NCBI GenBank assembly: GCA_001804285.1
Contig: MHFR01000053.1
Location: forward strand, 15,857 to 79,856
Source of the DNA: Candidatus Danuiimicrobium aquiferis
GTDB lineage: Bacteria > Omnitrophota > Omnitrophia > Omnitrophales > Danuiimicrobiaceae
Length of the DNA: 64,000 nt
Reading direction: 5' to 3'
Part shown: positions 1-64,000 of the stretch, one piece after another
Position numbering within the stretch: position 1 is the first letter of the stretch
How the letters are laid out: each line of letters starts with the position of its first letter
Made by a program: the position numbers and the translations under genes
The notes under the pieces: model-generated
What the model was told of the DNA's origin: nothing
Database searches by the model: none
What the model saw: the letters and a program-made list of their open reading frames with translations, nothing else

Positions 1-40
1 TTGAAATTCCGCATTTTGATAAAAAAACCTGAAGTCTCAT
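1..40 (-). CDS. 5' end of an unidentified gene running off the left window edge (13 codons visible: MRLQVFLSKCGIS...)
   Basis: ATG at 40..38 is preceded by AGGAGG (revcomp of 45-50) with a 5-nt spacer. The reading frame is open to coordinate 1. It is too short to assign a product. Confidence 0.3.
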   Translation of the reverse strand, partial: MRLQVFLSKCGIS

Positions 41-57
41 GTGTTCCTCCTGATTTA

Positions 58-110
58 TAAAAAGGGGACAGGTCCTGCGTCACTTGAGTCAGGACCTGTT
101 CCTTTTTTCT
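58..110. terminator. Hairpin-A family palindrome (aaaaaggggacaggtcctg ... caggacctgttcctttttt), bidirectional intrinsic-terminator-like, downstream of aguA
   Basis: Roughly 17-bp inverted arms with a 12-nt loop, flanked by A-run and T-run so either strand gives a stem followed by a U-tract. It lies between the aguA stop (124) and the next gene start (40). Confidence 0.5.
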
Positions 111-123
111 TTGAGAACCGGTC

Positions 124-1260
124 TCAAGTACCCGGTTCTGCTGCTTGCTGCTGGGTCACGCAGTGAATCGCACCGCCGCCGACGAGCAGCGCGCCCGACG
201 GGACACCCACTACGCGCCGCTTCGGGAAACATTCCCGCAAAATACCGAGCGCTCTCGAATCATTCGAGTCCCCGTAAACAGGAACCAGAACGACTTCGTT
301 TCCGATATAAAAATTGGCATACGACCCCGGGAGTCTTTTTTCACCAGCCATGATTTTTCGAGGCATCGGCAAGCGAATGAAATTGAGCATCCCCATATTT
401 CCGGCGCGGTTTTCTTCGAGAATCCTCCAATTCCGCCGGATCATGTCACAATTCACGTCTGTCCGGTCATCTTCGTCAATCATCACCAGGGTATTTTCAT
501 TCACAAACCTTGCTACATTGTCGATATGCCCGTCCGTATCGTCGCCGAACAACCCGCCGAGTAGCCAAATGAATTGCTCAATCCCCAAATGTTCTTTTAA
601 AATCCGCTCGAGTTCTTCGCGCTCCGTTCCGTAATTCCGGTTCATATTTAAAAGACATTGTTCCGTCGTGATGAGCAACCCTTTTCCGTTCACGTCAATC
701 GAGCCGCCTTCCAGAACAATTCTCGGCCGAAAACGCGGCATATAAAGATCGTCCGAAAGAATCTCGGGAATTTCATTATCGGCAAGCTGGCGATCATATT
801 TAAAACCCCACGCATTAAAAATCCAATCGCAATAAGCGGATTTGCCTTCGCCGTTCAGTAAAAAGGTCGGGCCATAATCCCGAATCCACGGACCAACGGT
901 TTCAATTTGGTGGAAGAAAATATTGCTGACAATATCATGCCTCTTCAATTTTTCCACCACTTCATCTTCTTCAGATTGATCATCCACCAAAAGGTGAACT
1001 TCTTCCGCCTGGTGAAGCTCCTGAATCATCTTGAGATAGATTTCTTCCACTTGAATGAGTAATTCATCCTGCCAGGTTTCGTGGTCATGCGGCCAGGCAA
1101 GCCACGTCGAAATGTGGGATTCCCACTCAGCCGGCATCCGGTAACCGAGCCTTTTAGGAGTTGACGTATTTTCGTATTCAGGTAATGACATAAAATTGAT
1201 GGTTTCTATTTTTTCAACATTCGTGCTTAAATGTCCAATGTCCAAATCCTCAATGACCAA
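124..1260 (-). CDS. aguA: agmatine deiminase (porphyromonas-type peptidylarginine/agmatine deiminase family)
   Basis: 378-aa ORF. It has the N-terminal motif MPAEWESH...WLAWPH typical of AguA, and a C-terminal GGGAIHCVTQQ carrying the catalytic Cys. TTG at 1260 has GGAG five nt upstream. An alternative ATG (MSLPEY) at 1191 gives a more typical N-terminal length. Confidence 0.8.
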   Translation of the reverse strand: MVIEDLDIGHLSTNVEKIETINFMSLPEYENTSTPKRLGYRMPAEWESHISTWLAWPHDHETWQDELLIQVEEIYLKMIQELHQAEEVHLLVDDQSEEDEVVEKLKRHDIVSNIFFHQIETVGPWIRDYGPTFLLNGEGKSAYCDWIFNAWGFKYDRQLADNEIPEILSDDLYMPRFRPRIVLEGGSIDVNGKGLLITTEQCLLNMNRNYGTEREELERILKEHLGIEQFIWLLGGLFGDDTDGHIDNVARFVNENTLVMIDEDDRTDVNCDMIRRNWRILEENRAGNMGMLNFIRLPMPRKIMAGEKRLPGSYANFYIGNEVVLVPVYGDSNDSRALGILRECFPKRRVVGVPSGALLVGGGAIHCVTQQQAAEPGT

Positions 1261-1422
1261 GGAAGCTCCAATGTTTCAATCCCCAATTTTGACTTTAATT
1301 TTTTGGGATTTCCCTGCGTCATTGCGTGCTTGGACATTAGGATTTTCATACAAGTGAACTATTTCAGTTCCAGTCAGTCAATTTAGCCCATAAGGTAACC
1401 TTAGGCGGGAATACTTGCAAGC

Positions 1423-1476
1423 GAAAAAGGGAACAGGTCCAGACTCAAGTGACGCAGGACCTGTCCCCTTTTTTTT
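1423..1476. terminator. Hairpin-A family palindrome (gaaaaagggaacaggtcc ... ggacctgtcccctttttttt), terminator-like, immediately 3' of giant gene 1
   Basis: Inverted arms plus a T8 run. It sits 19 nt downstream of the TAA of the 13,117-aa ORF. Its loop is the approximate reverse complement of the loop in the copy at 58-110. Confidence 0.5.
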
Positions 1477-1494
1477 GCTTCAAACCGGTTTCAA

Positions 1495-2050
1495 TTATGC
1501 GGCAGAACCGGTCAGCTGCTCAGAGCGGATACCTTGAGCGAGAACGTGAATCACAAGATCCAATGCGCTCAGCGCGTCCCGGCTTTCCACCTGAATACGG
1601 TCGTCATGCCGCCTGAGCCATTCAACGGTCTTCTTGGAAAGCGCAACGAGTGCCGCCGTGAAAAGCTGTGCGGCGGTCCCCGTCTCTTTCTCGCCGCGAT
1701 AGCTGAACGGGACTCCGTTCGCATCCTGCCCCGCGTCAAACATGAGGCCCTTGATGCCGGTTACCGCAGTCGCAATGGTAATCGCAGGGTCATTTCCGAA
1801 AAATGTTTCCGAGTTGGGAAGCATTTTATTCGTGAAAATAACCTGCATCTGTTTTCCGGTCACCGAAATAATTCTTCGCACCGGATCATCCTGATTCACC
1901 GGAATGTTATCCATCACCGGCTTCAGCGATGACGGCATTGAAATACGCGGAATAATATGAAGGTTTGAATTTGCCGCCTGGCTCGCGAAGTCATGCAATT
2001 TCCGGACCACCGATTCGGCCCTTGCAGCGGCAACTTTTCCCCCTCGCCGC
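1495..2050 (-). other. conserved C-terminal domain shared by all three giant proteins (gene 1 copy, most divergent)
   Basis: ...FTAALVALSKKTVEWLRR...LAQGIRSEQLTGSAA aligns with ...LLLAGMGLLSKKDIDG...KDALAKAA in gene 2 and ...LLAAAVVLLSKQEIAGL...EEAMKRAA in gene 3. Confidence 0.5.
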
Positions 2051-5000
2051 GACTGCGAGGACAGGTCGCGCGCTTCGGATGACATCATGGCTAAATCTTC
2101 TTCGCTGATTTTGTAATCAACCATTGTCACTTCTTTGATTGACTGAATGGCTTCGGCAAGGTCCGTCGCACGGGCGAGATTTTCTTCGGTAAACGGATCC
2201 GTAGAATCATTCATCCTGTTGATTTCACTCACAACCGCTTGCCGCAATATGGACAACGCTTCTTCGTAAGTCATTCCGGAATTTCTTAAAACTGCCAACG
2301 CTTTTGTAAAACCCGAAATGTCTGTTGCGTCCGGCGTGCGGAGGAAAACCCGGTCGATAATCTCGCTAAATTGAGTTCCGGGTTCCGAGTTTAAAGTTTC
2401 GAGTTTACCGAAAAAGGGGACAGGCAATCGCTCAACTTGAATCATATGCCTGTCCCCTTTTTGTTTGGAACCCGAAACTCGAGACCCGAAACTGTTTTCA
2501 TTGCGCACTTCCGATCTTCCTAAGTCATTATCCGACAACGGCTTAGCGCTCCATCCCAATTTCTGAAGCGCCGCCTCCGATTTTTCATCCTGAACCTTCC
2601 GGTACATCTCAACCAAACGGTCGGCGTTCGCCGGATTAAATTCAAGGAGCATCGCATTCCCTGCAGGACTCACATGAACATCCACCAATTCCCGGAGCCC
2701 GTCGAGCGGTTCATCGAATGTCGGAAGTGACATCACGTCCAGAATCCATTCAAGGCCTTTGACCAGGCTGAGAGGAGAAGGAAAAAGATTCCGGAAATTC
2801 TCGGAAGCTTGTTGAAATTGATCGAGAGGAATGTCATACAGCACAAAATGCGGCTGAAGTGAAAATTCAGGGAAGGCCCCAACCAAAGATTGATTCATGC
2901 TTTCAAGGCTTTGAAGCAATGCCTCCGGTGTCCGCAATTTCTTTCCTAATCCCCGGTAACGTTTCCCCACCAAAAATCCGTCGGGAGGAATCCGGCTGAC
3001 GAGTTTCGGCGCCCGGGCTTCGCGCAAAAGATCTTCCTTCACCAACTCAGCAAGTTTTTGAAGCACCCGGTTTCCGTTCTGATATCCAATGCCATCCTTT
3101 TTGCCGTCCCCGCTCTGAAGCCTATGATATGCGCGGCCGGCCGATTTCTTTTCTAAAATCGCGTGCTCCGCAAAATAATCCCGGACGGACAGCAACATGA
3201 GGTTGTTCATCCTTCCATGGGCTAAATGATGTTTAAACGTATCCATATCCAGCGTCTTCGTTAGGGGATCCGGGTGAGCGCGAAGCATCCCTTCTTCGGC
3301 CTGTTTCGCTAACTTTTTCTGTTCAAGCGCTTCTCTTAACTCAACCACTTTCTGACTGAAAGCCTCGGAGGATAACCGTTTGCCTTCGGGAACGATATTT
3401 CCGATCCATCCTATGGAAGAAAGGACATAATTTTGATTCCGGCCGTTTTGTTTTGCTTTTGAAAGCGCATCGTTCGCGAAGCGCAATCCCCATATATAGA
3501 ATTCATCCAGCCGGTCTTCGCGAAGCTTACCGGCCTCGTCGACCCAATAATTCGAACCGGAAAAGGGGACAGGCATATTACTCAAAAGAGAGCGATTGCC
3601 TGTCTCCTTTTCCATATCCGTCGTCTGCGTGACCAAATAATCAAGCACTTGCTTGGCGGAAACAGCGCCGAGAGAAATGGTGAGGATATTTTCAAACTCA
3701 ACTGCGAGCAACCGCCCGGACGGAAGTTTTAATTCGTTCATGAGTCGCGCAAGTTCGACGCGTTGAAAAAACGTGCTGTCAGGGGAAGATGTCATTCCCA
3801 CGGAAGTGGGAATCCAGCTGGATCCCCGCGTACGCGGGGATGACACTTCTGAGATTGCTTCGACAATATTCTGACCGCCATCTCGCAATGACACGCCGGG
3901 GCCTTGTTTCCTGACCAGCAAATTAAACCCATTTCCATGCCGGACCGCCGCGACGATATATTTCAATCCCATGGTTCGGATCATTTTCTGGAATTCCTGG
4001 ATGTCTTTTTCTTTGTAGCCTTTTAAATCAAGCCGGTAAATCGCATACCGGTTTTCAAATGCCTTTGTGTATAACCCGACCGGTTGAGAAACAAATTCAG
4101 ATCTTCCCATTTTGGGACCGGCAAACTCCAGCACCGCTTCGTCTCCGCCGACATAGCGATGGATCTGCCCTTGCATGACTTGATTCAGGATTTCCCGCGC
4201 TTCACGGTATAACGAGACATTCGCGATGATGACATCCGGCGACGGCTCGTTTCCAAGCGTTCCGAAAAAGCGTTTCCCGAGCGCATCATTCCGGGCACTT
4301 AATAGATCGGAATCGATCATTGAAAAATAAAATTGGTCAAGCGTACCGGCTTTTGCGTGCATTTTGAGTTTCTTAAGATGCTCGACTTCACCCTCCGCCT
4401 GTGATGTAAGCGGATCCGAGGATTCAGTGCGGACTTCAGCTCTGAATTGAGTTCCTAGTTCCGAGTTTAAAGTTTCGAGTTGATCTGTTTGTCCTAACCC
4501 GAAACTCGGAACTCGAAACTCTGAACTATTTTGCAGACGCACCTCTCCCCGTTTCCTTATTGGTTCTGTCACCCCACCATTGCGCATTCCCGGTGGAATA
4601 AACGCATCAACAACGCCGGCTTCCATGCCAATGTTCTGATAAAACCCGTGGTCCGGCTGAAGTGGAACGCGAAGCGTAACGACATTTTTCGGCGTCGCCG
4701 GCGCGAGATATCCTTCGTCCATTTCCCTGAAAAATAAATATTGCCAACCTGCCCCATTTTTCTGAACAAGCTTAAGAAAATTGGTTTCATTGGGATCAAC
4801 TGCTTGCAGTTCGCCTTGGGGATCCACCATGCCAAGCATTCTTAATGCCTCCCCGGCCAAAGCAAATTCAGGATAACGAAAGGATACCGGCGTCAGCATC
4901 CGATGCAAATCCCTCAGCGCTTCCACGGACCCCGCATACGCTTTCACGAAATTCATCACGCTCGGTTCGGCTGCTTCGCGCTTTTTTCCTCTTCCGTCCG

Positions 5001-8000
5001 GCCCTACATCATACTTTTCATCAATCGCTTTTTGAATGGCGCCAACTTCATTAAAGACGACGAGTACTTTTATATTCGCATGCACAAATTCTTCTATCCT
5101 CACCACTGGTTTCGCCAGCAAGCCCTCAATCAGTTTAATGCTTTCGCGCAAACTGGTAGTAAACCCCGAACTTACGCCGACTTTTAATTTACCGGCCCTT
5201 TCCCCCAAAGAAACAAGATTTCCACGGAGCTTGAGCAACTCTCTCTCGGGAGTCACAACCTGCTGCTTGAAATACGCAAAAAGCGCTTTCTCGGAAATCG
5301 CCGGATCGGCGGGCTCAAAGAGTTCGGAATCAACAGGAGCTTCTGCCGCCTTTTCCGTTTCAGAGAGGGAACCAAATCGCCGTTCGTAATTTCGCATCAC
5401 AAGTTCTTCCGCGATTTTCCAGTTGTCACGAAGCTTGAATAAAATGGTCCGCGCACGCGCGCGTTTTGCCCCGTCTTTCTTGAAAAATATGCCGATGAAA
5501 CGCCCCACCTGCGCGAATTCGCTTTCCGAAAGCCCAATGGTTTTGATCTGAAAAAATTCACGCGCTTGATTATACGCTTCACGAATAAAGCGATATTCGT
5601 CCAAACCAAGTACGTTAAACGCCGCATTAAACGAAGCCATCACCAACACTTGCCTCTTATCAGGACGAACCTGTAAACTCTCTTTCCCAATTTCCGCGGA
5701 CCGATAAAACCGGCTATACGATTCATTCAGGTTCTTCCTCAGAGCCGCTTTCCCGCTTTCAGATTTATCCAGGGCTTGATACATCGCAGGAATTTCCTGC
5801 TCTAAGTCTTTCAGAAAACGGTCAAATTGTTCTTCGGAAAAAGACAAGTCCAACGATCTCTGCTGGTTCGGCTGTTTGTATTTGCTGAGCAATTTGAAAA
5901 ATCTATCCTCCATGATAAAGACGCCTTTCGCCAATTCCACTCCGAAAGCCGGGGGAAACAATCCGGAAGGCTGCATGAGCTTCTCTGCGGGCGACCGCGA
6001 AAGAACAACACCGACCCCTCGCTGAATTTCTCCCAACTCGGGAATCTGCATCACTTGAATCAATTCCGGCGCAACAGGATTTTCCGACAAATATTGTTTT
6101 TCGGGCATCAATAAATAGGAATAGCCGGTATGTGCCATCAGCTCCGGACCCGAGAGGGGCTGGGGATACGTTTCAAGATTAACACGCAATCCGGTCTCTC
6201 GAATAGACCGGAAAAAACCGCGCTCCGGAGTGGCAATCAAATTGTCCTGCTTATCTCCGGAAACAATCCCGATCATCAGATGCGGCCCTTTCTCCGGGAC
6301 ATCGACTTTCAATAATACCGGTGCTGTATCAAACACCAACTCTTTCGAGAGTTCGCTGAGCGCGTTGTAAGCACCCACATATCTTTTATTGACCACAAGC
6401 ATTTGCATTCTCGGCATAAAACTTTCCGGTTTATACCGTTTGTTCATCGATTTGCGTGCGCTGGCGCCAAGTTTTCTCAGATTATTTTCCAAACGATTAA
6501 ATTCCGATAAAGCCACATCCCCGGAGCTTTGCGATCGTATACGATCAATCATCTCCGTGCTTTCTTTGTAAGACGCTCTGAGGCCATAACGGTCGTCTAA
6601 TCTTCCGGATTCCGGATAAATTCGCATTTCTTCACAGGCGTTTTTCAATTCTTCTACGGCTTTCGAAACCACTTCCAATTTGTCCTTGCTCACCGTGACG
6701 GACTGCGCAAAAAAGGCATCGATTGCCGTTCTTGCCTCGTCAGCATTTGCCGTGTCAAAAGTACTGCCTGCCGGAATTTTGGTCCGCACGGTGAAAACTC
6801 CGGCCGGAAATGAAAACGTTGGTTTTTCCCGTTTCGCGTCCGCAGCAGACGCCGCTTTAGCCTGTTCGAATGCTTTACGATTTAATACAAAAATATTTTT
6901 CGGCGAAATATCCGGAAGCGGAAGTTCATGCCCCATCACCAAAATTTGCCAACCCGGCGTCGCCTGAAACATTCCATCAAATCCGCTAAACCGGACCTGT
7001 TTCGATGAATCTTCAATATCGGTATAAACAAATGTTTCAAAATTCGCCCGGTAAATTTTCCCGGACGAATCAACAAGACCCATGATAAAGACCGGTTTAT
7101 CGGCTCCCAGGGTGGGGATTTCAAATCCGGGAGCACGGTACTTGATAAAAACGCTGGCGATGTGGTCTTGATACTGCCGGGTCAACGCATTATCTCCCGC
7201 CTGAAACAAATCGATGGCGCGATGATCCATAAACTGTTTGCTTTCAAATAACCACGCTGCTTCGCGGCGTGCTCCGGTCACATATTGATTCATCTGATCA
7301 AGCACTTGAATGATCTTGAAAAACGACGCATGCCCCTTTTGGTCGATCAGCTTCTGTAATGCGGCCGATGCGACCGCGAATTTTTGATCGAGAGAATCTG
7401 TAGCATTCGGATTATTTTTCCGGTGCCAGGCATTCATTTGCCCCATCGCGGTTTTTATAATTTCCAATGCGTTTTTGGGAACAGAAAAAGGCAATCCATA
7501 ATATGAATCAAATACCCTTTTCGCGACAACAGGAGCTGCGGGCGTTAAATAGTCAGAAGATTTTTCCGCTGCTTTATCTTTGTCCAATTCTAATCGCAAA
7601 TTGACACTTTGTTCAGACGCTTCAAGCCCGACGACAAAACCGATGGCTTGCATCATTTGGGCCGGTTCACTGAGCGAAATTTGCGTCACTTGAGAATCCG
7701 ACATGAAATAATCATTCCAAATGAGTGATAGCGAAGACATTCCGAGCGGCGTAGCTTCCCGATCGAACACTTGATGATCGTAAATAGAGGGACTCGCCCA
7801 TAAAATCGTGTGCATTTTCCCGTCATCAATAATTAAAAAGAGCGGCTCGGACTTTCCCTTCCCCTGCTTCGATCGCCAATAGACTAATTTTGCGACGGCA
7901 TTTTCCGGAACCTCGAGGGCGAGCGGACCGGTCAATTGTTTCGCATTCAACTCAACCACTTTATAAAAAACTTTTTGCTGTCCACGCGTTTTTGAAGAGA

Positions 8001-11000
8001 CCGTGTACGTTCTCACCTTTTCGACCTGATCAATTTGGAGCCTTTTGGCCGGTTTCTTCTCTGCCTCTTTCGCTTGAAAGGCTTCAAGAATATCGGCTCC
8101 CCACAAAGGATACCGGGAATCCGCCTCTCTTGATTGCGTGAGCCATATGGCAGAAAAAGCTTGTTGAAGCACCCCTCCGGCATCGTGTCCCGGTTCAAGG
8201 AAAGATTTCGCAACGGAGTCCACCACGTAAGCATACATCCCGGAAAAATTCAATATAGGCGCCGGCGCACCGGTCAAAAGTTCGAGTTTCATTTGGCGCA
8301 AGACTTCGTCGGAAGGCCTCGATAATCCGGCCAAAGCTTCATGCAATTTAGGTAAAATTTCTTCTTTCGTCACAAAAATTTTCTTCGGGGCTTTGGCCAT
8401 CATCTCTTTCACAGAGACATACCTCCCTGCAAGAACGTCTTTATTCAAAGCACCGGCTCCTTCCATATTACGGGCTAAATTAATTTGTTGCGCTATCTCC
8501 TCCGCCGTTTTGTTCTCTAATTGATCGAATAGCTGTCCTTGCTCCGGCGTCAGGCTTTCACGGGGAATCATTAAATTCAATAATGCGGCTGCGTCTTTGG
8601 CCCGGTCCGACAAAAGTACCAGAGGGCCTTTCGAAACACTCGCACCGATGGTTTCAAAAAAGACATTAATGGAATCCCAGAAATCAAATTCAAATGCCGG
8701 CGAAGTGGCAAAATATTCACGGATAATACTTTGATCCGTTTGAAATTTTTCGATCACAATCGATACAAATGCCAGGAGCGCAATGGCATCCGCTTCCCAC
8801 CGTTCGAGCAGCGTCCGTTGATCGGGAGAAATCTGTCCTTCGCGAATTAACTTTTGCAGATTCCGCACCGTTTTTTCCATGGTTAGGAATATTTCAATGT
8901 TTCCTTCAAAGCCTCCGGCCTCATCGTTTCTGTTGAGCACTTCAAAGATCGATATTTCCTGTAAATTGGTCTCGGCGCGCAAAGACGGATCGGCAACAAT
9001 CCGGTCCATGTGAGCCGCATGCATGGCCATCGGCGAACCGGTTTCCTTTAATTCGTCGACGGACTCTGAAATGGCCGTTTCGATCGCACCGATCGCCTGC
9101 GTGGCTTGCGTTTTTAATGTTTCAAAATCATTCGTCTCGCGGCCCGCAACTAATTTTCCGATCATGGCTTTGGATTTTGTATCAAAATTCAGGATATCAT
9201 CTTCTAATGTAGCTATCCGCGCCGGATCTAACGTTAACAAAGGATGAACCCGGGACTGTATGACGCGAAGTTTCGCATCCAAACTTGTTTTCGCTGCGGC
9301 AACACGATCTTGCAATTCGCGAGTCAGTTTGCGATTGAACTTCTGGGAAACCACTTGGGCGCGCTGGCTTTCAAATTCCCGCGCTTTGTCTTCCGACACA
9401 ATCCACTGCTCCGAAATATTTTTGCTCTTGTCGCCGATCGCTTCATTTAATTTCGCGACAAATTGAACCTTGGCGTCCCGGCTTAATAATCCCATAACAC
9501 CCACCGGCAGGTTCTCCATACGGACTCTTCCGCCTTCAATATCAGCTGCCAATTCTTTAATCCACGCAAGATGATCAATCCCTTTGCTGCGTTCTTTTGC
9601 GGCTTGCGCAGCAGTCCGGAAGCGTTCGGGAAACTTCGTAAACGTATTCGCATTTGCCGCCACCAACGTGATTTCAGAAACTTGTCCAAAATACGGAATC
9701 TCGACCGGCTGCTTGAACCGGAGCATGATCCGCTTCAGCCAGTATTGTTCGTTTTCAAGCACGACTTCAATATTTCCGAAATCCGTTTGCCTGCGAAGCG
9801 CCGCGGGGACAGTTTGATTGGTATTCAATCCGGGAATTATTTCCAAGCCCAGATTAAAGGCCTGATTAATTTCATTCCACCACACAAGCTGCTCGGCCGA
9901 CCGGACGGGAATCCGAAGGACCGACCGGGGATTTCCTTGCGAACCGGCTGCGGATCTCAACTGTTCGGGAAGCGTGACCAAAAGTTTGTCAAAAGCTTCG
10001 TCCTTGGACGTGATCGAATCAAGCTCCATTACCCGGATGTTGTCAAAAGAAAACCATTCAAGAAAAATTTTGATGAACCGGTCCGCATCGTGATGGAAAA
10101 AACCCGCCTCTTTGATGAATGATAAAACACCAAAAAGTGTACGACCGATTTCCCCTTCGCTGTGCGAATCAATCCATGAGTCCGTAAACATTTTCCGCAC
10201 CATTTCAATCAATAAATCACGTCCGGCATAGTCACGGGAGATATGTTGATCGAGGAAACGGTTCAGGTCTTCCGTGAAAAGTTTTGCGTTAAATTCCATT
10301 TGCTGGAAAGCGGCGTCCATCCCGCTCTGAGCGGAGCCGGGCAATGCGAGCGCGATGGTCCGTAAACTTCTTGCGATATAAGGAACCAAATCAGGTTGCG
10401 CCTTGGCCAGCGCCATGAGCTCATCGAAAGAGGCCCGGACTTCGCTGCGCTGTTCTTCCCGAATTTTTTCGGCAAGTTGATCGACCTTTTCTAAACCATT
10501 ACGATTCTTCGGCGAAGCCAATAAATTAATCGCGGCCTGGTCCAGCTCATCACCGGCCGAAATTAATATGTGTTTTAATTTTTTCGTAAGCCGGTCCACC
10601 TTTTCTCCGCTTAAAAACCATAAAACGTCGACAGCCGTTCGAATGCCCGAAGCAGGCTCCCCGGACGCGGCGAACCGGCTTAATCTTTCCTGGATTGTTT
10701 TTTCAATTGAATCCCGAAATCCGGAAAAACCTTTTTCACTGTAGATCGATCTCAGAAAAATAAGTTCGGCTGCTATCGGCGAACCATCTTCATTCTGCTC
10801 AATCGCTTTTCGAACGTCCCGAATCACTACGATGCCAACCCCGGCGCTGAGCGGTTCGAGCACTTCGTCAACATACCGGTGGACCGTTTCTTCTTCGGTA
10901 AAAAGATGCGCAAAAACCCTCACTTCTTCAAAAAGTTTCCGGACCTGCTCGAATGAAATGTCCGGCTTAGCCGCAAGATCATGAACATACCGGTACATCT

Positions 11001-14000
11001 CTTTCAGCGTCAGGGAATCGACCCCGCTATAAAGCTTGAACCAGTCAACCTTATACCGGTCTTCCGGATGCTCCAGATAATGCTTGAAAAATTCCATTCT
11101 TAGTTTTGACAAATCATCCCCAAACCACGACCGGTCTCCTCTAAACACGGCGTTAGAGGTCGGCCCCTTTTCCGAAAAGCTGAAGAACGAAATCAAAAGC
11201 AGTTGAGCACTCATTGATAATTCTGCGTCATCAGACCAGATGCTTTGATAGACCAAATCCGCGAAATGCGCCCCTTCTTCAAATACAAAAGCGGGGATAT
11301 TGTCTTTTGTCGCTTCCCGGGAGAACATTTTTTGTTGCAGCAACGAAACCGTTTGTCCGAGCTCTACCGTGTAGAACGACAGCAATCCCTCGCCCACCGT
11401 ACGAATGACGTTGTTCAGCGTTGCATCCGATTGTGCAAAAAAATCATCGGCGCGAATGATCGCGTCTGCTTCTTTCAACCGCGCCGGTAAAGAAGAGCTC
11501 CGGGTATCCGGCACGAGCGCCGCGACAAAATGTTCGTATTGCGGATGGCGAGTCCCGACCGTCTCGGCAAATCTAATTTTCGGATCGCCGGCTGTCCGCC
11601 GGATCGCTAACATACACAAAAACTTCAGATAAACCTGCACATTCTCTTTGACGTACATCTCATCAAAATATTTTCTGATTTTTTGGAACGCTTTATCTCC
11701 GAAGTTTTTGTTGATGGCGGCAACAAACGGGACTGAAATTTTATAATTGATGTTTCCGGCATGCCGGTCCACCAGATGCACATGAAACAACACTAAATAT
11801 TCGAGTAACGGATTCGGCGCGCGGGAAATATATTCGATGATCGCGTCCGCGGCATCACGCGGCCCCAGGTCCGACCTGATAAACGCACGGGCTCTTTCCA
11901 CCGAAGCGTCAATATCTCCAAAGAATTCGGAACGGTCCGCTGTGGCCCCGCGATAAATCGTCGCCATGATACTGCGTTCGGCGAGCAAATGTTCCGGGAC
12001 CGGTTTTCCTTGTTGGTCCGCAATTAAAAATTCATTCACTTCCGCGTTTAAATCTAAAATTCCGTTTCCGCTTTTCCCCAGATCTCCGAATTCATTAATG
12101 ATATATTGAACGACGGCCGGCTTTTCGCGCGGGCCCTCGGCTGCTTCCGGTATCCCGGAAGAAGTCATGCTTTCGGCAGGAATGTGGAGCCGTAATCCCC
12201 TGGGATCCTGAATCACCGCTCCGCCTTTTCGTCTTGTTTCCGCTTCAAGTTCATCACGCGGGTCCTGCATGAATGAACCCGGCCCCATTTCAAAGACTTT
12301 CACATCCCGCGGGAAACCCCACCGATCCGCCAAAGCAGGATCGATTTTTCCGATCACGCGTCCGCCTTGACCCATATTGGGACCGTCAGCCGGTGTCTCC
12401 GATACCGGTTCTGGCCCTAAAGGACCGCTTTGCGGGAGAACCGGAGTTGTTTCCCCGCTCGACGCAGCAACAGTTCTTGTATACTGATCATAATTTGCAA
12501 CAGCCAACTCGTTAATAGCGCGAGCAACTGCCTCGATTTCCTCGACAAAAACTTCAAGTTGAACGTGCAACGCCGGATCAACATTCGGATTATCGGCCCG
12601 CGCAGAACCAACGCTTAGCTGCAAGGATTCCCACTCGGAAAGCGAAAGAAATCTCCCCTTTCTGATCTTTGCATATAACGATTCCTGGCCTAATGCTTTA
12701 AAAAGAGGGCCGACAGAACGCCGTCTTACCACTTCAAAGAAAGCAAGGCCACGAGAAAACTTTTGCAAACTTTGTTCAAGAAATTGCGGCTGTCCTCTCA
12801 CCATCGTCTCGGCAAACAGAATTCGTTCTCTCCCGCTATTGAGCGCCTGATTTAACTTATTCCTTCCGCTTTCGGTATTTTGACCGATATTTTTGAAATA
12901 TTGTGCATGGGTAACCGGCGACAAATCATTGAGCGCAACTAAAAACTGGTGATATTCTCTTTGCGAAAGATTCCGGTTTTCATATAGTCGTGTTTTCTTA
13001 AAAATCCCGAGATTCGTCAGCGCGGTATTCACCGCATCGTTCATGATAAAGAAACCGCGGCTCAACTCAACTCCTAAAGCAGGATCTAAATGGCCGGAGG
13101 GTTGAAATGGTGATAAATCAATTTTCGGAAGAATATGACTTACTGCAGCCGGTAAGGTTGTTTCGGGTGTCATTGCGAGGCGAGAATCTGCTGGTTGCCG
13201 CGGCAATCCCTGCTCTAAGATTGCTTCGTTCGCCTCCGGCGAACTCGCAATGACGGGCGTGGCCGGTGCTTCAGGCTCAGCTTCTTCGGCTTCTATAATA
13301 GTCTCTGCTCCCGATGCGGCAACTGAAGGAGCTATCGGTTCAGCTATGGATTCTGGGAGGACTGGCACATCAACGCCGGACCTTGGCGCTTGGGCAACCC
13401 GTCTTCGCATGGCCAAAGTTCTTGTTTCTTCTTCAGGATAAATTTCGCGGGGCAATATTTCTTTCAATAGAAGCAACGACTCCTCGATCAACCCGCGAAT
13501 TTCGTCAAATATTTTTTCATGCTCGGGCAAATTCGCCCTAATCCATTCGCCGTCAGGAATCGCACCACGAAGCCCGACCAACCTTTTCACCAACCGGACA
13601 TATTGCTCGTTGATGTATCTGGCTTTCGTCTGTTTTGTGTGTTCCGCAACACGGTTTTTTGTACTCCGGACAAAATCCCGCACCGTTTCCGGCTGGGTTC
13701 GAAGAAACCCGTGCAATTCCTGCGTGGTCAATTTGGATTTGACGGTCTTTCTGGTTACGATTGATTCGGCGTGAATTTTTTCCCCGAGCTTTTTTCTCCA
13801 CTCGTCTAATGCGGGAACCGTCAATTCATTGATCCGCAGCCTTTCAAATTGGCCTACCAATTCTTTTCTGCTCCAGGATGAAACCACAGCGTCCTCCGGT
13901 AACACTTCCGCTAAAAATTGATTGATCTCGACGAACCGGTAATCTTTCCCTTTCACGTATCCCGGCAAACTGAAATCTTCCAGCTCCTCGCCATTCAAAA

Positions 14001-17000
14001 CAATCAGCGTGACCGGTTGTGCGGGATCGAAAAGGTCGGGATGTAATTCTTTGAGCAATGTATATTTAATAATGGCTTGCCCGATATCCGCAATGTCCGA
14101 ACCCAGCTTTGCGTCATAAATTCCCCGGTTCCATATATAGTCGGGAGCGCGATATTCCGACAAAAGCGGGTCGGACGCCACAAATCCGTCATAATCAAAG
14201 CGGCCCTGGCTCACGTGATGAAAAACAAGCGCAACCAATCGTTCGAACACATCTCCCTTCAGCTGCGCGTAATCCTTGGGTTTCCGCTCCGCCGTGCTTG
14301 CGGTTCGCTTCGCCGGCGTGTCTTTCTCCGTTGTGGTCGACGCAATCGCCATACTCCACTCTTCGGGTTGTTCCGAAAGCTTACCCATTTTGCGAATGAC
14401 GATCGCTCCGACAGAATCCGCATTCTTTTTCACTTCCGAAACAGATAGGTTCTGGGCCACGGCCGGCGAATCTTCGCCGAGCAGCGCGGAACCATTTCGC
14501 GGGACATAGATCTGTAAACCAAAACTATTCGTATCGGCATCGTAAAACGGAACAAGGTAATATTCGAGATGCCTGTATTTTGCTAAACCCGAAAACCGGA
14601 CAGGAGAAATAGATTCTTCCTCACCTCTTTGAATTTTCAACACATAAGCCACATCCTCCAACCCTCGCTGATTGACGGTCACGGCCATTTCCGGCTGCGC
14701 AGAACGGATTCCCGCTAACCATTCTTTATACTCTTGGGGCAAATAGCCTTGAGACATGTCTAATGCATAAGTTTTCTTGACCGGTTTCGGCCGTGCGGCT
14801 GGCTTCGCGCTCTTTTCAATAATACCCTTCCCCCATTCGGCCATCAGCCGCGGAAGTCCCATCCCGAGGTGTTCGGCTATAAATTGAAGCGTCTCCATCG
14901 CCCCTGTAAACATACTACGTAATTCATCGGTGCTCGGTTCGTTTGCTAAGGGTTCGGGTTCAAGCCGGACTTCTTCCAAAACCGCTTCTTCGGGCGCCGA
15001 GACAACCAGCCCCAGCCCTTGCTCCAAAAATTCGCGCGTTGCCGCTTCCGTTTGAACCGGATAAGTGCCGAGGAATTTTCCGCCGGAAATTAAATTTGTT
15101 TTGTCGGGAGTTCTTCGAATAGCTTGTGCAATGGATTGCAATTTTTCATGATCTTTCAGCGTTGTCTCATTCTTTTTTTCGCTGACCGACAGGATATAAA
15201 TATGTTTGCTGCCGGGCGAAACATAATACACAACGCGAAGGAATCCCTTCGTTCCGCTCCCCAATGGAAAATCTCGAAGTGGATTTAAGTCCGCAAACTT
15301 CGGCGTCTCGCTGCTTCGTCCTTCGAGCAATGTCACCAATTTGGCCCGAATGTCAGGCCCGTAGGCTTGTGCCCGCGCCGTTAATTCGCGAAACGCCTGG
15401 TCCGTCAGAACAAGGCTCCGGTCCGTTTCAATCCTCACCCGGAGCGGGGAAATTTCAAGAAGCTTGATGTGTCCCTTCCGCAATTGACCGTTTGCGCGTA
15501 AATGTTCCAATCCCGGAGGTAAGTCGTCAAAATGGCGCGTACGGATTTCGAACCGGTCATTTCTGAAATCGTTTTCCAAAGGCCCGGCTGCCCGTTCGAA
15601 AGCCGCCGTTAAACTGTGCTCCGTCAATTCAGGACTTACCTGGATCACCCGGACATTCCGGTTGTGCCTTAAAAGTAAACGCATGGCCGATGAAATATTT
15701 TCCGGCAAATTTTGCCAGGCACCGGTTCCGACGCTATATTTTGTACTCGTCAAATAAACGGTTTGACTACCCTGATTTTTTTCCCGGATAAAATGAACCA
15801 GCGGTACCGTGGCAGTACGGGCTTCGGACCTGAATTGAGTTCCGAGTTCCGAGTTTAAAGTTCCGAGTTTACCGAAAAAGGGGACAGGCATATGACTCAA
15901 GTTGAGCGATTGCCTGTCCCCTTTTTGTTTGCTGTCATTCCCGCGGAAGCGGGAATCCAGCTGGATCCCCGTTTGCACGGGGATGACACCCTTGTTAGCT
16001 TTAAAGTTGCGAACTTCCGCCCGACCGGCACCCCCCAAACGTTGGGCACGATCAAACACACCCACGTTATGTTTTGCCCATCGCCTGATTTCAGGATCCG
16101 TCGAATTTAAAAACGTTTCCGAGTCCCAAATATTAATCAAAATGTCCTGCGCACGCGAAATCCCGACATTCCGGCGTTTCTTCCCGTCCACCGGGTCCGC
16201 CAGAAATCCGACCGATCCGCCCTTGTTTGAACGGACCCACGATAAAATGACTGCTTTGTATTCCGATCCGATCGACGAATCAACGGTGATCACTTTAAAA
16301 GCGCCGCTTGACACATCCGCCGAAGGAACAAATGAATTCCCAAGGTCAAGATCACGGAGAAATTGCGTAGCCATTTCCTTGGTCGGCTGTGCGATAAAGC
16401 GCCGGACATCCGCATCAAATAATTTCATTTCTTCCTGAATTATTTTTTCCCGCTCGGGATAAGCTTTTTGACGAAAAGTCGGATCTTCACGGCTGAACTC
16501 CTGGAAAAGATTTTCATGCATCCGGAAACGGACAAATTCTGATTGGAATATCAAATTCAACGCAGCGGCAGATTCTGCGGAAATCGCCGGCGGTCCTTGC
16601 GCAGAAATAACAGATGAAAACGCTTCATGAATTTTCGAAAAATGAAGCAACGCATCCGAAATCATGTCAACCTGCCTCTGATAAGGCGAAATGACGGCAA
16701 TGTCCTTCGCCGCGACACCCTGTCGATTGATAAGCCGGTTCACCCAGCTCACAGCTAAGTTAATTTCGCCGCGGTTAAAGCGGCCCATTTCATCCACTTG
16801 CCCGGTCTTCTCTTCCCGGTAAATTCCTCTTGTATCTTCTTCAATGACGGTACCGTCGACATCACGCCCGGCAATTAATTTCCCATGATAAAAATAATTA
16901 ATGAGATCCACGATCAAACGGCCGGACCGGCGTTGAATATCGAAAAAATAAAAGGGCGGCTGCGTCACGCGAAAAACTTCCGCATCCCGGGTGAAAAATA

Positions 17001-20000
17001 TATTAATCATGTTCTCAAGCAGAGAAATTTTAAATCGCCCCAATTTTGCGGGATCGAAGATTTTCGAAAGCTGCCGTGTCCCAAACGGGGTTTGAATGTC
17101 CCGTATCTTCCAGATCAGAAACTCGTTCATGGCAAATTTAATGTCGTCGTCCCCCAATCCATAGGCCGGCAATTGTTCGTGATCTCCGACAATCAGTACT
17201 TTTTGCCGACCGCTGGACGACCCCTTAAATTTATAAACGGGGAGGAGCGTTTCAGGAACCGTTCCGCGGCTCGCCTCATCAATAATAATCACATCGGCAT
17301 TCCATAACTGGGGCCTCTTTTGAAGGTCCGAGTCAAGCGGCATTCCGTTTGTCGTTCCCAAAGTCAATGTCCCTTTTCCGGCCGCGCGCAAACGAACTAA
17401 TGAATCCAATTTCTCTTCTTTCACATTCCACAAAAGCTCCAACACTTTCTGGTCAATCGGCTCTTCGTTATTTCCAACGCGGGCAATCGGTCCTTGCCCG
17501 TCTTTAAGAAGTTCCCGGTCCATCAATTTGAGTGCCACATTGTCAACGCCGGGATTGGTTTGTGACAAAATCAGCACTTTCCGTCCCAATTTTAAAAATA
17601 ATTCCGCAAGCCAAACAATCGCTGTTGTTTTTCCGGTTCCGGGGGGCCCTTGATATAACGCGATCGGAACGGAACTCATCAGACCTTCGATAACACCCGC
17701 CTGTTGAGCTTTATCAAGCTGCTGTTTTTCGGCTTGTTCCTTGGCTTCAACCGTCGTTTCAATTAATGCGTGTTCATCGCTCACCCGCCCGTTTTGTGCA
17801 GGATCCGAAATAAACAAAGAAAGTCCCAGCAACAAATCAAACCGGGGATCTCCCGTCGTTGCTTTGGAAACTTTTTCGGAAATACCACTCGCTCCCAATT
17901 TTTTTAAATCAATAGCGATATGTCCGTGTGCTGTCCGCCCGAGATTTGAAACTACATCATCCAGCATATCTTTTTGATTCACCCACGATGAATTCTTGAT
18001 CCGGATGAGAGCTCCTCCCTGCTTCAATGCATCTTCAAGCTCGGATTTGATATAATCGTAACCTGCGGACACCTTCGGCAGTTCAAATTCCAGAGAATCG
18101 GTCCCGGTCTGCTTCACGCGGAAAAAGGGCTGTAACGCCTCGGTTTTCCCTTTCGGCTTAATCCGGAATGTATCGCCCCGCCAAACAAATCCTTTCAATT
18201 GTTCTGCCGGAATACCATGCGCAATAAACCCATTATGCGTAAACTCGATGGTTTGGAATGTAAATTCAATCGCGGCAGACGGTGGGAGCCCTTTGGCTCG
18301 TCTCTCCCGTTCATCGCGTTTGTTTTCCGCTTCGACCATGGCCCCAATCATAAAATCATCGTCAATCAATTGCGGCATCCAGTAATTCGCCATGGCGTGT
18401 GAAATCACAATCCTTGCGAGTTCCAAATAATTCTCGGACGCCGGATAATCCGCATTCAACTCAAACACGAGCCGGCTCCATTGAAAGGCTTTTGTATAAA
18501 GCCCGTCATTCAAGGACCTCAACGCTTCCTCTAAAATGCTTTGATACGCTTGGTCCCGATGCTCGGGAAATGTAGCAAGTTTCTGAACATTTTCAAAGAA
18601 AGAGGCAATCGGTCCGTCTTTTTTAATTTGTTCTTGATATTGACGGACCAGGCTTCTCGATTTTTCGATTTGTTCAAATAAATTTTCGACATCCGTCCGG
18701 TTCCGCGCAAATGGCCAAGATGTCTCCGCGACGGCAACAGCCGCCTGAAGCTTACGTTCCGCTTCTAAATACCGGCTTTCGTCCATCAATCCCGAAACCT
18801 CGTCAAGGCGGCTCGCAAATGCTTCAAACGCTCTCACCAATCCTTTAATGACGACGTCTCCCGCCGGTCCGGCCTGAAGTTCTGTTAAAATCCCGATTCC
18901 CTCCGGTCCTTTTCCCTGCTGAACCAAGGTTCGCGCTTGTTGAATTTTTTCGATATTCGAACGGATTCGCGCGGCTTCGGGATTCTCCGGATTTACACCC
19001 ATCAACTCATCAATCGTTTTAAGCGCTTCTTCAAAATTCAAATGTTTATATTGATCGCGCATTTGTTGAAGAAGACCCTTCGCCTTCGCAACCCGTTCGG
19101 AAAGTTGAGCGATCGCTGTTTGAACCTCTGGCTCCGTCGCCCGAGGATTGATCTGACCCAATAACCGGCCGGCGTCATCATAACGGCCCTGATCGTAAAA
19201 ATCGCGCGCGATTCGAACCAGATCCGGGCCGCTCAGATCATGCATCCATTTTTTCAAAATCGCTTCCACCTTTTGCCGGATCGCCGAAGCCATCTCCGGC
19301 CGCCTTGATACACCGTCCAAAAATAAATAATCTCCGGAATTGGGCGTAACAGCAGCTTCGTATTCGGCCAATATTTTACTTTCCCGCGAAACGGATTGTT
19401 GCCCCGGCTGTTCGGTCAGTGTTTCGATATGCGATCGAATCATGGTTCTCAAAAACTGCGGATTGATTATTTTGATGTACCACAGAATTTGCTCGATTTC
19501 CCACTCTGCGAGCGGCTCATCCGGCGCAGACAACAATAAACTCGCCCATAAATTGAGAATACGCTGAATCTGCTCCGCGGGAAGCATTAAAACAAAACTG
19601 GCAACCGATGACCTCATCGTCTCCGGATGGTCGGATGAATCAAAATACCGCTTTAATTTTTTCCTTATTTCACTCACGGGAAGCAAGGTTTCGCGAATTG
19701 TCCGGAGCGCGTCTTCTTTCCGCTGATTTAAATCATACGCAACGGCAAGCATGGGCGAAATATATATACTGCGATAATAGTCCGCCGGATATTCCTGCTG
19801 CGTGGCGACCAGAACCGATTCGAGCGCCTTGTCATTTTCCCCCTGCACCAGATGGGAAAAACCTTTCGCCATTTGAAACGGGACTTGAGCGCCCCGGCTT
19901 TTTGATTCCTTAGTCAACCGTTCATATTGGGGGAATAATCGCTCCAGTGCCGCCTTCATTTTTTCAGCTTCGGACAACCATCCATTTGAGCGCGCAATAT

Positions 20001-23000
20001 GGTAAGCCATAATCAAAAATTCAACACTGCGGATATATTGCCCGGAAGAACCTTCTTTGATTTTTTCCGGTTTTTCCGCAATCGGAATCATTAATTTAAC
20101 GAATGTTCCAAATTCCTCCAAATCCCAAGCCAGCCCGGCCACTTGCATTAAATCCTGAGCATCGTTTTCAGAAAGAACAAAATCAAGAGAACGATTTAGA
20201 AATTCCGTTAACGCGCGTCTCCCCTCCTCATCCGACTGGAGCTTTGCATAGAACAACCCAAGCGAAATATAAGGCAGTGAATCTATCAAATCCCGGAAAG
20301 GCACTTTATTTTTTGCAGGCAGCCAATCTGGTTTTTTTTCTACAAGTTCTTTGACCCGGCTAAACCAATGATCCAAATATTGAGCGCTCTCCTTTGTTTT
20401 TCCCGTCATCATCGCACCCATGGAAGCCATCGCCGTCATTTGAAAGAAAGAATCATTTTTCAAAAAAACTTTTCGCGCTGAACTTACATCTTCTGTTTTT
20501 CCGCTCCCTGTTGCTTTTTTAACTAATTCGGCTGCTTTCCTCTGGTATTCCTGATGCAATCCTTCCACCGATTGCCAATCGCCCGCATCAGTAAAAACCT
20601 TGGTTAATTTCATCAATAGTTGCAGACTTTGTGCATCCGCAGAAAATATTTTAATTTTTTTAAGCAATGTTCCCCGTTCAGCTGCAATAAATTCTCTGAG
20701 TCCCTCGACCATCCGAACCTGCAACCAATTGAGCCGTCCGGATATTTCGAGAAAAGAGTCCAAAGCAACCACCCCCATTAAATAGAAAACCGGATGCATA
20801 TGAGTTGCCCCCATCATCTCGCTCATCTTCTGTTCCAGGCTGCTAATTTGTGAAAAAAACACTTTGGCGTCATAATCCGCCCGAATAAATTCTCCGGTGA
20901 GCCACTCCGTAAACTTAATTTGCCGGCGCTCGTGAAGCCTCATCGTTGAGATGGGCCCGGCAATAATTGAATCGTGGTACATGTCGTCATAGCTGACTGT
21001 CCTGGACGCAATTTCTTTGGCTTTCGCCTGAAGCCGCGCATACGTAACTTTGTTTTTTGCGACTCCCATCATTCGGTGAATCCGCCTCAAAGCACTCAAC
21101 CTGTTTTCGTCTTCTTCACCCGCTAAAAGAAATTCCAATTTTTCCCAGTCTTCCTCGCTCATGGTTTTTTGATTCAAGACCTCCCATGTCTGATTCATCA
21201 AATCACTCATTTCAATGTCTGTATACCGGTTAGCAAATTTATACAAGGCGAGGAATACAGATTTTTCTTTCGGCCATTCGTTCAACTTCCCCAAAATGGC
21301 TGACACCAAATCAGAAATCTCATCGCCGTGCCCGGACCGGTTGAGTAACGCAAGTTGATTCAAATGAACCTGCTGATCAATCTCCGGAAGCCGCAGCAAG
21401 ACTTCCAAAAACAATTTAAATATCTGATGCGCCTGTTCGTGACTCCCTGTAAGTTGATATAGACGCGCCAAATCAAACAGGACATACATCAGGAAAATAT
21501 TTTCTTTGGTGTTTCGATATTTTTCTGCAAGTGCGCTTAAAATATTGATCGCTTTCTGATACTCTTTCTGATACAGGGAAAGAGACGCGAAGAAATAAAA
21601 CCGCCAATCCAACGGGTCTGTGTCGCCCAAATCGTCCGTCAGCATTCGGAAAGCCAAAACATCTTCACGAACAATATCCGTTGCCTTGGCAAAAAATGAA
21701 ACCGCGCTTTGGTCCGCCGTATCCTCGTTTAGCAGCTTTGTCGCCAACATCCGCAAAGCCGCAAAATGAATCGTTTTGACGATCGGAAGACTATTTTTTT
21801 CTCCCACTAGCGGAGTCGTGATCTCAATCGTTTTGACCAACTCTTCATCACCGGCCAGCAATAAAAATACTGCCTTCTCAGATAGCAATCTTTCCTGAAT
21901 TAATTTTTTAGATTCCTTATCTTTTCGAAAAAATGATGACCGCTCCACTAAAACCAGGGCTTGATCAAGCCATTTTATTGTTTGGGTGATTTCATCGCTT
22001 TGAAGCGGCAGATTAAATTTTCGCAAGACTTCCGCAAAATCAAGGGTGGCAAAAGCGCGCCGCTCTTCCAGGAAGTCAGGCTCTCCAAGCAACATTTCAA
22101 GTTCCACCCGCATTTTATCGTACCGTTTAAGGTCCCTGAAAATATCCACCAGCAGCAAACGCCGGCCGATCAACAATTGAGGCTGATTCTGAAATACAAT
22201 CAAGGTTTCATACGTCATATGAATGAGCTCTTCATAATTTCCCTGAATCCTTAAAATAGCCTCGGCCATATAGTAATAAAGAGGCAGTTCCCTGCTGATA
22301 ATATTTTCCTGCGAAGAGAGTCTCACTCTAGGGTCATGCATCTTTCCAAGTGCAAGACGGGCCGGTTTTATTCGCTTTTTCAATTCATCGAGAATCAGAT
22401 TGAACTTGGGCTCAACATCGGCGAAATGAATATCGGGCTGATCGAGTCTGAACTGATGAGCCAGTTTAAGCCGCTTTAAGTCTTCTACAAGTTTCTGAAT
22501 CAAAGCGTCACTGGGGATTTTATCTTGTTGATATTTTTGCAAGGCCACCAAAAAAGAACCCGCGTCCACTGGTTCGGATGCGCGGGCTTCGGACCTCAAT
22601 TGAGTTTCGAGTTTACCGAAAAAGGGGACAGGCAATCGCTCAACTTGAGTCATATGCCTGTCCCCTTTTTGTTTGTCATTCCCGCGGAAGCGGGAATCCA
22701 GCTGGATCCCCGTTTGCACGGGGATGACACCCTTGTTAGCTTTAAAATTGCGCATTTCCGATCTTCCCGGAGCTCCGAGATATTTAAAGATAGAAGAAAT
22801 TTGATCTTTGAGATGATTGACTCGCCCGTTTTCCACAGATCCCTCAAGTTCTGTTACCGCAACGATTACTTTTCGAAGACCGCTCTGCAACCGTTGATAA
22901 TAACGCTCACGGATTTCCGTAGAAAAATAAACGCGTTGAATTTCCGCAAGCCGTGAACGGAACGACTCCAATCCCAGGGGAAGAATTTGAACCAGTGGCG

Positions 23001-26000
23001 TTGTTTTCAAATAATCTCTCAACCCGCCAAGCGCTTGGCGGACAAGCTCATCCCGGTATAACGTATAAATGTTGACCCGGTCTTGTTCAATTCTTGACCG
23101 GATTCTCAAAATCTCATCGATCCGGATTTCAATATACCGTTGCGCGGTTTCGATCGACGTTCTTGCGCCTTCCATATGTCCTTCGCTCAGCATCGTTAAC
23201 GATTGCTGTAAACTGTCCCCGGGTAGCGGGAGCACTTTCCCGCCGGCATCTCTATCGTGAACGGGAGTTTCCCGCCCTCCCAATCCTTTTTTGCCATCCA
23301 AAACTTTACGAATGTCTTGCCGGATCATTTCTGTGATAGTCGGTTCAACTCGTCCTCGTTGAAGAAATGCGGCATACCTTTTCATATTTTCAAGTGCTTC
23401 ACCCAAAATCTGGTGTTGTCCGAAAAACATCCCGAAATCTTCATGGTAATCCCGTAAAATATCATTCCGGCTCCGCAACGCTTCTTCCAAATTATCATAA
23501 TGAATGCCGGTTAAAACGCTTTCGCGTGACGTTCCGCCTCCGGCGACCGGTACATTTTTCCAAACATGCTGCCAAATAATAATTTTGCCGTCCGGAAGGA
23601 TTTCGATCCGTTCAACTGTTTTTTCCCTCGGCGAAAAATTTTTGTTCCGCCATTTGTATTCATAAGAAATGTCTTCGTAGGTTTTGATGATCTGATCGAA
23701 AAGATCGATAATTGAAGCCTGCTTCGGAATCGGAACCAATAATTTTTTTCGAAGCAACAATAATTGTGCTTTTAATTTCCGTTTCAGCCATCGGACGTTT
23801 TTCTTGCTCAATCCGTCGATTTCCAAAAGATTACCGATTTCTTCGGGAAGTTTAAATTGAGAGTTGATATTTGCCAAGATCGGATCGAACTCCGCGATTT
23901 TTGCTTGCAAAGCAACCGCATCATCAACCAAATTGCCCAACTCCTTTAGCGGTTCTATTTCTTCCGGAATATCAGGAATGATCTGGCGGATATTGATGTC
24001 TAATTCGGAAATAATTTCCGCCATGTCGGCAGCAAAGGCCCTTTGAAGTAACACCCGGCTCGATGAATCGGGATGATCTGCCCTTGCACTATTCCATTGG
24101 TGTAATAAGGCCAAAACTTTCCGCCGGCGCCTGTAAAATTTAATAATATTACCATCCGTCACTGCTTCCGCCGCCTTTGCTGATTTCACCGCGGCGCGGG
24201 CTTCAGCCCTCGATACATGTCTCTTGGAACGTATCGAGGACACTTGCGCGCTTTGACCAATGTCTGCTTTGGTACTATTTATATTGTTGCGCGCTTCGGA
24301 GCGCGTCCCCTGTGTCATTCCCACGGAAGTGGGAATCCAGCTGGATCCCCGCGTATCCGCCACTAAAGCGTTGGCGGATCCGACCGCATTGTTTGGCGGA
24401 CGCGGGGATGACAATCCTTGGGCTGTTCCATCGCCTCCGGTCGCTCGCAATAACGTGCCAATTCCGCGGACTTCGGATCGTTGTGCACCTTTCACCCGCT
24501 CGTGGAGACGGAGAAGCGTCTCGCGATTGAAAGAAATGACATCTTCAAGCCGTTCGCCAGCTAAAATTTTCTTTTCGATTTCTCCGCGGAAAGAATCTTC
24601 GATTCCGCCGAACTCATCGTCCGGCATGTGTTTGTAAATCACATCATAAATTACCATTTCAAGCTCGACGAGCTGCTTCACATATTGTTTCCGCATCCGG
24701 TTATTTTGAGTCTCATCCCTGCCAAACAAAATCGTCCGTCCATCTAATGCGTTTAACGTGTCGCGAACATTGCGCAATCGTTTTCGCAACCGTTGATAAC
24801 CCGGATCTTCAAACTGCGGCGGGAAACGGTTCCGCAACTGATCGATTTCTTTGACGGTTTCTGAAATCTTCGCGCCGTCAAGTAGCACCTGCACGGGTTT
24901 CCGGACCACATCCCGCACTTCCATCGTTTTCAGGGCGATGTATTTCGAAATCCTGATATTTTCATCCACATAATTTTCAATATGAAAACGGGCCCAGCGA
25001 ATCGCACGAGCGAGCACCTTGTCGTCCGTAAACAAAAACGCGAGCTCCGCCCCGACCATGTCATCAATCACGATCCTTCTCGAAGGTTTTTTGCCGCGAG
25101 ACGCCCATTCCAGCACATTCGCCAAATTGTCACGGATGTGTTTCCGGGCTTTCTGCCTTGCGTCCGTCACGCCCGGAATATCTTTGTCGAGTTGGCCTTT
25201 TTGAAGTTCTTTTAAACGGCCCAGGGCATCGTCCAAGTATCCCAACATATCGTAAGCCGCCATGTTCGCTTCCGCATAACTCCAAAGCGTGTGATCAAAT
25301 GCGCGCAAAAGATCAAAAACATTATGATACTCGGCCCCGATAAGATCAGCGGAAACGGTATCAATATCGGCTCTTCCATATTGATTAAAATTCGCTTCAA
25401 TATTTTCTTGCTCTTTTTCATCATCCGCTTTCGATAAAAGAAATTCCTCAATATCATCAAAAATAACGCCATGAAGTCCGTTCTCTTCGATGACCCCGCT
25501 TGTGAACACTTGAACGACAGCATCTACCGAAACCTCGCTGGCTTTGCCTTTGATTTTTCCGCCTTCCTCACGAATCCGCGAAACCACGAAATCCTTAAAT
25601 CCCGGCAATTCCCAATATGGCTGAATCAATTTCTCGACGGAATTTTTTAAATAAGCCCGCTGCCGCCGGTAACCGATCCGCTCGACCACCAGCACATCCC
25701 CTTTGAATAATTTCCGGATTTTCGCTTTCACATCCCCGCGAATTTCACCCGTCGCCGAATCAAGAAGTTCTGAACGGACCTCCTCCGTGCCGAGCACGCT
25801 GCGGAAGAACTCCTTACTTAAAAGATAATTCCCGATACTCCATCCCTTGATGTCTTCTTGTGTCATATAGCGAATGACTTCCCGCCGGCCGGCTTGCCTG
25901 ACGCGTTTCCACAAGAATTCGCGCTTGAGTGCGTTCATGTGATAACGTAGCTGGCGGAAACGTGAGAATAACACTCCGAGCTTCGGCGAATCCGCCGTCA

Positions 26001-29000
26001 GATCTCCCTGATTCATTAACTGATCCATCCACGCCGGGTGAAGTTCCATTAATAGAAGCCGGCTGAGCACGTCCATCGCTGCCTGGTTCAGGCGTTTCAT
26101 CCGTTCCGCTTTCGTATCGTCTCCCACATGTTTGGAAAGCCGCCTGACAATGTCTTCGTATTTTTCAGAATACCGTTTGATTTTTTCTCTTAAGACGCTC
26201 ACGCTCGTGATCTGCTCAATCCCCCGAATGGTCCGAATGGACAAAAAGTTGAAATTTTCTTTTGTAAAATCTTCGCGCAATGTTGCGAATTGGCCGACAA
26301 GCCGGACACGGTTTCTTTCGATCTGTTGAAGCTTGGTTTGATCGGGACGTTTCTGAGATGCCTCCTCCTGATACTCTTTCCGGTTGTAATAATATCCGCG
26401 TGCGACGACACTCAACCGGTGAATCAGCGTCCCTTCTCTTTCACGTCCTGCTTGCGGGCGGGCCGGCTCCTCCATGAAATCTCCTTCTTGTCCCAAAATC
26501 CGTTCCTCTCGCAAAGGCTTGCTGCGAACCATCATCGGCGTTCGCTCGGCGGCGGCTTGCCGGTCAACACGATTGAAATAAATGAAAGAACTTGTGATGT
26601 CGGAAAGAAACGTGGCGTCGGAGGAAACTGTTTTGGCGAGTGCAATCCTTGACTTGCCGGCCGCTTGCTGTTCATAAAGAACCGCTATTTTTTTAATTTG
26701 CTCGTTGATCGTTCTGTTTCTTCGAATCCCGTTTTGTCGAAGAACGTCCCGAAGGTAATCGGTCACGGCAAGGCGAATGAGGAGCGAGGCAATCAATCTG
26801 GTTTTTTGGGCGTCTTTTAGTTTTAAAGTTTCTAGATATTCGTAAAATTTATTCAGAATGACGAAGCGTCCTTCATCATCGATCCACGCCAGTTGACTCA
26901 AATCCGTATCCGCATCAAAATAATTCTGGTAAGCGCCGGCCGGAATATTTACTACAATCACGCCTTTCGCATCGATTTTCTTTTTCAAATGATCCAGGAT
27001 TTTTTGCTTGAATGGCCCGCGGACCGTTTCGCTTAACACCGCGCGCGCTTCCGGATTTAATTTCGACGACAACCGCTGCGGCAAGTTTGAAACCCCTCGC
27101 ATGCGTCTCGCGGCTTTCAGCGCTCCGGCTAAAGTCTCTTGAGTTAATTCTTCAAAATTGTTTGCGGCTTCAATTAATTGCGTTCTTTTCTCGCGCAATG
27201 CCTGCTGTTGGTTACGAACTTCGGCCCTGGGTTGAGTTTCGAGTTGATCTCTTTTTCCTAACTCGAAACTCGGAACTCGGGCCTCGGAACTGTTTTTCAG
27301 GCGCGCTTCGCTTCGCGGGACGGCAATCGCCGAATTCACCTGCATCTTCTTCGTCACGTTCGAAAATGCCATGTAATTGCCGATCTTCCCCGGAGGCGTA
27401 TGATTCGGAACCGCAATCCGATGTTCCTTGCCATCTGCGTTAAACGTTACCCTGTATCCTTTTCCGTCCAAAAGCCACGAACTACCCTGTTTGATTTCAA
27501 AGGAAAATGAAACGAGACCGCCGGCGTCGCTTTGAACCGTCAAAACCACTTTTTCATATTGATCAAAATCCGGAAGATATGGCGACAGCCATCCCCCGGC
27601 CCAATTGCTTTCCGCATTCATCGGAATTAATTCGATTCCGGCACCCTCCGAAAGCTGAGCGGCATTCAAATTCCCGTCACCGTGCATCACGGTATAATTG
27701 TTTAATAATTGAGTCCCCGTGCCCGCGGGAACTTCCGGCGCTTCGGGTGCAACCGGGGGCTCTTCCGGCATTTCACCCGGAGGCACCTCAGGTAAGAACA
27801 GCAAATCCGGCAAACCGGGGACTAACTTCGCGCACGCGCCAACAAATCCGGCTAAACCGAAATAAGCAGCGGTCTTTATTAAAAAAGTCCGGCGGGTAGT
27901 ATGTTTAATGTCGCGCATCTTCGGAAGAGACCTCAATGTCTCATCCGAAGAAGTGCTTGCCGCAACCGGCGGCAAGCGCGCTTCGGATCTGCTGGGGCTA
28001 ACAATTTCTTCAGCCGTCAGATTCCTAAGCTCATCATGGTCATACGAATGAAGTGGTTGATACATATTGCCTGGCGCAACTTGAACGCTGCCAGTCCGCT
28101 CAATCCAGCGGCTCGCGTGAATCAAACTATTCCACAAAGCCATTTCAACGCCGTTGAAAATATAGGCTCCCCTCTCTTTTGCTTGAATGAGAAGCGACGT
28201 TGCAAGTGGCATCCGAACCATATCAATCACATACATTCCCTCTGATATCCCGTTCAAGTCTGAAAACGGAAGCTCTTTTCCAGATGCGTTGATCAAAACA
28301 TCAGCATCCGCAAGCAAACGATAAAACTGCTCCTCATTTCCTGTAGCTGCGGTCATGCGGATTCCGGGATAACGTTCCCTCAAAGTTTGTGCGAATGCCT
28401 CTGCCTGCTCCAAATTCTCTTTGGTTTCAACAAGTCCCAAACTACTGACACCTTCCGCCGCTAACGCTTCCCCCGTTTCCCGCCCTGCGCCTCCAGCGCC
28501 ACCCAACAGGAGAATTTTTTTTCCTTTAAATCCGCCCACTGCATCTCCATACGCATTGATAAAAGCAATACCATCGATTGCATCACCCAGCAACCGCCCA
28601 TTTGATTGTTTAGTAACATGATTGACCGCTCTCACCATTCGAGCTCGCTCAGTTTGCTCGTCAAGATATTTCCCAATCGTTCGCTTCCAGGGCTGTGTCG
28701 CAACCGCGCCTATCACACGAGGATGGCTTCTCACTATATCAATTAATTCCTTGAGTTCTGTTTCACTTTTAACTGCATATGAAATCCTAAGCATATCAAG
28801 CGGAGTTTGGCCCGTGACTTGCGGATAAATTTGCCGGAAGATGTACTCATATTTTTTGTTTGCATTTGTTTTCATCACGTTCGCTTCGTCGCCGATAAAT
28901 AATGCAACTTTTGTATCTTTCGTATACGCCAGTCCGTGTTCTTTCGCGGAAGCTTCCAACCGTTTCTCAAATTCAGCTATTGATATTGTGTCCCTCGCTT

Positions 29001-32000
29001 CGGCCCGGTTTTTCCTCGATTTTCCCTCCAATTGCTCAAGAATGGCTGCAAACAAATCAGGCTCTGAGAATAACAAAAGTTTTTCTTCTCTGAAAATTTC
29101 ATCTTCACCTGTGCGTTTTACCTGCAGACTTAGCTGTCCCCCAAGATGTCCCCCTGAAGGAATAATTTTATAATCGAAACCATCTCTCGCCCATGTATAG
29201 ACATCGAGTGTCGCAACAGGCTTTCGAGAAATATCTCCCGGTTTTAACAGCTGCAATTTCCGAAGTATATCTTTGAAAAATGAAGCCTGGGCCCGTTCAT
29301 TTGCTTCTTGTTCAGTCGTTGTGTCGAGCAGTTCCGCCACCAACTTCTGGCCTGTGAGACTCTTGGGATCATCATCTCGTTCTATGCGATATGTAACTTC
29401 AAAGTTATGCCCATCAACCTCATGATCTTCTAATGCATTTAATTTTTGTTCTAAATCCTCGGTCCATTTACGAGGTTGCTCACGAAGCAAGAATATAAAC
29501 TGTTTTAACGCTGTTGAAAAAAAACCAAACCAAAGATTCCACGTTGACCCAATGTCATGCCCTTGAGTCAATGCCCGGTGGATCCGTTCTAATTCTTCTC
29601 GTGACGCATCTATTTGTGTTAAAACAAAATCACCTGTCTCTTGGGTGCTCAAATCACTGGGTTCAGCAAACGCAATGCTTATTTTCCCTTCTAAGATATC
29701 ACCCTTTAGGAAACGAACGACTACCCTTCCAAACCCTTTTCTTGCAGCTGCTAAAATAAATACGGAATGGAATTGTTCTCGAATTTCTTCCGAAGATTGA
29801 TCTTTTCCTACCCGCGCTTCGGCCCGGCCAGCCAGAAAATCAAATCCGTACGGCCTGTATGCCTTTGGATACGGATAATCCTTTTCGAATAAGTAACGGG
29901 GAAACCGCCTAATCCGCCCCTCATCTTCAAGCGCAAGCATATGATCGCAAAAACGCCGGACGGCCGCGTCAATAATTGCCAGATTTTCGGCGCTGAATTC
30001 CGTCCCCGCAGGGAATAATCCGGCGCCCAGATATCCTTTTACACCGTGCGCTTCATCCCATACACGGAGAACTCCGCCGATCTTGTTTTGTTTTTCATTT
30101 ACGTCCTTAATTTGAATAATCGAATCAATAAACACCACAACTTTGTCAGCCCGTTTTCTTTCTTCCGTTTTCTCAGCTTTCCTCGACGCCTGCAATTGGT
30201 CCAGATACCGGCCGAGCCATCTAAAATCTTCGGGAACGATAGGAGAATAGTCCTGCGCACGCTTGGCTGAGAAAATCGCCCTTAGCGTTTCCAAAACATA
30301 CCAGTGCTGACGACGGAGCAGGCCCGGATCAAGAGTCATGTCTTTCGCGATTTCCGCAAGCTTTTCCCGCAGCGAACCAGGCGCCAAGCCGTAGTGCCTC
30401 GCCAATATGGATCTTTTATGTTCATCTAACCGCGCCAAAGCGACTTCGAGCCATTGAAAGAATCTTTCGCGGGTTTCAATATCTTCCCCTTTGGCTTGCG
30501 CATCGCCACGGTCCGGGATGGCCATATTCCTTCTGATTTTGTCGGTGAATTCCTGAAATGGTAACAGGGATTTTGTGCTTGTTCCCAGCGCCTTGCGCTT
30601 GTCATCAAATATTTTTTCGAACTTTTTACGAAAGACTTCCAGATCTGTTTCTAAACTTCCTTTGCCGAGAATTTTTTCGGCCTCGTTAAGGCTCCGGAAT
30701 GCATCATCTATGGCATTTTGCGGGATGGCAACCTCCTCACCGTCCAGACCGCCCCATCTTTCTGCGAGCATTTCAAAAATCGTTGCCCGCACAACCCGGT
30801 GAAGAAACATCAACAAAGGCGTTTTGGCTTTTTGAGTTTTTTTAGCTTTTGGGGAGGCATAATTTTTAAGCGCCAGTATCAACGAGATCCAAACCTGATG
30901 TGCGAAATTCTCCGGCTCAAGTCCGACAGGGATTCCGATCACCTTTGCGAGCAGCCGTGCTTCATCAAATTTTCGCTCGATGGTTCGTTTAAACCGGCGG
31001 CGATTTGGATTGGCGTAGAAAGCAGCCAATTCCCTGATGGCCTCATTGCGGACGGCCGGATCGGAGGAACGTAATTGTTTCACATATCTTTCCAACCTCG
31101 CTCGTCCCCGCCCTCTTGCGCCTTTTTTCGTTCTGACCTCGCTCCGGTTTTTCCAGGGCGCTTTCAGGAATCCGTCCAGTTTCGTTTGCCGGACGTAGTC
31201 ACGCCATGCGGCGTACCGGGCAGGAAGAGGTTCCGCCTCGCTCGGGGCCAGGTCCTCTGCCGTTAAATTAAAATCAACAATCGCTTCAAATAATTCTTTG
31301 GCTGCTGCATTTATTTCCGCATTATTTTTCGCGTCCGACCGTAAAAACATATACATCGTTCCGACGACCATTTGCGCAATCTCCTGATTCCGGACCGCTG
31401 CTTTCATCGCGTGATGAAGCGTAACCATCACCTGGTTCCTGAAAATTTGCCGCTGTTCGGGTTTCATCACGGGCGACAGGAACAAAGTCATGTGCGTTTG
31501 AAGCAGCCGCTCAAAATCTTCCAGCGCCTGGCCGTGAGACATTTGGGAAGCTGTCGATTGAGACATTTCAATAAACGCTTGCGTCATTTGCCTTAAAGCA
31601 TTTGCTATGGCTTTGCGCGACAACCGGCTGTCTGCAAGTGCGGACAACGCCATTTGAAAACAGGGAATTTCTGTCATGAGTTCGCCGGCATCTTTTTTGG
31701 TGATCCCGTAAAGTTCAACATCATCAGAAACGGCCCTGACTGTTGCGCTCCGTTTGCCTTTAAAAAGGATGATTTCACCGTACAGATTAGGCAGGTTCGG
31801 AACCTGAAGTGTTTCACCGTCTTCGAACTCTACTTGCACGCGTCCGTTGGTAACAAAGAAAATTAAATTTTGACCGTCCGAATACTGATCCAGCCCGGTA
31901 CCGCCCACAATAAATTCTGTGCCGTTTGGAATTCTCTTTAATTTCTGCGTCCGGCCGGCAATTGTAGCGAGATCGTCATCACTCAAAAGATATAGCGGCG

Positions 32001-35000
32001 AATCCTCGTTCTCTGCCAATTTTTTCAGGATATCCAGTCCAATTTGTGTACGCGCTTCCGCCCTTGGATGAGTTTCGAGTTGAGCTGTTTGTACTAACTC
32101 GGAACTCGGAACTTGAAACTCGGGATTATTTTCCTCGCGCACTTCGCTCCGCCCGCCCGTCACGGCAAACGCCGGCGTCCAATCGTCATGCGCGGTGCGT
32201 TCGAGGTATTGCAAGTCAGGTTCGGGCGAAACCAGATCAGGCGTTTTTCCCTGCTCTTCAAAAGGATTGACATAAGCGGCGTGCAAACGCAGAAAAACAG
32301 TCCAGATTTTGGTCGTAAAATCTTTATCATTAAATTTCATCAATTTTTCGACCACCAAACTCGCTCGCTTCCGACGTTCCCGATAACTTTCATCCGAATT
32401 CCCTTTCACCACAAGAATATTCCATGCCCGGTTAAATTCCTCATGGCCCCCCCCTTCGTCTTCCGCGAGAAGCGCGCCCAACTCACTCAATAACCGGAGC
32501 ACATTGACTCCCTGCAGATAGGCGCCTTTTTGTTCTTCATCTTTTGGCATGTCGGGATACCAAAAAATATTTTCACCTGACTTCCGTTCCGAAAAATTGA
32601 AACGCCGGTACAAATGGTCTTCGAGAAAATCATCGCTGAAACTGAATAAATCAAAAAATTGAAGACCTTTCACTTTTTTCTCTTTTTGTTCCGGATCCAT
32701 CATGCCGGGGTAAAGCATCGCAAGAATCGCCGTCGCCTCCCCCAAATTTTCCCGGGCAAGTTGCAGAGTGATATCTGAATAACGCTGGTTGGCAGTCTTC
32801 TTTCCTTTTGCATTGTCCACTTGATGCTGGAACTCATGCAAAAGAATTGAGGCGAGGTATCGCCGGACAACCTCATTGAGCATAACAGGCCCGGAAACAA
32901 TTTTATGGTCCTGAAACTCCTCCTGAAAATCCCGTTTGAGCGCTTCCTCGAGCAAAGTCATTAATTGGTCTCGTTCATCCTTCTGAAATTCGTCTTTCCA
33001 CCTCGGCGCGTTGGGCTCGACTTTTCTGCGTTCATTCGTTTTAAGCGTGTCCCATAAATCGGTGATTTGGGCGAGCATGTCTTCTTTGCTCATTTTTCCG
33101 TCGAGAGCCGCAGCGATGATATTCAACATCGAAAGAATGCTCTGACAATATTCGTAAACGAACTCCACATTGACATAAGTCAAATCGGACCCATACTCAT
33201 GAAACGCCATGTGTTTCGCCTCCCTCACCGCGACGGCCGGATAAACGAACATGACGTCATATTTCCCGTCGCCCGGATGACGTTTTTCGCCGCTTTTTTG
33301 TTCCCACGACTCGTATGTTTTGTAGCGGAAAAGGTCAAAACTCCAATGTTGATCTTCCGTTTGCCTTGGATAATAGGTGAGCCCGATAAAATGAAGCGCA
33401 TGAATGCGATCAATAGTCTTGAGGTCCTCCCGGCGGGCTGATGGGTTGTTTGCGGCATCCGCCACGTTCCTGACAAAATCCTTGAGGCCGTTAATCACCT
33501 TGATTTTCCGGTCACTCCGCCAGGCGGGAAAATTGCCATAAAGCGAATGGAAGATTTCCGAAGATATACGGACAAGCGTTTCGGAATTTTTCTTTGAAAT
33601 TTGGCCGGCTCTGGCCCTGGCCGCCCAGGCCGCCAACACTGATTGCGCGATAAAAATCCCGTTACTTCCGGCATCTTTCATTTTCTGGATGGCTATCTTT
33701 TCACGCTCGCCCTTTGCCGCGGGTCGGCCTTCGAGATACGAATCGGCCATGAGAAGCGCACCGGCCACCAAGATCACCACTTTCTCAATAAAATCGGAGA
33801 CGTTATCTCCGGCCAACCGGCGCTCTGAAGCAATGGCTTCGGCGCGAGTTTGAATTTCAGATCTGACAGCTTCGAGATCAATCGCATGATTCTTAACTTC
33901 CTTTTCAATTCCTTGTTCGAGAATTTTTAACACCACTGCTGCTGCAACCCGGGATGTCCGGTCGTCCCTGAAACCTGAATATCCGCTCATTGAAACAATT
34001 TTCTCTACACATCCGGAAACTCCGAGCCCCGCAAAAACAGCCGCAATTTTAAAAAATCTCCGGCGAGTGGGAAAAGCATTGCGCGCTTCGGCCCTCGCTT
34101 GATTCCCTTGCGCCTCGCGAGGACTCTCGTTCGTTTTGATTAATAACTGGTTGGAACTACGTTCAAGGTTATGAACTTCGGCACGTTCAGCTAACGCTTG
34201 GTCCGCCAAAGTACTCTTGCGCGCTTTGATTGATAACTGCTGCGGCTTTTCCAAAACAGGAACAGGTTCTGCGTCCATTGAACCAGAACCTGTCCCCGTT
34301 TTTGGTGTAAGGTTACGCGCTTCGGAACGGAACTTTGTTGCTGAAATTTCAAAGACAGTGGAAACCGGTTCATCTTTAAACCGCTGAAATCTATTTTTCT
34401 CGATAGAAAGGTCCCCAAAACTCGAGAAAACCTCGGACAGTTCAGCCCGATCAAAAAACCGCTGCTGTTTGCCTCTTGAATCCACGATAAATCCGCCTTC
34501 GGTCGCCCGCAAAATACCGCCCATCTCGTGGGTTGTATGAACTTTTCCGGTTTGTTCGTTCGCTTCTCTGTATTTCCAATCGTCGGTTGAACGAACAACA
34601 ACAAACACCTTGCCGCCCGGACGCAATATTCTTCTGATTTCTTGTATCCTTTGAGCAAGCGTTGCCTGATCCAAATAATGAAGCGAAAGATGGGCATACA
34701 CAGCGTCGAAAGATTCACTGTCAAAAATAAGCGGTTCATGAAGGTCCTGCAGTTGAGCTCTTAGGTGATCAGAGACTTTGAATTCCCGCGCGCGGCCGGC
34801 AATATGCTCAACTGCTTCTGAAATGAAATCGGTCGCCGTGACATCATAACCGTGCATTGCAAGAAACAATTCATCATGCCCCAACCATGCGCCCAAACTT
34901 AAAATTTTAGATCCTTTCGGTAATAATTGATTTCTCACGATCCTACGCGCGCTTCCATTGACAGTATGCCGCCGGGCTCGACCGATTCCTTCCGCCTCTT

Positions 35001-38000
35001 TATGAAAATCCGCAATCCAAATTTCCATTTGTTGATCCGTCATGCGCGCTTCCGACCTTTCAGCGGCAACTTCTGGCCTTTGCCGCGGCTGCAAGGACAG
35101 GTCGCGCGCTTTGGCACGTTTGAATGTTTCCTTCGAAACATTCAAAGTACTTTCGCGCATTCCGATTGATAACCGGTTGTCACTCTCATTATTGTTACGC
35201 GCTTCGGTTAATAACTGCTGTGGCTTTCCCGATTCGATGCGCGCTTCCGACCGTTGATTGACGGAAATCTCCAAAGATTGAATGGCCGATCCTTCCTGAA
35301 GTTCTTCAAGCGAGACAGCAACTTCAACCTTCGTCAGATATCCAACCGACGCTTCGACCGTTCCGCTCCTCATTTCGGTTTCATCTAACCCATGATATTT
35401 CATTTCGCTCAAATTGAAATCAGCCCGCCAAAGAATCCCCGGAGCGCCGCCGTTACTCGCCGTTTTTATTTTTTGAGCAAGATCCTTTAGCCCGCGTTTG
35501 CTGAAAAACAATCTGTCATGACGCGCCAGCCAATCGATATTTGCAATGTTAAACACCAACCGTTTCCGGGCTTGCATTCCGCCCCCTGAAATTTGAAAGA
35601 AAAGGGGAATACTTTGTCCTGCCTCCCTGTCTTCCCAAAAAACAAGCACGGCTTCTTTATGATTGCCCGGCAAATCAAAACCGAAACCTCCCAACGCTTC
35701 CGCTATCTCTTCCGCACCTTCAAGATACAAAGCACGGAAACGGTTCCGGCCGGCTTCGCCGTCAAACGGCTTTAACGATGAATCAAAAAATTCGACACCC
35801 GCGACTTGTATTCCTTCGATTCCGAGCGGTTGCTGTGATACAGCTTCGTCCTTCTGTTCCGGCTCGACCTCCAAGTTGAGATCGAACATAGAATTCTCAT
35901 CGATTTGACCCTGGGATCCTTTTCCCACCCCCAAATTTGAAATCCATCCCGTCGGCACAACGTGAATCCCTCGGAAATGCAATCCGGGGCCCGACGGAAG
36001 CTGATCATCTTGTTCTTGATTGACTCGCGTAAAAACTTCAGCACGCATTTGCTTCATGGCCCGAAGTTCATTTTCCGGATCGTATCGATCAAAAACAGGT
36101 TTCATGACATTAAAATCGTAGACCCCTCTATCGGCATAAAAAGAATATCCCGTTTGAGACCCCGCGGCCCCGCCGGATATTTGAAGGAAAAGCGGCTCAT
36201 GCGTATCTCCCTGAGAATGCCACATCACGAGCATAGCCTGGACATCGCCGGTGAGATTTAAGCCCAATCCGCTCGAAATCACTTCCGGCTGCCTTAAGTG
36301 AAAAACCTCATAAGAACCATTTAACCCTTCCATCGGGAAAGTTTGTTTTTCGCCCACTCCGATATTGACACCTTCCCAATGAAGATTCCTGGCTTCAGAC
36401 CGTTTCATCCCCGGCTTTTCCTGAGTCTTGGCTCTTTTGCTCTCAAGCGCCGCCGTGATTGTTTTCCTGGTTAAAACAGTAAAGTCTTCATCTTCCAACT
36501 GTCTCCGAAACAACTGCCCCTCTTTCCAATTCGCCTCGCCTTGTTTGGCATTCAATAAATCTAAGAACGTCAAGAAGTCCTTTCCAACTATTTGTTCAAG
36601 CTCTGATTCCTTGATGCCCAACGCCTCGGCTACCAATTTCATCAGAGATTTCCGCGCGATCTCTTTCCTCGGAAACGTCATTCTTTCGTCTTGTTCCCGC
36701 AATTGCGCCGTTAGTTTGACGGCATAAACATTAATAATCGCATCCACAATGTCCTGATTTGAGATCGGACCGGAAACTGACTGATCCGGGCTTTTTCCTT
36801 TCTTCGCCCGGGTTTCTGAGCGGACGGGACCTTGCCCTTCATCTGATAAAAAACTTTTCGGCTTTCTCATGTTCGCTTGCGGAGGCGAAACCTTCCGATC
36901 CACTCGAAGTGCTGCGCCGCGATCATCAAATTCCAGAACTCCCATTTCGGCAGCTTCTTTTAAGAACCGATCTATCAATTCATGAAGCCCGTATTGTTTA
37001 CCTTCAATTAAAGAAACTGCTTCTTTGACTTTGCCAGATCCTGCGCGACTGAATACCTGCTCTATTTGGCGTTGGAAAAGTGAACTCACATCAATGGACA
37101 GAAAAGGCCTTGAAGAACGCCGATCAGGCAATTCCAATTTGTAGTTAAGCTCCAGCCCGTGCGGCGCTTTTAATAATCGAATATATTGATTCAAATCTTT
37201 CGAACGAATCCGGAAGTCGGGCCGACTGTGTTCAAATTCAATCGTATAGCTTCTGCCCGTTTGTCGATCCCCAAGCATCGTATAAATAGGCTCACCCGAT
37301 TCTACCGGTAACTGCTCCCACAGGAAGGCAGCCAATTCTTCTTCAGACACAGCCCCGAACATCTGTTCCAGCTGCCGGGAGTACGGATATTGTTTCTCGC
37401 TAAGTTCGGTCAATATCGTTTCCGGCAAGAATTTCTTTGATTTCAAAAATTGAAGCAGCAAATAAAATCCGGGTATGCGCGGCACAGAAATTTGAGGAAT
37501 GAACGGCTGATCATCCTGAAAAATGATCCCTTCGCTCGTTAATGCATCAGCCCCCCAATTCAATTCCCTGATGCTTTTCATTAATTCTATCACTACAAAA
37601 AACGACAAGTGATCGACGTCCAAATGAACGTCTGAAAAAGACATGTCAGGAATCGACACATAAAGCTGATCTCCTTCCTTGATACGGTTCCTGACGGCAA
37701 ACGCATAATCGTAATCATCCCAAACTTCATACGGGATCAAATCCACCGTTATTCGATGCACGCCCATTTTAGCCATTGCTTTTCTGAATCGAATTCCGAC
37801 AGGGCTCGAAACAAATAATGGCAAAAGTTCATGTCGGCTAACTTTGGCGTTTTCAATCAATGTTGATTGATATTCCAAAAATGCATCGCGAGATGCAAAT
37901 GAGCCGCCAAACATGGGATCCACCCGTACGTAACGGAGAATCGTCTCGGCGTCTTTTGCCTGAACAACTTGGATCGAAACCACCGGTACATCGCCTTCGT

Positions 38001-40848: not shown

Positions 40849-40888
40849 GGAACGTATTGAAAAACCGCCTTTTTAAGGGATTTTAGTA

Positions 40889-40917
40889 AGTATACCCGGC
40901 CTTTCCCTAAAATGCAA
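40889..40917 (-). promoter_or_regulatory. sigma70-like promoter for giant gene 1: TTGCAT-N17-TATACT
   Basis: On the minus strand: ttgcat tttagggaaaggccggg tatact. The -10 lies about 40 nt upstream of the GTG start. The same architecture is found upstream of gene 2. Confidence 0.45.
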
Positions 40918-40977
40918 CTTTTATGAACAATTTATCGACAGCGTAAGTTGTTTGAATTAAATAAGTTATGAATTAAT

Positions 40978-41140
40978 AAACGAAAGGAGCGGGAGAAGCC
41001 TCCGCTTTAGCTGCGTTCGCTGGTTTCATGGCGAGCGGCCAAAGAAGAAACCAGCGTACTCGCTGCCGCTCGAGCTCAGCTTTGTGCTGAAAGCTTCGCC
41101 CGATCGAAGCCGCTTCGGCTTCCCGCCGCTCCTTTTTTAA
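40978..41140 (-). terminator. roughly 160-nt multi-stem palindromic structured element, likely a terminator/3' structure of gene 2 or a 5' leader structure of gene 1
   Basis: The outer stem gaaaggagcgggagaagcc / ggcttcccgccgctccttttt encloses inner hairpins (cgctggtttc/gaaaccagcg, agctttgtgctgaaagct, gaagccgcttcggcttc). On the minus-strand transcript a U-rich run follows. Confidence 0.4.
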
Positions 41141-41175
41141 TGCTTCAAACTACTAAATTTATCCGCATCTTTTGG

Positions 41176-41280
41176 CATCCTGCAAGAAGTGTCTCATCCG
41201 CGAGTTCGGAAAAAGCGACGAAGTCTCCCTACATAGCTTTTTACGTTGTCCGAGAGGGGAGACACTTCTTACGGGATGCC
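41176..41280 (-). terminator. large hairpin immediately 3' of the gene 2 stop (stems ggcatcc.gtaagaagtgtctc / gagacacttcttgcaggatgcc)
   Basis: An inverted repeat of about 22 bp separated by about 60 nt, starting 24 nt after the TAA at 41304. It lies directly upstream of the 40978-41140 structure. Confidence 0.35.
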
Positions 41281-41303
41281 TTAAACTTCAAAACGGTATG
41301 CGC

Positions 41304-41850
41304 TTACGCGGCTTTGGCGAGAGCATCCTTCGCGGCTTCTTCGAGAACCAAGCGGAGAGTCATGGCAAAGAATTGATTGAATGCATTGGCATTCACCCCG
41401 CGGAAAATATTTTGTTCAACTTGTTGAATCCCGTCGATATCCTTTTTACTCAATAAACCCATTCCCGCGAGTAACAAACCAACCGGCGTTACACGATCAA
41501 GACCTTGATATGCGATTTTCCCTCCGCTCACATACGCATCTGCAGCCAATTTAGCCGCGTGTGCATTCGCCGTCTGAACCTGGTCTGTAATCACCACATT
41601 GGCATCTCGAGACGCATTCATCGGAAATAGTGAAATCTGATAAGTCTTGATATCTCCTTTTGTCCGGGCGCGGTTAAATTCCCGTTCAATCGGTACCCGG
41701 TAATCACGCTGAATACCGGGCGAAATAAATTCAAAACGAATATTAGAATTTAGAATGGCAATATTAGCAACTGTCTTTGCTAATTCACTAAAATCTTCCC
41801 GAAACTTGTCTGTCGTCTTATCATCGGATGTTATATAACCGGCGGGAATA
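41304..41850 (-). other. conserved C-terminal domain (gene 2 copy)
   Basis: NSNIRFEFISPGIQ...ANVVITDQVQTANAHAAKLAAD...VGLLLAGMGLLSKKDIDGIQ...LVLEEAAKDALAKAA. Confidence 0.5.
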
Positions 41851-44800
41851 AAAAATTGAATAATCGTCGGCTCAGTGATTTCCTGAATGGCCTTGACAAC
41901 ACCTTTCGCTACATTCACCGCCGCTTCCGTGAGCTCCGCCTTCATTTCAAGCTCAACGGTTTGCGCCTTTTCTAACAATCCGGCACTCTGCTGCAAGACA
42001 TATTGCTTCGTAAACTCAACAATGCGATCCAACTGTGTTTTGCCGGCGTTGTCCACCGACGATGTAAGAATTAATTTCACAAATTCGACCGGCAATCCCA
42101 TTTTCGAAAATTCCGCTTCGATCGTTTTTAGAACATTGTCGTTCGATACAACCTTTAAACCCTTCAACGTCTCAACCAATCCGCTGACGGACCCTTTCCC
42201 TTTCTCCTCAGCTTTTGCCAATTCCGATAAAATATCTTGTCTCATTCCATCAGTAAATTGTCCCGCAGACCTTCCATCCTTTATTGCAGCCTTCGAAGCT
42301 CCAAAAACCTCGTCCGCGCCCAAACTTCCATAAACGATCCCTTGCGCAATCGGCGACAAGCGCGATTCGGCCCTCGCTTGATGGGACACGGGAGATGAAA
42401 CACGAGACATGTGATCCTCTTGTCTCTTGCCCCTTGTCTCTTGCCCCATCCCAACGCGCGATTCGGAGCGAGTGGCATTAAACTCTTCAAAGACACTAAT
42501 CAAAACATTCTCTAATTCTTCCGCCGTGCTTACCGGTTTTCCCTCGCCTATCCGATTTAAAATTCTCTCGGTAAAAATCCGCTCAAACACTCCGGGATTC
42601 ATAAAATATTTCCCGAGAATTGATTGCAATTCCGTTATCAGGAAGTGTTTAGTTGCTCTTTTTTGGCCTGTATCTAATTGCCGGCGAATACTGGCATCTG
42701 CCGATCTCATATAGGGCCGAACTTGTTCGCGAATCACATCAAGATTTGTTGTGTTGGCCCCCAATTTCAAACGCAAATCTTTTACCGTCACTCCCGCCCG
42801 CGTCTCCGCGCGCACTGGCGGCGTTTCCTCTTCAGGAGCTGGTTTATTCATTTCTAATTCCCACCCAATCAAATCCCCCTGGCTATAAACAGGCTCTAGA
42901 CGATCGACTTTAAAACCGCTTTGCCTAACCATCTCCGCTAAGCTTGCTTTTTCTTCATCACCATAAATTCCCGCTTTTTCAATCAGTGCGCGAGCCAGCA
43001 CTGCTTGAGGCAAAGATAACGCATCTTTTTTCATAACGGTACTCATTGCTTGCATGTGTGCTCTCACATCATTTAATATAACGGAGTTCCTATGATGGAC
43101 GAGAAACATGGCTTTGCCACCCGGAACCAGCACACGATAAATTTCTCTAAGCGCCTGCTCTTTTAAATCCGCATACTCCCAGGCATTTAAAGATGTGACA
43201 ACATCCAAAGTTTCATCCTGAAATCCTTGCAATGTTTCAAAATTCATCTGGCGAAAATCAACAAAAGAAGGAACCTTGTCCGGACTCAACTCCGCCGCAT
43301 CAATCGCAGAAATTTGTGCATTCGAACCCAGGACTTCCCTGACGACTTTTGGCACAAAAAAGTTTCCTGTCCCGATATCCAATATGCGGATTTGTGAAGG
43401 ATTTGATTTATAATTTCCGAAAAACTCCGCGAATAATTTCGCTACATCCGGTCGATATTTTTCAGGCAAAGAACTCGCTTTCCCGTCTTTCCAAAAATCC
43501 GCCCAAAATGCCGGTTCTGTTACGTCCTGTCCCGTAAAACCTATAAATTCGTCCCCCGCCCGCGTTTCCGCCCTTGCGGCCGTTGGCTCCAAGGACAAGT
43601 TGCGCGCTTCGGAACGGAGTTTGACGCTGACGGTCATCTCTTCGGACAGATCGGAAATTGCGAAGACATTCATATATTCATCAGGCGAAAGCGTAATTCG
43701 ATCAGGATCGTCAATAGGAACAAACTCATTAACAATTTGAAATACCTTCGTCACCGGCGCGCCGTTCGATGTCACTGTTATATCTTTTTTCCGTCCATCA
43801 ACCTCTCCCATTTTGCCGATAAGCTGAATCGTATCTCTTTTCAGCTCAAGTTTAAAACTCACCGTGCCGGCGCTTTGAACCGTAATGTCCACTTCTTTGT
43901 ACATCCCGATGTGGGTCAGCCACCCCTCCGTAGCTTTTCGGTAACCACCAATATAATTTTCAGCAGAAGTCGGAATAAGCGTAAATCCGTAATCGTTTCG
44001 CGTCGCTGTCATATTATTGCCAAAAGACATCCCGGGAAAAAGCGCAGGATCAAACACATCAACGACCGTGGTCGGCGCCGGAGGCACGACAGGCGGCGTC
44101 ACGGGCGGTGTTACCGGCGGCTCGACAATCTGTGGAATTGGCCAACTGTCTCCGTTAAAGGGTAAAACAACGGGCGGGTTTGTAAATGGATACAGACTGG
44201 GCTCCTGCGATTCCATAGTTAGCAACCCGGCGCTTGTATCTTCGGTAAATATAAACCGCATTCCATCCGAATATGCGTTCGTAAAGGACCGTTCTGCCTT
44301 TAACGCAATGATCCGCATTCCCCGCATGGACAGTTCCACTCTCACCTTTTCATCCGTTCCGACGTACCGGCGCACACCATATGTAAAATCAAAAGTCCGC
44401 TGGATATCTGCCGTTGTGAGGCCGGTCAAATCCTCACGATAGGTCATCCCTCTTGAGTCAATATCATTCAACACAATTTTCTGCGCAATTTCGCCGAGAA
44501 CCGGCTCTGCCACACTGAGTTCGGCAAGAGTCGAATAGGTTGCAGTAGACCGAACCGGGTTGAGAGGTGTCAGTGTCCCGCGCTGCGGGTTATTGGCTAA
44601 AATATCCTGAACAAATAATCTCGTGTCGAGCTGCATCGGAAGAGAGAGATCTTCCGCTATAGCCGTGAGACCATTTTCATAGGGCTTGATCAACTGAACT
44701 CTTGTCGTCCAGCCATCCGGCGTTGTAAAAATCCGTAATGCATTGCCAATCTCAATCACATCCCCATCAACCTGAACAGACCACTTCTCGGGAAGTAACA

Positions 44801-47800
44801 AATCAGATCCATAAGGAATGCCGTACGCTTGAATTGCGCCATCGCCCGGTAAAATATGGGATCTCATCGCGAACAACAGAAAATCAAGAAAAGTAGAATC
44901 CCCGAGCTTTGCCTGCAAAACAGCCCGTTCTATTGACCCACGACTGCCATACCCATAGGAGGTTTCCATAATCATCGTTTCGATTTCAATATCGGAATCA
45001 TATGAAAATCCGTAAACATCCGCAGCGTTGAGGAGATTTGTTTTAGCGGCCTGAATCAGGGTTTTCCTTTTCTCATCTCCCTTGCTATCGATATGCTGCC
45101 AAAGATGCTGAGCTTCATGAAGAACCACCCAATTCAACAAAGAGTGGCTCGCGATTAATTTTGCCATGCGCGCCCTGCCGTCTTTCTCGGCAAGTTCTCC
45201 CAAATCTCTCTGTCGCGCTCCCGTGGTAATCCTGCGCGCAGTCGCACCCCCTGCTTTCGTTTCGGCAGGCTCATTATTTGTATACAAATTCAGTTCGCCT
45301 AAATTCGATATGCCTCGGGGAACTGATGCGGCTGCGTTCGACCATGACTCTGTCGGTAAAACCAAAACCTGCGATATTAAATGCAACAGATGGGTCGGAA
45401 TTAATTTTAATCCATCGATTAACCATACCTTCTCCTGATCCCCTAAACGATAATTGCGTTTGTCACCTTGATAATTATGATATAATTTTATTTCGTAACC
45501 ATTTACGTCAATCGTCTCTGCTCCCTGACTCAATATAAAAGCCCGCGCTTCGTTGTAAATATCTATCGCTGACGGTTCCGCAGGTGCTTCTGGTGTTCCT
45601 GGTGTTTCTGGTGCTTCAGGCGTTCCAGGTGCGACAGGCGTAACCGGCGCCGGCGCAATGGCTGCGCCCGCTCCGCATCCAGCTGCCAATGGCAATATTG
45701 CTGCCACCGCAGATAGCATCGCAAATCCAATTCCACGCAAACCCTTTGGCCCGGGTTGCTTCATCCGCGTCTGCCCGCCGACGCCTGTTTGGCGGGCTTC
45801 CGAACGGCCCACTGAGCGGCCTAACAAGCCGCCGACACCGAAACGTTCACTCAGAGGGGTCACCGCAATCGGCGTGGTACTCAAGGGGTGCGGAGAACGA
45901 GCTCGCATCGCTGCCTCCTCTGCTTTTCTTCTCTTCGTACGATCTGCAATCCCTGTGGTCTTCATCTCTGCGTTGGCGAGAACGGGACTAAAAATATCGG
46001 GTGTGAAATTCTTGCTGCTTGTCAGGACGAGGCGTTGAATATCGGGTTCGGGGGAAACATGTTCGCCGGCTAATTTGTTCCATTCGGAAAAAACGCGTTT
46101 CACAAGGTTTTCAACTTCCTCATCAGATGAAGCCAGCAATCTTTCGAGAATCCAGTTGGCCCGGCGCATCCGTTCCCAATAACTCGTTTCCGTATCGCCT
46201 TCGACCTGTGTCAGGTCGAGTTCTTTCCGGAAATCTTCCTTCTTAGCGCCCGGTTTTTCTTTTTCATACAAAATCATTCCCATTTGATTGAATAGCTGGA
46301 TCAAATTAATCGCGTAAATGAGATCTCCCCACTCCGCAATTGCCTGATTGGATGCGGGAGGTTTGGGAAGCCAGTTAGAGGTCCCGTCAGGCGCTTTGAC
46401 CTCCGCGTAAGGAATCCGCCGGCCAAATCTATTCTCAACGACGGTGCGTGCCGTCAACGCAAACACCGAAAAACGGGCACTACTTGTGGCCTCCTTTTGG
46501 CGGGCATCTAAATACAAACTCGGAAACAGGCTTGCCAAGAACGAGAGGGCTTCGTCCATATAATTATTGCGCAAGAATTCCGTGGTCTTCGACAGAGCTT
46601 GCCCCGCCACTTTGTTTTTCTGCCCGCCCATAAAATGCTCAAATTCATGAATCAGAGTGTTCCCGGACACTCTTCTGCCAATCTCTTCGCGGGCGAGTGT
46701 CGGGATTTCGGCGTGAGAACGAATTGCATCCTCCATCCGCGAAAAATAATCTTTAAAATCCCTTCTGTATCCCTGTACAACAAGTGACATTATTTCGTGA
46801 AGTTTTTCGCGTGGATATTGGGACTTCCAACTCGAGGCGTTTGGATCCACTTTCCGGCGATCGGCCGTATAGTCCTCGTCAAGCACGTCAATCACCCTAT
46901 CCAGCATCTCGGTTCTGTCCTCTTCGCTCTTTCCGCTTTGTTCAAAATCGGCCATGATTTTCAGCAAACGTTCTGTTCGCGTCACGAGCTCGGCAATGGA
47001 CGCATTATCGACCAGCACCATATCCGAACTCAGGTCGTAATAAGCCAGGAACATTTTCGGGCCGATCCGCATGACGGGAGTCACGTAAGCGACTCGGAAA
47101 TCCTGTTTTTTAAATTTCGCGCCGGGCGTTTTTGCCGGATCCTGCACCCATGATTCGTAACGGGTGTAGCGCAAAAGCTGATAATTCCATCTGCCGCTTT
47201 TGGTCTTGGAAGTCATCCTCGTCAAATTAATCGCGTGGAAAGCCTCGGAATAATCCGCTGCCATGATTGACGCCGGCTCATCCGGATTTTTCGCTACATC
47301 CTGGAAAAACTGATCGATAAATCCTCGAAGATCCGTTTTGACCGTTTGCCCTTCATCCTCGCCCCAGGCGGAAAATTCTAACGCATCAATTAATTCGCTA
47401 TGCAGCCTTGCGACACCAGAAAGTTCATTTATTTTCTCCGTTTGTTCGACCTCGAGAGGAATCGCCGCCATAATAGATTGCGCCAAAAATAAATCATGGG
47501 TTCTCGGATCTTGCATTTGCTTACGCGCAAACTGGGAGGCGCTCACACCGGCCGCGGGCACGTCTTTGAGCATCGAATCGGCCACCAGCAGCGCACCGGA
47601 AATAAGAATAGACGTTTTCTCTATAAGTTCCCACGTTTGATCCGGATTTAATTTTTCCTGTTTCGCAAATGTTTTGACGGAATCGGATATTTCCGCCTTG
47701 AGATCTTTTAAGTTAACTTGAAATTCTTTCACTCCCGTTTTCAGCCCTTGTCCGAGCAAATCAAAAACCAGGCGGTAAGACAAATGAGAAGTTTTCTCGT

Positions 47801-50800
47801 CGCGACGCATCGGGACACCGGCCACAATGAAATGGGCCACTTCACCGCTGTTCGCAATTTGGGAGCACCCGGAGATAACCAGCCCAAACAATCCGCCCGC
47901 ATATCCTGCATATTTCATGAATGTTCTTCGATTTACCCCGCGTGTGGCAGTTGTCGGAAACTCAAACGTAACAGGTCTCGCAACTGCTCCGGCCGCCATC
48001 ACATCCGAAGTTCCCACCATCGGCGGTGCCTTCGGAAGCGCCATCCCCATGCTCTCCGCCACCAGGCGCGCTTCCGACCGAGGGCCCTTTGGGCTTGTCG
48101 GCGAAGCAGGAGTGACTGTGGTGATCGATGGAGAAGCGGGATTTTGCGCCGGAGTTGCAATACCTGGTGTCGGCCTGATGGCAAGAGGCAACGGATTCGC
48201 CGGAGATTGAATCGCCAATCGCGCCAAATGATTCAGATAAGCCAAATCCCCCATTAGCTTAAAAGCAGCTTCTTCGGGAAACGCTTGAGGACTACTCATA
48301 AGTAATTGCAACACCAACCCTGGATCTTGAAAAGATTCCAGAACCACCGCGGACACAGACCTTTTTGTAGCTGTTATCGAAATTCCGTCAGCCTTACCGC
48401 TTAGTAAATCAGCTGATAATGCCGCAATCAACGTACTGCTCCAATCAAACACCTTTTCAGCCATGCCCGGTTTAAATTCGAATCCTTGCGGCACGCGGGC
48501 CTGCCTCGCCAACGCTGTTGGGCGAACTTCGGAGCGGGCTGTAATAATAATATTTGTTCCTTCTTGTCCCACTTCGTAGGCTCTGCCTTCTTCCCCAAAT
48601 CGTGGATCTGTTGCCGACATTTTCATTTCAATAGCCTGATTGACGTTGCCAGGAGGTACAAGTAGATTCAGATCTGTTACACTTTTCTCATCCCCGCCGT
48701 CCCTAAAAAACACACCGACTTGATTGGGCATCGTACTTGAGGGCCTTGCCATAACCGTTTCTCGGATTCGCTCGTATATATCACGGGCCATTCTGCCCAC
48801 TCTCTTCGAAGGAACCGTTTGCCGCGTTTCCGCCCTGAATTGAGTTTCGGGTTCCGGGTTTAAAGTTTCGAGTTGAGCTGTTTGTCCTGACTCGGGACTC
48901 GGAACTACGGGCTTTTTACCGTCCTTTAGAATAAACTCGGAACTTTTGCCGGGGCGCGCCAAATCCGCCTTGATGGCCCGGAGCTTTTCCAAGATGTCGG
49001 GAAAAACGTCGGACGCTGTATTATATTTTGGTTGTTTTGGATTTGCCGGCGCCAGCATTTCCTTCTGCATTTCTTCGGTTATCGCGAGAAGCCGCTTGGC
49101 TTCTTCGCTTTCCGGATCATACTTGACGAGTAAATCGGGATTCTTTCCAAGCGGATTATTCACTAATTTCGCCCACGCAAAAAGGTCTAACGACGGTCCC
49201 AAATCCCCGTCTCCCTGCTCAATGGTGGGAGAAGTCATTTTTCCGTTCACCTTGACAACTTTTTCGTTGAAATCACTTTGAACTGCCGAAATCTCTCTGA
49301 GATCCATCAAAAACGGGAGAATCTGATCTGCCGCCTTTTTCAAAATGGGATTATCGCCCACCCTGTTAGGATCTATGGTGGCGCTCCCCAAGTCGACTAC
49401 CCCAACGCCGTCCGGCGTCACGGCGATGTTATCGCCCCGCAAATCATTGACCGAAATCCCGATCGAATATAAAGCCTCCACAAGCTCCATCAACTGGATC
49501 GCAAAATCGAGCTGGGAAATTTTCTGGCCTCCGTCGCGAAGCCATGTCCGGCTTAATTTAATCACAATTTTCTTCGGAGGCTTTCCTTCTCTTGCGATCT
49601 CCCCTTCCTCTGTTCCCATGGGTCTGGGAAATAATTTCGTGAATCTCTCGAATTTTCCGCCGCGCAGACCTTTTTGAATTTGATCGAGCATCCGGAGCTC
49701 CCAAACAAGTAACCCCGGCAACTGTTCTTCCACCCTGAGCCTGGCTTGCTCAGGCACATCCCCAGGCGCTACCTTGCCCCGTTTTGAAAGAAGCTCTTCC
49801 ATTTCTTTGAGTTCAGGAACATATTTCGCGACGACTACTTGTCCTGATTTCTTATCTACTTCCAAAATAACGTGATTCGTATGGCGTGTAATCGTCGAAT
49901 CCTCTGCCAATGGCAGTTCCATCCTTCGCGCTGAAGCATAATAGTAGGGCTGGCTTCCGGGAACCGGAAACCCAAACACGGTTTTCTCAACCTCTGTGAC
50001 CTCGCGGCTAATTGTGAATTCATTCCGGCCCCTGAACTGTTCGATTTTGGCCTCCACCTCTTGCTGAACTGCTGAAGCAAATACAACTTGTCCGCCCAAT
50101 CCCAGACGGTTAGACATATGGTCTATATTCGTTTTCTCTTCCTCAGGCGTTTTTGCGGTCTCGGCGGCATCCAAAAATAAATAATCCACCTTGCTCTGGC
50201 CCTCTACGTTAGTTGCCCAACGTTGCCCATACTTCCTGAATTCGGGATCCTCTTTATTGAATTTATCGATTAACGCGCGACGCAACCTCGGGATGCTCCA
50301 CCGCTGGCGAGCTAAGCGGGCAAAATGAATCATCGTCCGGATCGTCGATGGCAACCAGGGACGGACCTCTTTGCCAGCTGTCCCAAGAGGTCCGTCCCCG
50401 ACTTCCTGCGAAGGAGTGCTTGGCGCAACAACCGGCGGCACCTGAATTTTTGCCCCAGCAGCGGTACCGTTTGATCCCGGCCGCACCTGCGAGGACAGGT
50501 CGCGCGTTTTGATTAATGACTGTTCAGGTTCTATCAATTGGTTGCGCGTTTCCGCGCGAAGGAAAACGACTTTAGCTCCTGGCAATAACATAATATCTAA
50601 GTTACTATTACGAAAATCATACCCAACAGAAAAATCATACCGCCCGGGGAGCACGGTAAAAGTTTCACCGTTTGCATCCTTTGTTGGACCGCTTACGAGA
50701 ATTGAAAATGGCTTGTTGCGGAGCCCGAGCCGATCCACTATTCCATCGAGAAAGTAGTCGAGCCAGATATTGCTATCTATCGTAAATTCCTCTTCCCGGG

Positions 50801-53800
50801 CTTCCGCACGTTTGGCTTCGCCGCTTGGCTTAGCCAAAGTACTGCCTTCGGCTGCCCTTGCCGCCGTCGGCGCCAAAGACAGGTCGCCCCCCTCGGTTAA
50901 TGGCCGCCTTGATTCTATCTGTTGGTTGCTCGCTCCCGAGCGGTGAATGCCGCGTCGCTCAAGTTCAGCAACTAACTTACCCCAGTAACCTATCGCACGT
51001 TCGAGAATAGCTCCGCGGAAGCCTTCGACAATACCCTGGCCTTGGGCGCTTAATAACTCTTCAAGGACAGGCTGTTCCAATGCATCGGCTGCATCAATAA
51101 GTTGATCCGTTGTAATGGGTTTTTGGTCTTCACCAATTTGTCGAATCGGCAAAAGCCCGGCTTCGTCACGCTGACCGTCCTGCTGAATCACGCCGTCCAC
51201 AATTCCCTGAAAATGGACGATGGCCGCAAATAACGGACTTACATTTTCAGGGAACATTCTTCCGGCCATCAGTTCTCGCTCTATCCATTCCACAAAATCT
51301 TCGACCCGAATAATCCGCTTTTCCAACGGTATTTTTTGTTGATTAAACAGACGCAGCATATCCCGTAAGAATGCTTGAAAAATATCGAGTTCTTGCCGCG
51401 CATTCAATTTAATCCTTGGCGCCTCTATCGTGATTGACTTCGATAAAACCCCCAAATCAAATCCAAGTCGTTTTCCCAACAAATCGACTTTCGGCGCCAA
51501 GCTTGGATTGTTTTTCCACCCTCCGTTAGTAAACAAATTTTTGCCGGGTATAATCTCTTTGAATTCGGGAGCAAACTGAACATTTCCTATCAATTTTTTT
51601 AAATCTAACTCCTGGCCGGCCGGAAATTCAATTTGAAATGGTTGGATAGCAACGGCCTGAAAAGTGTTCCAGTTAACCGTAATCGGTCCCGGAACCGGAA
51701 CGGTTTCTCCCGGCTGAAGTTGACCGGCGGATGGCTTTTCCATAACTGCAATTTCCGAAGGAGCTGAAGGAGTGGCTCGCCTTACTTCATTGATTGCGCC
51801 GGGACCGGTCAATGTTGGTGTTTTCTCTGCTCCCGGAATCTTGAAAGCCGGTATGGCACGTGCCGGCAATGATTTAATCATAGAGGTTCCTGCTGTATCA
51901 GTAAATGTCCTCCGGATTGCCCCCATATCAAAGTCACTGACGGGCGCGGCGGCTTTGGGATTTGAAGTATCAATTATCAAATCTTCCGTCGCCATGCGAA
52001 TAATCGTGTCTAACACTTTTTTATAAAGTAACCGCGCGAAAAAATATTCCGTTAAAAATGGTTCCGTTCCTTTAACTTCTTTTGATTTGTTAGCTTCCAC
52101 CCACGCCGCAATCGCATCCAACTGTTCTTTCCCAGAAACCGTTACTCGATCCGCGATTGCTTCTTCCGGAATGGATGTTTTTGTCAAATCTAATTGTTGT
52201 TGCAAAAATAAAATCCGTTTCTCTGCCGTTCGGTAAGTATCAGGATCTATAACCATGACTTTGGATAATTCGCGTTCTTTAGCGCTGGTCACAGTTAACG
52301 AAAATTTTCCTTCCACATTCCTTGTAATATAAATTTCCGGCAAAACTCCTTCCCCTAAATTCTTCCTCCCGTACTTTGCCGTAAAAATCACCGTTCCAAA
52401 CAATCGCTCGAAAAATTCCTGGGGATTCATAAATACTTCGTCGAGAGTCAATTTGCCTTGATCGATCAAATTCTGGGTTTCAGCTCTTTTAGTGACACCC
52501 CGGAATTGATTTTGCCAGTAATCGGGAAAATTTGCTCCCGAGAGAAACGACCAGAAATCGCCTTCCGGTTGATGACCCGCCATCTCACCATGCAAACCAA
52601 ATGCCGGAAGCTTTCCCAGACCAAATTTCGTGAGGGCAACCTCACGCTTTTCAATCGCGTCATTTAATGAAATGATGTCGTTGAAAATCATAGCCCGCGC
52701 TTCCGCCCTCGCAGCGGCATCGCTTGGCCCTGGCCGCACCTGCGAGGACAGGTCGCCCGCTTCGTTTGATGTCGGCTTTAGTTCTCCCAATTTGTTGCGG
52801 GCTTCCGAACGGGCAGCATCAGCGAGTGCGCGGACTTGGTCAGTCACTTGATCAGCTGCAAAAGGACCCTGTTTGAGAAGATCAGCATCAAAAGGACGGA
52901 CCTTAGCCATTTCCTGATCGACGAAGGCGCGGACTTTTGCTGCAGCTGCATTATTCGCCGTTTCTGCAATCACTGCAGGAGAAGGTTTCCCAAGAGCCCC
53001 AAGATCAAACTTCGGAGCGCGCGATTCTTCTTCTTTGAGTTTTTGTTTAACCGTCGCTTCTATCCCGTTTGTAATTGCCAGAATTTCTGCCTGCGAAAAA
53101 CCCTCCTTTTTCAATTCCTGATAAAGCCGAGCGGCTTCGGGGTCCATATCTGCGAGGGTAAACGCTTTGACTTGCGCGAGTTTTTCCAAAACACCCGGCT
53201 GAGTCATCTTAAAATTGGCAATCGCTTTATCGACCGCTCTCCCAAGTTCCGCTTCGCTTGCCGGCGGCTTTTGAACCACCTGAAGTGTTTCCCGAATGAT
53301 CGCAATCTGAGCCGCAATATTCGACATATTCACCGCATTCACCCGATTCACGAGCGCAGTAACAGATTCTTTCGTCACGTTTCCCGTTTTCCACATTTCG
53401 GAAATGCCGTTTCCGAACACTTCCACTTTCTTCTCGGTAAGTGCTTTCAGCTTTTCAAAATAAGTCGACATCATGGAATTGAGTTCCTCTTCGATCCGGC
53501 TGCGCAAATCCAGCACGAGAAACGGATCTTCGAACGTAGGGGCGGGTTTTAAACCCGCCCCTACATTTCCATAACCCTGCCGGAGCGCCTGAACGAGCGC
53601 GTCGACATATTTCGTGTAGGACCCGGCTTCGGACACTTTTCCTTCGGCGATTGAATCCTGAATAATCCGGTCGCGCCAACGTTTGAGGCTCGGCGTCAGT
53701 TCCGATTCCTTGAGTGAGGCGGCGAGTTTTGCGGAATAATCTTTCGCCAAGGCGTCCCACAGACTTCCTTTGAAATACCGCATGTAGGACATTTTTCCGC

Positions 53801-55607
53801 GCATCGCGTTTAAATAAATATCTTTCGAGCCGAGCTGATTGATTTTCGGCGCGACCAGCACATACGGGACTTTTGACTCTTTGAGTTTTCCCGTGATTCC
53901 CTGCGCGTGGAAACCGCCGGTCACGATCACCGCGAAATTGGTTTTGTTTTTTTCCATCATCGCAAGCGCATTCTCGTAAAGGGCTTCGTCGCGCTTCGTG
54001 GCAAGTTCGTAGAATTTGTAATGGGGTTGGAATAATTCATCCAAATGCTCTGCCGAGGGCACAAGAGCACAAGTCATAAGAGCACAAGTAAATGATTGAC
54101 CCTTGTGCTCCTGTGCGCTTGTGCGCCGGCTCGCTTGTAATTCCTCCCAGTCTTCCTGCACCAGTTCGAGTTTCGCGAAACTTTTGAGAAGTTCGACATA
54201 ATATAAATTCCATAAGACATTTTTTTCTTCCTCCGACTTTGGCAGTGAATTCCGCAATGCTTTTTCGAGCTCGCTTAACTCGGAAAATAGTTTCGTTCCT
54301 TTAATCGATTCGAGCGTTTTCGCATGCGTCGCGGCCGGTTTCAAAATCTCCGGGATATCGATGGCCATATTTTTCTCGTGCAGAACTTCTTCTACCCGAT
54401 TAAGGAGCGCTCCGGAAGCAATCTGCCCGGTCCGGTACATCTGAATCATCTGCCCCATTTCAATTTGTTCATCGGTCGATAACAAGGGAAGCACTTTAAT
54501 ATCAAACTCTTCGATGAGTTTATTCGTCGCGATGTCATATTCGGGGCCTTGCAGTTTGGTTTCGTTGTCCCCGGCCGTGAGAACTTTCGCAAGTTCGGGG
54601 AAGACGGTAGAAAAATCCTTTTTATCTCCTCCCCCCTTGTGGGGGAGGATTAAGGTGGGGGGCATTTCCTTTTCACCCCCATCCCTACCTTCCCCCATCA
54701 AGGGGGAAGGAGCACTGCTCTGTTCCTTTCCAAGAACCGTTTGCTTACCTTTTTCCGGTGTCTGGTGACCAGTGTCTAATGTCTGTTGACTGCCGACTGC
54801 TGACCGCTGACTGCTTTCTTCCCACAACTCCACAAGGTCTTTCACGTAGCGCATCAAATCAATCACATCATTCCGGAAATCACGCTGATGCGAATAAAAA
54901 GATTCCGTTTCCGGTGAAAAATATTGTTTCGCCTTTCTTTCAAGGTCCGATTTAATGCGGCCGAGCTGGTTGATGATTTCGCCTTCGCGGCCGACGGCTT
55001 CGAGAAAAGTTTTTTTATTCTCGTCATACAAACTTTGATTTTCAATTCCGTAATAGGCGGTATCAAATTCTTCATTTAAAATAGACGCGATTTCACCGCC
55101 GGAAAGTTCGCCTTGTTTCACATATTCATCGATCACTTTCTTTTTGAGATCGGCGTTCGGGAATGATCTAAAGAATAAACTGTCTAACCGTCCCGCTCCG
55201 CCTTCGAGCAAAACAAGCGGCACGCCGTAATTTTTCTGGAATAATTGAATCAGCTGGCGAATGTTGGTTTCGGAATCGTAATTCGTATGCGCGTCCTGAA
55301 GGTAGAGAATGAGGCGTTTGGTAGGGGCGTGATTAATCACGCCCTTTTCTTGATCTTGGACGCCATAAATGGCGCCCCTACGCAAATCTCCCCCAGGCAA
55401 AAACACTTCCTGCACATATCCGAGATTTTCGGGGATGACCAGGGATTGAATAACATTCTGCGGTTCAATTTGAAAATTCAATGTTCCGACTGGAACGGAC
55501 TGGGCAAAGACAAAGTTGGAAGGTGTTGCGATTACAGTAGATAATGTAAAGGCAAGAAGCACAATAACGGATGTTGCTCTATTATAGAAGCACACTCGCC
55601 CCATCAA
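41304..55607 (-). CDS. giant multidomain membrane-anchored protein (4,767 aa), paralog of gene 1; TTG at 55607 followed by in-frame ATG at 55604
   Basis: A 14.3-kb ORF. It has an N-terminal TM helix. Its N-terminal roughly 700 aa align with gene 1 (LILYLQDAHTNYDSETNI, LVLLEGGAG, STDEQIEMGQMIQMYRTGQIA, NFAVIVTGGFHAQG). Its C-terminal domain is shared with genes 1 and 3. Confidence 0.85.
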   Translation of the reverse strand: MMGRVCFYNRATSVIVLLAFTLSTVIATPSNFVFAQSVPVGTLNFQIEPQNVIQSLVIPENLGYVQEVFLPGGDLRRGAIYGVQDQEKGVINHAPTKRLILYLQDAHTNYDSETNIRQLIQLFQKNYGVPLVLLEGGAGRLDSLFFRSFPNADLKKKVIDEYVKQGELSGGEIASILNEEFDTAYYGIENQSLYDENKKTFLEAVGREGEIINQLGRIKSDLERKAKQYFSPETESFYSHQRDFRNDVIDLMRYVKDLVELWEESSQRSAVGSQQTLDTGHQTPEKGKQTVLGKEQSSAPSPLMGEGRDGGEKEMPPTLILPHKGGGDKKDFSTVFPELAKVLTAGDNETKLQGPEYDIATNKLIEEFDIKVLPLLSTDEQIEMGQMIQMYRTGQIASGALLNRVEEVLHEKNMAIDIPEILKPAATHAKTLESIKGTKLFSELSELEKALRNSLPKSEEEKNVLWNLYYVELLKSFAKLELVQEDWEELQASRRTSAQEHKGQSFTCALMTCALVPSAEHLDELFQPHYKFYELATKRDEALYENALAMMEKNKTNFAVIVTGGFHAQGITGKLKESKVPYVLVAPKINQLGSKDIYLNAMRGKMSYMRYFKGSLWDALAKDYSAKLAASLKESELTPSLKRWRDRIIQDSIAEGKVSEAGSYTKYVDALVQALRQGYGNVGAGLKPAPTFEDPFLVLDLRSRIEEELNSMMSTYFEKLKALTEKKVEVFGNGISEMWKTGNVTKESVTALVNRVNAVNMSNIAAQIAIIRETLQVVQKPPASEAELGRAVDKAIANFKMTQPGVLEKLAQVKAFTLADMDPEAARLYQELKKEGFSQAEILAITNGIEATVKQKLKEEESRAPKFDLGALGKPSPAVIAETANNAAAAKVRAFVDQEMAKVRPFDADLLKQGPFAADQVTDQVRALADAARSEARNKLGELKPTSNEAGDLSSQVRPGPSDAAARAEARAMIFNDIISLNDAIEKREVALTKFGLGKLPAFGLHGEMAGHQPEGDFWSFLSGANFPDYWQNQFRGVTKRAETQNLIDQGKLTLDEVFMNPQEFFERLFGTVIFTAKYGRKNLGEGVLPEIYITRNVEGKFSLTVTSAKERELSKVMVIDPDTYRTAEKRILFLQQQLDLTKTSIPEEAIADRVTVSGKEQLDAIAAWVEANKSKEVKGTEPFLTEYFFARLLYKKVLDTIIRMATEDLIIDTSNPKAAAPVSDFDMGAIRRTFTDTAGTSMIKSLPARAIPAFKIPGAEKTPTLTGPGAINEVRRATPSAPSEIAVMEKPSAGQLQPGETVPVPGPITVNWNTFQAVAIQPFQIEFPAGQELDLKKLIGNVQFAPEFKEIIPGKNLFTNGGWKNNPSLAPKVDLLGKRLGFDLGVLSKSITIEAPRIKLNARQELDIFQAFLRDMLRLFNQQKIPLEKRIIRVEDFVEWIERELMAGRMFPENVSPLFAAIVHFQGIVDGVIQQDGQRDEAGLLPIRQIGEDQKPITTDQLIDAADALEQPVLEELLSAQGQGIVEGFRGAILERAIGYWGKLVAELERRGIHRSGASNQQIESRRPLTEGGDLSLAPTAARAAEGSTLAKPSGEAKRAEAREEEFTIDSNIWLDYFLDGIVDRLGLRNKPFSILVSGPTKDANGETFTVLPGRYDFSVGYDFRNSNLDIMLLPGAKVVFLRAETRNQLIEPEQSLIKTRDLSSQVRPGSNGTAAGAKIQVPPVVAPSTPSQEVGDGPLGTAGKEVRPWLPSTIRTMIHFARLARQRWSIPRLRRALIDKFNKEDPEFRKYGQRWATNVEGQSKVDYLFLDAAETAKTPEEEKTNIDHMSNRLGLGGQVVFASAVQQEVEAKIEQFRGRNEFTISREVTEVEKTVFGFPVPGSQPYYYASARRMELPLAEDSTITRHTNHVILEVDKKSGQVVVAKYVPELKEMEELLSKRGKVAPGDVPEQARLRVEEQLPGLLVWELRMLDQIQKGLRGGKFERFTKLFPRPMGTEEGEIAREGKPPKKIVIKLSRTWLRDGGQKISQLDFAIQLMELVEALYSIGISVNDLRGDNIAVTPDGVGVVDLGSATIDPNRVGDNPILKKAADQILPFLMDLREISAVQSDFNEKVVKVNGKMTSPTIEQGDGDLGPSLDLFAWAKLVNNPLGKNPDLLVKYDPESEEAKRLLAITEEMQKEMLAPANPKQPKYNTASDVFPDILEKLRAIKADLARPGKSSEFILKDGKKPVVPSPESGQTAQLETLNPEPETQFRAETRQTVPSKRVGRMARDIYERIRETVMARPSSTMPNQVGVFFRDGGDEKSVTDLNLLVPPGNVNQAIEMKMSATDPRFGEEGRAYEVGQEGTNIIITARSEVRPTALARQARVPQGFEFKPGMAEKVFDWSSTLIAALSADLLSGKADGISITATKRSVSAVVLESFQDPGLVLQLLMSSPQAFPEEAAFKLMGDLAYLNHLARLAIQSPANPLPLAIRPTPGIATPAQNPASPSITTVTPASPTSPKGPRSEARLVAESMGMALPKAPPMVGTSDVMAAGAVARPVTFEFPTTATRGVNRRTFMKYAGYAGGLFGLVISGCSQIANSGEVAHFIVAGVPMRRDEKTSHLSYRLVFDLLGQGLKTGVKEFQVNLKDLKAEISDSVKTFAKQEKLNPDQTWELIEKTSILISGALLVADSMLKDVPAAGVSASQFARKQMQDPRTHDLFLAQSIMAAIPLEVEQTEKINELSGVARLHSELIDALEFSAWGEDEGQTVKTDLRGFIDQFFQDVAKNPDEPASIMAADYSEAFHAINLTRMTSKTKSGRWNYQLLRYTRYESWVQDPAKTPGAKFKKQDFRVAYVTPVMRIGPKMFLAYYDLSSDMVLVDNASIAELVTRTERLLKIMADFEQSGKSEEDRTEMLDRVIDVLDEDYTADRRKVDPNASSWKSQYPREKLHEIMSLVVQGYRRDFKDYFSRMEDAIRSHAEIPTLAREEIGRRVSGNTLIHEFEHFMGGQKNKVAGQALSKTTEFLRNNYMDEALSFLASLFPSLYLDARQKEATSSARFSVFALTARTVVENRFGRRIPYAEVKAPDGTSNWLPKPPASNQAIAEWGDLIYAINLIQLFNQMGMILYEKEKPGAKKEDFRKELDLTQVEGDTETSYWERMRRANWILERLLASSDEEVENLVKRVFSEWNKLAGEHVSPEPDIQRLVLTSSKNFTPDIFSPVLANAEMKTTGIADRTKRRKAEEAAMRARSPHPLSTTPIAVTPLSERFGVGGLLGRSVGRSEARQTGVGGQTRMKQPGPKGLRGIGFAMLSAVAAILPLAAGCGAGAAIAPAPVTPVAPGTPEAPETPGTPEAPAEPSAIDIYNEARAFILSQGAETIDVNGYEIKLYHNYQGDKRNYRLGDQEKVWLIDGLKLIPTHLLHLISQVLVLPTESWSNAAASVPRGISNLGELNLYTNNEPAETKAGGATARRITTGARQRDLGELAEKDGRARMAKLIASHSLLNWVVLHEAQHLWQHIDSKGDEKRKTLIQAAKTNLLNAADVYGFSYDSDIEIETMIMETSYGYGSRGSIERAVLQAKLGDSTFLDFLLFAMRSHILPGDGAIQAYGIPYGSDLLLPEKWSVQVDGDVIEIGNALRIFTTPDGWTTRVQLIKPYENGLTAIAEDLSLPMQLDTRLFVQDILANNPQRGTLTPLNPVRSTATYSTLAELSVAEPVLGEIAQKIVLNDIDSRGMTYREDLTGLTTADIQRTFDFTYGVRRYVGTDEKVRVELSMRGMRIIALKAERSFTNAYSDGMRFIFTEDTSAGLLTMESQEPSLYPFTNPPVVLPFNGDSWPIPQIVEPPVTPPVTPPVVPPAPTTVVDVFDPALFPGMSFGNNMTATRNDYGFTLIPTSAENYIGGYRKATEGWLTHIGMYKEVDITVQSAGTVSFKLELKRDTIQLIGKMGEVDGRKKDITVTSNGAPVTKVFQIVNEFVPIDDPDRITLSPDEYMNVFAISDLSEEMTVSVKLRSEARNLSLEPTAARAETRAGDEFIGFTGQDVTEPAFWADFWKDGKASSLPEKYRPDVAKLFAEFFGNYKSNPSQIRILDIGTGNFFVPKVVREVLGSNAQISAIDAAELSPDKVPSFVDFRQMNFETLQGFQDETLDVVTSLNAWEYADLKEQALREIYRVLVPGGKAMFLVHHRNSVILNDVRAHMQAMSTVMKKDALSLPQAVLARALIEKAGIYGDEEKASLAEMVRQSGFKVDRLEPVYSQGDLIGWELEMNKPAPEEETPPVRAETRAGVTVKDLRLKLGANTTNLDVIREQVRPYMRSADASIRRQLDTGQKRATKHFLITELQSILGKYFMNPGVFERIFTERILNRIGEGKPVSTAEELENVLISVFEEFNATRSESRVGMGQETRGKRQEDHMSRVSSPVSHQARAESRLSPIAQGIVYGSLGADEVFGASKAAIKDGRSAGQFTDGMRQDILSELAKAEEKGKGSVSGLVETLKGLKVVSNDNVLKTIEAEFSKMGLPVEFVKLILTSSVDNAGKTQLDRIVEFTKQYVLQQSAGLLEKAQTVELEMKAELTEAAVNVAKGVVKAIQEITEPTIIQFFIPAGYITSDDKTTDKFREDFSELAKTVANIAILNSNIRFEFISPGIQRDYRVPIEREFNRARTKGDIKTYQISLFPMNASRDANVVITDQVQTANAHAAKLAADAYVSGGKIAYQGLDRVTPVGLLLAGMGLLSKKDIDGIQQVEQNIFRGVNANAFNQFFAMTLRLVLEEAAKDALAKAA
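43050..43480 (-). other. class I SAM-dependent methyltransferase domain
   Basis: Motif I RILDIGTGNFFVPKVV (about 43330-43400), AIDAAE, LDVVTSLNAWEY, and LVPGGKAMFLVHH (about 43085-43140). Confidence 0.6.
43650..44130 (-). other. Pro-rich linker (VTPPVTPPVVPPAPTT) plus predicted beta-sandwich domain, paralogous to gene 1 27330-27800
   Basis: ...YKEVDITVQSAGTVSFKLELKRDTIQLIGKMGEVDGRKKDITVTSNGAPV... Confidence 0.4.
44500..45730 (-). other. second internal lipobox-like segment (GFAMLSAVAAILPLAAGC, followed by a Pro-rich APAPVTPVAPGTPEAPETPGTPEAPAEP linker) with an HExxH motif (LLNWVVLHEAQHLWQH, about 45095-45150)
   Basis: Hydrophobic h-region plus LAAGC. The HEAQH lies inside a predicted globular region. 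This module has no counterpart alignment in gene 1, so the support is weaker. Confidence 0.35.
46300..47940 (-). other. internal lipoprotein-like HExxH zincin-type metallopeptidase-like module (paralog of gene 1 32500-34075)
   Basis: VNRRTFMKYAGYAGGLFGLVISGC (about 47850-47940) ... TLIHEFEHFMGGQKNKVAGQALSK (about 46630-46680). Confidence 0.5.
48820..48915. mobile_element. family-B element in gene 2, in frame (encodes PSPESGQTAQLETLNPEPETQFRAETRQT)
   Basis: gcgtttccgccctgaattgagtttcgggttccgggtttaaagtttcgagttgagctgtttgtcctgactcgggactcggaactacggg. Confidence 0.55.
49100..49700 (-). other. degenerate protein-kinase-like domain
   Basis: KIVIKLSR (VAIK-like lysine), a catalytic-loop-like ISVNDLRGDNIAV, and VVDLGSA in place of DFG (about 49375-49480). 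Confidence 0.3.
54040..54130. repeat. in-frame hairpin (ggcacaagagcacaagtcataagagcacaagt ... acccttgtgctcctgtgcgcttgtgcgcc), a further palindromic family
   Basis: It encodes ...RRTSAQEHKGQSFTCALMTCALVPSAE... Confidence 0.4.
54625..54720. repeat. in-frame G/C-rich double hairpin (cccccttgtgggggagg ... ccttcccccatcaagggggaagg). An analogous ccctcacccctcccctctccctctgggagagggatagggtgaggg element is at 38720-38775 in gene 1.
   Basis: It encodes SPLMGEGRDGGEKEMPPTLILPHKGGGDKK in gene 2, and GPHPIPLPEGEGRGEGDLQVDH in gene 1. Confidence 0.4.
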
Positions 55608-55644
55608 TAATCCCCTTAACTAAGCTTTTAGCATTCTTATGAAA

Positions 55645-55673
55645 AGTATATACCGATTAGGGGTAAAATGCAA
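55645..55673 (-). promoter_or_regulatory. sigma70-like promoter for giant gene 2: TTGCAT-N17-TATACT
   Basis: On the minus strand: cttgcat tttacccctaatcggta tatact. The -10 lies about 40 nt upstream of the start. The architecture is the same as the gene 1 promoter. Confidence 0.45.
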
Positions 55674-55764
55674 GCCCGTGTCCTTCATATTATAATTCGT
55701 AAGTTGTTATATTTAAATGAGATAGGAGAAAGGCTAAGTAATTCAAGTGTAAAATTTAAGCACT

Positions 55765-56330
55765 TTATGCCGCACGCTTCATGGCTTCTTCGGCAGCCTG
55801 GGCGAGGACCCAGTTGAGAGTTTCGGCGAGGATATTGAATGTTTGAGCATTCTCAGCGTGGAAAGCTTGATCATCAAGTTTCCTCAGCCCGGCAATTTCT
55901 TGTTTCGACAGCAACACAACCGCCGCCGCAAGCAATCCGCCTAAATGAACTCCGCTTGTGCCAAACCGTAATCTCGTCTTCCCGTCGGCAAGCGTCGTTG
56001 CCAATGTAATTGCTTTTTCCGGCCGCGCCGCAACCGTATTTCCCGTGATCACAGCATCATAGTTTGCCGAAGGAACTGACGGAAATGTGAATTGTCCATT
56101 TCGGATCACGCCTTGTTTTTGAAGTTTGCCAATTTCCCGGCGGATCGTTGAATCAATTTTTAAACCTTGAGTCCCCGCTGATACAAATTCAAACTGGATA
56201 TTTGGATTCAATACGGCAAAATTACGGGCAAATTCAGCCAACCGCCGGATGTTCTCCGATAACTCTGCTCCTTCTAATCCCTTTAATTCATCTAACATGT
56301 TGATTTGAATCTTAACCGGATGATCGATGC
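55765..56330 (-). other. conserved C-terminal domain (gene 3 copy)
   Basis: NPNIQFEFVSAGTQ...AVITGNTVAARPEKAITLATTLADG...HLGGLLAAAVVLLSKQEIAGL...VLAQAAEEAMKRAA. Confidence 0.5.
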
Positions 56331-59300
56331 CAATCATTGCCTTAATCATTTCCCGCGCATGCCGGACGGATTCCGTGGTCATGCGCGCTAAGTCCGCCTG
56401 CAACGCCTCAACTCCGGTACCGTTTCCGGAAGTGCCGGGTTCTGGTTTCTGGAAGTCAGAACCTGGCACTTCCGGAAACGGTACCGGCCTCAAGATACGC
56501 ATGATTTTACTCATTTGCGGTCGGAGCGCTGGCCGCACAAGCCCAACCGGAATATTTTGCCGCGCATATTCTTCTTCAATCATTTTTGTCACTGACTCTT
56601 CCGTCACATCCTGTGGTTTTAAATTCAGCAATCGGCCGGTCAAAGAAGGAACAGCCGCATTCGCCTGCTTTTCGGCTTCGTCGAGAGCCTGATTGATCCA
56701 TTCCTGGATCATCTCGTTGATATCCATCGCCATGAGTCCGCTTGTCCTTGCATCTTGAAGCTGCTTCGCCAAATTTACACTGTCAACCCTTGCCGTTTGT
56801 GTAGGCCAAACCATTTCTGCAAGATCGAAAAAGGGGACAGGCAATTGCTTGCTTTGTTGTACTATGCCTGTCCCCTTTTTGAGTTCAAGGTTGCGCGCTT
56901 CGGCCCGTCCCGCAACTGACAATGGCCTCTGCTCCTTCACGGATTTAGTAACAGGCTGCAACTGTGGCCGAGGGATATCTCTTGCTTTCCACCCAATACC
57001 GGATACGCTAATCGAAAACATTGCGCCTTTCGAAATCTCGAGCACTCTCCTGGCCATGGGTGACAATGGCTGGGAATCCAGGTCAAAGGCCATACTCATC
57101 TCATTTTCTTCACCAATTCGTTTGATTTCTTCTTTTACTTTTCCCCATAAATCCGGATTTTCAGGGCTTCCGTCCGTTTTAAAGCGGACCTCATCCATTT
57201 GCACAATAATTGTTTTTCCTCCATAGATATTGGAAATTAATCTTGAAAACGCCTGTGAATATTTTTCCGTGTCGGTATAAAAGAGAACGTATTTGACCGT
57301 CTCATCAGGCAATCCGTCCTGGTTGATTAATCTTTCCTGTCCCAATTCAGGATAATCACGGTAACCAAACGGCTCTCCATCGGGTCCCACAATAACGATA
57401 CGCCTTCCGCTGTACAAAATATTTTCCGCTCCGGACAAATTCCGGAAATCATCCAAAATTGTTTTAGCATCAATTATTTCTCCACGTACCTCTGCCCTAA
57501 AATTAGTATCATCCCCACGAAAGTGGGGATCCAGCTGGATTCCCGCTTTCGCGGGAATGACAGAAGAATTTTCAAGGTTGCGCGCTTCAGAACGTCCTGC
57601 ATTTCCTTTATCGCTTTGTGGAACAGATTTGTTTGGAGCAGTAACCTCTTCAGCAGGTAACGGATTTGCCAGGTTTTCGAAGCGATCCAACTCTCCGTTG
57701 ACACCGACAAGCGCCTTGTCTAAATCTTCCATCAGCTTTTTCCGTTTCGTAATCGCATCATGAATCAGTTTTGTTTTATTGAGAAGTTCCTCGAAAGTCG
57801 TTTGGGAAAAATCGAAATCCATCGTTTTTGCTTGATGATCTTCCAATATATTTAATTCCGCAATAGTCATTTCGATCGTTTTAAAATCTCCACGAACACG
57901 CTCATTGTGTCGCTCGACTTGTTGCTCTGCTGTAAGCTTCTTCCAACGTTTATCGATAACAGCATGTAACCGCAATGTGTTTTCCCCCGTTTCGAGATAT
58001 CGATTATTCAACGCTAATATAACACGCACTTGGTCCCATAACCGTTGTTGTTCCCGAGTCAATTTATCTTCCGTCTCTTGCCCCATCACTAATTTTCCGG
58101 TAACGGACGGTTTTCGGTACTGACTTAAAAGGAATCTTGCACCGCTGATCGGCGACAGATCGGTTAAATCCATATCCGTTTCCTTAATTTCCGTTCGATC
58201 TTTTTTGAGCTTCGGAATGACACGTTCCTCGCCCTTCGCTTTCAATCGTTTAATCAACTCTTCGTAAATAGCCGGGATTTTTTCATCCGGGAGATTGGGG
58301 GTTCCGATTCTTGCCTCTTTCTTCAGTCTTCTGATCTGAGTTGATAACTCTCTCTTTTTGGAATCTAAAAGATCAATGGCTTTGGTGAGGCCAAGACTGG
58401 GTAGGTCGCCTTCCCTTTGAATCCTGTCCCTCATATTGCTAAGAATTTTTTCAAGCTCTTCTATAATACTGATCAAATTAACATCCGCCGTTTGCAGCCA
58501 ATACCGCCCTTTCCCGTTTTGAAGGAATGCCGCAAAGAAATGAGAAAATACAACGCTCAGGCGATTTTTCTCGGGTTCGCCGATATAATCCGGAAAAAGC
58601 GGAGTCACCAATGTATCGTTGATATCAAAGCTGAACAATTCTCCAAAAACATTACTCATGATCGTATTTCGAATCGCTCCGATCTGCCGGCCGACTTTTC
58701 CGGCGGCCGTTGTCAAAGTCTTAAATTTCTTTTCTTCGGGCGTTAACCGTTTTCCCGGCTCCGGCGAGCGGGCTTCGGCTCTCACAACAGTATCGTTTGG
58801 TTCTTGCCGCAACTGCGAGGACACCTGCGCACCTCGATTATTCAAAACGGGGGCAGGTTTTTGTTTCGTTAACTCAGAACCTGTCCCCGTTTTTGTGGTC
58901 GCGCTCCCCCAGACGGGCTGGTCTTGAATAAATTCATTGATTTCGTCCAGGGACCAAATCGCGTCCATCAATTCCTGCATCTCTTCCTGACTCATATTTT
59001 CAAATGTGGGGATTTCCCTCACGGCAGAAAGCATCGGAAATTGTCTTCCGATTTGCTTCCTGGCGAGTTTAATTATTTCCTGAAAATTTTCTTCTTTTAC
59101 ATTTCGCGTTTCGATTTTCCCGCCGTTATAAAATTTAAACCAATATGCAATCTGCTCGGCATATCCCGAAGGGATTTCTTTTTCCGTCTTGTATTTAAGC
59201 ACGCCTCTCCCGAGCGCAAATCCAAACGCATGGTTTGCTTTCAGCGCAAGTCTTAAGTCTTTTGAGTTTTTCCTCAATTTTTTCAAATTTTTCGCGCTTT

Positions 59301-62300
59301 TCTGTGAAATTCTGATCAATGCAGGATTCATATTTTTATCTTTAAGCCCTCTGTCGATGACCCATTCGGCCGTAGCGGAAAATGGAAAAGTTTCAACTCC
59401 CATATAAGTGACCGCCGCGGAAGGGCCTCCCCTCCTGCGGGGAATTTGTTCATCCCTTGTAAAACCTTTTGATTCAACATAGCCGATCCTTAATAAAATC
59501 TGTTCGACTCTTATTTTATATTCATCCGGAGATTTCTGATCCGTCAGCTGAACGACCGCATGAATAATCCGTTGAGCCGTAGCGACTCTTTCGTTAAGCG
59601 GAGCATTCACGTCGATTTTCAAATCCAACGCTTCATTAAGTTCAGCCTCTGTCAGCATTTGGAATTTAGTTTGAGAAACAGGAGAAACAGGGACAGACAC
59701 CGAATTTTTCCTTTCACTTGAAAATTCGGTGTCTGTCCCTGTTTTGGCATCCGGTCTCACATCAGCCGCCGGAGTACGCCCTTGCGGCGCAGGCTGTGTT
59801 AACTTTTCATGTAAAAGTAAAAATTGCCCGGCAAGCATTGCTGCCACTCCTACCATCTGCCCAAGCACAAACGTCAGGAAAAATTGAGCTCTTCGCTGGA
59901 AAAATCTTGGGAATTTAATTTTCAGAAATCCGTAAAATACAAGTGTCGCAGAAAACGCAATTAGAAATGTTTTTTCAATATTCGCCCTCAAAATCCGGCC
60001 CATCAAATCAAACTGAACAAACTGGTTCCAGATCTCATTGGCTGTTTCGGGATAAATGGCAGTAGCACCAGAAACCGCGCTCGTCGCAAGCCCAGAATAA
60101 ATAAACGTTTTGCCGATCTTTCTCTGAAATGCCCGCATCCATCTTCCTCGCTGCTTCTGGGCTTGCAAAGATTGTTGAACGCCAAACGCAGTCAACGCTG
60201 CACCCGCTATAAACGCTAAACCCGCAAACACCCGTACCTCGGCTCTTTTTTTCGGGCTTGCCACAATCGTATTAATCGGTGTTTCTCCGATTCCAAGCGG
60301 CGCACGACCTTCAACAAAAACCGTTCCTCCATCCGTCGAAACTGCCGTTTTGACTTTATTATCACGGACCCATTCTTCAAGTTTAGCTCTTAACCTTTCC
60401 ATTGAAGGCCCCGTCGCTCCCCAAAAATCAAAACCGTAAATTTCTGTTTTTACCAAATTGCCCGCATCATCAATCCCGATCACAACCCTGCGCCCCGAAC
60501 CACCCAAGAAAAGTTTCGAAAGGTCAAGCACTTGCCCGTTTTCAACAACAATTGGACCCAATTGAACGGCATCTTCGACCTGCCCTTCTGGAATCGTTTC
60601 AAGAAAAGCACGAACTCTTTCAATAAAAATTTCTCCGGTTTTCAAGGTCCCAAATATCGCTTCCGCACGCCCCGGCTGATTAAAACTCGGATTAAGCTTT
60701 CTCAAAACTTCTCCATTTCTCTTCAAATAGCCCGTCGGAAGTTTATCCCCTTCGGTTCCAAGCCGGAAATATCCGGCAGGCGCAATCGCAAACTCGCCCG
60801 GTACTGCCGGGCCTTCATTAATATCAATCCGGTACTCTTGGGTAGAAATGGCCATATTGCTTTGGCTTTCATGAACTTTCGCAAAAATATATTGAAGCAG
60901 TCCCATTCCAAAAATAAAAACAGGGGCAAATCCGAGGAAAAACCTCGCCGCCCGACTTTGTTTAAAAAATGTCCGTACATTTTCTATATAAAAGGGGACA
61001 GCGCCCTGAAAGGGCGCTGTCCCCTTTTTTACACGCACTTCCGATCGCAAAGCACCTGTTTCCCGGCTTGCAGGAACTTGCATTTCCTGGCCTGTAATCC
61101 ACCGCTGAGCTGCGAGGTCGCCACGTTTTGCTTTAGCGATGTTTCCTTTCACTTCATTCATACCTGCACGATCGAAGGCTCTTACTCCGAACGTATTCAT
61201 TAACGGAATCGTTATCCGCTCATAAACACGGATTTCAGCAGCCACATGAGTTTCAAAGTCATACTGCCCGTCCGGTGTTATCAATTGAATCCCGTTTAAA
61301 TATTCACGATAATGTTCTCCTTCATGCGATATGACATCAATCGCGCGAATGGCTTTCCCGAAATCCGTTTGCGGGCCTTCTTGATCAACATAATGTTGAT
61401 TGAGATAAACAATGCCTGTCTCAAGGTCAATCGTCCCGGGAACCTTATCCGGTAAAACACCCGCCGGCAATATTGCGACTCCTTTGACCGCCTGATAGGC
61501 TGTTTTAACCGCCTCCGGAATATTCCGCTGTTCGGTTAAGAATATGTCCAACGTTTTTGTGAAATTTTCCCCGGCTGCCAGCGCCTGTTGATGTCCCTCA
61601 AATGTTAAATTTTGAAGCAAAGAAACGCGCGCTTGAACACCTACAAATACGTCCTTTTCATTTTGGTCAATCCGGATTTCTTGTGTCGTTGTTGGCCCCA
61701 AAAACGGGCCTTGCGGCACAGCCGGAAGGAGATGGAAAGCCATGGCAAGAAGAAAACCGATCAAAAGAATGCCGGAAGCAATCGAAATCGCAAGATAAAT
61801 CCCGCCGATCACATTGGCTGTTTTGTATACTGCAACACCGATTCTCGTATTCCAAAAATTGTCAATATACGTCCGAATGCTTTCGAGGATAGACGGCGGC
61901 GCGCGTGATTCTGAAATACCCGGTTCTTCTTTCAGATATCTTCTGAAATCAGCATCAAGACGGGCTTGTGCTTCCTGAGTTTCAACGTTCAACTGTTGGA
62001 ATGCCGCATCGAATACTTTTTGAAATTTTTTTCGCTCAAAAGCCGCGGATAATTTTTGATGTTCGTCTAAAAGATAAGCAACGTCCGCTTCTCTGCCGCG
62101 CAGAAAGGCAAGTTGATATAATTGTTTTAATGTTTTTAAATTAATTCCTGCAAAATTCAGATCTTCGGCCCTCGCAAAAAACTGCGAGGACACTTGCGCG
62201 TTTCGATCAATCAAAACGGGGACAGGTTCTTGTTTCGCTAACGCAGAACCTGTCCCCGTTTTTGGCGCAATGTCGCGCTCTTCGGCGTTTTTCTTGGCAA

Positions 62301-63996
62301 CTCCAAGCAGATGGCGATAAAAATCGACATTTCGTTTAATTGCCGTTTCAACATTATTTCCATGTTCGCTTAAAATATCATTGAGACGATCAAGATTCCC
62401 GAAAAATTGATCCGAAAACCGGTAAGCGCTAAAACTTGCCTGTTCAATCTCACCGTCAAGCAATTCTTCTTCGGATGACGGCAAAAATTGAATGTTGTAT
62501 TTTTTCCCGCCGCGGGATTCGATAAACCAAGTATTCATCAAAGCAGACCGGGCCAACGGGTCCAGCATATCAACACCAGGCATATTGACTTTAACACCCG
62601 CCTTCCGGAGGGATTCAAACAGATTCGTTTTAAGTCCGGCGAGTTGTTCTTTCTTTATATCTGTTATATCGCCCGGCAGGTGAATTCTGACATCAATGTC
62701 ATCCACCAAATCCCAATTTGGCGTCCCGTCCGGTGTCAAAGTGTAACTCATCGAACCAACAATCGATAAAATCGGAACATAGCCAAACACTTTTCTTGAA
62801 TGATTTTCCAAAACCGAGACTAAATCTACATTCTCCGCACCGAATTTATCCGCCGTCAAAACGAAATTCGTTTTGACGCGGTTTTGATGAAATACTTCTT
62901 TCGTTTCCGGATCAACCAGCAATACAGGCAATGTTTCCGCTCGCACTTCCGCCCTCGATACTTTTGTCATTGCGAGACGCGATCCAAGCTCTGTCGAAAC
63001 AATCTTTATATCTGGAATTGCCGCGGCACCGATTTGTACATTGCCTCGCAATGACACGCTCCGCGCCTCAGACCGGCCAAATGCCTGTTTATAATGAAAA
63101 TCTAAAAGCTCTTTGAATTGAGCCACCCACGGCTCTTGTGACTTTCCGTAGATTTCGAAAAATAGCGTTGAAATCCTGCTTCGATTTTCCATCTCTGCTT
63201 GACGGCTGGTTAAATCATCCAAAACCGACTGAATTTCACCATACAATCTTTGCCATTTCCTTTCATCTCCGGCATGAACCGCCGAGATAAAATTTAAAAT
63301 TCCCACCGCCAATTTTCGTTGTTTCGCGGACCGGCCCATTCCGCGACGGTCTTTGATTGTGAGTCCTTCTATCTTTCCATTGGATTCCGTAATCTGTTCC
63401 GATGTCACTTCCGAAAGACTCCTTCGAGTCATCAGATTGAGGACCTCAAACAAAACCGTTTCGACCCGATTTCTCAAAGCCGCTCGGATCGATTTCCTGA
63501 CGAACGGAGCAAATAAGGAATCCTGCAGACCTGTCTCATCAGCAGGCATGACGGCCATTCGCGTCGGAAATAATCGAACTTGAATAGCCCGCAGAAGGTT
63601 TGTGTCATTTTCGTAGATGCCCGAGTCACTCAGAATTTTCAGAACTTCATCATGTATTTTGGGGGAAAATCGCGAAACACTGAGACCCTTATCGGTCAAA
63701 AAATTAAACGAATCTCTCACGGCAACACGATCTACATGATATAAATGACTTTCTCGAATCTTGGAAACCACTCCTTGAATTTTCGCTTCCACCTGCTCGC
63801 TCAATACGAACGGCCGGGAAGGAACCGGCAAACTATCGAGATGCGCTTCTATCGATTTCATGACATGCCACTTGATCACGTCAAGCGACTCATTCCAATA
63901 ATCTGCATAACGAGGGAAATACTTCCAAAATAAAAAGGCAGCTGAAAAACTGAATCCGGCTATTGCCAAAATCAAAATGTTCGTAACTTCGACCAT
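55765..63996 (-). CDS. giant multidomain, multi-TM protein (at least 2,743 aa); start at or beyond the window edge
   Basis: An 8.2-kb ORF. It has an N-terminal TM helix (ILILAIAGFSFSAAFLFW) and several internal TM helices. Its C-terminal domain is shared with genes 1 and 2. An HExxH motif is at ISHEGEHY (about 61295-61345). The frame is open to coordinate 64000. Confidence 0.8.
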   Translation of the reverse strand: MVEVTNILILAIAGFSFSAAFLFWKYFPRYADYWNESLDVIKWHVMKSIEAHLDSLPVPSRPFVLSEQVEAKIQGVVSKIRESHLYHVDRVAVRDSFNFLTDKGLSVSRFSPKIHDEVLKILSDSGIYENDTNLLRAIQVRLFPTRMAVMPADETGLQDSLFAPFVRKSIRAALRNRVETVLFEVLNLMTRRSLSEVTSEQITESNGKIEGLTIKDRRGMGRSAKQRKLAVGILNFISAVHAGDERKWQRLYGEIQSVLDDLTSRQAEMENRSRISTLFFEIYGKSQEPWVAQFKELLDFHYKQAFGRSEARSVSLRGNVQIGAAAIPDIKIVSTELGSRLAMTKVSRAEVRAETLPVLLVDPETKEVFHQNRVKTNFVLTADKFGAENVDLVSVLENHSRKVFGYVPILSIVGSMSYTLTPDGTPNWDLVDDIDVRIHLPGDITDIKKEQLAGLKTNLFESLRKAGVKVNMPGVDMLDPLARSALMNTWFIESRGGKKYNIQFLPSSEEELLDGEIEQASFSAYRFSDQFFGNLDRLNDILSEHGNNVETAIKRNVDFYRHLLGVAKKNAEERDIAPKTGTGSALAKQEPVPVLIDRNAQVSSQFFARAEDLNFAGINLKTLKQLYQLAFLRGREADVAYLLDEHQKLSAAFERKKFQKVFDAAFQQLNVETQEAQARLDADFRRYLKEEPGISESRAPPSILESIRTYIDNFWNTRIGVAVYKTANVIGGIYLAISIASGILLIGFLLAMAFHLLPAVPQGPFLGPTTTQEIRIDQNEKDVFVGVQARVSLLQNLTFEGHQQALAAGENFTKTLDIFLTEQRNIPEAVKTAYQAVKGVAILPAGVLPDKVPGTIDLETGIVYLNQHYVDQEGPQTDFGKAIRAIDVISHEGEHYREYLNGIQLITPDGQYDFETHVAAEIRVYERITIPLMNTFGVRAFDRAGMNEVKGNIAKAKRGDLAAQRWITGQEMQVPASRETGALRSEVRVKKGTAPFQGAVPFYIENVRTFFKQSRAARFFLGFAPVFIFGMGLLQYIFAKVHESQSNMAISTQEYRIDINEGPAVPGEFAIAPAGYFRLGTEGDKLPTGYLKRNGEVLRKLNPSFNQPGRAEAIFGTLKTGEIFIERVRAFLETIPEGQVEDAVQLGPIVVENGQVLDLSKLFLGGSGRRVVIGIDDAGNLVKTEIYGFDFWGATGPSMERLRAKLEEWVRDNKVKTAVSTDGGTVFVEGRAPLGIGETPINTIVASPKKRAEVRVFAGLAFIAGAALTAFGVQQSLQAQKQRGRWMRAFQRKIGKTFIYSGLATSAVSGATAIYPETANEIWNQFVQFDLMGRILRANIEKTFLIAFSATLVFYGFLKIKFPRFFQRRAQFFLTFVLGQMVGVAAMLAGQFLLLHEKLTQPAPQGRTPAADVRPDAKTGTDTEFSSERKNSVSVPVSPVSQTKFQMLTEAELNEALDLKIDVNAPLNERVATAQRIIHAVVQLTDQKSPDEYKIRVEQILLRIGYVESKGFTRDEQIPRRRGGPSAAVTYMGVETFPFSATAEWVIDRGLKDKNMNPALIRISQKSAKNLKKLRKNSKDLRLALKANHAFGFALGRGVLKYKTEKEIPSGYAEQIAYWFKFYNGGKIETRNVKEENFQEIIKLARKQIGRQFPMLSAVREIPTFENMSQEEMQELMDAIWSLDEINEFIQDQPVWGSATTKTGTGSELTKQKPAPVLNNRGAQVSSQLRQEPNDTVVRAEARSPEPGKRLTPEEKKFKTLTTAAGKVGRQIGAIRNTIMSNVFGELFSFDINDTLVTPLFPDYIGEPEKNRLSVVFSHFFAAFLQNGKGRYWLQTADVNLISIIEELEKILSNMRDRIQREGDLPSLGLTKAIDLLDSKKRELSTQIRRLKKEARIGTPNLPDEKIPAIYEELIKRLKAKGEERVIPKLKKDRTEIKETDMDLTDLSPISGARFLLSQYRKPSVTGKLVMGQETEDKLTREQQRLWDQVRVILALNNRYLETGENTLRLHAVIDKRWKKLTAEQQVERHNERVRGDFKTIEMTIAELNILEDHQAKTMDFDFSQTTFEELLNKTKLIHDAITKRKKLMEDLDKALVGVNGELDRFENLANPLPAEEVTAPNKSVPQSDKGNAGRSEARNLENSSVIPAKAGIQLDPHFRGDDTNFRAEVRGEIIDAKTILDDFRNLSGAENILYSGRRIVIVGPDGEPFGYRDYPELGQERLINQDGLPDETVKYVLFYTDTEKYSQAFSRLISNIYGGKTIIVQMDEVRFKTDGSPENPDLWGKVKEEIKRIGEENEMSMAFDLDSQPLSPMARRVLEISKGAMFSISVSGIGWKARDIPRPQLQPVTKSVKEQRPLSVAGRAEARNLELKKGTGIVQQSKQLPVPFFDLAEMVWPTQTARVDSVNLAKQLQDARTSGLMAMDINEMIQEWINQALDEAEKQANAAVPSLTGRLLNLKPQDVTEESVTKMIEEEYARQNIPVGLVRPALRPQMSKIMRILRPVPFPEVPGSDFQKPEPGTSGNGTGVEALQADLARMTTESVRHAREMIKAMIGIDHPVKIQINMLDELKGLEGAELSENIRRLAEFARNFAVLNPNIQFEFVSAGTQGLKIDSTIRREIGKLQKQGVIRNGQFTFPSVPSANYDAVITGNTVAARPEKAITLATTLADGKTRLRFGTSGVHLGGLLAAAVVLLSKQEIAGLRKLDDQAFHAENAQTFNILAETLNWVLAQAAEEAMKRAA
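56826..56880. repeat. hairpin-A element in gene 3, in frame
   Basis: cgaaaaaggggacaggcaattgcttgctttgttgtactatgcctgtccccttttt. Confidence 0.6.
57509..57564. repeat. family-C element in gene 3, opposite DNA orientation to the gene 1 copies, in frame (encodes SVIPAKAGIQLDPHFRGDD)
   Basis: atcatccccacgaaagtggggatccagctggattcccgctttcgcgggaatgacag. Confidence 0.6.
58800..58895. mobile_element. composite: ctgcgaggacac-type motif plus hairpin-A variant (aaaacgggggcaggttt ... cagaacctgtccccgttttt), in frame. A near-duplicate is at 62180-62263.
   Basis: 58801 ..gcaactgcgaggacacctgcgcacctcgattattcaaaacgggggcaggtttttgtttcgttaactcagaacctgtccccgttttt versus 62185 ..aaaactgcgaggacacttgcgcgtttcgatcaatcaaaacggggacaggttcttgtttcgctaacgcagaacctgtccccgttttt. 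Confidence 0.55.
59684..59744. repeat. hairpin-A-like variant with extended arms (gaaacagggacagacaccgaat ... attcggtgtctgtccctgtttt), in frame
   Basis: 22-bp perfect arms with a 17-nt loop. Confidence 0.5.
60990..61030. repeat. hairpin-A-like variant (aaaaggggacagcgccc tgaaa gggcgctgtcccctttttt), in frame (encodes KKGTAPFQGAVPF)
   Basis: 17-bp arms with a 5-nt loop. This is the strongest stem of the family. Confidence 0.55.
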
Positions 63997-64000
63997 GATA

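Follow-up and report, generated by a model that had tools for sequence, protein, structure and literature searches.

The window, by which we mean the whole stretch of 64,000 nucleotides analysed here, opens with the start of rluB, followed by aguA and by the first of the giant genes, and aguA has a palindromic hairpin-A element (H1 and H2) at either end. The features of this part of the window are as follows.

Positions 1..40, minus strand: start of rluB, a 23S rRNA pseudouridine synthase gene with S4 and PseudoU_synth_2 domains, running off the left end of the window
Positions 59..109, minus strand: H1, a hairpin-A copy of the GGTCC subfamily; plus strand reads A5, stem-loop, T6
Positions 114..139, minus strand: small CCGG-centred hairpin of 8 bp, with the aguA stop codon in its loop and the shared flank motif TACTTGAGACCGGTT
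Positions 124..1191, minus strand: aguA, agmatine deiminase family (PF04371, E = 6.6e-107), 355 aa from the ATG at 1191
Positions 1392..1420, minus strand: candidate aguA promoter TTGCAA-N17-TACCTT, picked by eye only, beginning 3 nt past the H2 U-tract
Positions 1424..1476, minus strand: H2, the H1 element in opposite orientation; plus strand reads A5, stem-loop, T8
Positions 1483..1513, minus strand: small hairpin like the one at 114..139, its loop holding the stop codon of giant gene 1; contains TAATTGAAACCGGTT
Positions 1495..40848, minus strand: giant gene 1 (13,117 aa), whose stop precedes H2 and which contains at least eight full in-frame hairpin-A copies

H1 (A5 at 59-63, stem-loop at 64-102, T6 at 103-108) lies between the aguA stop codon (124-126) and the rluB start codon (ATG at 40-38, GGAGG at 50-46), 15 nt 3' of the former and 18 nt 5' of the latter. 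H2 (A5 at 1424-1428, stem-loop at 1429-1468, T8 at 1469-1476) lies between the stop of giant gene 1 (1495-1497) and aguA, 18 nt past that stop. The initial annotation had placed two intergenic elements here, each followed by a T-run and each where a terminator would be expected, and both are indeed intergenic, with their T-runs, directly 3' of the aguA and giant-gene-1 stop codons. The longest aguA ORF reaches a TTG at 1260. About 230 nt separate H2 from aguA and hold promoter-like sites, the candidate promoter resembling TTGCAT-N17-TATACT and TTGCAT-N16-TATATA upstream of giant genes 1 and 2; no promoter-like site was seen in the 18-nt gap between H1 and the rluB ATG. Independent JGI contigs (L133, L134) are 100% identical over the locus, and so is the NCBI contig outside its two N gaps, which are filled in the window and in the JGI contig; the H1 and H2 sequence is thus not an assembly artefact. 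Four further assemblies, which span the locus in whole or in part, do not differ from the window and contain no inverted version, and the same-population assemblies showed no polymorphism in presence or absence or in loop orientation.

A repeat search of the window returned H1 and H2 as the arms of a 51-nt inverted repeat (59-109 and 1423-1473, 96% complementary). In inverted alignment the two are 94% identical, against at most 81% for either of them and any other copy. Their loops, ctgcgtcacttgagtcag in H1 and cagactcaagtgacgcag in H2, are reverse complements at 17 of 18 positions, as had been noticed at the outset, and the complementarity extends over the whole elements, one stem mismatch included. 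Both share their arms and the loop segment GACTCAAGT with in-frame copies at 15875 and 22619, which bears out the earlier assignment of intergenic and translated hairpins to one family. Such likeness speaks to whether H1 and H2 could have arisen independently, as conventional terminators or as paired DNA-uptake-type motifs that are alike by chance. Convergence could give similarity of the arms only, and uptake-sequence pairs do make terminators in Neisseria and Pasteurellaceae, but here the loops are alike too and the stem mismatch is shared; we reject independent terminators because of the loop identity, and an independent origin of any kind is extremely improbable. Uptake sequences are mostly singletons, whereas single arms occur in the window at about chance level: with up to two mismatches allowed, seven unpaired arms were counted against about five expected by our own calculation, and the uptake-sequence reading is ruled out.

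The family to which H1 and H2 belong has at least 13 full copies in the window by nhmmer profile, two of them intergenic and 11 in frame within giant ORFs. The arm pattern AAGGGGACAGG-N18-40-CCTGTCCCCTT has seven exact matches in the window where 0.00 are expected, and nearly all real arms there are paired. The in-frame copies, listed here without strand, are these.

Positions 2411..2462: GGCA subfamily, giant gene 1, read as KGDRHMIQVERLPVPF
Positions 3561..3612: giant gene 1
Positions 15875..15926: core is the exact reverse complement of the 22619-22670 core, flanks direct
Positions 22619..22670: partner of 15875-15926, 52/52 complementary
Positions 34253..34302: GGTTC subfamily, giant gene 1
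Positions 39860..39908: GGTTC subfamily, giant gene 1
Positions 40010..40061: coincides with a 17-residue (51-nt) gap against the giant-gene-2 paralogue
Positions 40556..40607: coincides with 7- and 6-residue gaps against giant gene 2
Positions 56828..56880: giant gene 3
Positions 58844..58893: giant gene 3, T tract interrupted by G
Positions 62213..62262: giant gene 3, T tract interrupted by G

Two more copies lie just outside the window, both at gene 3' ends and both between convergent genes, one occupying the whole 62-nt spacer and the other abutting the stop codon of an FBP-aldolase gene. No orientation preference was seen in the family. Rfam 15, searched with the window plus L001, gave no match at the gathering threshold, and at a permissive threshold only sub-threshold, chance-level matches to generic hairpins. 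A metagenome scan for the H1/H2 subfamily gave only this locus again, on a contig that appears chimeric (L138), and an unrelated short contig (L139); the collection evidently does not contain L133 or L134, so the absence of further matches says little. Papers on Omnitrophota giant genes do not mention hairpins, palindromes or terminators, and a literature search for the arm sequence returned unrelated primers only.

Taken together, we read H1 and H2 as copies of a terminator-like interspersed palindromic repeat of about 50 nt, with the roles proposed below; the reading as a whole has a probability of roughly 0.65. In each unit a GC-rich stem built on GGGGACAGG/CCTGTCCCC encloses a variable loop, with an A-tract before it and a T-tract after it. 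The family has spread in RIFCSPLOWO2_12_FULL_44_17, by a copying mechanism that we infer, reaching both the intergenic spacers at gene 3' ends and, with the reading frame kept, tolerant stretches of the giant genes. Neither a target-site duplication nor an empty site nor a mobilising enzyme was found, so the word "mobile" draws only on dispersal and on insertion relative to paralogues.

The repeat unit is longer than the hairpin, with about 20 nt extra upstream on the sense strand, in direct orientation. H1 and H2 have in common the flank TA(C/A)TTGA(G/A)ACCGGTT on the same sense-upstream side (13/15 identical; 29 of 5000 shuffles score equally well), and TAATTGAAACCGGTT at the giant gene sits on the same side of its hairpin, at nearly the same distance, as the motif at aguA, that is, in direct orientation. 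H1 and H2, each other's closest relatives, are parts of a longer 3'-end module that is direct at both genes. Similarly, the copies at 15875 and 22619 have cores that are 100% complementary and non-palindromic flanks that are direct repeats. The palindromic core alone is inverted around aguA, by in-situ hairpin inversion of the kind found inside giant gene 1.

This arrangement matters for the suggestion, made in the initial annotation, that bracketing by inverted copies might betray mobilisation of aguA as a small cassette, whether as a composite transposon or as a segment that can invert or was integrated. That the flanking copies are closest to each other and opposite in orientation agrees with a cassette, but only the 51-nt cores around aguA are inverted while the adjoining flank is direct, and the same core flip is found elsewhere without cargo; with only the core flipped, the inverted bracket is uninformative on aguA mobilisation. 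Other 3' ends carry copies as well, so that two neighbouring genes with one each are unremarkable. No direct repeat abuts the outer ends of H1 and H2, no transposase or integrase Pfam domain was found among the genes within 10 kb, and none of the four further assemblies mentioned above is inverted.

Gene neighbourhoods point the same way. The best non-self match of aguA is only 53% identical, so close relatives are lacking and relatives were sought via RluB instead. In three of these (L135, L136, L137) RluB is 59-63% and aguA 47.5-49% identical, the aguA identity being in line with the RluB divergence. All three are Omnitrophota genomes in which aguA and rluB belong to one operon of tightly overlapping genes; the order is aguB-aguA-lpxL-like-rluB ... 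trx ... PG_binding-NUDIX-acyltransferase, and none has a family hairpin in the 16 kb covered in each. The genome studied here lacks two neighbours that aguA has in these relatives, aguB and the lpxL-like gene, which would fit a cassette insofar as the locus has been rearranged; against this, aguA sits one or two genes from rluB, with a matching downstream neighbourhood, in all three hairpin-free relatives, the very finding by which the cassette proposal was to fall. A cassette is thus very improbable: aguA is a vertically inherited neighbour of rluB and the hairpins are later additions of the repeat family, not to be read as cassette borders.

Folding, proposed earlier as a check, was carried out on both strands. 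On the sense (minus) strand H1 folds at -25.5 kcal/mol (z = -4.75) and H2 at -35.1 kcal/mol (z = -6.4), on the plus strand at -32.3 and -31.3 kcal/mol, respectively; z ranges from -4.7 to -7.0 over all folds, and none of 200 shuffles folds as well. The stems reach about 20 bp when A-U pairs are counted, the loops of 16-18 nt have weak internal pairing, and the sense-strand U-rich tails are TTTTTATAAAT (H1) and TTTTTCGCTTG (H2). These loops are larger than in typical intrinsic terminators. By a d'Aubenton-Carafa-type discriminant (formula after d'Aubenton-Carafa 1990) the sense-strand scores are +10.3 for H1 and +13.7 for H2; on the antisense (plus) strand they are +32 and +29, respectively. 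At least five T follow the stem on both strands, so the bidirectional-terminator shape attributed to the two elements stands, with A and T tracts on both sides and a positive discriminant on both strands. A simple terminator scan, which allows loops of no more than 8 nt, for that reason reported neither hairpin and is uninformative either way. T-tracts and scores favour the antisense strand, so nothing suggests that the elements have been optimised for aguA or giant gene 1.

Considering these structures together with their positions, each copy would form a stable 3' stem-loop on the mRNA, followed by five U residues. For H2 the plausible and most likely role would be to stop or weaken transcription of the giant gene, aguA then being read from a promoter of its own. 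H1 is probably situated within an aguA-rluB transcript, and, being only 18 nt before the rluB ATG, with the two genes in one operon in relatives, is more likely a partial terminator or attenuator, or an intercistronic hairpin protecting the 3'-end, than a full stop: a strong terminator at this position would shut off rluB, which could be tolerated only if that gene is not needed or is transcribed from a start within aguA. The in-frame copies bear on the same point, as 8 of the 12 that were scored equal H1 and H2 on the sense strand; with efficient termination by the family, a 39-kb gene that contains such copies would scarcely be transcribed to its end. Judged by these scores, either the family terminates weakly or translation masks termination.

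The hairpins could instead act on RNA without terminating transcription, as RNase III sites, as blocks to 3'-exonucleases or as REP-like structures, in the last case lowering translation of the upstream gene or occluding the rluB ribosome-binding site. REP elements within about 15 nt of stop codons reportedly lower expression (Liang and Deutscher 2015). Stems of about 20 bp are near the length required by RNase III, the hairpins of Correia elements are RNase III substrates, and the in-frame copies are accommodated better than by termination. H1, moreover, is intercistronic and only 8 nt from the rluB Shine-Dalgarno, and in the MFE fold a six-pair helix directly 3' of it (...CCUUUUUAUAAAUCAGGAGG...) joins, as read by eye, the H1 U-tract to the rluB GGAGG. 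The A and T tracts kept on both sides are a specific terminator feature, superfluous for a pure processing site, and such a role is compatible with attenuation, the two being neither exclusive nor distinguishable from sequence alone. We consider an RNA role without termination possible, though unlikely, beside the terminator-like repeat preferred here.

The arm GGGGACAGG recurs at gene 3' ends over many phyla and in phage contigs, often as part of a longer shared arm. Among 131 same-arm hairpins, 20% lie between convergent gene ends (0.8% of random positions) and 30% after a single 3' end (5%). Two phage contigs with identical flanks (L122, L129) have the hairpin about 10 nt past the major capsid gene, and a third (L127) has the same hairpin with a homologous capsid ORF; a BLAST of the viral-contig variant against cultured phages gave no match. 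In some cross-phylum copies the arm includes GTAGCC. The only genes recurrently linked to such cross-phylum hairpins, about 130 of which were surveyed, were of generic PAS/GGDEF and ABC/UvrA-type families, with no transposase.

Such a distribution could mean that the GGGGACAGG-armed hairpin is a horizontally spreading "portable terminator" of bacteria at large and their phages, or the target of a conserved factor, with translation-gated copies in the giant genes; we regard this as doubtful. If it held, one spreading module would take the place of many convergent terminators. A ribosome trailing the polymerase would melt the in-frame copies; without translation, a giant transcript would be cut short at whichever copy comes next, and these copies would thereby serve as a checkpoint against wasteful 40-kb transcription.

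At the other extreme, the copies might be selfish or neutral DNA with no role at either site, kept at 3' ends since they are harmless there. Their occurrence within ORFs in 11 of 13 cases, the lack of orientation preference, the T-tract that is better on the antisense strand and the syntenic relatives that manage without such hairpins would all suit this explanation, and an equal argument has been made for pneumococcal repeats. Still, a stable hairpin with U5 right after a stop codon would affect RNA polymerase or 3'-end decay to some extent whatever its origin, and copies are placed right between the ends of convergent genes, and also behind a phage capsid gene, which makes a wholly neutral family improbable.

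For the aguA locus the outcome is mostly clarifying, in that the hairpins are not cassette borders. The repeat itself is a 50-nt terminator-shaped unit that occurs both after stop codons and as 17-codon inserts in genes of up to 13,117 codons, which raises the question of how giant genes are transcribed through terminator-grade hairpins. It also offers a sequence marker of the way in which the giant proteins of Omnitrophota put together their linker segments and, if the cross-phylum recurrence of the arm reflects homology, would count as a small mobile or functional element of unusually wide distribution.

Several known systems resemble the family in part. Canonical bidirectional intrinsic terminators have, as H1 and H2 do, an A-tract, a GC-rich hairpin and a T-tract, and lie past stop codons or between convergent genes; ordinary terminators, however, are not near-identical multicopy elements with conserved loops, nor are they found in frame in coding regions. 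Rickettsia palindromic elements share with the family both intergenic copies and in-frame, peptide-adding insertions in unrelated genes, but they measure about 100-150 bp and are not terminator-shaped, whereas the family studied here has a unit of about 50 nt (17 codons) and giant multi-domain genes as hosts. As for MITE features, inverted arms are present, no target-site duplication was recognised and no parent element was found. The Correia repeat-enclosed elements of Neisseria form hairpins that are RNase III substrates, affect neighbouring genes and are able to flip in place; they are 100-150 bp long, with defined terminal inverted repeats, TA duplication and promoters, none of which was seen in the H1/H2 family. 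Minute inversions of hairpin loops, in which the loop flips between stem arms that match perfectly and the flanks stay, were reportedly described by Kelchner and Wendel in 1996 for chloroplast non-coding DNA. They resemble the relation of 15875 to 22619 and of H1 to H2, in a different system and as a mechanistic precedent only.

REP/BIME and REPIN elements, mobilised by RAYT, are likewise short imperfect palindromes at 3' ends or within operons, in both orientations, where they serve as mRNA 3' stabilisers or attenuators, and the a-B-a' ... a-B'-a' arm layout of some cross-phylum copies recalls REP doublets. REP elements lack A/T tracts, which the window copies have, and extragenic location, by which REP and REPIN are recognised, contrasts with 11 of 13 window copies inside ORFs. 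No GTAG (the REP head being GTAG/GTGG) occurs in H1, H2 or the other window copies, and no RAYT gene was seen in about 74 kb of the genome.

SPRITE elements consist of a duplex of about 18 bp, longer than in ordinary terminators, then a U-rich tract; they have A-run and T-run ends (AAAA/TTTT) and are strongly enriched near CDS 3' ends and between convergent genes, with no target duplication or mobilising enzyme known and terminator function proposed only (2011, PMC3049150). The H1/H2 family is like them in its A/T-run ends, 3'-end placement and terminator shape. The sequences are unrelated and from different phyla; SPRITE is AT-rich, with about 30 copies per genome and none reported inside ORFs, whereas most local copies of the H1/H2 family are translated in frame and its arm recurs across phyla.

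The hairpins H1 (59-109) and H2 (1424-1476), which flank aguA, came out of a repeat search of the window as a 51-nt inverted repeat with 96% complementarity. The initial annotation had pointed to hairpins with mutually inverted loops at these places, and this observation is confirmed: the quoted loops match as reverse complements in 17 of their 18 positions, and each element follows a stop codon, H1 starting 15 nt after that of aguA and H2 18 nt after that of giant gene 1. One stem mismatch is inverted together with the loop, which indicates that the whole palindromic core was inverted as one unit. All genes in the window, which comes from Omnitrophica bacterium RIFCSPLOWO2_12_FULL_44_17, lie on the minus strand:

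ATG at 40-38, minus strand, rluB (23S rRNA pseudouridine synthase), gene start only
124-1191 from ATG, minus strand, aguA, agmatine deiminase family (PF04371, E = 6.6e-107)
1495-40848, minus strand, giant gene 1 (13,117 aa), promoter-like TTGCAT-N17-TATACT upstream
41304-55607, minus strand, giant gene 2 (4,767 aa), promoter-like TTGCAT-N16-TATATA upstream
55765 to beyond 63996, minus strand, giant gene 3

Across the locus, independent JGI contigs match the window at 100% identity, so the hairpins are not assembly artefacts. The NCBI contig MHFP01000071.1 has N gaps at 9106-9143, 1162-1176 and 11952-12009, of which two fall within giant gene 1, probably the reason that this gene is called there only as a 171-aa C-terminal fragment; the gaps are closed in the window and in a JGI contig (L133), and the 13,117-codon frame stays open. 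A further metagenome contig (Ga0076146_177) is identical to window 1716-973 over its positions 1-744; beyond that, within aguA, its sequence passes in frame into DUF218-like and sialic-acid-type genes. It is probably an assembly chimera and less likely a real rearrangement.

Both elements have the shape of a bidirectional intrinsic terminator: an A-tract, a stem on GGGGACAGGTCC, a 16-18-nt loop that encloses a small helix, and a T-tract, with folding energies of -25 to -35 kcal/mol, better than every shuffle. A d'Aubenton-Carafa-type score is positive for H1 and H2 on both strands. The bidirectional look ascribed to them earlier thus holds as predicted from tracts, stem and score. As for the terminator function proposed with it, H2 is a plausible case, and that H1 acts as a full stop is doubtful. 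H2 is followed by ~230 nt with promoter-like sites, including a candidate promoter (TTGCAA-N17-TACCTT) 3 nt past its U-tract that resembles the sequences upstream of giant genes 1 and 2, which makes H2 a credible terminator of giant gene 1. The 3′ edge of H1 lies 8 nt upstream of the rluB Shine-Dalgarno sequence, the stretch between H1 and rluB showed no promoter-like site, and the aguA/rluB region is operonic in three relatives; H1 is for these reasons more likely to be a partial terminator or an intercistronic hairpin protecting the 3′-end. Caution against efficient termination comes from the family's in-frame copies, 8 of the 12 scored equalling H1 and H2 on the sense strand, and from the T-tracts, which are better on the antisense strand. 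Either termination by the family would be weak, or the in-frame copies would be masked by translation; in E. coli, ribosome-coupled suppression of terminators within genes is known.

These hairpins belong to a terminator-shaped palindromic repeat family of ~50 nt, here called hairpin-A. Its arm pattern has seven exact matches in the window where none is expected, and a profile search returned 13 full copies, H1 and H2 plus 11 inside the giant ORFs, so that one repeat family does occupy both intergenic and coding contexts, as had been noted. Aligned in inverted orientation, H1 and H2 share 94% identity, and neither exceeds 81% with any other copy; the relationship goes beyond the arms, since the loop segment GACTCAAGT is common to them and the copies at 15875 and 22619. 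Two extra copies lie within 10 kb past the left end of the window, one occupying the whole 62-nt spacer of two convergent genes and the other directly at the FBP aldolase stop, also between convergent genes.

The initial annotation further took the bracketing by inverted hairpins as compatible with mobilisation of aguA as a small cassette, an idea that failed the comparison with relatives which it had itself proposed. The best match of aguA outside its own population is 53% identical, and because it has no close homologue there, relatives were sought with RluB, found at 59-63% identity in three Omnitrophota genomes. All three share the order DUF748 - CN_hydrolase (aguB-like) - aguA - lipid A acyltransferase-like - (CrcB) - rluB, followed by 4HBT - PTPS - thioredoxin ... 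PG_binding - NUDIX - acyltransferase, with overlapping start/stop codons in this row and an aguA 47.5-49% identical to ours; no hairpin-A copy was found in the 16 kb searched in each. The source genome keeps the thioredoxin ... PG_binding - NUDIX - acyltransferase order downstream. It follows that aguA is an old neighbour of rluB and that the hairpins were added later. Together with the lack of a target duplication at H1/H2 and of any transposase or integrase within 10 kb of the locus, this refutes aguA as a mobile cassette. Missing from the source genome, relative to these three, are the aguB-like gene that lies upstream of aguA and the lipid A acyltransferase-like gene that separates aguA from rluB; the giant-gene block occupies the place that DUF748 and aguB have in the relatives.

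The inverted orientation is best read as a flip of the core, not as a cassette signature. At the 3′ ends of both aguA and giant gene 1, the motif TA(C/A)TTGA(G/A)ACCGGTT stands on the sense strand, sense-upstream of the hairpin and almost equally far from it (13/15 match between the two; 29 of 5000 shuffles reach that score). At both genes the motif lies inside a small hairpin, CCGG-centred, that has the stop codon in its loop. Since the motif is on the same side at both genes, the 3′ module is direct and the flip concerns just its palindromic core. The copies at 15875-15926 and 22619-22670 are likewise exact reverse complements (52/52), while the non-palindromic flanks of the duplicated segments around them are direct repeats. 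The consecutive genes giant gene 1, aguA and rluB all finish in or beside TA(Y/A)TTGA(R)AC(S)GGTT (window 116-127 and 1483-1494; L133 11379-11397), whose TGA is the actual stop codon of aguA and of rluB.

The hairpin-A copies inside the giant genes are insertions and encode (E/K)KGTG...PVPF or KGDR...PVPF. Giant genes 1 and 2 share ~900 paralogous N-terminal residues (39% identity; 37849-40848 versus 52608-55607), each opened by a signal-peptide-like segment, and hairpin-encoded peptides of giant gene 1 coincide with gaps in this alignment: 17 residues (51 nt) at copy 40010, 7 + 6 residues at copy 40556 and 21 residues at 38687. At all 13 translated intragenic sites (the 11 full copies, 38687 and 60990) the 3′ arm is read in one and the same frame, CCT GTC CCC TTT, giving PVPF/PVPV, although it holds no stop in any of the three frames; the 5′ arm reads GTG (or GTA) at nine sites, GDR at three and neither at 38687, a degenerate half copy. 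The constant frame suggests peptide-level selection, phase-specific insertion or spread via intragenic duplication. In giant gene 2, 54690-54760 (GAAAAAGGTAAGC...GCTCCTTCCCCCTTGA) resembles a decayed copy at the position matching giant-gene-1 copy 39860-39908; if it is one, that insertion is older than the duplication of the two genes. Other palindromic units accompany the family:

3792-3845, 15935-15988, 22676-22729, 24315-24368, 57509-57562: second family, a double hairpin TGTCATTCCCGCGGAAGCGGGAATCCAGCTGGATCCCCG..CGGGGATGACA, in frame in giant ORFs, translated VIPVQTGIQLDSRFRGND, often immediately beside hairpin-A copies
4435-4513, 15823-15901, 27199-27277, 32044-32152, 48828-48906: third in-frame repeat, AGTTCCGAGTTT/AAACTCGGAACT palindromes, peptides such as LETLNSEPGTQF
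40960-41290, spacer between giant-gene-2 stop and giant-gene-1 start: two different long hairpins outside hairpin-A, ggcatcccgtaagaagtgtctc...gagacacttcttgcaggatgcc and an A-tract/T-tract hairpin of ~150 nt

In their linker regions, the giant genes resemble mosaics assembled from small palindromes.

At least 119 stretches of species-representative genomes contain the exact arm pattern AAGGGGACAGG...CCTGTCCCCTT; the genomes span many phyla and include cultured isolates. About a third of the matches listed carry the longer arm AAAAAGGGGACAGGCTRCTTTTT, a common feature for which convergence is no explanation. In viral contigs the pattern was found in 12 stretches, whereas two controls, hairpin patterns permuted at equal composition, each gave 0. 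Gene 3′ ends are over-represented among the 131 copies in the matches listed: compared with random positions, 20% versus 0.8% lie between convergent 3′ ends, 30% versus 5% after one 3′ end and 33% versus 81% inside an ORF of 120 aa or more; no recurrently linked gene was found among them. Phage contigs L122 and L129, with identical flanks, have the hairpin ~10 nt after the major capsid gene, and this hairpin occurs in L127 too, together with a homologous capsid ORF. Several genomes among the matches listed (loci L002-L132) have multiple copies with loops in both orientations.

Rfam returned no matching family for the window or the NCBI contig, and two papers on Omnitrophota giant genes make no mention of such elements. 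For the family as a whole, the questions worth following concern the terminator-grade hairpins lying in frame in giant genes and the arm shared across phyla. Hairpin-A fails as a member of REP/REPIN on two counts, the GTAG head and extragenic location, and a reading as uptake sequences is ruled out because single arms are at chance level in the window. The in-frame behaviour parallels that of Rickettsia palindromic elements, and the core flip parallels the inversion of Correia elements. Among known elements, SPRITE of S. pneumoniae comes nearest: this interspersed repeat, terminator-like and with AAAA/TTTT ends, is enriched between convergent genes, and its mobility and function are unproven (PMC3049150).

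Follow-up and report, generated by a model that had tools for sequence, protein, structure and literature searches.

The 64,000-nt stretch of DNA analyzed here (the window) belongs, according to deposited names and taxonomy, to Candidatus Danuiimicrobium aquiferis, a groundwater bacterium of the Omnitrophota from the Rifle aquifer. It covers most of three real giant genes arranged in tandem (g1, g2, and g3), whose products comprise 13,117, 4,766, and 9,320 aa (~82 kb in total). With moderate confidence, we infer that they represent a real giant-gene family encoding an exported, membrane-tethered multi-module surface protein. Conserved cleavable-looking signal peptides, lipoboxes, and a ~14-fold depletion of cysteine fit such a surface or envelope reading.

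Three Giant Genes in Tandem

The sequence-only reading described three consecutive minus-strand ORFs with spacers of 455 bp (g2-g1) and 157 bp (g3-g2), which is exact (Table 1). Its third ORF is a part of the gene: g3 covers 55765-63996 in the window, and the codon upstream is ATC and not a stop, so that the gene is cut by the window end. Gene calls on two ENA contigs (133,649 and 49,390 bp) give the full g3 as 9,320 aa. For g2 (deposited as OGW81558.1 / UniRef100_A0A1G1KT66), gene callers favor the ATG at 55604, with a Shine-Dalgarno-like AAGGGG 7 nt upstream.

Scored by the codon usage of neighboring normal genes, the ORF frame ranks first in 67 of 67 segments of 900 nt (43 of 43 for g1 alone). 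The window is 99.98–100% identical to four independent ENA assemblies and the NCBI scaffold, both gene junctions included. These five assemblies stem from different samples and assemblers, are all short-read, and agree over up to 32.7 kb; since they reproduce the ORFs at this identity, the ORFs are not misassemblies. Nucleotide repeats account for 6% of the window and are at most 207 nt long, except for one 464-nt stretch of g1/g2 head homology, and every copy inside an ORF lies in a stop-free frame.

Table 1. Features of the giant-gene locus, in window positions.
Feature	Position	Strand	Evidence or remark
g1, giant gene, 13,117 aa, GTG start	1495..40848	-	ORF list, translation; equal length in ENA gene calls
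g2, giant gene	41304..55607	-	4,766 aa from ATG at 55604; 4,767 aa from TTG at 55607
g3, 3' 8.2 kb (last ~2,745 aa), rest beyond window	55765..64000	-	No stop upstream of 63996
g1 head: signal peptide aa 1-40 (...NNVYA↓Q) and EreA/ChaN/TraB/Tiki-like module aa ~41-885	38194..40848	-	
g2 head: signal peptide (...NFVFA↓Q) and EreA/ChaN/TraB/Tiki-like module aa 5-770	53298..55607	-	39% identical to g1
g1 TehB-like SAM-dependent methyltransferase, aa 1965-2110	34519..34956	-	Pfam PF13649/PF08241/PF03848; PDB TehB 4dq0 E = 3e-7
g1 interior module common to g2, aa 2259-2892	32173..34074	-	Sequence alignment
g1 internal twin-arginine lipoprotein signal peptide, PTRRRFFKIAAVFAGLGVSGC, Cys2280	34009..34074	-	Conserved in g2 copy
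g1 cyclic-nucleotide-binding domain, aa ~2995-3058	31675..31866	-	Pfam PF00027, E = 5.7e-7, 29.8 bits, above gathering score
g1 weak sigma-70/ECF-like region, aa ~3267-3523, tentative	30280..31050	-	NCBIfam TIGR02937 E = 1.7e-5, below cut-off
g1 shikimate-dehydrogenase-like Rossmann domain, aa 4016-4254	28087..28803	-	PDB 4k28 E = 1.6e-18; NCBIfam NF009201 E = 8e-26, below cut-off
g1 second internal Tat-lipoprotein signal, MRDIKHTTRRTFLIKTAAYFGLAGFVGAC, Met4311 to Cys4339, then Pro-rich linker	27832..27918	-	
g1 Upf1/IGHMBP2-like SF1 helicase, aa 7711-8260	16069..17718	-	AAA_11 E = 1.5e-23, AAA_12 E = 1e-22; PDB 4b3f E = 2.4e-18; TIGR00376
g1 C-terminal tail, last 120 aa, ...ALVALSKK...VLAQGIRSEQLTGSAA, then stop	1498..1857	-	Alignment and shuffle z-scores
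g2 copy of interior module, aa 2550-3203	45999..47960	-	Tat-lipobox (Cys2581) and HEFEH at 2987
g2 Tat-lipobox signal, NRRTFMKYAGYAGGLFGLVISGC, Cys2581	47865-47936	-	
g2 second internal lipoprotein signal, MKQPGPKGLRGIGFAMLSAVAAILPLAAGC, Met3284 to Cys3311	45675..45758	-	
g2 SAM-dependent methyltransferase, aa ~4052-4236	42900..43454	-	Pfam PF08241 E = 9.5e-13; PDB 8ys9/1xxl
g2 C-terminal domain, last 330 aa, ...KDALAKAA, then stop	41307..42296	-	28% identity to g3
g3 NAGPA phosphodiester-glycosidase-like domain	60391..60789	-	Pfam PF09992, E = 1.3e-7, 32.4 bits, above gathering score
g3 C-terminal domain, last 330 aa, ...EEAMKRAA, then stop	55768..56757	-	Alignment, shuffle test
g1 promoter-like site TTGCAT-N17-TATACT	40889..40917	-	Ends 40 nt ahead of start codon
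g2 promoter-like site TTGCAT-N17-TATACT	55645..55673	-	Ends 40 nt ahead of ATG
Two long palindromic terminator-like structures, g2-g1 spacer	40984..41280	-	RNA fold -138 kcal/mol, z = -6.5, 0/100 shuffles as stable
Bidirectional intrinsic-terminator-like hairpin (family H) directly 3' of g1 stop	1423..1478	.	dG -30.6 kcal/mol, U-run
Family H hairpin, second copy, 3' of agmatine deiminase gene	59-112	.	dG -24.8 kcal/mol, U-run
In-frame family H hairpin inside giant ORF	2408..2464	.	One of at least 11 copies
Other in-frame family H copies	3556-3614, 15872-15928, 22617-22672, 34250-34307, 39857-39914, 40007-40066, 40552-40611, 56826-56882, 58843-58898, 62212-62267		

Conserved Ends and a Variable Middle

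The ~880-aa head has the fold and the conserved His-Glu-Arg-His residues of the EreA/ChaN/TraB/Tiki hydrolase superfamily. In g1 these are H128, E162, R598-D599, and GGFH623-626, which are kept in 8–9 of 9 sequences. The closest folds include the ChaN lipoprotein and the effectors HopBA1 and RRSP. An N-terminal module common to g1 and g2 had been noticed before and is clearly real (g1 aa 9-884 vs. g2 aa 5-770, E = 3e-166, 39% protein identity), but the ~85% nucleotide identity ascribed to it applies only to a single 62-nt patch, with 64–74% over stretches of 89–465 nt. At the other end, all three genes share a tail ending ..AA. The ~180-aa domain proposed there has to be redrawn: g2 and g3 are similar over ~330 aa (28% identity, E = 2e-20), whereas in g1 the similarity is limited to the final ~120 aa, with shuffle z-scores of 8.1 for the L044 tail (a relative), 5.0 for g3, and 1.9 for g2. 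The g3 tail contains a hydrophobic helix ~60 aa before its end; its AF2 model is poor (pLDDT 55) and gave no significant Foldseek match.

The head module opens at least 45 other long Omnitrophota ORFs (14 genome loci and 34 from metagenomes), and all named homologues as well as 14 of 14 genome loci are Omnitrophota MAGs. Head-bearing ORFs exceed the 10-kb flank (~3,800 aa or more) at nearly every locus where the contig permits, and 33 of 34 in the metagenome set run off the locus. L044 is a complete relative of 3,991 aa with both head and tail, and the suggested layout of conserved ends and variable middle holds at the family level. Tandem giant genes recur in relatives (L023, L026, L050, and contig MHFT01000064.1).

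The chains have a long middle that is specific to the lineage. Most of it defies annotation, although enzyme-like domains are scattered along it. The cNMP sensor, the SF1 helicase, and the methyltransferases named by the sequence-only reading are among the real domain matches, as are TPR repeats. Its combination of nucleic-acid enzymes and proteases is nevertheless thinner than claimed. In g1, ~1/10 of the sequence falls into domains recognizable by Pfam/NCBIfam; in g2 and the g3 part, the share is a few percent. The call of "proteases" goes back to HExxH motifs (5 seen vs. ~0.4 expected), with no peptidase family match even at E ≤ 10, and the "kinase-like fold" comes down to a single marginal match (E = 0.005). 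Among the recurring modules, the lipobox/HExxH module stands (29–32% identity between the g1 and g2 copies, E = 1e-70), whereas most others are peptides encoded by short dispersed DNA repeats. In the g1 copy, the Tat-lipobox is joined by a second amphipathic hydrophobic helix and by HEFQH at 2671, which has a Glu 29 residues past its second His; apart from a fragment of g1 itself, no homologue was found among 1.84 billion representatives. RTX repeats and LPXTG motifs are absent, with two chance GGxGxD motifs in 20,627 aa.

Proposed Export and Membrane Tethering

At the N-terminus of both g1 and g2 lies a conserved Sec-type signal peptide, with predicted cleavage at x-[Y/F]-A↓[Q/E]. The h-region and the cleavage motif are conserved across g1, g2, and P0001-P0003. 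The N-terminal charges are R10 and K14 ahead of the h-region and acidic after it. Furthermore, g1 and g2 carry four complete internal lipoprotein signal peptides, two of which have a Met at the expected precursor N-terminus (g1 M4311 and g2 M3284). Pro-rich linkers, as had been noted, follow two lipoboxes; at Cys3311 of g2, HEAQH at 3497 also follows. Four of the 13 window cysteines lie in these signal contexts (~0.07 expected), three with twin-arginine motifs. Cysteine is scarce throughout, both in the window (13 of 20,627 aa vs. 1.12% in the flank) and in the giant ORFs across the family (85 of 132,087 aa, 0.064%, vs. 818 of 92,331, 0.886%, in neighboring genes), and exported proteins are known to exclude it (PMC2823432). 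For the putative membrane anchoring of all three proteins stated earlier, g1 and g2 offer few hydrophobic segments besides their N-terminal signal peptides, and the g3 N-terminus lies outside the window.

Each chain would be translated whole and then threaded out through Sec, so that most of it, the hydrolase head included, would form a multi-module coat beyond the cytoplasm. The membrane tethers would be the internal hydrophobic and lipobox segments, and possibly the tail. Like other giant proteins of the Omnitrophota, for which such roles have been proposed, the coat might serve to remodel the envelope or to make contact with other cells. As for the origin of the genes, in-frame fusion of once-separate exported genes would fit the two internal signals that start with Met and the repeat clusters that flank domain borders; short palindromic repeats inserted in frame, within linkers and loops, may have added further length.

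Several observations run against export. The methyltransferases, the shikimate-DH-like fold, the SF1 helicase, the cNMP-binding domain, and the sigma-70-like region are normally cytoplasmic and need SAM, NAD(P), ATP, or cNMP. From its N-terminal signal up to the first Tat-lipobox inside the chain (aa 2259), g1 has no strongly hydrophobic segment, and thus the orientation of a lipoprotein signal (N-in, C-out) conflicts with an exported upstream segment. Internal lipoboxes are missing from 27 other family members over the first ~4,000 aa, and no secretion-system genes were found within 10 kb downstream of the locus or upstream of the relatives; the neighbors are housekeeping genes. The hairpins inside the ORFs (see below) also count against this explanation.

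These cofactor-dependent domains, the paucity of strong TM segments, and the cytoplasmic upstream segment that a Tat-lipobox requires could instead indicate a scaffold on the cytoplasmic face, in which the N-terminal hydrophobic segment is an uncleaved anchor and the chain is mostly a cytoplasmic multi-enzyme or regulatory platform with short exposed loops. Such a protein would resemble the "TM-only / multi-enzyme metabolic cluster" class of Nielsen and Lui, and 46% of Omnitrophota giants are counted as TM-only in the literature. We consider it unlikely, however: cysteine is depleted relative to neighboring, largely cytoplasmic proteins, the N-terminal charges and the conserved cleavage site fit a cleavable N-in/C-out signal, lipoboxes make sense only on the outer face, and the folds closest to the head include exported or secreted proteins.

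Distinctly improbable is a delivered effector array analogous to MARTX toxins, whose conserved head and tail would mediate both export and translocation and whose middle enzymes would act in a prey or host cell after proteolytic release. The conserved ends and variable middle, the scarcity of cysteine, and the resemblance of the head to HopBA1 and to RRSP, itself a MARTX effector, are compatible with delivery, as are the cytosolic cofactors of the middle domains (SAM, ATP, and NAD(P), present in a prey or host cell) and the predatory or episymbiotic lifestyle proposed for Omnitrophota. Yet RTX repeats are lacking, neither a cysteine-protease autoprocessing domain nor type I or other secretion genes were found nearby, type I substrates are not characterized by N-terminal Sec signals, ~90% of the sequence contains no recognizable enzyme, and nothing points to a host of Ca. 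Danuiimicrobium aquiferis.

Promoter-Like Sites and Hairpin Repeats

A promoter and/or terminator had been proposed for each spacer. Promoter-like sites are present in both, identical and at equal distance from the start, and a similar site lies upstream in 9 of 35 related loci (~1 expected). Terminator-like structures occur in the g2-g1 spacer, whereas the g3-g2 spacer is unstructured according to RNA folding.

In the flank, family H hairpins sit where genes truly end (4 of 4 intergenic), and at least 11 lie inside the ORFs (-22 to -42 kcal/mol, with U-runs), where the copies in g1 and the g3 part always encode ...PVPF/PVPV....; given so many strong terminator-like structures, full-length transcription is not assured. 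They raise the idea of a polyprotein or fused operon, built from earlier genes joined in frame, that is never one chain, owing to transcripts truncated at hairpins, internal starts, or signal peptidase II cutting at the internal lipoboxes. The complete internal signal peptides, two with an initial Met, and the repeat clusters at domain borders point the same way, and the literature leaves cleavage of giant proteins undecided. Nevertheless, this reading is highly improbable. That the frame stays open through 39 kb, with more than 20 repeat insertions, speaks for the importance of reading on from the upstream start into the downstream parts. The TTGCAT-N17-TATACT motif is restricted to the two spacers; none precedes an internal signal. 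Compared with homologues, three hairpins of the g1 head (low pLDDT) stand out as insertions, clearly placed in loops of a conserved domain and not former spacers. Outside the Ca. Danuiimicrobium aquiferis genome, internal lipoboxes and A5-stem-T5 hairpins are almost absent.

Chimeras from repeat-driven misassembly are scarcely conceivable: although the assemblies available are short-read throughout, dispersed repeats lie inside the ORFs, and the NCBI scaffold has N gaps within g1, the five assemblies agree across both junctions, the repeats are short and few, codon usage is coding-like in every segment, 13,117 stop-free codons by chance are negligible, and such long ORFs also occur in relatives from dozens of other genomes, with Nanopore genomes confirming giant ORFs in the phylum.

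Comparison With Known Systems

Giant ORFs in Omnitrophota have been published since 2023 (PMC10066038; bioRxiv 10.1101/2023.11.21.568195 and 10.64898/2026.06.07.730766), and the locus therefore adds a member to a known class. The three genes belong to this class, in agreement with the earlier remark that their scale is seen only in few giant-gene lineages; a family with a common head and tail is not singled out in the literature searched. Most published giants have TM helices or signal peptides, and a part in surface functions or predation has been suggested for them. Of the initial comparison with polymorphic effector or surface-protein cassettes, the surface part fits the exported multi-module protein favored here. 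A polymorphic-toxin cassette is not supported, as no same-strand small ORF follows the genes and their C-termini are conserved, whereas polymorphic toxin systems have a variable C-terminal toxin followed by a small immunity gene.

Intact Giant Genes in Agreeing Assemblies

The best-supported reading of g1, g2 and g3, three consecutive minus-strand giant genes, is that they encode envelope proteins of many modules, exported and tethered to the membrane, which form a family within the giant-ORF phenomenon known from the Omnitrophota. The ORFs are intact. With the agmatine deiminase gene g0 they make up the full set of minus-strand ORFs in the window that reach 300 aa, four in all, and the giant-ORF limits given by the sequence-only reading, with spacers of 455 and 157 bp, were recovered exactly. 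Gene callers start g0 at the ATG at 1191 (355 aa) and not at the TTG at 1260. Because the codon upstream of 63996 is ATC, g3 continues past the window end, and the "at least 2,743 aa" first read for its product proved to be part of 9,320 aa. With eleven normal genes from the neighbourhood as the codon-usage reference, the best-scoring of the six frames is that of the ORF in 67 of 67 windows of 900 nt. GC content stays within 43-51% over the whole window and GC skew is negative throughout.

The window matches four ENA assemblies and NCBI scaffold MHFP01000071.1 at 99.98-100% over up to 32.7 kb, both gene junctions included, with seven inter-assembly differences, six of them clustered at one contig end. 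The g2 product recurs residue for residue on nine contigs. Nucleotide repeats make up 6% of the window, and dispersed repeats reach at most 207 nt. Since the assemblies, all of them short-read, agree across the junctions and the repeats are short and few, misassembly of the giant ORFs is very unlikely. The products of g0 and g2 have identical counterparts among the proteins of Omnitrophica bacterium RIFCSPLOWO2_12_FULL_44_17 / Ca. Danuiimicrobium aquiferis (taxid 1801832; in UniProt, Candidatus Danuiimicrobium aquiferis, phylum Candidatus Omnitrophota), and the giant proteins are already deposited in GenBank and UniProt as hypothetical proteins of RIFCSPLOWO2_12_FULL_44_17 and sister MAGs. On MHFP01000071.1 (L005 1-10000), 53 N lie inside g1, which is called there only as a 171-aa fragment; hence, public annotation partly hides this species' giant genes.

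Features of the giant-gene locus and related sites (nucleotide positions in the window unless a protein or another locus is named)
Feature	Position	Strand	Detail
g0, agmatine deiminase	124-1260	minus	PF04371 (PAD_porph), E = 8e-107; directly downstream of g1
g1	1495-40848	minus	13,117 aa, 39,354 nt
g2	41304-55607	minus	4,767 aa, or 4,766 aa from ATG at 55604; 14.3 kb
g3, part	55765-63996	minus	full product 9,320 aa, ~28 kb, on longer public contigs
Promoter-like motif, g1	40889-40917	minus	
Promoter-like motif, g2	55645-55673	minus	
Internal signal, g1	PTRRRFFKIAAVFAGLGVSG-C2280		lipobox VSGC, strict
Internal signal, g1	M4311-RDIKHTTRRTFLIKTAAYFGLAGFVGA-C4339		lipobox VGAC, relaxed
Internal signal, g2	NRRTFMKYAGYAGGLFGLVISG-C2581		lipobox ISGC, strict
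Internal signal, g2	M3284-KQPGPKGLRGIGFAMLSAVAAILPLAAG-C3311		lipobox AAGC, relaxed
Hairpin family H, intergenic	59-112, 1423-1478		directly 3' of g0 and g1 stops
Hairpin family H, in g1	2408-2464, 3556-3614, 15872-15928, 22617-22672, 34250-34307, 39857-39914, 40007-40066, 40552-40611		
Hairpin family H, in g3	56826-56882, 58843-58898, 62212-62267		
Double hairpin	3790-3847, 15933-15988, 22674-22729, 24312-24355, 57505-57563		
Double hairpin, L005	7318-7369, 17703-17759		first = window 3790 copy, inside g1
Further repeat family	2011-2078, 35045-35114, 50452-50554, 52696-52807, 58769-58823		read as R-A/S-E-A/V-R peptides
Further repeat family	2366-2437, 4425-4551, 15813-15901, 27213-27316, 48828-48912		
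Repeat-derived peptide site	L030 75-1142		TsaD-like gene, related metagenome contig
Repeat-derived peptide sites	P0003, P0004, P0005, P0001, near g1 aa 509-579		same loop
TehB-like SAM methyltransferase	g1 aa 1965-2110		
cNMP-binding domain	g1 aa ~2995-3058		
Sigma-70-like region	g1 aa ~3267-3523		weak
Shikimate-dehydrogenase-like Rossmann domain	g1 aa 4016-4254		
TPR repeats	g1		
Upf1/IGHMBP2-like SF1 helicase	g1 aa 7711-8260		
Methyltransferase	g2 aa ~4052-4236		
NAGPA-like domain	g3		glycosidase-like

Conserved Head and Common Tail

An N-terminal module common to g1 and g2 had been read, with nucleotide segments at about 85% identity. The module (here, head) stands, with g1 aa 9-884 and g2 aa 5-770 aligning at 39% identity (E = 3e-166); its DNA is 64-74% identical over stretches of 89-465 nt and reaches 85% only in a single 62-nt patch. 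At both N-termini an n-region with positive charge leads into an h-region that is conserved (..AFFVLISFTLLN.. in relatives), followed by a small-x-Ala site (VYA-Q and VFA-Q in g1 and g2; GYA-E, TYA-E and SYA-Q in homologues). They are predicted Sec-type signal peptides with a conserved cleavage motif.

The EreA/ChaN/TraB/Tiki superfamily is defined by conserved His, Glu, Arg and GxxH catalytic-site residues. The head shares its alpha/beta fold. Modelled with AF2, g1 aa 1-900 averages pLDDT 62, with a core at 70-90 and low-confidence stretches that coincide with inserted repeats. H128, E162, R598-D599 and GGFH623-626, kept in 8-9 of 9 aligned head sequences, would supply the His/Glu/Arg/GxxH site. 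A structural neighbour is the RRSP effector domain 5w6l. In contrast to known members of the superfamily, the head has no sequence-level match in Pfam or the PDB: the family HMMs PF01963, PF04187 and PF05139 leave it unmatched, no Pfam family appears at E <= 0.01 in aa 1-1000 of g1 or g2, and its profile gives chance-level matches only against PDB sequences. Moreover, the domain is split by a helical insertion of ~400 aa and fused to thousands more residues, and its hydrolase activity is putative.

At the other end, a C-terminal domain of about 180 aa had been assigned to all three proteins. A common tail with an Ala-Ala end is indeed present, at other lengths: g2 and g3 resemble each other over ~330 aa (28% identity, E = 2e-20), while the likeness of g1 is limited to its last ~120 aa (shuffle z = 5.0 against g3 and 1.9 against g2). 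The tail of L044, a complete 3,991-aa relative, scores z = 8.1, 7.3 and 5.3 against g1, g2 and g3, respectively. Every tail has a hydrophobic helix followed by SK(K/Q) before the Ala-Ala end. Structure modelling gave a poor tail model (pLDDT 55) with Foldseek matches at TM ~0.2, which were disregarded. The tail profile found nothing above chance among PDB sequences, and NCBIfam/Pfam sorting-signal models (PEP-CTERM, LPXTG, T9SS CTD and others) did not match it. Methyltransferases are the only families found over the C-terminal 743-767 aa of g2 and g3 (Pfam/NCBIfam); for the last 1,117 aa of g1, Pfam likewise gives no family beyond these, and LPXTG is absent from the giant ORFs. A word-index homology search with the C-terminal 400 aa of g3 returned zero matches, the query protein itself included.

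Interior Domains

HMM searches on slices of the giants recovered the methyltransferases, the cNMP-binding domain and the SF1 helicase seen by the sequence-only reading, with roughly 10% or less of residues Pfam-positive. Two of its other proposals were not confirmed. The kinase-like fold comes down to one marginal g2 match (E = 0.005), and the proteases to five HExxH motifs around which Pfam has no peptidase family at E <= 10; the motif at g1 aa 6470, inside a TPR repeat, is probably due to chance. Among the recurring interior modules, g1 aa 2259-2892 and g2 aa 2550-3203 are copies of one module (29-32% identity), which has HEFxH and a Glu 29 residues past the second His, that is, gluzincin spacing. 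What likeness is left between the genes comes from dispersed DNA repeats, read out as short peptides. Run with HMMER over all 1.84 billion representative proteins, the profile of this interior module returned only a 6,248-aa g1 fragment, leaving stand-alone lipoprotein relatives unsupported. Its matches to PDB sequences are at chance level, and a word-index search with the g1 copy gave zero matches, again including the query itself.

Several interior domains depend on cofactors and normally work in the cytoplasm. They are the main counter-evidence to an envelope location and favor a scaffold on the cytoplasmic face, with the giant chains mostly on that side of the membrane. We consider this rather unlikely and prefer the exported envelope family.

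Cysteine Exclusion and Internal Lipoprotein Signals

Cysteine is almost excluded from the three ORFs, with 13 in 20,627 residues (0.06%) compared to 1.12% in eleven flanking genes, and the g3 part in the window has none in 2,743 residues. The giant ORFs of the family at 45 loci contain 0.064% Cys against 0.886% in their neighbours, a ~14-fold depletion. This is a strong compositional signal on where the giant proteins reside.

Four of the 13 cysteines close complete internal lipoprotein signal peptides, where shuffles predict ~0.07 such contexts. Two lipoboxes are strict ([LVI][ASTVI][GAS]C), and all four signals have the K/R-rich n-region and the h-region (KD > 1.5) of lipoprotein signals. 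They lie 2,260-4,340 residues into the chain rather than at a precursor N-terminus; two begin with Met where a precursor would begin, and two are followed by a Pro-rich linker. Conservation of the first pair (g1 C2280 and g2 C2581) is well above the interior-module average, and the g1 and g2 signal copies are kept despite ~30% overall identity. Measured against the motif (S/T)-R-R-x-F-L-K before an h-region, three of the four contain a candidate twin-arginine consensus: TRRRFFK (g1 2261), TRRTFLIK (g1 4318) and NRRTFMK (g2 2559). No other RRx-hydrophobic motif in the giants has a hydrophobic stretch after it. The signals also pose a puzzle. Between its N-terminal signal and aa 2259, g1 lacks any strongly hydrophobic stretch, and an exported upstream part therefore conflicts with the N-in/C-out orientation required of a lipoprotein signal.

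Dual Sec-Tat membrane proteins offer a parallel: Sec handles their N-terminal part, and a twin-arginine motif with a hydrophobic helix comes only deep inside the chain. In documented examples no further helix follows the Tat-dependent one, which exports a cofactor domain at the C-terminus (Keller 2012, PMC3471235; Tooke 2017, PMC5449189). The giants, in contrast, have thousands of residues after the helix, which closes with a lipobox Cys, and their Tat dependence is putative.

The four signals might be genuine Lgt/LspA (perhaps Tat) sites, and the giants polyproteins that are inserted piecewise and cut at the internal lipoboxes into several lipid-anchored products. We judge such processing unlikely. 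If it did occur, the signals would give an Omnitrophota giant protein concrete cleavage points for the first time, and such genes would arise through in-frame fusion of exported-protein genes. Internal lipoboxes as a general family trait were rejected, with none in the first ~4,000 aa of 27 other members. At this locus the four signals are candidate processing sites.

In-Frame Palindromes and Repeats

Hairpin family H has the form AAAAAGGGGACAGG-loop-CCTGTCCCCTTTTT with a U-run (dG -22 to -42 kcal/mol); with its A-run, GGGGACAGG stem and T-run it looks like a set of bidirectional intrinsic terminators. Besides the copies behind g0 and g1, the flank has it at another three gene ends, and four of four copies there are intergenic. 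At least 11 copies nevertheless lie inside g1 and g3, each in a stop-free and Cys-free frame reading ..KG(DR/TG)..PVPF/PVPV... Compared with g2 and five homologues, the g1 head has three of these copies, and further peptides of repeat origin, as insertions; in the same loops those homologues hold other repeat-derived insertions. Domain borders are flanked by repeat clusters. Since 12 of the 13 terminator-like hairpins (A-run/T-run) found within ORFs belong to this genome, they were rejected as a general family trait. A 39-kb gene with a dozen of them is a natural experiment in tolerating such hairpins.

Rickettsia palindromic elements and MITE-like repeats are established in-frame gene insertions (PMC1779305, PMC10969869), and the repeats of the giants are insertions of the Rickettsia-palindromic-element type. 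In both cases short palindromes sit in frame in loops of conserved proteins, leave the ORF unbroken and also occur between genes. Here, however, they have a bidirectional-terminator form (A-run, GC stem, T-run), are concentrated in the giant genes of one genome and always use the same frame (..PVPF..).

A second repeat family, a 56-nt double hairpin TGTCATTCCCGCGGAAGCGGGAATCCAGCTGGATCCCCG...CGGGGATGACA (ATTCCC-N8-GGGAAT type), is likewise in frame in the giant ORFs, with one copy between normal genes. Furthermore, the repeat-derived peptides ..RGAKRRSNPQSEIAS..LPRNDE.., ..VILSEAKDL.. and ..HSERSEESI..LRHAQDDK.. have been inserted without a frame change into a housekeeping gene and into head homologues. 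As insertions thus occur in a TsaD-like gene and in a loop of head homologues, in-frame palindromes seem common in these Omnitrophota, beyond the giant genes too. Rfam at gathering thresholds found no RNA family in the window.

Promoters and Spacers

TTGCAT-N17-TATACT precedes both g1 and g2, ending exactly 40 nt from the start codon, with a common CAACTTACG box further upstream. It recurs once on the coding strand, in a weaker form, and a similar site lies upstream of 9 of 35 related genes, where ~1 is expected. A generic promoter/terminator scan yielded nothing above shuffle expectation, its sigma-70 component missing this motif, and the internal signal peptides have no promoter of the shared type in front of them. 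Of the two spacers, g3-g2 shows no structure, whereas g2-g1 (40984-41280) folds into a pair of long palindromes, ~107 and ~150 nt (z = -6.5), which may represent compound terminators or MITE-like elements. The palindromes overlap with two plus-strand ORFs (78 and 94 aa) that are probably spurious.

Family and Genomic Context

Degenerate patterns from an alignment of six heads located 14 loci in species-representative genomes and 34 more in JGI metagenomes, two collections from which the window's own species is absent. All homologues and genome loci that carry a name are Omnitrophota MAGs. Where the contig allows, head-bearing ORFs fill the whole 10-kb flank (at least ~3,800-4,100 aa), and what look like stops in two cases are scaffold gaps. 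L044 is complete with head and tail, and P0001 is a stand-alone head protein of 954 aa. A giant gene directly followed by a head-bearing giant gene also occurs at L023, L026 and L050, and contig MHFT01000064.1 has two head-bearing genes. Two distant head homologues are fused to an intein/Hint domain (P0005; PF14890) and to metalloenzyme/iPGM domains (P0006; PF01676, PF06415); what lies downstream of the head is therefore variable.

Relatives have housekeeping genes upstream; the neighbours identified there are rodA/PBP2, a gene that we take from its sequence to be LarB-like, TsaD, RNase PH or a transposase. Secretion genes were seen neither near relatives nor in the window flanks, and conserved secretion-gene synteny was rejected. 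The series mreB-mreC-(mreD)-PBP2-rodA lies directly upstream of a head-bearing giant gene at L008/L006 (3741-8902), L009, L010, L014, L028 and L035, and P0001 occupies the same position downstream of this cell-elongation operon.

Proposed Function

In the envelope family that we favor, each giant chain would be translated full length, exported by Sec, located outside the cytoplasm and tethered to the membrane, where it may act in cell-cell contact or envelope remodelling. Giant proteins of Omnitrophota are recognised yet unexplained, and the g1-g3 locus gives a tractable family: the recurring, foldable head offers testable catalytic residues, and the common tail and the complete, "small" L044 aid study. 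The classification of the giants is unaffected by these features; several open questions become directly testable.

Comparison With Known Systems

MARTX toxins are very large proteins with conserved N- and C-terminal regions around a mosaic of enzyme modules that need cytosolic cofactors. The giants are alike in size, conserved ends, mosaic middle and cofactor-needing modules, but lack RTX/glycine-rich repeats (two, zero and zero GGxGxD motifs in the three ORFs), a cysteine protease domain and type I secretion genes. Sec-type signals and housekeeping flanks set them apart from RTX/type I proteins in general, LapA-like adhesins included. The same normally cytoplasmic, cofactor-dependent domains would suit an array of delivered effectors, which we hold to be quite improbable. 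In Rhs/CDI polymorphic toxins, a variable C-terminal toxin domain is followed by a cognate immunity gene. Large tandem proteins with common N-terminal regions are a shared trait, and the sequence-only reading had been reminded of polymorphic effector cassettes. In the giants, however, the C-termini are the conserved part, the spacers contain no same-strand ORF of at least 25 aa, and neither immunity genes nor Rhs/YD or haemagglutinin repeats are present.

Giant ORFs of Omnitrophota have been described by Seymour et al. 2023 (PMC10066038), West-Roberts et al. 2023 (bioRxiv 10.1101/2023.11.21.568195) and Nielsen and Lui 2026 (bioRxiv 10.64898/2026.06.07.730766) as sparsely annotated, biased toward signal peptides and TM segments, ambiguous in topology and with cleavage points unknown. 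The Archaeovorin type combines GT, glycosyl hydrolases, methyltransferases, peptidases and NUDIX, usually with SecA_DEAD and tens of TM helices (West-Roberts 2023). Like the 39,678-aa protein of Velamenicoccus archaeovorus, the giants here are predicted membrane-associated proteins of mixed enzyme-like content with methyltransferases, for which a surface coat is proposed. Of the Archaeovorin set they have only methyltransferases and the NAGPA-like domain; SecA_DEAD, GT, NUDIX and peptidase Pfam matches (C39 and S8 among the domains sought) are absent. The Dockerin type has multiple dockerin and TSP3 repeats (West-Roberts 2023), and neither PF00404 nor PF18884 was found in any slice. Accordingly, membership was rejected for polymorphic toxins, RTX/type I proteins, Archaeovorin and Dockerin, each for want of a defining feature.

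The searchable parts of the three papers contain no mention of "cysteine" exclusion, and those of West-Roberts 2023 and Nielsen and Lui 2026 none of the head, tail, side-by-side arrays, internal lipoboxes, in-frame palindromes, or twin-arginine, polyprotein or terminator features. Hence, within the searchable literature, the family definition and its sub-features may be unreported.

With ORFs > 20 kb in an Omnitrophota genome as the definition (Seymour 2023, PMC10066038), g1 (39,354 nt) and g3 (~28 kb) are giants, while g2 alone (14.3 kb) falls below the threshold. In the catalogue of Nielsen and Lui 2026, 94% have a signal peptide and/or TM helices, with few or no Pfam domains; the N-terminal signals of g1 and g2 and the 5-7 TM-like segments in the g3 part, both from hydropathy and motif inspection, and the Pfam-poor sequences agree with this. 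The three are smaller than the headline giants of the phylum (40-147 kaa), and their available flanks have no type II/IV secretion genes. They resemble Omnitrophota giant ORFs in phylum, size (14-39 kb), scattered divergent domains with methyltransferase among the commonest, N-terminal signal peptide, internal hydrophobic segments and near lineage-unique sequence, and the nearest published classes are the multi-enzyme and the Pfam-poor signal-peptide-plus-TM giants.

Follow-up and report, generated by a model that had tools for sequence, protein, structure and literature searches.

Here, we report that three giant open reading frames (ORFs) in a 64,000-nucleotide window of contig MHFR01000053.1 (Candidatus Danuiimicrobium aquiferis) carry two kinds of repeat of different nature. 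Multi-copy palindromes are DNA-level elements translated in frame within the ORFs, and the pentapeptide R-x-E-x-R (the separator) is not a DNA repeat: it is maintained at the peptide level, family-wide and at gene-sized spacing, and divides the ORFs into whole proteins, not domains. The genes are probably operon-like polyproteins that would be cut at the separator, with genomic palindromes accumulating in tolerated loops and spacers. Omnitrophota giant genes, which can reach 147,000 codons, have long been seen as puzzling; the accessible text of published work treats their products as membrane-anchored, asks whether each gene gives a single product or cut pieces, and only speculates on cleavage.

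Giant ORFs and their terminal modules

The ORFs are stop-free, and the genes flanking them are ordinary, with ordinary stops.

1495..40848 (-), giant ORF p1, 13,117 aa, stop-free frame, 3' end identical in contig L001
41304..55607 (-), giant ORF p2, 4,767 aa, stop-free frame
55765..63996 (-), giant ORF p3, 2,743 aa, separators and C-module present, N-module absent

L001, a contig of another assembly, overlaps the window only at the p1 3' end and aguA. This 11.3-kb overlap was 100% identical across contigs of several independent assemblies, and a 13,117-aa gene call is listed on L001 at p1, so an assembly artefact, raised in an earlier note on this DNA as a possible source of its repeats, is unlikely. 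An artefactual origin (chimeric assembly, decayed pseudogenes, or genes mis-joined through different decoding) could be argued from the scarcity of Pfam domains and from an in-frame 114-bp segment by which one assembly differs, but 13,117 stop-free codons cannot be chance at 48% G+C, and the architecture is common to thousands of homologues; with the identical overlap and the ordinary neighbouring genes, such an origin is extremely improbable. An alternative genetic code was considered and rejected. No transposase was found in the window or L001, and a protein database look-up returned no record of the exact p2 product.

The predicted proteins appear to be built like polyproteins, with conserved ends and a variable string of gene-sized cargo between them. 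p1 and p2 would begin with a signal peptide, which looks cleavable, and then a core like that of the EreA/ChaN/TraB/TIKI enzymes with His..Glu..His (together the N-module), and all three predicted proteins close with a conserved C-terminal module (C-module) ending in -AA.

38107..40848 (-), p1 conserved N-terminal module, signal peptide, then Q-D-A-H .. L-E-G-G .. G-G-F-H
52812..55607 (-), p2 conserved N-terminal module, putative EreA/ChaN/TraB-like core in predicted model
1495..2031 (-), p1 C-terminal module, end -SAA
41304..42359 (-), p2 C-terminal module, end -KAA
55765..56892 (-), p3 C-terminal module, end -RAA

A profile search with the N-module matched at least 7,246 proteins, with extremely variable cargo. 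Among 150 listed matches, most were 2 to 8 kaa long with the module at the N terminus, and its motifs were kept in 134 (Q[DNS]AH), 103 (xxEG[GAS]), and 128 (GGFH); the close relatives that carry names are Candidatus Omnitrophica/Omnitrophota metagenome-assembled genome (MAG) proteins. A conserved His behind the first strand, a Glu behind the second one, and the His of G-G-F-H match the motif pattern of the erythromycin esterase/ChaN/TraB-PrgY/TIKI superfamily, and we take them to be equivalent to its catalytic residues. The N-module differs in that its core is split by a helical insertion of ~360 residues, and no sequence-profile match to these enzymes was obtained. The structural model suggests an alpha/beta core resembling EreA/ChaN/TraB, with RRSP (a MARTX effector) among its neighbours; Foldseek against the PDB gave no significant match. 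We regard the N-module as a candidate hydrolase module on account of its conserved Q[DNS]AH and GGFH. Neither module matched Pfam or NCBIfam. The C-module model reached a pLDDT of 55 and was thus unusable for structure search, and a word-indexed protein search returned nothing for the C-module or for the HExxH lipoprotein unit listed below.

The separator and the units it bounds

The separator signature occurs 25 times in p1, where about 17 had been counted in the earlier note, and 46 times over p1, p2, and p3; the narrower pattern R-[SA]-E-[AVT]-R was observed 43 times in the three ORFs (0.23 expected).

38092..38106 (-), separator RAEVR, p1 aa 915
36808..36822 (-), separator RSETR, p1 aa 1343
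36388..36402 (-), separator RSEAR, p1 aa 1483
35239..35253 (-), separator RSEAR, p1 aa 1866
35044..35058 (-), separator RSEAR, p1 aa 1931
34315..34329 (-), separator RSEAR, p1 aa 2174
34081..34095 (-), separator RAEAR, p1 aa 2252
32137..32151 (-), separator RSEVR, p1 aa 2900
32050..32064 (-), separator RAEAR, p1 aa 2929
31132..31146 (-), separator RSEVR, p1 aa 3235
29812..29826 (-), separator RAEAR, p1 aa 3675
28993..29007 (-), separator RAEAR, p1 aa 3948
27976..27990 (-), separator RSEAR, p1 aa 4287
27301..27315 (-), separator RSEAR, p1 aa 4512
27214..27228 (-), separator RAEVR, p1 aa 4541
24466..24480 (-), separator RSEVR, p1 aa 5457
24289..24303 (-), separator RSEAR, p1 aa 5516
24196..24210 (-), separator RAEAR, p1 aa 5547
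22750..22764 (-), separator RSEMR, p1 aa 6029
22582..22596 (-), separator RSEAR, p1 aa 6085
16009..16023 (-), separator RAEVR, p1 aa 8276
15817..15831 (-), separator RSEAR, p1 aa 8340
10435..10449 (-), separator RSEVR, p1 aa 10134
4429..4443 (-), separator RAEVR, p1 aa 12136
2503..2517 (-), separator RSEVR, p1 aa 12778
52797..52811 (-), separator RSEAR, p2 aa 933
52695..52709 (-), separator RAEAR, p2 aa 967
50796..50810 (-), separator RAEAR, p2 aa 1600
50544..50558 (-), separator RAETR, p2 aa 1684
48822..48836 (-), separator RAETR, p2 aa 2258
48522..48536 (-), separator RSEVR, p2 aa 2358
48066..48080 (-), separator RSEAR, p2 aa 2510
45792..45806 (-), separator RSEAR, p2 aa 3268
43602..43616 (-), separator RSEAR, p2 aa 3998
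43560..43574 (-), separator RAETR, p2 aa 4012
42798..42812 (-), separator RAETR, p2 aa 4266
42456..42470 (-), separator RSESR, p2 aa 4380
42360..42374 (-), separator RAESR, p2 aa 4412
63061..63075 (-), separator RSEAR, p3 aa 308
62941..62955 (-), separator RAEVR, p3 aa 348
61033..61047 (-), separator RSEVR, p3 aa 984
60232..60246 (-), separator RAEVR, p3 aa 1251, hydrophobic helix immediately after
58768..58782 (-), separator RAEAR, p3 aa 1739
57580..57594 (-), separator RSEAR, p3 aa 2135
57484..57498 (-), separator RAEVR, p3 aa 2167
56893..56907 (-), separator RAEAR, p3 aa 2364

The earlier note had placed this signature among palindromic, MITE-like DNA families, and read all eight of its repeat signatures, RSEAR included, as such elements that may have been co-opted as Gly/Ser/Pro-rich inter-domain linkers. 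The palindromes are indeed real and in frame, and DNA-level traits are visible at the separators: the core GAAGCGCGC is over-used, the last Arg codon is CGC in 25 of 46 (17% background), and 9 of 46 adjoin a repeated element, on the spacer side only, in composite cassettes that were sometimes duplicated as DNA. The motif, however, mixes synonymous codons (all six for Arg, both TCN and AGC for Ser), and at 37 of the 46 sites neither flank is similar in DNA to any other site. It is confined to one strand and one frame, with 40 of 43 coding-strand matches to the degenerate core GAAG[CT][GCT]CG in frame 0 and only 5 matches on the opposite strand. Among 104 long family members, compared at pairwise identities under 50%, 81 carry R-x-E-x-R at 5 times the expected frequency or more, each in its own version (RAEVR, RSELR, RQEMR, and others), with small residues at -1 and +1 across lineages. 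The units are whole proteins rather than domains, and the hairpins lack visible target-site duplications. For RSEAR the MITE-linker reading is largely refuted, and as an account of all eight signatures it is very unlikely; unit boundaries are defined by R-x-E-x-R, not built by palindromes, which we read as passengers rather than co-opted linkers.

R-x-E-x-R is wholly absent from some family members. Some lineages may use [GA][AS]S[LM]G in its place.

Separator spacing has a median of 295 aa (interquartile range, 178 to 474 aa). Paired separators bracket short spacers of 14 to 80 aa filled with translated palindromes, and the two members differ systematically, RSEAR coming first and RAE[AV]R second; for this reason, and because the flanks are unrelated, an origin of the motif as a target-site duplication was rejected. 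No Met enrichment was found after separators, so the units are apparently not separately initiated, and separate translation initiation was likewise rejected.

34330..35043 (-), cargo unit, SAM methyltransferase of standalone-enzyme size, p1 aa 1936-2173
27991..28992 (-), cargo unit, shikimate-dehydrogenase-like, p1 aa 3953-4286, spans full solved AroE/YdiB chains
16129..17706 (-), SF1 helicase domains (AAA_11/AAA_12), within unit p1 aa 6090-8275
32152..34080 (-), cargo unit, Tat-lipoprotein with HExxH, p1 aa 2257-2899, paralogue of p2 aa 2515-3267
45807..48065 (-), cargo unit, paralogue of p1 HExxH lipoprotein unit, p2 aa 2515-3267
42813..43559 (-), cargo unit, methyltransferase, p2 aa 4017-4265
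34009..34065 (-), internal Tat motif and lipobox (RRRFFKIAAVFAGLGVSGC), 5 aa after RAEAR
27832..27897 (-), internal Tat motif and lipobox (TRRTFLIKTAAYFGLAGFVGAC), 26 aa after RSEAR
47865..47933 (-), internal Tat motif and lipobox (NRRTFMKYAGYAGGLFGLVISGC), 44 aa after RSEAR
45675..45743 (-), internal signal peptide and lipobox (..AILPLAAGC), 16 aa after RSEAR

The predicted cargo includes methyltransferases, a shikimate-dehydrogenase-like enzyme, an SF1 helicase, and HExxH lipoproteins, joined in one frame. The methyltransferase and shikimate-dehydrogenase units approach full-length solved enzymes in size, PDB matches of the latter covering nearly whole chains. In relatives, a GNAT unit and a PCMT unit are each contained within one unit, and a complete PAS-kinase-receiver protein lies inside a single unit of relative P0010. 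A sigma-factor-like assignment of unit p1 aa 3240-3674 was dropped, since a PDB sequence search gave it no support. Each of the window's four internal lipoprotein signals is found 5 to 44 aa after a separator, and 20 hydrophobic segments start within 20 aa after one (7.8 expected), compared with only 3 that end within 20 aa before one. A strict search for Tat signals in relatives placed two of five after separators, too few cases to weigh.

Palindromic hairpins inside the ORFs

With stems of at least 11 bp, the window holds 38 hairpins (about 10, range 6 to 14, in ten codon shuffles), ~35 of them within ORFs, with predicted RNA stabilities of -35 to -41 kcal/mol (z, -5.5 to -7.9) and unit lengths of 38 to 60 nt. 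Hairpin A (AAAAGGGGACAGGC..GCCTGTCCCCTTTT) has 13 copies in ORFs and 2 intergenic ones, the family C double hairpin 5, the family B hairpin 4, and the RDLSSQ cassette 4 to 5. In-frame translation of palindromic repeats inside giant ORFs, as first described, is borne out; the count of at least eight families was too high, as three of the listed strings (ttgatWaataac.., gtgaccagtgac/gactgccgactg, and ggcacaagagcacaag) occur only once or twice each.

65..102 (.), hairpin A, intergenic, downstream of aguA
1424..1473 (.), hairpin A, intergenic, 22 nt downstream of p1 stop, T-runs on both strands, terminator-like
2411..2462 (.), hairpin A in p1 (KGDRHMIQVERLPVPF)
3559..3613 (.), hairpin A in p1 (EKETGNRSLLSNMPVPFS)
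15875..15926 (.), hairpin A in p1 (KGDRQSLNLSHMPVPF)
22619..22670 (.), hairpin A in p1, 99% identity to copy at 2411
34259..34296 (.), hairpin A variant in p1 (GTGSGSMDAEPV), spacer between separators 2174 and 2252
39859..39910 (.), hairpin A, p1 N-module loop (EKGTGSGSAESEPVPFS)
40008..40064 (.), hairpin A, p1 N-module, within a 17-aa insertion that p2 and 10 further homologues lack
40554..40610 (.), hairpin A, p1 N-module, loop with other palindromes or none in other lineages
56828..56880 (.), hairpin A in p3 (KKGTGIVQQSKQLPVPF), 9 aa after separator 2364
58851..58890 (.), hairpin A variant in p3
59685..59744 (.), hairpin A-like in p3, 24-nt perfect arms
60987..61031 (.), hairpin A-like in p3, 5 aa after separator 984
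62213..62262 (.), hairpin A variant in p3
3790..3845 (.), family C double hairpin, translated SSWIPTSVGMT
15933..15988 (.), family C double hairpin, translated VIPVQTGIQLDSRFRGND
22674..22729 (.), family C double hairpin, translated VIPVQTGIQLDSRFRGND
24313..24368 (.), family C, half-decayed, translated SSWIPTSVGMT
57507..57562 (.), family C double hairpin in p3, between separators 2135 and 2167
4449..4527 (.), family B hairpin (GAGTTCCGAGTT..AACTCGGAACTC)
27225..27290 (.), family B hairpin, between separators 4512 and 4541
32060..32125 (.), family B hairpin, between separators 2900 and 2929
48840..48906 (.), family B hairpin in p2, ends at separator 2258
2011..2082 (.), RDLSSQ cassette (72-nt direct repeat family D6)
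35047..35118 (.), RDLSSQ cassette, between separators 1866 and 1931
50445..50516 (.), RDLSSQ cassette in p2
52698..52769 (.), RDLSSQ cassette, between p2 separators 933 and 967
38723..38767 (.), G/C-rich palindrome (PLPEGEGRGEG), p1 insertion absent from p2
54056..54119 (.), CACAAG palindrome, p2 N-module variable loop
55321..55381 (.), palindrome, first variable loop of p2 N-module
56414..56487 (.), longest inverted repeat (36-nt arms, 92%), p3

Members of families A, B, and C and of the RDLSSQ cassette were found in true intergenic DNA as well, with copies on L001 between convergent genes (19779-19818, a stem-loop with a T-tract) and between divergent genes (17862-17920). The in-ORF copies are free of stops and are read in two or more phases. 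N-module alignments contain clean palindrome insertions at ~6 variable loops, where a single paralogue or homologue carries the element and as many as eleven others lack it; in the two relatives examined at the DNA level, strong hairpins are almost missing from this module. Judged from these alignments, presence/absence holds for paralogues and distant homologues. The orthologous locus lacking insertions that the earlier note had called for was not found: the N-module profile gave none against GTDB genomes and JGI metagenomes, aguA gave only matches of ≤51% identity (Methanothrix and other lineages) in the GTDB set, which lacks the window's own genome, and the p1 C-terminal 977 aa gave nothing in JGI metagenomes.

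Strong hairpins lie within 60 aa of a separator in 15 of 35 cases (43%, against 22% for random positions), so the placement of elements at domain boundaries stands in a statistical sense only, and the boundaries separate whole proteins. Mosaic junction cassettes are 97 to 99% identical between sites 6 to 20 kb apart, which indicates recombination among them. Unlike MITEs, the hairpins have no consistent flanking direct repeats (20 copies). Rfam returned no match at gathering thresholds, and hairpin A, with loops longer than 8 nt, escapes a simple terminator scan.

REP, BIME, and SPRITE repeats are short stable stem-loops found genome-wide, often between convergent genes, and extragenic by definition. 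Hairpin A likewise has the A-tract/stem/T-tract of a bidirectional intrinsic terminator and forms T-tract stem-loops downstream of genes (L001 19779-19818 and window 1424-1473), but most window copies are intragenic and translated. REP/BIME-type palindromes and the pneumococcal SPRITE are listed among repeats in the accessible text of PMC10969869. Rickettsia palindromic elements (RPEs; Ogata et al. 2000, 2002) are ~100 to 150 bp long, with 44 insertions reported in R. conorii (PMC10969869, accessible text). As first proposed, the window elements follow their insertion pattern, being multi-copy palindromes in noncoding DNA and inside genes, in frame and tolerated at permissive positions, with presence/absence between homologues. 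They differ in being shorter, in coming from Omnitrophota, an unrelated organism, in several reading phases instead of one conserved peptide per RPE family (1-10), in hairpin A doubling as a terminator-like element, and in their density (~35 strong hairpins in 62 kb of coding DNA), which is far above that in Rickettsia, as had been claimed.

A polyprotein reading, its rivals, and its relatives

Three points here are inferences: that R-x-E-x-R is cleaved, which protease does so, and that the hairpins are neutral. R-[SA]-E-[AVT]-R would be a proteolytic processing site releasing the units, which would explain why some of them start with their own Tat/Sec lipoprotein signals. Ordinary genomic hairpins (REP-like, terminator-like) would have inserted into the giant genes, and only frame-keeping, stop-free ones would persist because losing the frame or gaining a stop would ruin kilobases of coding sequence further downstream. 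They would survive where the encoded peptide is harmless, in N-module surface loops and above all in paired-separator spacers, which would be discarded if both flanking separators were cut; the palindromes are better seen as passengers concentrated there. As p3 carries separators while lacking the N-module, any protease must be able to act in trans. A candidate for this protease is the N-module, to be set against its absence from p3 and its apparent export; once exported, it may act outside the cytoplasm, unable there to release cytoplasmic units.

The ORFs might instead give single intact giant chains, with R-x-E-x-R as a hinge, a chaperone or export docking site, or a translational pause signal. 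This would agree with the membrane-anchored giants of the published work, with a motif that has no linked protease, and with an N-terminal signal peptide suggesting whole-chain export. It is hard to square with the palindrome-filled spacers, to which a structural role is difficult to assign, and the lineage-specific motif versions with small -1 and +1 residues are as expected for a protease recognition site. Internal Tat/lipobox signals and signal anchors come immediately after the motif, with strong directionality (20 after, 3 before), and signals of this kind normally need a free N terminus; we consider intact chains unlikely. A further alternative, compatible with polyproteins, is that the hairpins are selected functional elements: RNase processing sites, in-frame recombination junctions through which cargo units could be shuffled, or backup terminators, which would act only upon translation failure. 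In-ORF hairpin A has the same A-tract/stem/T-tract as the copies after the p1 stop and between convergent genes, hairpins are enriched twofold near separators, the mosaic cassettes indicate recombination, and cargo variability is extreme among giant genes (bioRxiv 10.64898/2026.06.07.730766, accessible text). Many copies, on the other hand, lie in lineage-specific N-module loops where homologues carry unrelated palindromes or none, the two relatives almost lack strong module hairpins, and copies vary in phase and decay state, which suggests tolerated insertions rather than conserved function; selected hairpins therefore seem doubtful to us, and we retain the reading of polyproteins with passenger hairpins.

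Conserved ends that frame variable, independently folding cargo, with short sites that allow release by a protease, are known from MARTX toxins and viral polyproteins; in MARTX and many viruses, the chain itself includes the protease. The giant genes share with these systems the conserved terminal modules, the variable cargo, and the short motif between units, and RRSP is a structural neighbour of the N-module. They differ in having no sequence relationship, in processing that is putative, in size (as much as 13 kaa here and more than 100 kaa in other giants of the phylum), and, compared with MARTX, in cargo that looks housekeeping or regulatory, some of it with Tat or lipoprotein signals, and not toxic. 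"Archaeovorins" (West-Roberts et al. 2023) and "multi-enzyme metabolic clusters" (Nielsen & Lui 2026) come from Omnitrophota, like the window's named relatives, and in the accessible text are likewise giant ORFs tiling unrelated enzyme domains (methyltransferases and others) with signal peptides or transmembrane segments, for which cleavage into several products is suggested. C39 or S8 peptidase and SecA-like domains are proposed there and reported to be common, whereas Pfam found no SecA_DEAD-like, C39, or S8 domain at E<0.01 in p1 or p2. Term searches of the accessible text of two giant-gene preprints found no separator motif, N-/C-module pair, or in-frame palindromes; neither the palindromes nor the separators were found described in the searchable literature, and string searches found the separator strings and family C peptides in no paper in a relevant context.

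A wider version of the polyprotein reading, plausible but tentative, is that Omnitrophota giant genes are protein-level fused operons, with dozens of ordinary proteins made as a single chain and a lineage-specific cleavage code. Each released protein would be routed by its own newly exposed signal sequence, and the junctions (paired separators around hairpins) would serve as in-frame recombination cassettes that let whole proteins swap between giant genes with the frame intact, which may account for the extreme cargo diversity of the family.

The separator, with its gene-sized spacing, predicts cut sites, product number, and which products carry export signals, and offers a simple rule to segment and annotate giant ORFs that, in their thousands, could not otherwise be read. 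With the in-frame palindromes, the phenomenon known from Rickettsia reaches a distant phylum, where it is much denser; they also mark the parts of the chain that tolerate arbitrary sequence. If cleavage is confirmed, these genes would represent polyprotein expression at genomic scale in free-living or epibiotic bacteria.

Giant genes and their genomic setting

All long open reading frames (ORFs) of the window lie on the minus strand, and G+C content is even along it (43 to 51%). Three giant ORFs (p1, p2, and p3) were followed by a gene of the agmatine deiminase family.

Giant ORFs of the window, with their C-terminal codons, and the gene downstream
p1: 1495-40848, minus strand, 13,117 aa; -AA type C-terminus at 1498-1503
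p2: 41304-55607, minus strand, 4,767 aa; -AA type C-terminus at 41307-41312
p3: 55765-63996, minus strand, 2,743 aa; -AA type C-terminus at 55768-55773
Agmatine-deiminase-family gene: 124-1260, downstream of p1

An 11.3-kb overlap with fetched loci was 100% identical in contigs of several independent metagenome assemblies, the 13,117-aa gene call was present on one independent overlapping contig, and ordinary housekeeping genes lie downstream of the giant ORFs in the overlapping contig, all of which argues against an assembly artefact. The giant ORFs reside on a cellular chromosome, and their closest named homologues were from Candidatus Omnitrophica/Omnitrophota; neither GTDB genomes nor JGI metagenomes yielded an orthologous locus. 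At window positions 8334-8365, within p1, one independent assembly (ANAN16 scaffold_951; locus L002, 2814-2927) has an additional in-frame 114-bp segment between the two copies of a 32-bp direct repeat (EEILPKLHEA, 28 aa, EEILPKLHEA), which may reflect strain variation or an artefact of scaffolding. Two plus-strand ORFs inside p2 (52836-53552, 238 aa) and p3 (60532-61203, 223 aa) are probably chance ORFs opposite giant genes. For the agmatine-deiminase-family gene, the closest homologues among GTDB species genomes belong to Methanothrix/Methanosarcinales archaea (48 to 51% amino acid identity); the cultured Omnitrophota Velamenicoccus archaeovorus preys on Methanothrix (Methanosaeta), so the gene may have been acquired by transfer from a host lineage.

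A peptide separator and the units it bounds

The pentapeptide R-x-E-x-R (RSEAR and its versions, hereafter the separator) had been listed in the earlier note as one of the DNA repeat families, a reading that its codons, frame, and flanks contradict. Together, p1, p2, and p3 contain 46 matches to R[SAP]E[AVTMS]R and 43 to the narrower R[SA]E[AVT]R, the latter versus 0.23 expected from composition and a maximum of 2 in shuffles. Of the 43 places on the coding strand that match the motif's degenerate DNA core, 40 are in frame 0, and such matches are rare on the opposite strand; the first arginine uses all six codons and serine both TCN and AGC, with some bias to GAA-GCG-CGC. At 37 of the 46 sites neither 24-nt flank resembled that of any other site, and at the remaining 9 the similar flank was solely on the side facing a neighbouring repeat, so the motif lies next to the repeats rather than within them. 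It forms a sharp five-residue island, with flanking preference limited to small residues at −1, −2, and +1 and no enrichment of methionine after it.

Separators were spaced at a median of 295 aa (599 intervals; interquartile range, 178 to 474 aa), spacers shorter than 100 aa being a minor class (90 intervals). In p1, a methyltransferase unit (238 aa) is similar in length to free-standing TehB-type enzymes, a shikimate-dehydrogenase-like unit (334 aa) aligns with almost the entire length of solved AroE/YdiB chains, and the helicase domains fall within one unit; in relatives, one unit encloses a GNAT, another a PCMT, and a third a complete PAS-HATPase-receiver hybrid kinase. As whole proteins are contained in single units, the boundaries that separators mark are those of proteins and not of domains. 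Hydrophobic segments started within 20 aa after a separator in 20 cases (7.8 expected) and ended within 20 aa before one in only 3. The four internal lipoprotein-type signals of the window, three with a twin-arginine motif, lie 5 to 44 aa after a separator. Eight separators and the family's conserved C-terminal module (C-module) are present in p3, but the N-terminal one (N-module) is not; the N-terminus of p3 is a single hydrophobic helix.

Palindromic elements and their junctions

The in-frame palindromes of the giant ORFs, the other part of what the earlier note had described, are real: a scan for stems of 11 bp or longer found 38 hairpins in the window, versus 6 to 14 in codon-shuffled controls. 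RNA folding of the hairpins gave −35 to −41 kcal/mol (z, −5.5 to −7.9).

Palindromic families from repeat finding
Hairpin A: AAAAGGGGACAGGC-loop-GCCTGTCCCCTTTT; 13 in-ORF and 2 intergenic copies
Family C: 56-nt double hairpin, TGTCATTCCCGCGGAAGCGGGAATCCAGCTGGATCCCCG..CGGGGATGACA; 5 copies
Hairpin B: GAGTTCCGAGTT..AACTCGGAACTC; 4 copies
RDLSSQ cassette: 72 nt; 4 to 5 copies
Further palindromes: several, single or double

Between p2 and p1, the 455-nt gap holds a separate hairpin (13-bp stem, 41015-41059) unrelated to families A to C.

Hairpin A has one intergenic copy 22 nt 3' of the p1 stop and another between convergent genes in the flank, and a family C copy lies in intergenic DNA between divergent genes. 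Within ORFs, the reading phase varies among copies of hairpin A (KGTG..PVPF versus KGDR..PVPF) and of family C (VIP..GIQLD versus SSWIP..GMT). In alignments of the N-module the palindromes are clean insertions: hairpin A at 40008-40064 lies inside a 17-aa insertion that p2 and ten other homologues lack, and about six variable loops carry palindrome-type peptides that differ by lineage, or none. No target-site duplications were visible at the palindromes. Taken together, these observations show that the elements are conserved as DNA, not as peptide, and they bear out the comparison with Rickettsia palindromic elements, whose defining behaviour the palindromes match, although the units here are shorter, unrelated, and much denser. 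Intergenic hairpin A, with its A- and T-tracts, resembles a bidirectional terminator, and a regulatory terminator acting on untranslated RNA only is a plausible reading of this family.

Intragenic hairpins lay within 60 aa of a separator in 15 of 35 cases, versus 22% for random positions; the proposal that the elements sit at domain boundaries survives only as a statistical tendency, the boundaries concerned being those of whole proteins. Of the short spacers between paired separators, about 10 of 13 contained a recognisable repeat element on reading of the translated spacers. If both flanking motifs were cut, the spacer peptide would be discarded; its sequence would then be free, as long as frame was kept and no stop arose, and insertions could accumulate there. 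The junction cassettes (15859-16019, 22603-22760, and 2395-2467) are mosaics: the hairpin A copies at 22619 and 2411 share 99% identity, and the family C copy next to the former, together with its flank, shares 97% with the one at 15933. Such identities suggest recent gene conversion or recombination between junctions 6 to 20 kb apart, a process by which cargo units could be shuffled in frame.

The protein family and a candidate processing enzyme

A profile of the p1/p2 N-module, searched against 1.84 billion cluster representatives, matched 7,246 proteins (782 at E<1e-30); among the 150 matches listed, most were 2 to 8 kaa with the module at the N-terminus. Among the 104 members of 2,000 aa or longer, R-x-E-x-R reached at least five times its expected number in 81, each of these having its own favoured version (RAEVR, RAETR, RSELR, RQEMR, RSEMR, RSESR, and others). 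The separator is a family trait. Many of the remaining long members repeat [GA][AS]S[LM]G in its place, apparently an alternative separator; homologues P0051, P0071, P0072, P0091, P0107, P0110, and P0132 lack R-x-E-x-R and repeat, for example, GASLG, ASSLG, or ASMGK. In about 100 of the 150 relatives listed, the C-module is followed by a C-terminal -AA or -SA; an Ala-Ala end is reminiscent of the degradation tags that ClpX or tail-specific proteases recognise. The family gene of a distant relative (P0046; locus L088, 8322-10004) lies directly 3' of genes for a phage-type integrase and an excisionase-like HTH_17 protein.

The N-module starts with a signal peptide, with a conserved Y-A-Q/E at its end, and its AlphaFold model (pLDDT 65) has an alpha/beta core divided by a long helical insertion; Foldseek ranked the EreA/ChaN/TraB/TIKI group top, not significantly. 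Q[DNS]AH was kept in 134, xxEG[GAS] in 103, and GGFH in 128 of the 150 members listed, a His/Glu/His pattern characteristic of the TIKI/TraB/EreA superfamily. This superfamily includes proteases, and the pattern makes the N-module a candidate processing enzyme; two points weigh against this candidacy, as the module appears to be exported and p3 carries separators but lacks the module.

Omnitrophota are already known to carry giant ORFs, and peptidase domains of the C39 or S8 type have been proposed, without evidence, to cleave the products (bioRxiv 10.1101/2023.11.21.568195; PMC10066038; bioRxiv 10.64898/2026.06.07.730766). No C39, S8, or SecA domains were detected in a scan that covered p1 and p2. 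Term searches of those papers did not find the separator motif, the N-/C-module pair, or in-frame palindromes, and no relevant paper in the searchable literature contains the motif strings. From sequence, we infer proteolytic cleavage at the separator motif; the peptide separator, and the polyprotein-like architecture that it reveals, are the most informative feature of the region.

Follow-up and report, generated by a model that had tools for sequence, protein, structure and literature searches.

Five copies of a 54-nt double hairpin, here called family C, are carried in-frame within giant minus-strand open reading frames (ORFs) of Candidatus Danuiimicrobium aquiferis (Omnitrophota), in the 64,000-nucleotide stretch of DNA analyzed as a whole (the window). 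These copies are distributed over two ORFs, of 13,117 aa and 2,743 aa, which read it in more than one phase and in both orientations. Family C is probably a doublet of the NTS/SRM class of hairpin repeats, which is maintained for its nucleic-acid structure and tolerated in giant ORFs.

The element consists of the left half GTCATTCCC-N8-GGGAATCCAG joined to the right half CTGGATCCCC-N8-GGGGATGAC. One half is an ATTCCC hairpin and the other an ATCCCC hairpin, arranged head-to-head with the junction CCAGCTGG, and the whole forms a near-palindrome with TGTCAT...ATGACA ends. A search of the window with a 54-nt degenerate pattern returned matches at 3791-3844 (c1), 15934-15987 (c2), 22675-22728 (c3) and 57508-57561 (c5), for a chance expectation of 0.00 estimated from 100 shuffles. 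Copies c1, c2 and c3 are on the plus strand, c1 with the ATTCCC arm first on this strand, c2 in the same DNA orientation and c3 with the sequence of c2. Copy c5 has the opposite orientation (minus strand), the ATCCCC arm coming first on the plus strand. The fifth copy, c4 (24314-24412, plus strand), equals c1 apart from a nested 45-nt insertion (24355-24399) located midway along the loop of hairpin 2. No second copy of this insert was found in the window or the fetched loci. With regard to the features of a MITE (terminal inverted repeats, target-site duplications and a parent IS), no direct repeats flank family C at any of the five sites, and no IS from which it might derive was encountered in the sequence examined. 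Two 108-nt relatives (36 codons) are also present. The first (39155..39262, plus strand) has the same termini, GTCATTCCC...GGGGATGAC, and is read by the larger ORF as SSPNVSLGKERAGPSFSGVVGDLQTIDSRLKHAGM. The second (38426..38533, minus strand) is ~80% identical to the first in the opposite orientation, the ORF reading the opposite DNA strand to give SFPQAVGGNLKNVDTRHPGKDRASPRFTEGKHSEM.

The larger ORF, g1 (1495..40848, minus strand), is uninterrupted over its 13,117 aa and carries c1-c4, and the second, g3 (55765..63996, minus strand), carries c5; its 2,743 aa are counted from an ATG at 63996 and the frame remains open where the window ends. Such giant multi-enzyme ORFs fill about 98% of the 64-kb window. 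Methyltransferase, shikimate-DH-N, TPR and Upf1-like helicase (AAA_11/AAA_12) domains are scattered along g1, and g3 contains a NAGPA domain at aa 1070-1202. A recurrent motif, R-[SA]-E-x-R (RSExR), delimits the enzyme-sized modules of these giant proteins. The 13,117-aa g1 is called identically in an independent ENA assembly, and its last 10 kb, the region of c1, are matched at 100% identity by four further assemblies of the population; N-gaps, which fall in g1, one of them within repeated sequence, are the sole difference in the NCBI contig. An exact look-up of the g3 protein found no record, a single-sequence AlphaFold2 model of g1 aa 12181-12480 around c1 was uninformative (mean pLDDT 36) and a promoter/terminator consensus scan of positions 1-20000 gave nothing above shuffles. 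By class, the host genes fit those of the "Archaeovorins", giant multi-enzyme proteins of Omnitrophota (bioRxiv 10.1101/2023.11.21.568195): they come from an Omnitrophota genome, with proteins of >10,000 aa, scattered methyltransferase, AAA/helicase and TPR domains and an N-terminal membrane segment, and may belong to the named group. That paper describes neither in-frame hairpin repeats nor an RSExR boundary motif like those of g1 and g3, its text containing neither "palindrom" nor "MITE" (bioRxiv 10.1101/2023.11.21.568195), and full-text searches on the peptides, RSEAR-type motifs and the species name returned no earlier description of these features.

Evidence that family C is maintained as a structure comes from its predicted ssDNA fold, in which each half forms an 8-bp stem with a 4-nt loop (z from -4.7 to -6.1). 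Among eight distinct copies from several organisms, 99.2% of the stem cells are paired, and compensatory changes occur at three stem pairs, at positions which had been left free by the search pattern, with the encoded amino acids changing at these positions. The arms agree in sequence with the NTS/dRS3/SRM repeats, short semi-palindromes of the form ATTCCC-N8-GGGAAT which are ssDNA targets of GIY-YIG Ssn nucleases in other bacteria (PMC11893778). All five copies contain this dRS3 core without a mismatch (chance expectation 0.41). In addition, the published Ssn-related motif, the SRM pattern HGTCWYN(0-2)YYVSBRHN(0-5)WNVSBRGN(0-2)RNCYNB (PMC11893778), is matched directly by one arm of c1, c2, c3 and c5, and by c4 only via its identity to c1. 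It is likewise matched by the left hairpin of the first 108-nt relative (39154-39186), at L010:17701 in the same genome and by most copies of loci L001-L009. When the arms are compared with the NTS consensus CGTCATTCCCGCGMAVGCGGGAATCYRG, for which a tolerance of ≤1 mismatch has been used (PMC11893778), the ATTCCC arm of c5 (57535-57562, minus strand) is the nearest with one mismatch, c2 and c3 having two and c1 and c4 more than two. Furthermore, half of the family consensus, used as a query, is identical over 27/27 positions to N. gonorrhoeae and Azospirillum DNA.

Family C thus resembles the NTS/dRS3 of Neisseria in its core, in its oriented 5' GTCAT and 3' CCAG extensions and in its predicted 8-bp hairpin with a 4-nt loop. 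Unlike these repeats, it always occurs as a fixed head-to-head heterodimer of an ATTCCC and an ATCCCC hairpin, its host belongs to the Omnitrophota and its copies in the window are intragenic, inside ORFs. Because no ssn (GIY-YIG) or transposase gene was found in the ~84 kb of sequence examined, the tie of family C to Ssn is one of motif identity only. A crude regex screen, rather than an HMM, detected no GIY-YIG motif in the ORFs of the window, L010 and L001-L009, and an Rfam gathering-threshold scan of the window returned no family. Classed by motif, family C is a REPIN-like doublet of the NTS/dRS3/SRM class; the explanation of which this assignment forms part is, as a whole, one that we regard as likely.

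Outside the window, the exact 54-nt doublet is rare: a scan retrieved one Allosphingosinicella MAG (1 of 185,579 species genomes) and eight metagenome loci, and no viral contig, numbers too small for a census of reading frames. Intergenic-looking double-hairpin copies were found at seven other loci, one of them in the same genome, in which a 59-nt variant is intergenic (L010:17702-17760). Copies located outside giant ORFs sit between ORFs, the exception being one ambiguous high-GC locus, and other bacteria carry the 54-nt form itself away from long ORFs.

How the copies of the window are related to each other bears on how they spread. Copies c2 and c3 share a flanking composite of ~200 bp which is 97-99% identical. 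As they are identical and their flanks are shared over this length, they were counted as one event, c3 being probably a duplicate of c2 rather than an independent insertion. The independent family-C events in the window number about four, with two reading modes, which is a small sample. Similarly, c5 and the two copies of metagenome locus L003 have the shared context RSEAR-N...SS-(element)-TN(F/L)-RAEVR within otherwise unrelated proteins, and their DNA likeness continues past the 54 nt (TTCTTCT and ACYAATTT). From these shared flanks, entire spacers may have been duplicated or recombined, so that part of the spread of family C would not be due to transposition. Taken as a full account, in which entire spacer cassettes (RSExR, repeats, RSExR) are duplicated or exchanged by recombination or gene conversion while the element rides along, this scenario is possible although doubtful. 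The composite of c2 and c3, the context common to c5 and L003 and the 543-nt tandem duplication in which both L003 copies lie are all consistent with it. However, c1 and c4 are 100% identical after removal of the nested 45 nt and yet have unrelated flanks, c1 is 194 aa away from any RSExR motif, and the phase of c1 and c4 differs from that of c2 and c3, which is not expected of in-frame cassette copying. Double hairpins also exist without a cassette, between ordinary genes elsewhere and as the 59-nt variant of the same genome.

Each of the other four copies has an RSExR motif no more than 7 aa away, a proximity that a random position would have with P = 0.07. Copy c2 lies in a 59-aa spacer containing repeat elements only, between RAEVR (16009-16023) and RSEAR (15817-15831). 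Copy c3 is bounded by RSEMR (22750-22764) and RSEAR (22582-22596), c4 by RSEVR (24466-24480) and RSEAR (24289-24303), and c5 by RSEAR (57580-57594) and RAEVR (57484-57498). Two other interpretations of the RSExR motif, as a hairpin repeat at the DNA level and as a target-site duplication, were rejected: its codons are variable (CGN/AGR, TCN/AGC), and it is also present in homologous proteins devoid of elements. In an exhaustive HMMER search, g1 aa 7650-8700 retrieved further giant proteins with helicase modules of ~40% identity. In these homologs from other organisms, the helicase module ends with a single RSExR and no element-derived peptide, in contrast to g1 with its 59-aa element-only spacer between two RSExR motifs, although the comparison is only empty-site-like. 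Word-seeded searches for true empty sites with g1 aa 5300-8500 (c2-c4), g1 aa 12150-12700 (c1) and g3 aa 1900-2743 (c5) returned nothing or self only. As no true empty site was found, we infer, rather than observe, that family-C copies arose by insertion, which would have proceeded through some enzyme.

The location of these copies could also mean that the hairpins are functional as nucleic acid at module boundaries, for mRNA processing, stabilization or pausing, or as ssDNA recombination sites. Besides the strong enrichment of the copies next to RSExR, the stems kept by compensatory change and the clustering of other hairpin families, some of them terminator-like, in the same spacers would agree with such a role. 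We nevertheless consider it unlikely: since homologous giant proteins have RSExR boundaries without elements, the elements are dispensable for the architecture, about 35 of the 44 RSExR sites in the window have no family-C copy, and the enrichment is equally well explained if spacers are the only permissive places.

With regard to translation, the preliminary description had reported that one element is read in different frames and orientations at three sites, and this was borne out. Translation in the ORF frame gives exactly the peptides reported, VSSPRTRGSSWIPTSVGMTSS for c1 (phase 2), GVIPVQTGIQLDSRFRGNDS for c2 (phase 0) and SVIPAKAGIQLDPHFRGDD for c5. Within the minus-strand gene g1, the peptide of c1 is SSPRTRGSSWIPTSVGMT, while c2 and c3 yield VIPVQTGIQLDSRFRGND, one phase away from c1. 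Copy c4 has the phase of c1 and encodes LSSPRPP...RGSSWIPTSVGMT, c1 and c4 sharing the reading mode SSPR.RGSSWIP..GMT. In g3, the opposite orientation of the element in c5 gives VIPAKAGIQLDPHFRGDD.

The same description had taken the lack of stops in several phases of both strands as the hallmark of a repeat adapted to, or filtered for, ORFs. Literally, the premise holds: in six-frame analysis, four of the six frames are open in each copy, so that stops do not occupy most frames, the outcome which would have refuted the idea, the two closed frames each being interrupted by the single TGA of the conserved terminal GATGAC. This number is, however, not above chance. Shuffling each copy, as the preliminary description had suggested, gives a mean of 3.1-3.9 open frames with mononucleotide shuffles and of 4.1-4.9 when dinucleotides are preserved, the probability of at least four open frames being 0.36-0.95. 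Likewise, random 54-mers of the window have a mean of 3.38 open frames, with at least four in 46% of them, and four open frames is the modal outcome (49%) of dyad-preserving shuffles. Openness of both strands adds no independent evidence in an element so close to its own reverse complement, the two orientations of which specify nearly the same pair of peptides.

It is consequently very unlikely that the element has been shaped or selected to be stop-free in many frames for life within ORFs, the proposal made for Rickettsia palindromic elements. Both open phases and both orientations are in use, and all lengths are multiples of three (54 and 108 nt for the units, 45 nt for the nested insert, 54+45 for c4), as this idea would have it. 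The first 108-nt relative has four open frames for 1.2 expected (P = 0.01 with mononucleotide shuffles), but P rises to 0.25 with dinucleotides preserved; the GGGGACAGG hairpin family has an average of 4.1 open frames for 2.5-3.5 expected. Against the idea, in addition to the null result for family C and the redundancy of its strands, the stop-bearing GATGAC termini are kept in every intragenic copy. Moreover, since the 54-nt form exists outside long ORFs elsewhere, its length and open frames were not acquired in ORFs, and the limited data available suggest that copies within genes do not differ from those between genes in their stops, loop sequences or classes of length. Family C is tolerated in ORFs, with no sign of adaptation to coding, and of the proposed adaptation or filtering only a trivial filtering stands. 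Finally, it is hardly credible that these 18 residues form a true protein motif or linker under amino-acid selection with the DNA repeat as a by-product: the peptide VIP...GIQLD...FRG.D does recur in g1, g3 and L003, but the same DNA gives an unrelated peptide in the other phase in c1 and c4, which effectively refutes this reading, substitutions are compensatory for pairing at the expense of the amino acids, in other bacteria this DNA also occurs away from long ORFs, with one half identical in Neisseria, and no Pfam family matches at the family-C peptides.

In the favored explanation, that of an NTS/SRM-class doublet tolerated in giant ORFs, conservation acts on the nucleic-acid structure rather than on the coding sequence, and the copies would have landed, or been copied, inside the giant ORFs. 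As the phase of insertion would be arbitrary, reading in different phases and orientations would follow. Three ordinary properties would explain the persistence of these copies: 1) the 54-nt unit corresponds to 18 codons and never shifts the frame, 2) the sole stop of each strand being the terminal TGA, four of the six orientation-by-phase combinations stay open and 3) in the short RSExR-adjacent spacers which house four of the five copies, the extra peptide is likely harmless.

Among known systems, REPINs and BIMEs are RAYT-associated units of about 50-110 nt made of two inverted imperfect palindromes, with many dispersed, normally intergenic copies which are presumably mobilized as ssDNA hairpins; their constituent REPs have a conserved 5' GTAG. 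Family C has the same doublet architecture, two short palindromes in inverted orientation, but its termini are GTCAT/ATGAC instead of GTAG and its copies are translated. No RAYT gene was found in the sequence examined. In its behavior, family C is closer to a different type of repeat. As summarized in PMC10969869 from work of 2000, Rickettsia palindromic elements (RPE) are palindromic repeats located in-frame in protein-coding genes, to which they add a peptide while leaving the ORF intact, and according to the same summary several families coexist in one genome (PMC10969869). All five family-C copies are similarly palindromes inside uninterrupted ORFs with the frame preserved. Unlike RPE, the 54-nt family C uses two phases as well as both orientations, giving unrelated peptides instead of one conserved peptide, and its hosts are giant multi-module proteins, with inter-module spacers as sites, rather than ordinary metabolic enzymes. 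By this analogy, which is one of behavior, family C works like an RPE but is not filed as one; it gives RPE-like in-frame palindromes a new host and a new context without being a new kind of element.

The finding is a modest one, namely that a ubiquitous intergenic hairpin repeat can occupy a gene in any permissive phase without special adaptation, and family C provides a clean negative control for the notion that many open frames indicate adaptation to ORFs. It also extends the NTS/SRM hairpin class to the Omnitrophota and to a fixed doublet form. A more far-reaching reading, which we hold to be rather unlikely, is that RSExR-bounded spacers are excised or dispensable segments of polyproteins and havens for selfish DNA, the hairpins being possibly used for processing, pausing or module shuffling. 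If so, the arbitrary-phase reading of family C would be a symptom of built-in disposable coding sequence, in which hairpins of several families, NTS/SRM doublets as well as terminator-like ones, accumulate. Translated selfish repeats are strewn through the record-length genes of the Omnitrophota, which has consequences for how these genes are annotated, assembled and analyzed for domains. The cleavage points of giant proteins have been described as unknown (bioRxiv 10.1101/2023.11.21.568195), and the RSExR-flanked inter-module spacers, as tolerant positions, offer a handle on where, or whether, these proteins are cut.

The family-C unit is a 54-nt double hairpin, GTCATTCCC-N8-GGGAATCCAG joined to CTGGATCCCC-N8-GGGGATGAC, of which five copies were located: c1 (3791-3844), c2 (15934-15987), c3 (22675-22728) and c4 (24314-24412, split by a 45-nt nested insertion) in the giant minus-strand ORF g1, and c5 (57508-57561), in opposite orientation with its arms swapped, in g3. 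For c1, c2, c3 and c5, no pattern match is expected by chance. In the ORF frame, c1 and c4 are translated as SSPR.RGSSWIPTSVGMT, c2 and c3, which share their DNA orientation with the phase shifted by one, as VIPVQTGIQLDSRFRGND, and c5 as VIPAKAGIQLDPHFRGDD. These peptides reproduce exactly those of the preliminary description, whose reading of the element in a different phase (c1/c4 versus c2/c3) and in the opposite orientation (c5) was thus confirmed. As c2 is identical to c3 and both are embedded in a common composite of other repeats (~200 bp), about four independent events are left. Once the nested 45 nt are taken out, c4 equals c1; their flanks are unrelated. The nested insert (24355-24399) is unique (ATCCGCCACTAAAGCGTTGGCGGATCCGACCGCATTGTTTGGCGG), contains a 9-bp hairpin of its own and sits exactly mid-loop of hairpin 2; its length is divisible by three, and neither the window nor the fetched loci gave a further copy.

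It had been proposed that an element lacking stops in several phases of both strands is adapted to, or filtered for, ORFs. Every family-C copy indeed has four of its six frames open, the third phase on each strand being closed solely by the TGA within the terminal GATGAC, and stops in most frames were therefore not found; neither was an excess over chance. Mononucleotide shuffles of the copies leave on average 3.1-3.9 frames open and dinucleotide-preserving shuffles 4.1-4.9 (P = 0.36 to 0.95 for at least four), 54-mers drawn at random from the window have 3.38 on average, and when dyad symmetry is kept, four open frames are the commonest outcome (49%). The count is thus not above chance and gives no sign of adaptation to ORFs. 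Furthermore, with an arm complementarity of 83-86%, the element is near its own reverse complement, so that either orientation yields almost the same pair of peptides and "both strands" brings no independent evidence. A random insertion would be tolerated in four of six orientation-by-phase combinations as long as the net gain is divisible by three, which holds for the 54-nt unit and the 45-nt nested insert.

Taken as single-stranded DNA, each half is predicted to form a 4-nt loop on a stem of 8 bp (z from -4.7 to -6.1). When eight distinct copies, some from the window and some from other organisms, are compared, pairing holds for 99.2% of stem cells; three stem pairs, at positions the search pattern left free, show changes on both sides, and with these compensatory changes the encoded residues differ. 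At the core lies ATTCCC-N8-GGGAAT, the Neisseria dRS3 repeat. Each of c1, c2, c3 and c5 has one or more arms that directly match the published degenerate Ssn-related motif (SRM), and a c5 arm has one mismatch to the 28-nt Neisseria Transformation Sequence (NTS), both as defined in PMC11893778. Judged by sequence, each half, with its GTCAT and CCAG extensions, belongs to the SRM hairpin class. Such hairpins are cut on single-stranded DNA by the GIY-YIG nuclease SsnA and are widespread, occurring in Neisseria and many Pseudomonadati (PMC11893778). One half of the family consensus is identical (27/27) to N. gonorrhoeae and Azospirillum DNA. All copies found anywhere are heterodimers of one ATTCCC and one ATCCCC hairpin, an architecture which is REPIN-like; Rfam holds no matching family. 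Family-C termini (GTCATTCCC...GGGGATGAC) also bound two 108-nt elements of g1, at 39155-39262 (+) and 38426-38533 (-), with ~80% identity between them. Separated by 620 nt and oppositely oriented, these two are read into protein from different DNA strands; the copy at 39155-39262 has four of six frames open (P = 0.01 with mononucleotide, 0.25 with dinucleotide shuffles).

The exact doublet is rare: of 185,579 species genomes only one, an Allosphingosinicella MAG, has it, as do eight metagenome loci, and no viral contig does. At loci L002 and L004-L009 the copy is outside long ORFs, mostly between flanking ORFs, while at L001 (66% GC) the ORF context is ambiguous. A 59-nt variant in the host genome (L010:17702-17760) lies between ordinary genes and has just three open frames. 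In-frame carriage as in the window was seen only at L003, a 2.8-kb metagenome contig with a single long open frame and motifs of the form R-[SA]-E-x-R (hereafter RSExR). This contig (Ga0156133_121), from another giant ORF, carries at 440-613 and 983-1156 the cassette of c5 (window 57448-57621), RSEAR-N..SS-[element]-TN(F/L)-RAEVR. The DNA likeness reaches a few bases past the element, the L003 copies lie in a 543-nt tandem duplication, and the protein around them is unrelated to g3.

The window is 98.5% coding. Its minus-strand ORFs g1 (1495..40848), g2 (41304..55607) and g3 (55765..63996) span 13,117, 4,767 and 2,743 aa, the last still open at the window edge, and an agmatine deiminase gene lies at 124..1260. 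Its protein is recorded for Omnitrophica bacterium RIFCSPLOWO2_12_FULL_44_17 / Candidatus Danuiimicrobium aquiferis (phylum Omnitrophota). Since the 13,117-aa g1 is also called in an independent ENA assembly and the overlap with four assemblies is 100% identical, the giant ORFs are real genome features. Comparison of the window with L010 shows that, in the NCBI assembly of this genome (MHFP01000071.1), N-runs replace window 2049-2055 and 9985-10040, one of them in repeated sequence (families D6/D8); the giant gene, uncalled there, is resolved by the other assemblies. Pfam detects scattered domains only (methyltransferases, shikimate-DH-N, TPR, Upf1-like helicase, NAGPA), consistent with the giant multi-enzyme proteins described in Omnitrophota (bioRxiv 10.1101/2023.11.21.568195). 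Over their N-terminal ~800 aa, g1 and g2 are paralogues (aa 9-884 versus 5-770, 39% identity). Here g1 exceeds g2 by ~110 aa and holds three peptides of the GGGGACAGG hairpin (aa ~85-100, 265-280, 316-330), with no pattern match in g2; the pair would provide an empty-site comparison for that family.

Other repeats populate the same ORFs. Terminator-like AAAAGGGGACAGG...CCTGTCCCCTTTT hairpins lie just past the g1 and deiminase stop codons (1423-1474, 58-109) and also within ORFs (2410-2463, 3559-3613, 15874-15927, 22618-22671, 39859-39910, 40009-40063, 40555-40609, 56827-56881, 60988-61030, 62213-62263). In the giant ORFs they are in-frame in two phases (KGDR...PVPFF and KGTG...PVPF), with an average of 4.1 open frames versus 2.5-3.5 expected. 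The GGGGACAGGCA hairpin loop at 15890-15911 is exactly reverse-complemented relative to 22634-22655 and 2426-2447 (CATATGACTCAAGTTGAGCGATTG versus CAATCGCTCAACTTGAGTCATATG) within otherwise collinear, near-identical composites, which suggests that recombination across the perfect arms of the stem has flipped it. The palindromic GAGTTCCGAGTT...AACTCGGAACTC family, translated ...SEFRVPSFGLGQTDQLETLNSELGTQF (4444-4530, 15823-15870, 22583-22615, 27199-27316, 32044-32152, 48823-48915), lies directly upstream of RSExR motifs, and its DNA likeness extends into the RSExR codons (families D1, D5, D11), suggesting that the family either prefers the motif as a target or was duplicated together with it. 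The ORFs hold additional palindromes and simple repeats in-frame, at 38723-38767, 56414-56487, 59685-59744, 39302-39339 and 54748-54806, including CCCTCACCCCTCCCCTCTCCC/GGGAGAGGGATAGGGTGAGGG (translated PHPIPLPEGEGRGEG), a 36-nt near-perfect palindrome and a 24-nt perfect inverted repeat; CCAGTGACTGGTGAC-type repeats are common to g1 and g2.

Across the three proteins, R-[SA]-E-[AVTLMI]-R is found at 44 sites, where shuffling predicts 0.46. Its codons vary (CGN and AGR, TCN and AGC), which indicates conservation at the protein level. Lengths between motifs are bimodal, with spacers of 9-95 aa and modules of 135-2,186 aa. The smaller enzyme domains each stand alone in an enzyme-sized segment (methyltransferases, 238 and 249 aa; NAGPA, 262 aa; shikimate-DH, 334 aa), and the TPR and helicase domains share the 2,186-aa one. 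Four of the five family-C copies are within 7 aa of a motif (P = 0.07 for random position), motifs being present at, for example, 15817-15831, 16009-16023, 22582-22596, 22750-22764, 24289-24303, 24466-24480, 57484-57498 and 57580-57594, c1 being the exception at 194 aa; the elements thus sit mainly in inter-module spacers, where extra peptide would probably matter least. In homologous giant proteins of other organisms the motif recurs, eight (P0003), nine (P0007, RSEAR) and eight times (P0010, RSELR); these proteins contain no family-C peptide (VIP...GIQ or SWIP) and, for the other repeat families, at most isolated short-pattern matches. Their helicase module ends in a single RSExR followed by the next module; that of g1 ends in RAEVR, a 59-aa stretch built entirely from repeats (family C, a GGGGACAGG hairpin, a GAGTTCCGAGTT element) and RSEAR.

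Family C is thus probably an NTS/SRM-class, REP/REPIN-like doublet, selfish or host-used at the DNA level, whose copies would land in, or be copied into, giant ORFs and would be retained there by trivial filtering. Insertion is the step that we infer: homology searches around c1, c2-c4 and c5 and four other assemblies yielded no true empty site, and no nuclease or transposase gene was seen in the ~84 kb of sequence examined. Palindromic repeats that sit in-frame have been described in Rickettsia (RPEs) and, more rarely, as ERIC and other MITEs (PMC10969869). Partly compatible with the doublet reading is the tentative alternative that entire spacer cassettes spread through duplication or recombination, as c2/c3 and the flanks common to c5 and L003 suggest; as the sole route, however, this conflicts with the unrelated flanks of c1 and c4 and the different phases. 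A nucleic-acid function at module boundaries appears unlikely and is not needed, because homologues do without the elements. Adaptation of the element to coding, somewhat less likely again, is not supported, and a protein-level function of the peptide is highly improbable, since both the reading in two phases and the compensatory changes in the stems contradict it.

No prior description was found of a fixed doublet, an Omnitrophota host and arbitrary-phase translation in giant genes in combination, nor, in the literature searched, of the RSExR motif, which is a candidate for a boundary or for a site of polyprotein processing. Inside the giant ORFs, shortly after RSExR, there are signal sequences of twin-arginine or lipoprotein-like type (e.g., NAFPTRRRFFKIAAVFAGLGVSGC, RRTFMKYAGYAGGLFGLVISGC), in g1 at aa ~2257-2285 (after RAEAR 2252) and ~4320-4345 (after RSEAR 4287) and in g2 at ~2560-2585 (after RSEAR 2510) and ~3290-3315 (after RSEAR 3268); they look like N-termini of separate exported proteins. 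Modules delimited by RSExR, with repeat-filled spacers between them, are a more interesting lead than the frame question.

What the first reader, a model, noticed from the sequence alone, without database searches (positions are those of the whole stretch)
2409..2462. Intragenic hairpin-A copies are terminator-like (stem plus U-tract on the mRNA strand) inside a 39-kb gene
Each in-frame hairpin-A copy (for example 2409-2462, 3559-3613, 15874-15926, 22618-22670, 40009-40062, 40555-40608, and the roughly 6 copies in gene 3) is flanked by A5 and T5 runs. The coding-strand transcript therefore contains a stable stem followed by UUUUU, more than ten times per gene. Either these attenuate transcription and give nested truncated products, or full-length expression needs processive antitermination. 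Slowing the ribosome to aid co-translational folding is another possibility.
Basis: inference. Interest (0 to 1): 0.55.

Follow-up and report, generated by a model that had tools for sequence, protein, structure and literature searches.

The report
Terminator-like palindromic repeats translated inside giant genes
Short hairpin repeats that look like this bacterium's own transcription stop signals sit in frame inside its giant genes. They behave like selfish DNA that slipped into tolerant protein loops, so there is no sign yet that they control expression of the giant genes.

Summary
The hairpins are real. A family with the core GGGGACAG…CTGTCCCC, flanked by A and T runs, gives 17 arm matches against 0.06 expected by chance. 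Thirteen copies lie in frame inside three giant ORFs of an Omnitrophota groundwater genome: 13,117 aa, 4,767 aa and at least 2,743 aa. They fold strongly (-21 to -38 kcal/mol for the elements alone).

They do resemble terminators. Other members of the family sit just after stop codons and between convergent genes.

Some details in the finding are overstated. Only 4 in-gene copies have U5; the rest have U4C or GU4. Gene 1 holds 8-9 copies, not more than ten.

Alignments with a paralogue and five homologues show that the copies are lineage-specific 17-18 codon insertions in variable loops. They occur in both orientations and all three reading frames, and some are nested in other repeats. In related contigs the same family is in frame in ValRS, a MiaB-like gene and an RlmI-like gene.

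The best reading is a Rickettsia-RPE-like palindromic element that happens to look like a terminator, filtered by selection so that the frame stays open. Attenuation or antitermination is untested and seems unlikely to be their purpose. In-gene copies cluster near a hugely enriched R[SA]E[AV]R peptide motif, which may mark module boundaries.

The parts
1495..40848 (-). Giant ORF g1, 13,117 aa, multi-enzyme type (methyltransferase, SF1 helicase, TPR). Host of 8-9 hairpin copies.
   Evidence: The same gene is called in an independent assembly.
41304..55607 (-). Giant ORF g2, 4,767 aa. Its N-terminal 770 aa are 39% identical to g1, and it serves as the 'empty-site' comparator.
55765..63996 (-). 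Giant ORF g3, at least 2,743 aa. It probably continues beyond the window end. Host of 5 copies.
2411..2462 (-). Hairpin A, in frame in g1 (peptide KGDRHMIQVERLPVPF). A5/T5 flanks; RNA tail U5CGG. Nested in the loop of an S-type palindromic repeat (2359-2500).
3560..3612 (-). Hairpin A, in frame in g1 (EKETGNRSLLSNMPVPF). A4/T4 flanks; tail U4CCGG.
15875..15926 (-). Hairpin A, in frame in g1. Its loop is in the opposite orientation to the copies at 2411 and 22619. Tail U5CGG. The RSEAR motif lies 15 aa downstream.
22619..22670 (-). Hairpin A, in frame in g1. With its flanks it is 99% identical to 2395-2467. Tail U5CGG.
40010..40062 (-). Hairpin A, in frame in g1 (EKGTGSSDKMSQLPVPF). A g1-specific insertion in the conserved N-terminal domain. 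Tail U4CUUUUCUCC.
40556..40608 (-). Hairpin A, in frame in g1 (EKGTGNGSLLSHMPVPFS, 18 codons). A g1-specific insertion near the N-terminus.
56828..56880 (-). Hairpin A, in frame in g3 (KKGTGIVQQSKQLPVPF). It starts 4 aa after an RAEAR motif. Tail U5CGA.
34254..34305 (-). Hairpin B (GGTTCTG arms), in frame in g1, starting 4 aa after an RSEAR motif. Tail GU4GG.
39861..39912 (-). Hairpin B, in frame in g1 (KEKGTGSGSAESEPVPF). It lies in a variable loop where g2 carries a different repeat-derived insert.
58845..58896 (-). Hairpin B, in frame in g3.
62214..62265 (-). Hairpin B, in frame in g3.
59685..59744 (-). Variant hairpin with the same outer arms, a different inner stem and 24 perfect pairs. 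In frame in g3.
60989..61029 (-). Variant hairpin (GGGGACAGCGCCCT...AGGGCGCTGTCCCC), in frame in g3.
1425..1476 (-). Intergenic family member (type B), 19 nt after the g1 stop codon. Presumed terminator of g1 (A8, stem, U5).
60..111 (-). Intergenic family member (type B), 13 nt after the stop of the PAD_porph (agmatine-deiminase-like) gene at 124-1260.
38687..38767 (-). Degenerate half of a family hairpin joined to a GEG-type palindromic repeat. Together they form a g1-specific insert (GGPHPIPLPEGEGRGEGDLQVDHRLVPF).

Best explanation
The hairpins are copies of a small (51-54 nt) palindromic repeat family of this Omnitrophota lineage. At gene ends these repeats look like, and probably act as, bidirectional intrinsic terminators.

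Copies have also landed inside coding sequence. Only insertions that add a whole number of codons, carry no stop codon in the frame being read, and fall in tolerant surface loops or inter-module linkers survive. These are translated as 17-18 residue loops such as EKGTG-x8-PVPFS. This is the behaviour known from Rickettsia palindromic elements.

Giant genes collect many copies because they offer much linker sequence, especially around the recurrent R[SA]E[AV]R motif.

The insertions, their in-frame status and their terminator-like shape are shown. It is inferred that their termination activity inside translated genes is weak or masked, and that they have no dedicated regulatory role. The way they spread is unknown.
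For: Family and structure:
- The family is non-random (17 matches against 0.06 expected).
- Stems are kept by compensatory changes across subfamilies: 91% of cells are paired, 45 cells carry double changes, and 0 of 500 shuffles reach that.
- Loops occur in both orientations.
- Three reading frames are used: KGTG, KGDR and KRGQ.

Empty sites:
- All four repeat-derived inserts examined in the g1 N-terminal domain (three family hairpins and the degenerate half-hairpin/GEG composite) are gaps in g2 and in five Omnitrophota homologues.
- S-type repeats exist with and without hairpin A in their loop.
- Copies at 2395-2467 and 22603-22675 are 99% identical, which points to recent spread.

Ordinary genes of related contigs:
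- ValRS in L166 carries the insert, and it is absent from an 85%-identical homologue. Another homologue has a different repeat in the same loop.
- A MiaB-like gene and an RlmI-like gene also carry it in frame.
- It is in frame in other giant ORFs too: L123, L136, L153/L160/L181 and L171.

Terminator positions:
- Family members lie just after stop codons and between convergent genes.

U-tracts:
- In-frame copies have poorer U-tracts than intergenic ones: 5.0 against 5.7 U in the first 8 nt, p = 0.005; mean T-run 4.1 against 4.6, p = 0.075.

Published experiment:
- In E. coli, a translating ribosome represses an intrinsic terminator placed late in a coding region (PMC4824070).
Against: No expression data exist, so real termination at the in-gene copies cannot be excluded. 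They are as stable as the presumed true terminators of the same family, and four of them have the same U5 tail.

The sense strand is 54-55% purine. That is as high as in Bacillus subtilis, where such bias is linked to RNA polymerase outrunning ribosomes (PMC13323073). If that applies here, ribosomes would not mask the hairpins.

The clustering near R[SA]E[AV]R motifs (7 of 13 within 150 nt, p about 0.002) would also fit a role at module boundaries.

No target-site duplication, transposase or RAYT partner was found, so mobility is inferred only from the distribution of copies.
Confidence: 0.7

Rival explanations
1. Programmed attenuation. The in-gene hairpins terminate a fraction of transcripts at each copy. 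This gives a 5'-to-3' gradient of nested transcripts, and full-length expression needs an antitermination factor.
For: The same family sits at real terminator positions. The stems are stable, -21 to -38 kcal/mol, followed by U4-5. Copies cluster near R[SA]E[AV]R motifs, which may be module boundaries. The purine-rich sense strand hints at uncoupled transcription.
Against: The copies are lineage-specific and not positionally conserved between g1, g2, g3 or their homologues. They occur in ValRS and MiaB-like genes, where attenuation would be costly. U-tracts are short and are poorer in frame than between genes. Transcripts ending without a stop codon would send the products to tmRNA tagging (established knowledge). 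No NusG/LoaP-like gene lies in the 74 kb examined.
Confidence: 0.12
2. RNA-level protective or insulating elements. The hairpins would stabilise segments of a very long mRNA against 3'-to-5' exonucleases, as REP elements do. Being symmetrical, they could also stop antisense transcription running into the giant genes.
For: The hairpins are strong, and the stems are maintained by compensatory changes. They are equally terminator-like on both strands. A 39-kb mRNA is unusually exposed to decay (inference).
Against: The same arguments from lineage specificity and from presence in ordinary genes apply. Covariation between repeat subfamilies is also expected if the palindrome is needed only for the element's own propagation.
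Confidence: 0.1
3. Protein-level module. The encoded EKGTG...PVPFS loop would be a selected linker or recognition peptide, and the hairpin would be incidental.
For: The end peptides EKGTG and PVPF(S) recur in many in-frame copies in the window and in related contigs. The palindrome gives the same end peptides in either orientation (sequence logic).
Against: Three different frames are read: KGTG, KGDR and KRGQ. The middle residues are not conserved. The identical DNA occurs between genes. Pairing, not coding, is what covaries.
Confidence: 0.05

Closest known systems
Rickettsia palindromic elements (RPE; Ogata et al. 2000 and 2002, as summarised in PMC10969869)
   Same: A repeated palindromic DNA inserted in frame into unrelated protein-coding genes, including housekeeping enzymes. 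The copies are translated as extra loops, are absent from orthologues, and leave the proteins intact.
   Different: This element is much shorter (51-54 nt against about 100-150 bp) and comes from a different phylum (Omnitrophota). There is no sequence relationship. RPEs encode a conserved peptide, whereas here all three frames are used. This family also has A/T-flanked GC stems that look like terminators, and it sits at gene 3' ends.
[quoted passage not shown] 2011, cited in PMC10969869)
   Same: A dispersed repeat family whose unit looks like an intrinsic terminator. It is found clustered with, and nested in, other small repeats.
   Different: In the review read here (PMC10969869), SPRITE is mentioned only in intergenic clusters with other repeats, and no in-frame copies are described. 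Here about half of the type-A copies examined are translated in frame.
REP/REPIN elements with RAYT transposases
   Same: Short, imperfect palindromes in many copies, often at 3' ends of genes, where they can stabilise mRNA or terminate transcription.
   Different: REPs are extragenic by definition and are tied to a RAYT gene. No RAYT was seen, though the genome was not available, and these copies are intragenic.
Omnitrophota giant genes ('Archaeovorins' and multi-enzyme giants; bioRxiv 10.1101/2023.11.21.568195 and 10.64898/2026.06.07.730766)
   Same: The host genes are of this kind: ORFs of 10-40 kb and more, with an N-terminal membrane anchor and scattered enzyme domains. Whether they are processed at the RNA or the protein level is an open question.
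   Different: Neither paper mentions terminators, hairpins or palindromes (0 occurrences each). In-frame repeat insertions in these genes appear not to have been described.

Membership tests
Intrinsic (Rho-independent) terminator | A GC-rich stem-loop that is stable in the nascent RNA | tested here: met
   Energies are -21 to -38 kcal/mol for the elements alone and -28 to -43 with flanks; z-scores are -5 to -8.
Intrinsic (Rho-independent) terminator | A U-rich tract of about 7-9 nt directly after the stem | tested here: inconclusive
   Four in-gene copies have U5 followed by C. Five have U4 followed by C or A. Three have G then U4. One has UGUUUC. The presumed true terminators of the family have U5 to U8.
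Intrinsic (Rho-independent) terminator | A position downstream of a stop codon, at the end of a transcription unit | tested here: not met
   The 13 copies in question are inside open reading frames. Other family members do meet this criterion.
Intrinsic (Rho-independent) terminator | RNA 3' ends produced at the site | not testable with these tools
   No transcript data are available.
In-frame protein-coding palindromic repeats (RPE-like behaviour) | A dispersed, repeated palindromic sequence | tested here: met
In-frame protein-coding palindromic repeats (RPE-like behaviour) | Copies lie inside ORFs, add whole codons and introduce no stop codon | tested here: met
   The inserts are 17-18 codons and the host ORFs are intact.
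In-frame protein-coding palindromic repeats (RPE-like behaviour) | The insert is absent from orthologues or paralogues at the same site | tested here: met
   g1 compared with g2 and five homologues. ValRS of L166 compared with P0008 and others.
Rickettsia RPE families proper | Sequence homology to RPE-1 to RPE-10, and one conserved encoded peptide per family | tested here: not met
   The unit is only 51-54 nt and three frames are read. Homology to RPE sequences was not searched directly, and the host phylum differs.
MITE | Terminal inverted repeats plus target-site duplications, and a cognate transposase | tested here: inconclusive
   The whole unit is one palindrome. No duplication is visible when filled and empty S-repeat sites are compared. 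No transposase lies in the window. The genome was not available.
REP/RAYT | Extragenic location and an associated RAYT gene | tested here: not met
   Thirteen of 15 window copies are intragenic. The RAYT criterion is not testable without the genome.

The most novel reading that the evidence does not exclude
The hairpins are not passive passengers. Together with the R[SA]E[AV]R motifs they would punctuate a polyprotein-like giant gene. Partial termination, or RNA-end protection, at hairpins placed next to protease sites would set a graded stoichiometry of modules. Co-translational cleavage would rescue the completed upstream modules from transcripts that lack a stop codon.
Probability: 0.08. 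Interest if true: 0.8.

Novelty: new variant of a known kind. Interest (0 to 1): 0.45.

Why it matters
Three things would follow if this holds.

First, in-frame 'selfish' palindromes, long treated as a curiosity of Rickettsia, would also be common in Omnitrophota. They occur there in housekeeping enzymes as well as in giant genes.

Second, part of the unannotated 'dark' sequence of giant proteins would be translated repeat DNA rather than unknown domains. That matters for domain annotation and for structure prediction of these proteins.

Third, it gives a clean natural test of how well terminator-shaped RNA is tolerated inside translated genes of an uncultured phylum, and so whether transcription and translation are coupled there.

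The accompanying R[SA]E[AV]R motif offers concrete candidate cleavage or boundary sites. The giant-gene literature says these are missing.

Tried and rejected
- Built-in terminator scan. It allows only loops of 3-8 nt and so misses these hairpins. It found 22 sites against 28.6 expected, which is uninformative.
- Rfam, on the window and on 12 related loci. No RNA family covers the hairpins.
- Genome-collection scan for the outer arms. Most of those hits are intergenic. Many carry a different inner stem (GCTACTTTTT), so they say little about this family's biology.
- 'Fossil terminators left by gene fusion'. Rejected, because the copies lie inside conserved single domains and in ValRS.
- 'The giant ORF is an artefact'. 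Rejected, because homologues exist at 39-48% identity, Pfam domains are present, and identical gene calls appear in independent assemblies.
- Strain polymorphism at hairpin sites. Four independent assemblies are 100% identical across 2411 and 3560. The only difference is an unrelated 114-nt in-frame duplication.
- Tandem-repeat origin. Rejected.
- Frameshift-signal idea (A-run plus hairpin). Considered from the sequence only. The A-run is part of the stem and is not a canonical slippery heptamer, so it was not pursued.

Full report
**What the window is.** The minus strand carries a 378-aa PAD_porph (agmatine-deiminase-like) gene at 124-1260 and three very long ORFs. These are g1 (1495-40848, 13,117 aa), g2 (41304-55607, 4,767 aa) and g3 (55765-63996, at least 2,743 aa, apparently continuing past the window end). 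An exact-protein look-up finds the same locus in several groundwater metagenome assemblies, including a Rifle aquifer scaffold, and g1 is called there as the same 13,117-aa gene. All named homologues of the g1 N-terminus are Candidatus Omnitrophica/Omnitrophota. The giant proteins carry scattered enzyme domains: methyltransferase, SF1 helicase, TPR and NAGPA. They belong to the multi-enzyme Omnitrophota giants described in two preprints.

**The observation.** At 2411-2462 the sequence is AAAAAGGGGACAGGCA, then 20 nt, then TGCCTGTCCCCTTTTT, a perfect 16-bp inverted repeat. The arm with up to 2 mismatches occurs 17 times in the window against 0.06 expected. A core-based search finds 15 full hairpins.
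- Seven are type A (GGCA inner arm, loop of about 20 nt).
- Six are type B (GGTTCTG or GGTCCTG inner arm).
- Two are variants with other inner stems.

Thirteen are inside g1 or g3 and leave the ORFs open. Two are intergenic.

Folding the mRNA strand gives -28 to -43 kcal/mol with flanks (z-scores -5 to -8) and -21 to -38 kcal/mol for the bare elements.

Two details are overstated. Only four in-gene copies have U5. The others have U4 followed by C or A, or G followed by U4, and one has UGUUUC. And g1 holds 8-9 copies, not more than ten.

**They do look like this genome's terminators.** The two intergenic copies lie 19 nt after the g1 stop and 13 nt after the stop of the PAD gene. In the 10 kb of ordinary genes downstream (locus L115), further members lie between convergent genes: one between a 67-aa gene and an opposing gene, and one at the 3' end of the aldolase gene.

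**They are insertions of a repeat, not built-in features of the genes.**
- The g1 N-terminal 880 aa aligns with g2 (39% identity) and with five Omnitrophota homologues. Every hairpin-encoded peptide there is a gap in all the others: EKGTGNGSLLSHMPVPFS, EEKGTGSSDKMSQLPVPFS, KEKGTGSGSAESEPVPFS, and a degenerate copy fused to a GEG-type repeat. The inserts sit in variable loops between conserved blocks.
- Type-A loops occur in both orientations.
- Copies are read in three different frames (KGTG, KGDR in the window; KRGQ in related contigs), so no peptide is conserved.
- Hairpin A is nested in the loop of another palindromic repeat (S type). That repeat also exists 'empty' at 4435, 27205, 32040 and 48818.
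- Two copies with their flanks are 99% identical.
- Across subfamilies the inner stems differ completely yet stay complementary: 91% of cells are paired, 45 cells carry double changes, and 0 of 500 shuffles reach that. The A and T runs covary as pairs, so the unit is a symmetrical palindrome.

**The phenomenon is not specific to giant genes.** A metagenome scan for type-A hairpins returned 66 loci.
- True type-A relatives lie in frame in other giant ORFs: L123, L136 and the L153/L160/L181 homologue of g1/g2. A copy with the same outer arms but a different loop lies in frame in L171.
- They also lie in frame in ordinary enzymes. One is a 969-aa ValRS (L166), with the insert at aa 236-252 inside the catalytic domain. 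Others are a MiaB-like radical-SAM enzyme and an RlmI-like methyltransferase.
- The nearest ValRS homologue (85% identical, Omnitrophica) lacks the insert. Another homologue carries a different repeat-derived peptide in the same loop.

An efficient terminator inside valS would be hard to tolerate. That argues the copies terminate weakly in a translated context.

Across all collected loci, 23 in-frame copies have poorer U-tracts than 116 intergenic ones. They average 5.0 against 5.7 U in the first 8 nt (p = 0.005) and a mean T-run of 4.1 against 4.6 (p = 0.075). This comparison mixes taxa, and the search pattern forced at least three T, so it is only suggestive.

**Mechanism proposed.**
- Shown: a 51-54 nt palindromic repeat family occupies gene ends, where it has the form and position of bidirectional intrinsic terminators. 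It also occupies in-frame sites in loops and linkers.
- Inferred: insertions that break the frame or bring a stop codon are lost, and most copies are open in only one or two of the three sense frames. Survivors are translated as short loops.
- Inferred: termination inside genes is low, either because ribosomes follow the polymerase closely or because the U-tracts are short. Ribosome repression of an intrinsic terminator placed late in a coding region has been measured in E. coli (PMC4824070).
- Caveat: the sense strand is 54-55% purine. This is similar to B. subtilis genes, where such bias accompanies 'runaway' transcription ahead of ribosomes (PMC13323073).

**An association worth noting.** The pentapeptide R[SA]E[AV]R occurs 38 times in g1-g3 against 0.18 expected. 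It uses all six Arg codons, so it is a protein-level motif. Seven of 13 in-gene hairpins lie within 150 nt of one (p about 0.002). The simplest reading is that these motifs mark inter-module linkers where insertions are tolerated. A bolder reading is that hairpins and cleavage sites act together as punctuation. That cannot be excluded, but I rate it at about 8%.

**Comparison with known systems.** The behaviour matches Rickettsia palindromic elements: in-frame, translated, absent from orthologues (PMC10969869). The elements are unrelated in sequence and size, and no single peptide is conserved here. The terminator-like form recalls the pneumococcal SPRITE repeat, which the review read here mentions only in intergenic clusters and not in frame. 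REP/RAYT and MITE membership could not be established: there is no target-site duplication, no transposase in view, and most copies are intragenic. No Rfam family matches. The two Omnitrophota giant-gene papers do not mention terminators, hairpins or palindromes.

**Verdict.** The most likely explanation is an RPE-like, terminator-shaped selfish repeat, tolerated in frame. This is a new variant of a known kind and is moderately interesting. Transcript 3'-end mapping would settle whether it also attenuates giant-gene expression.

Noticed in passing
g1-g3, e.g. window ~34326, 22593, 15828, 2079, 57591, 56904: The pentapeptide R[SA]E[AV]R occurs 38 times in the three giant proteins against 0.18 expected. 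Its codons are heterogeneous, so it is a protein-level motif, and it is also visible in homologues (for example PRAEAR in P0001). It is a candidate for module boundaries or protease cleavage sites of the polyprotein, which the giant-gene literature says are unknown.
   Followed up: partly
loci L001-L114 (for example L008:1773-1819, L016:54-100, L063:1061-1109, L068:797-834): A near-identical long hairpin, AAAAGGGGACAGGCTACTTTTT...AAAAAGTAGCCTGTCCCCTTTT, recurs in MAGs and genomes of many phyla: Desulfotomaculum, Aminicenantes, Myxococcaceae, Planctomycetia, Elusimicrobia, Sulfurovum, Omnitrophota and Actinomycetota. It is mostly intergenic and matches no Rfam family. It is unexplained why the inner stem, which the search did not require, is shared across phyla.
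   Followed up: partly
window 4435-4527, 27199-27290, 32044-32152, 48828-48920; also 2359-2500, 15823-15870, 22583-22618: A second in-frame palindromic repeat ('S', with arms built from GAGTTTCGAGTT units, translated as ...LETLNSE...). It exists with and without hairpin A nested in its loop.
   Followed up: partly
window 3790-3845, 15933-15988, 22674-22729, 24315-24368, 57509-57562: A third in-frame repeat, a double hairpin (TGTCATTCCCGCGGAAGCGGGAATCCAGCTGGATCCCCG...CGGGGATGACA), translated as ...VIPAKAGIQLD..FRGDD. Related peptides appear as inserts in homologues (P0003) and in a YjeF_N gene of L140.
   Followed up: no
window 38723-38767, and g2 around aa 290-330 (window ~54600-54750): GEG-type repeats (translated PLPEGEGRGEG / SPLMGEGRDGGE...LILPHKGGGD) are inserted in frame in g1 and g2. 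A similar peptide fills the ValRS loop of homologue P0009 at the very site where L166 carries hairpin A, so the same loops act as insertion hot spots for different repeat families.
   Followed up: partly
window 8334-8365, compared with L116:2814-2927: One assembly (the Rifle ANAN16 scaffold) has an extra in-frame 114 nt (38 aa) bounded by a 32-nt direct repeat. This is strain-level length variation inside g1. In that assembly the gene is called as only 6,307 aa, so the ORF may be interrupted further upstream there.
   Followed up: partly
window 40849-40990 and 55608-55764: The regions upstream of g1 and g2 share a similar AT-rich motif (…AACAACTTACG…ATAA…), likely a common promoter. g2 and g3 are not followed by a family hairpin, and g2 is followed by a different 22-nt inverted repeat (41174-41280).
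   Followed up: no
whole window, minus (sense) strand: Sense-strand purine content is 54.4-55.3% in all four genes. This is as high as reported for B. subtilis genes, where it is attributed to Rho avoidance under uncoupled ('runaway') transcription.
   Followed up: partly
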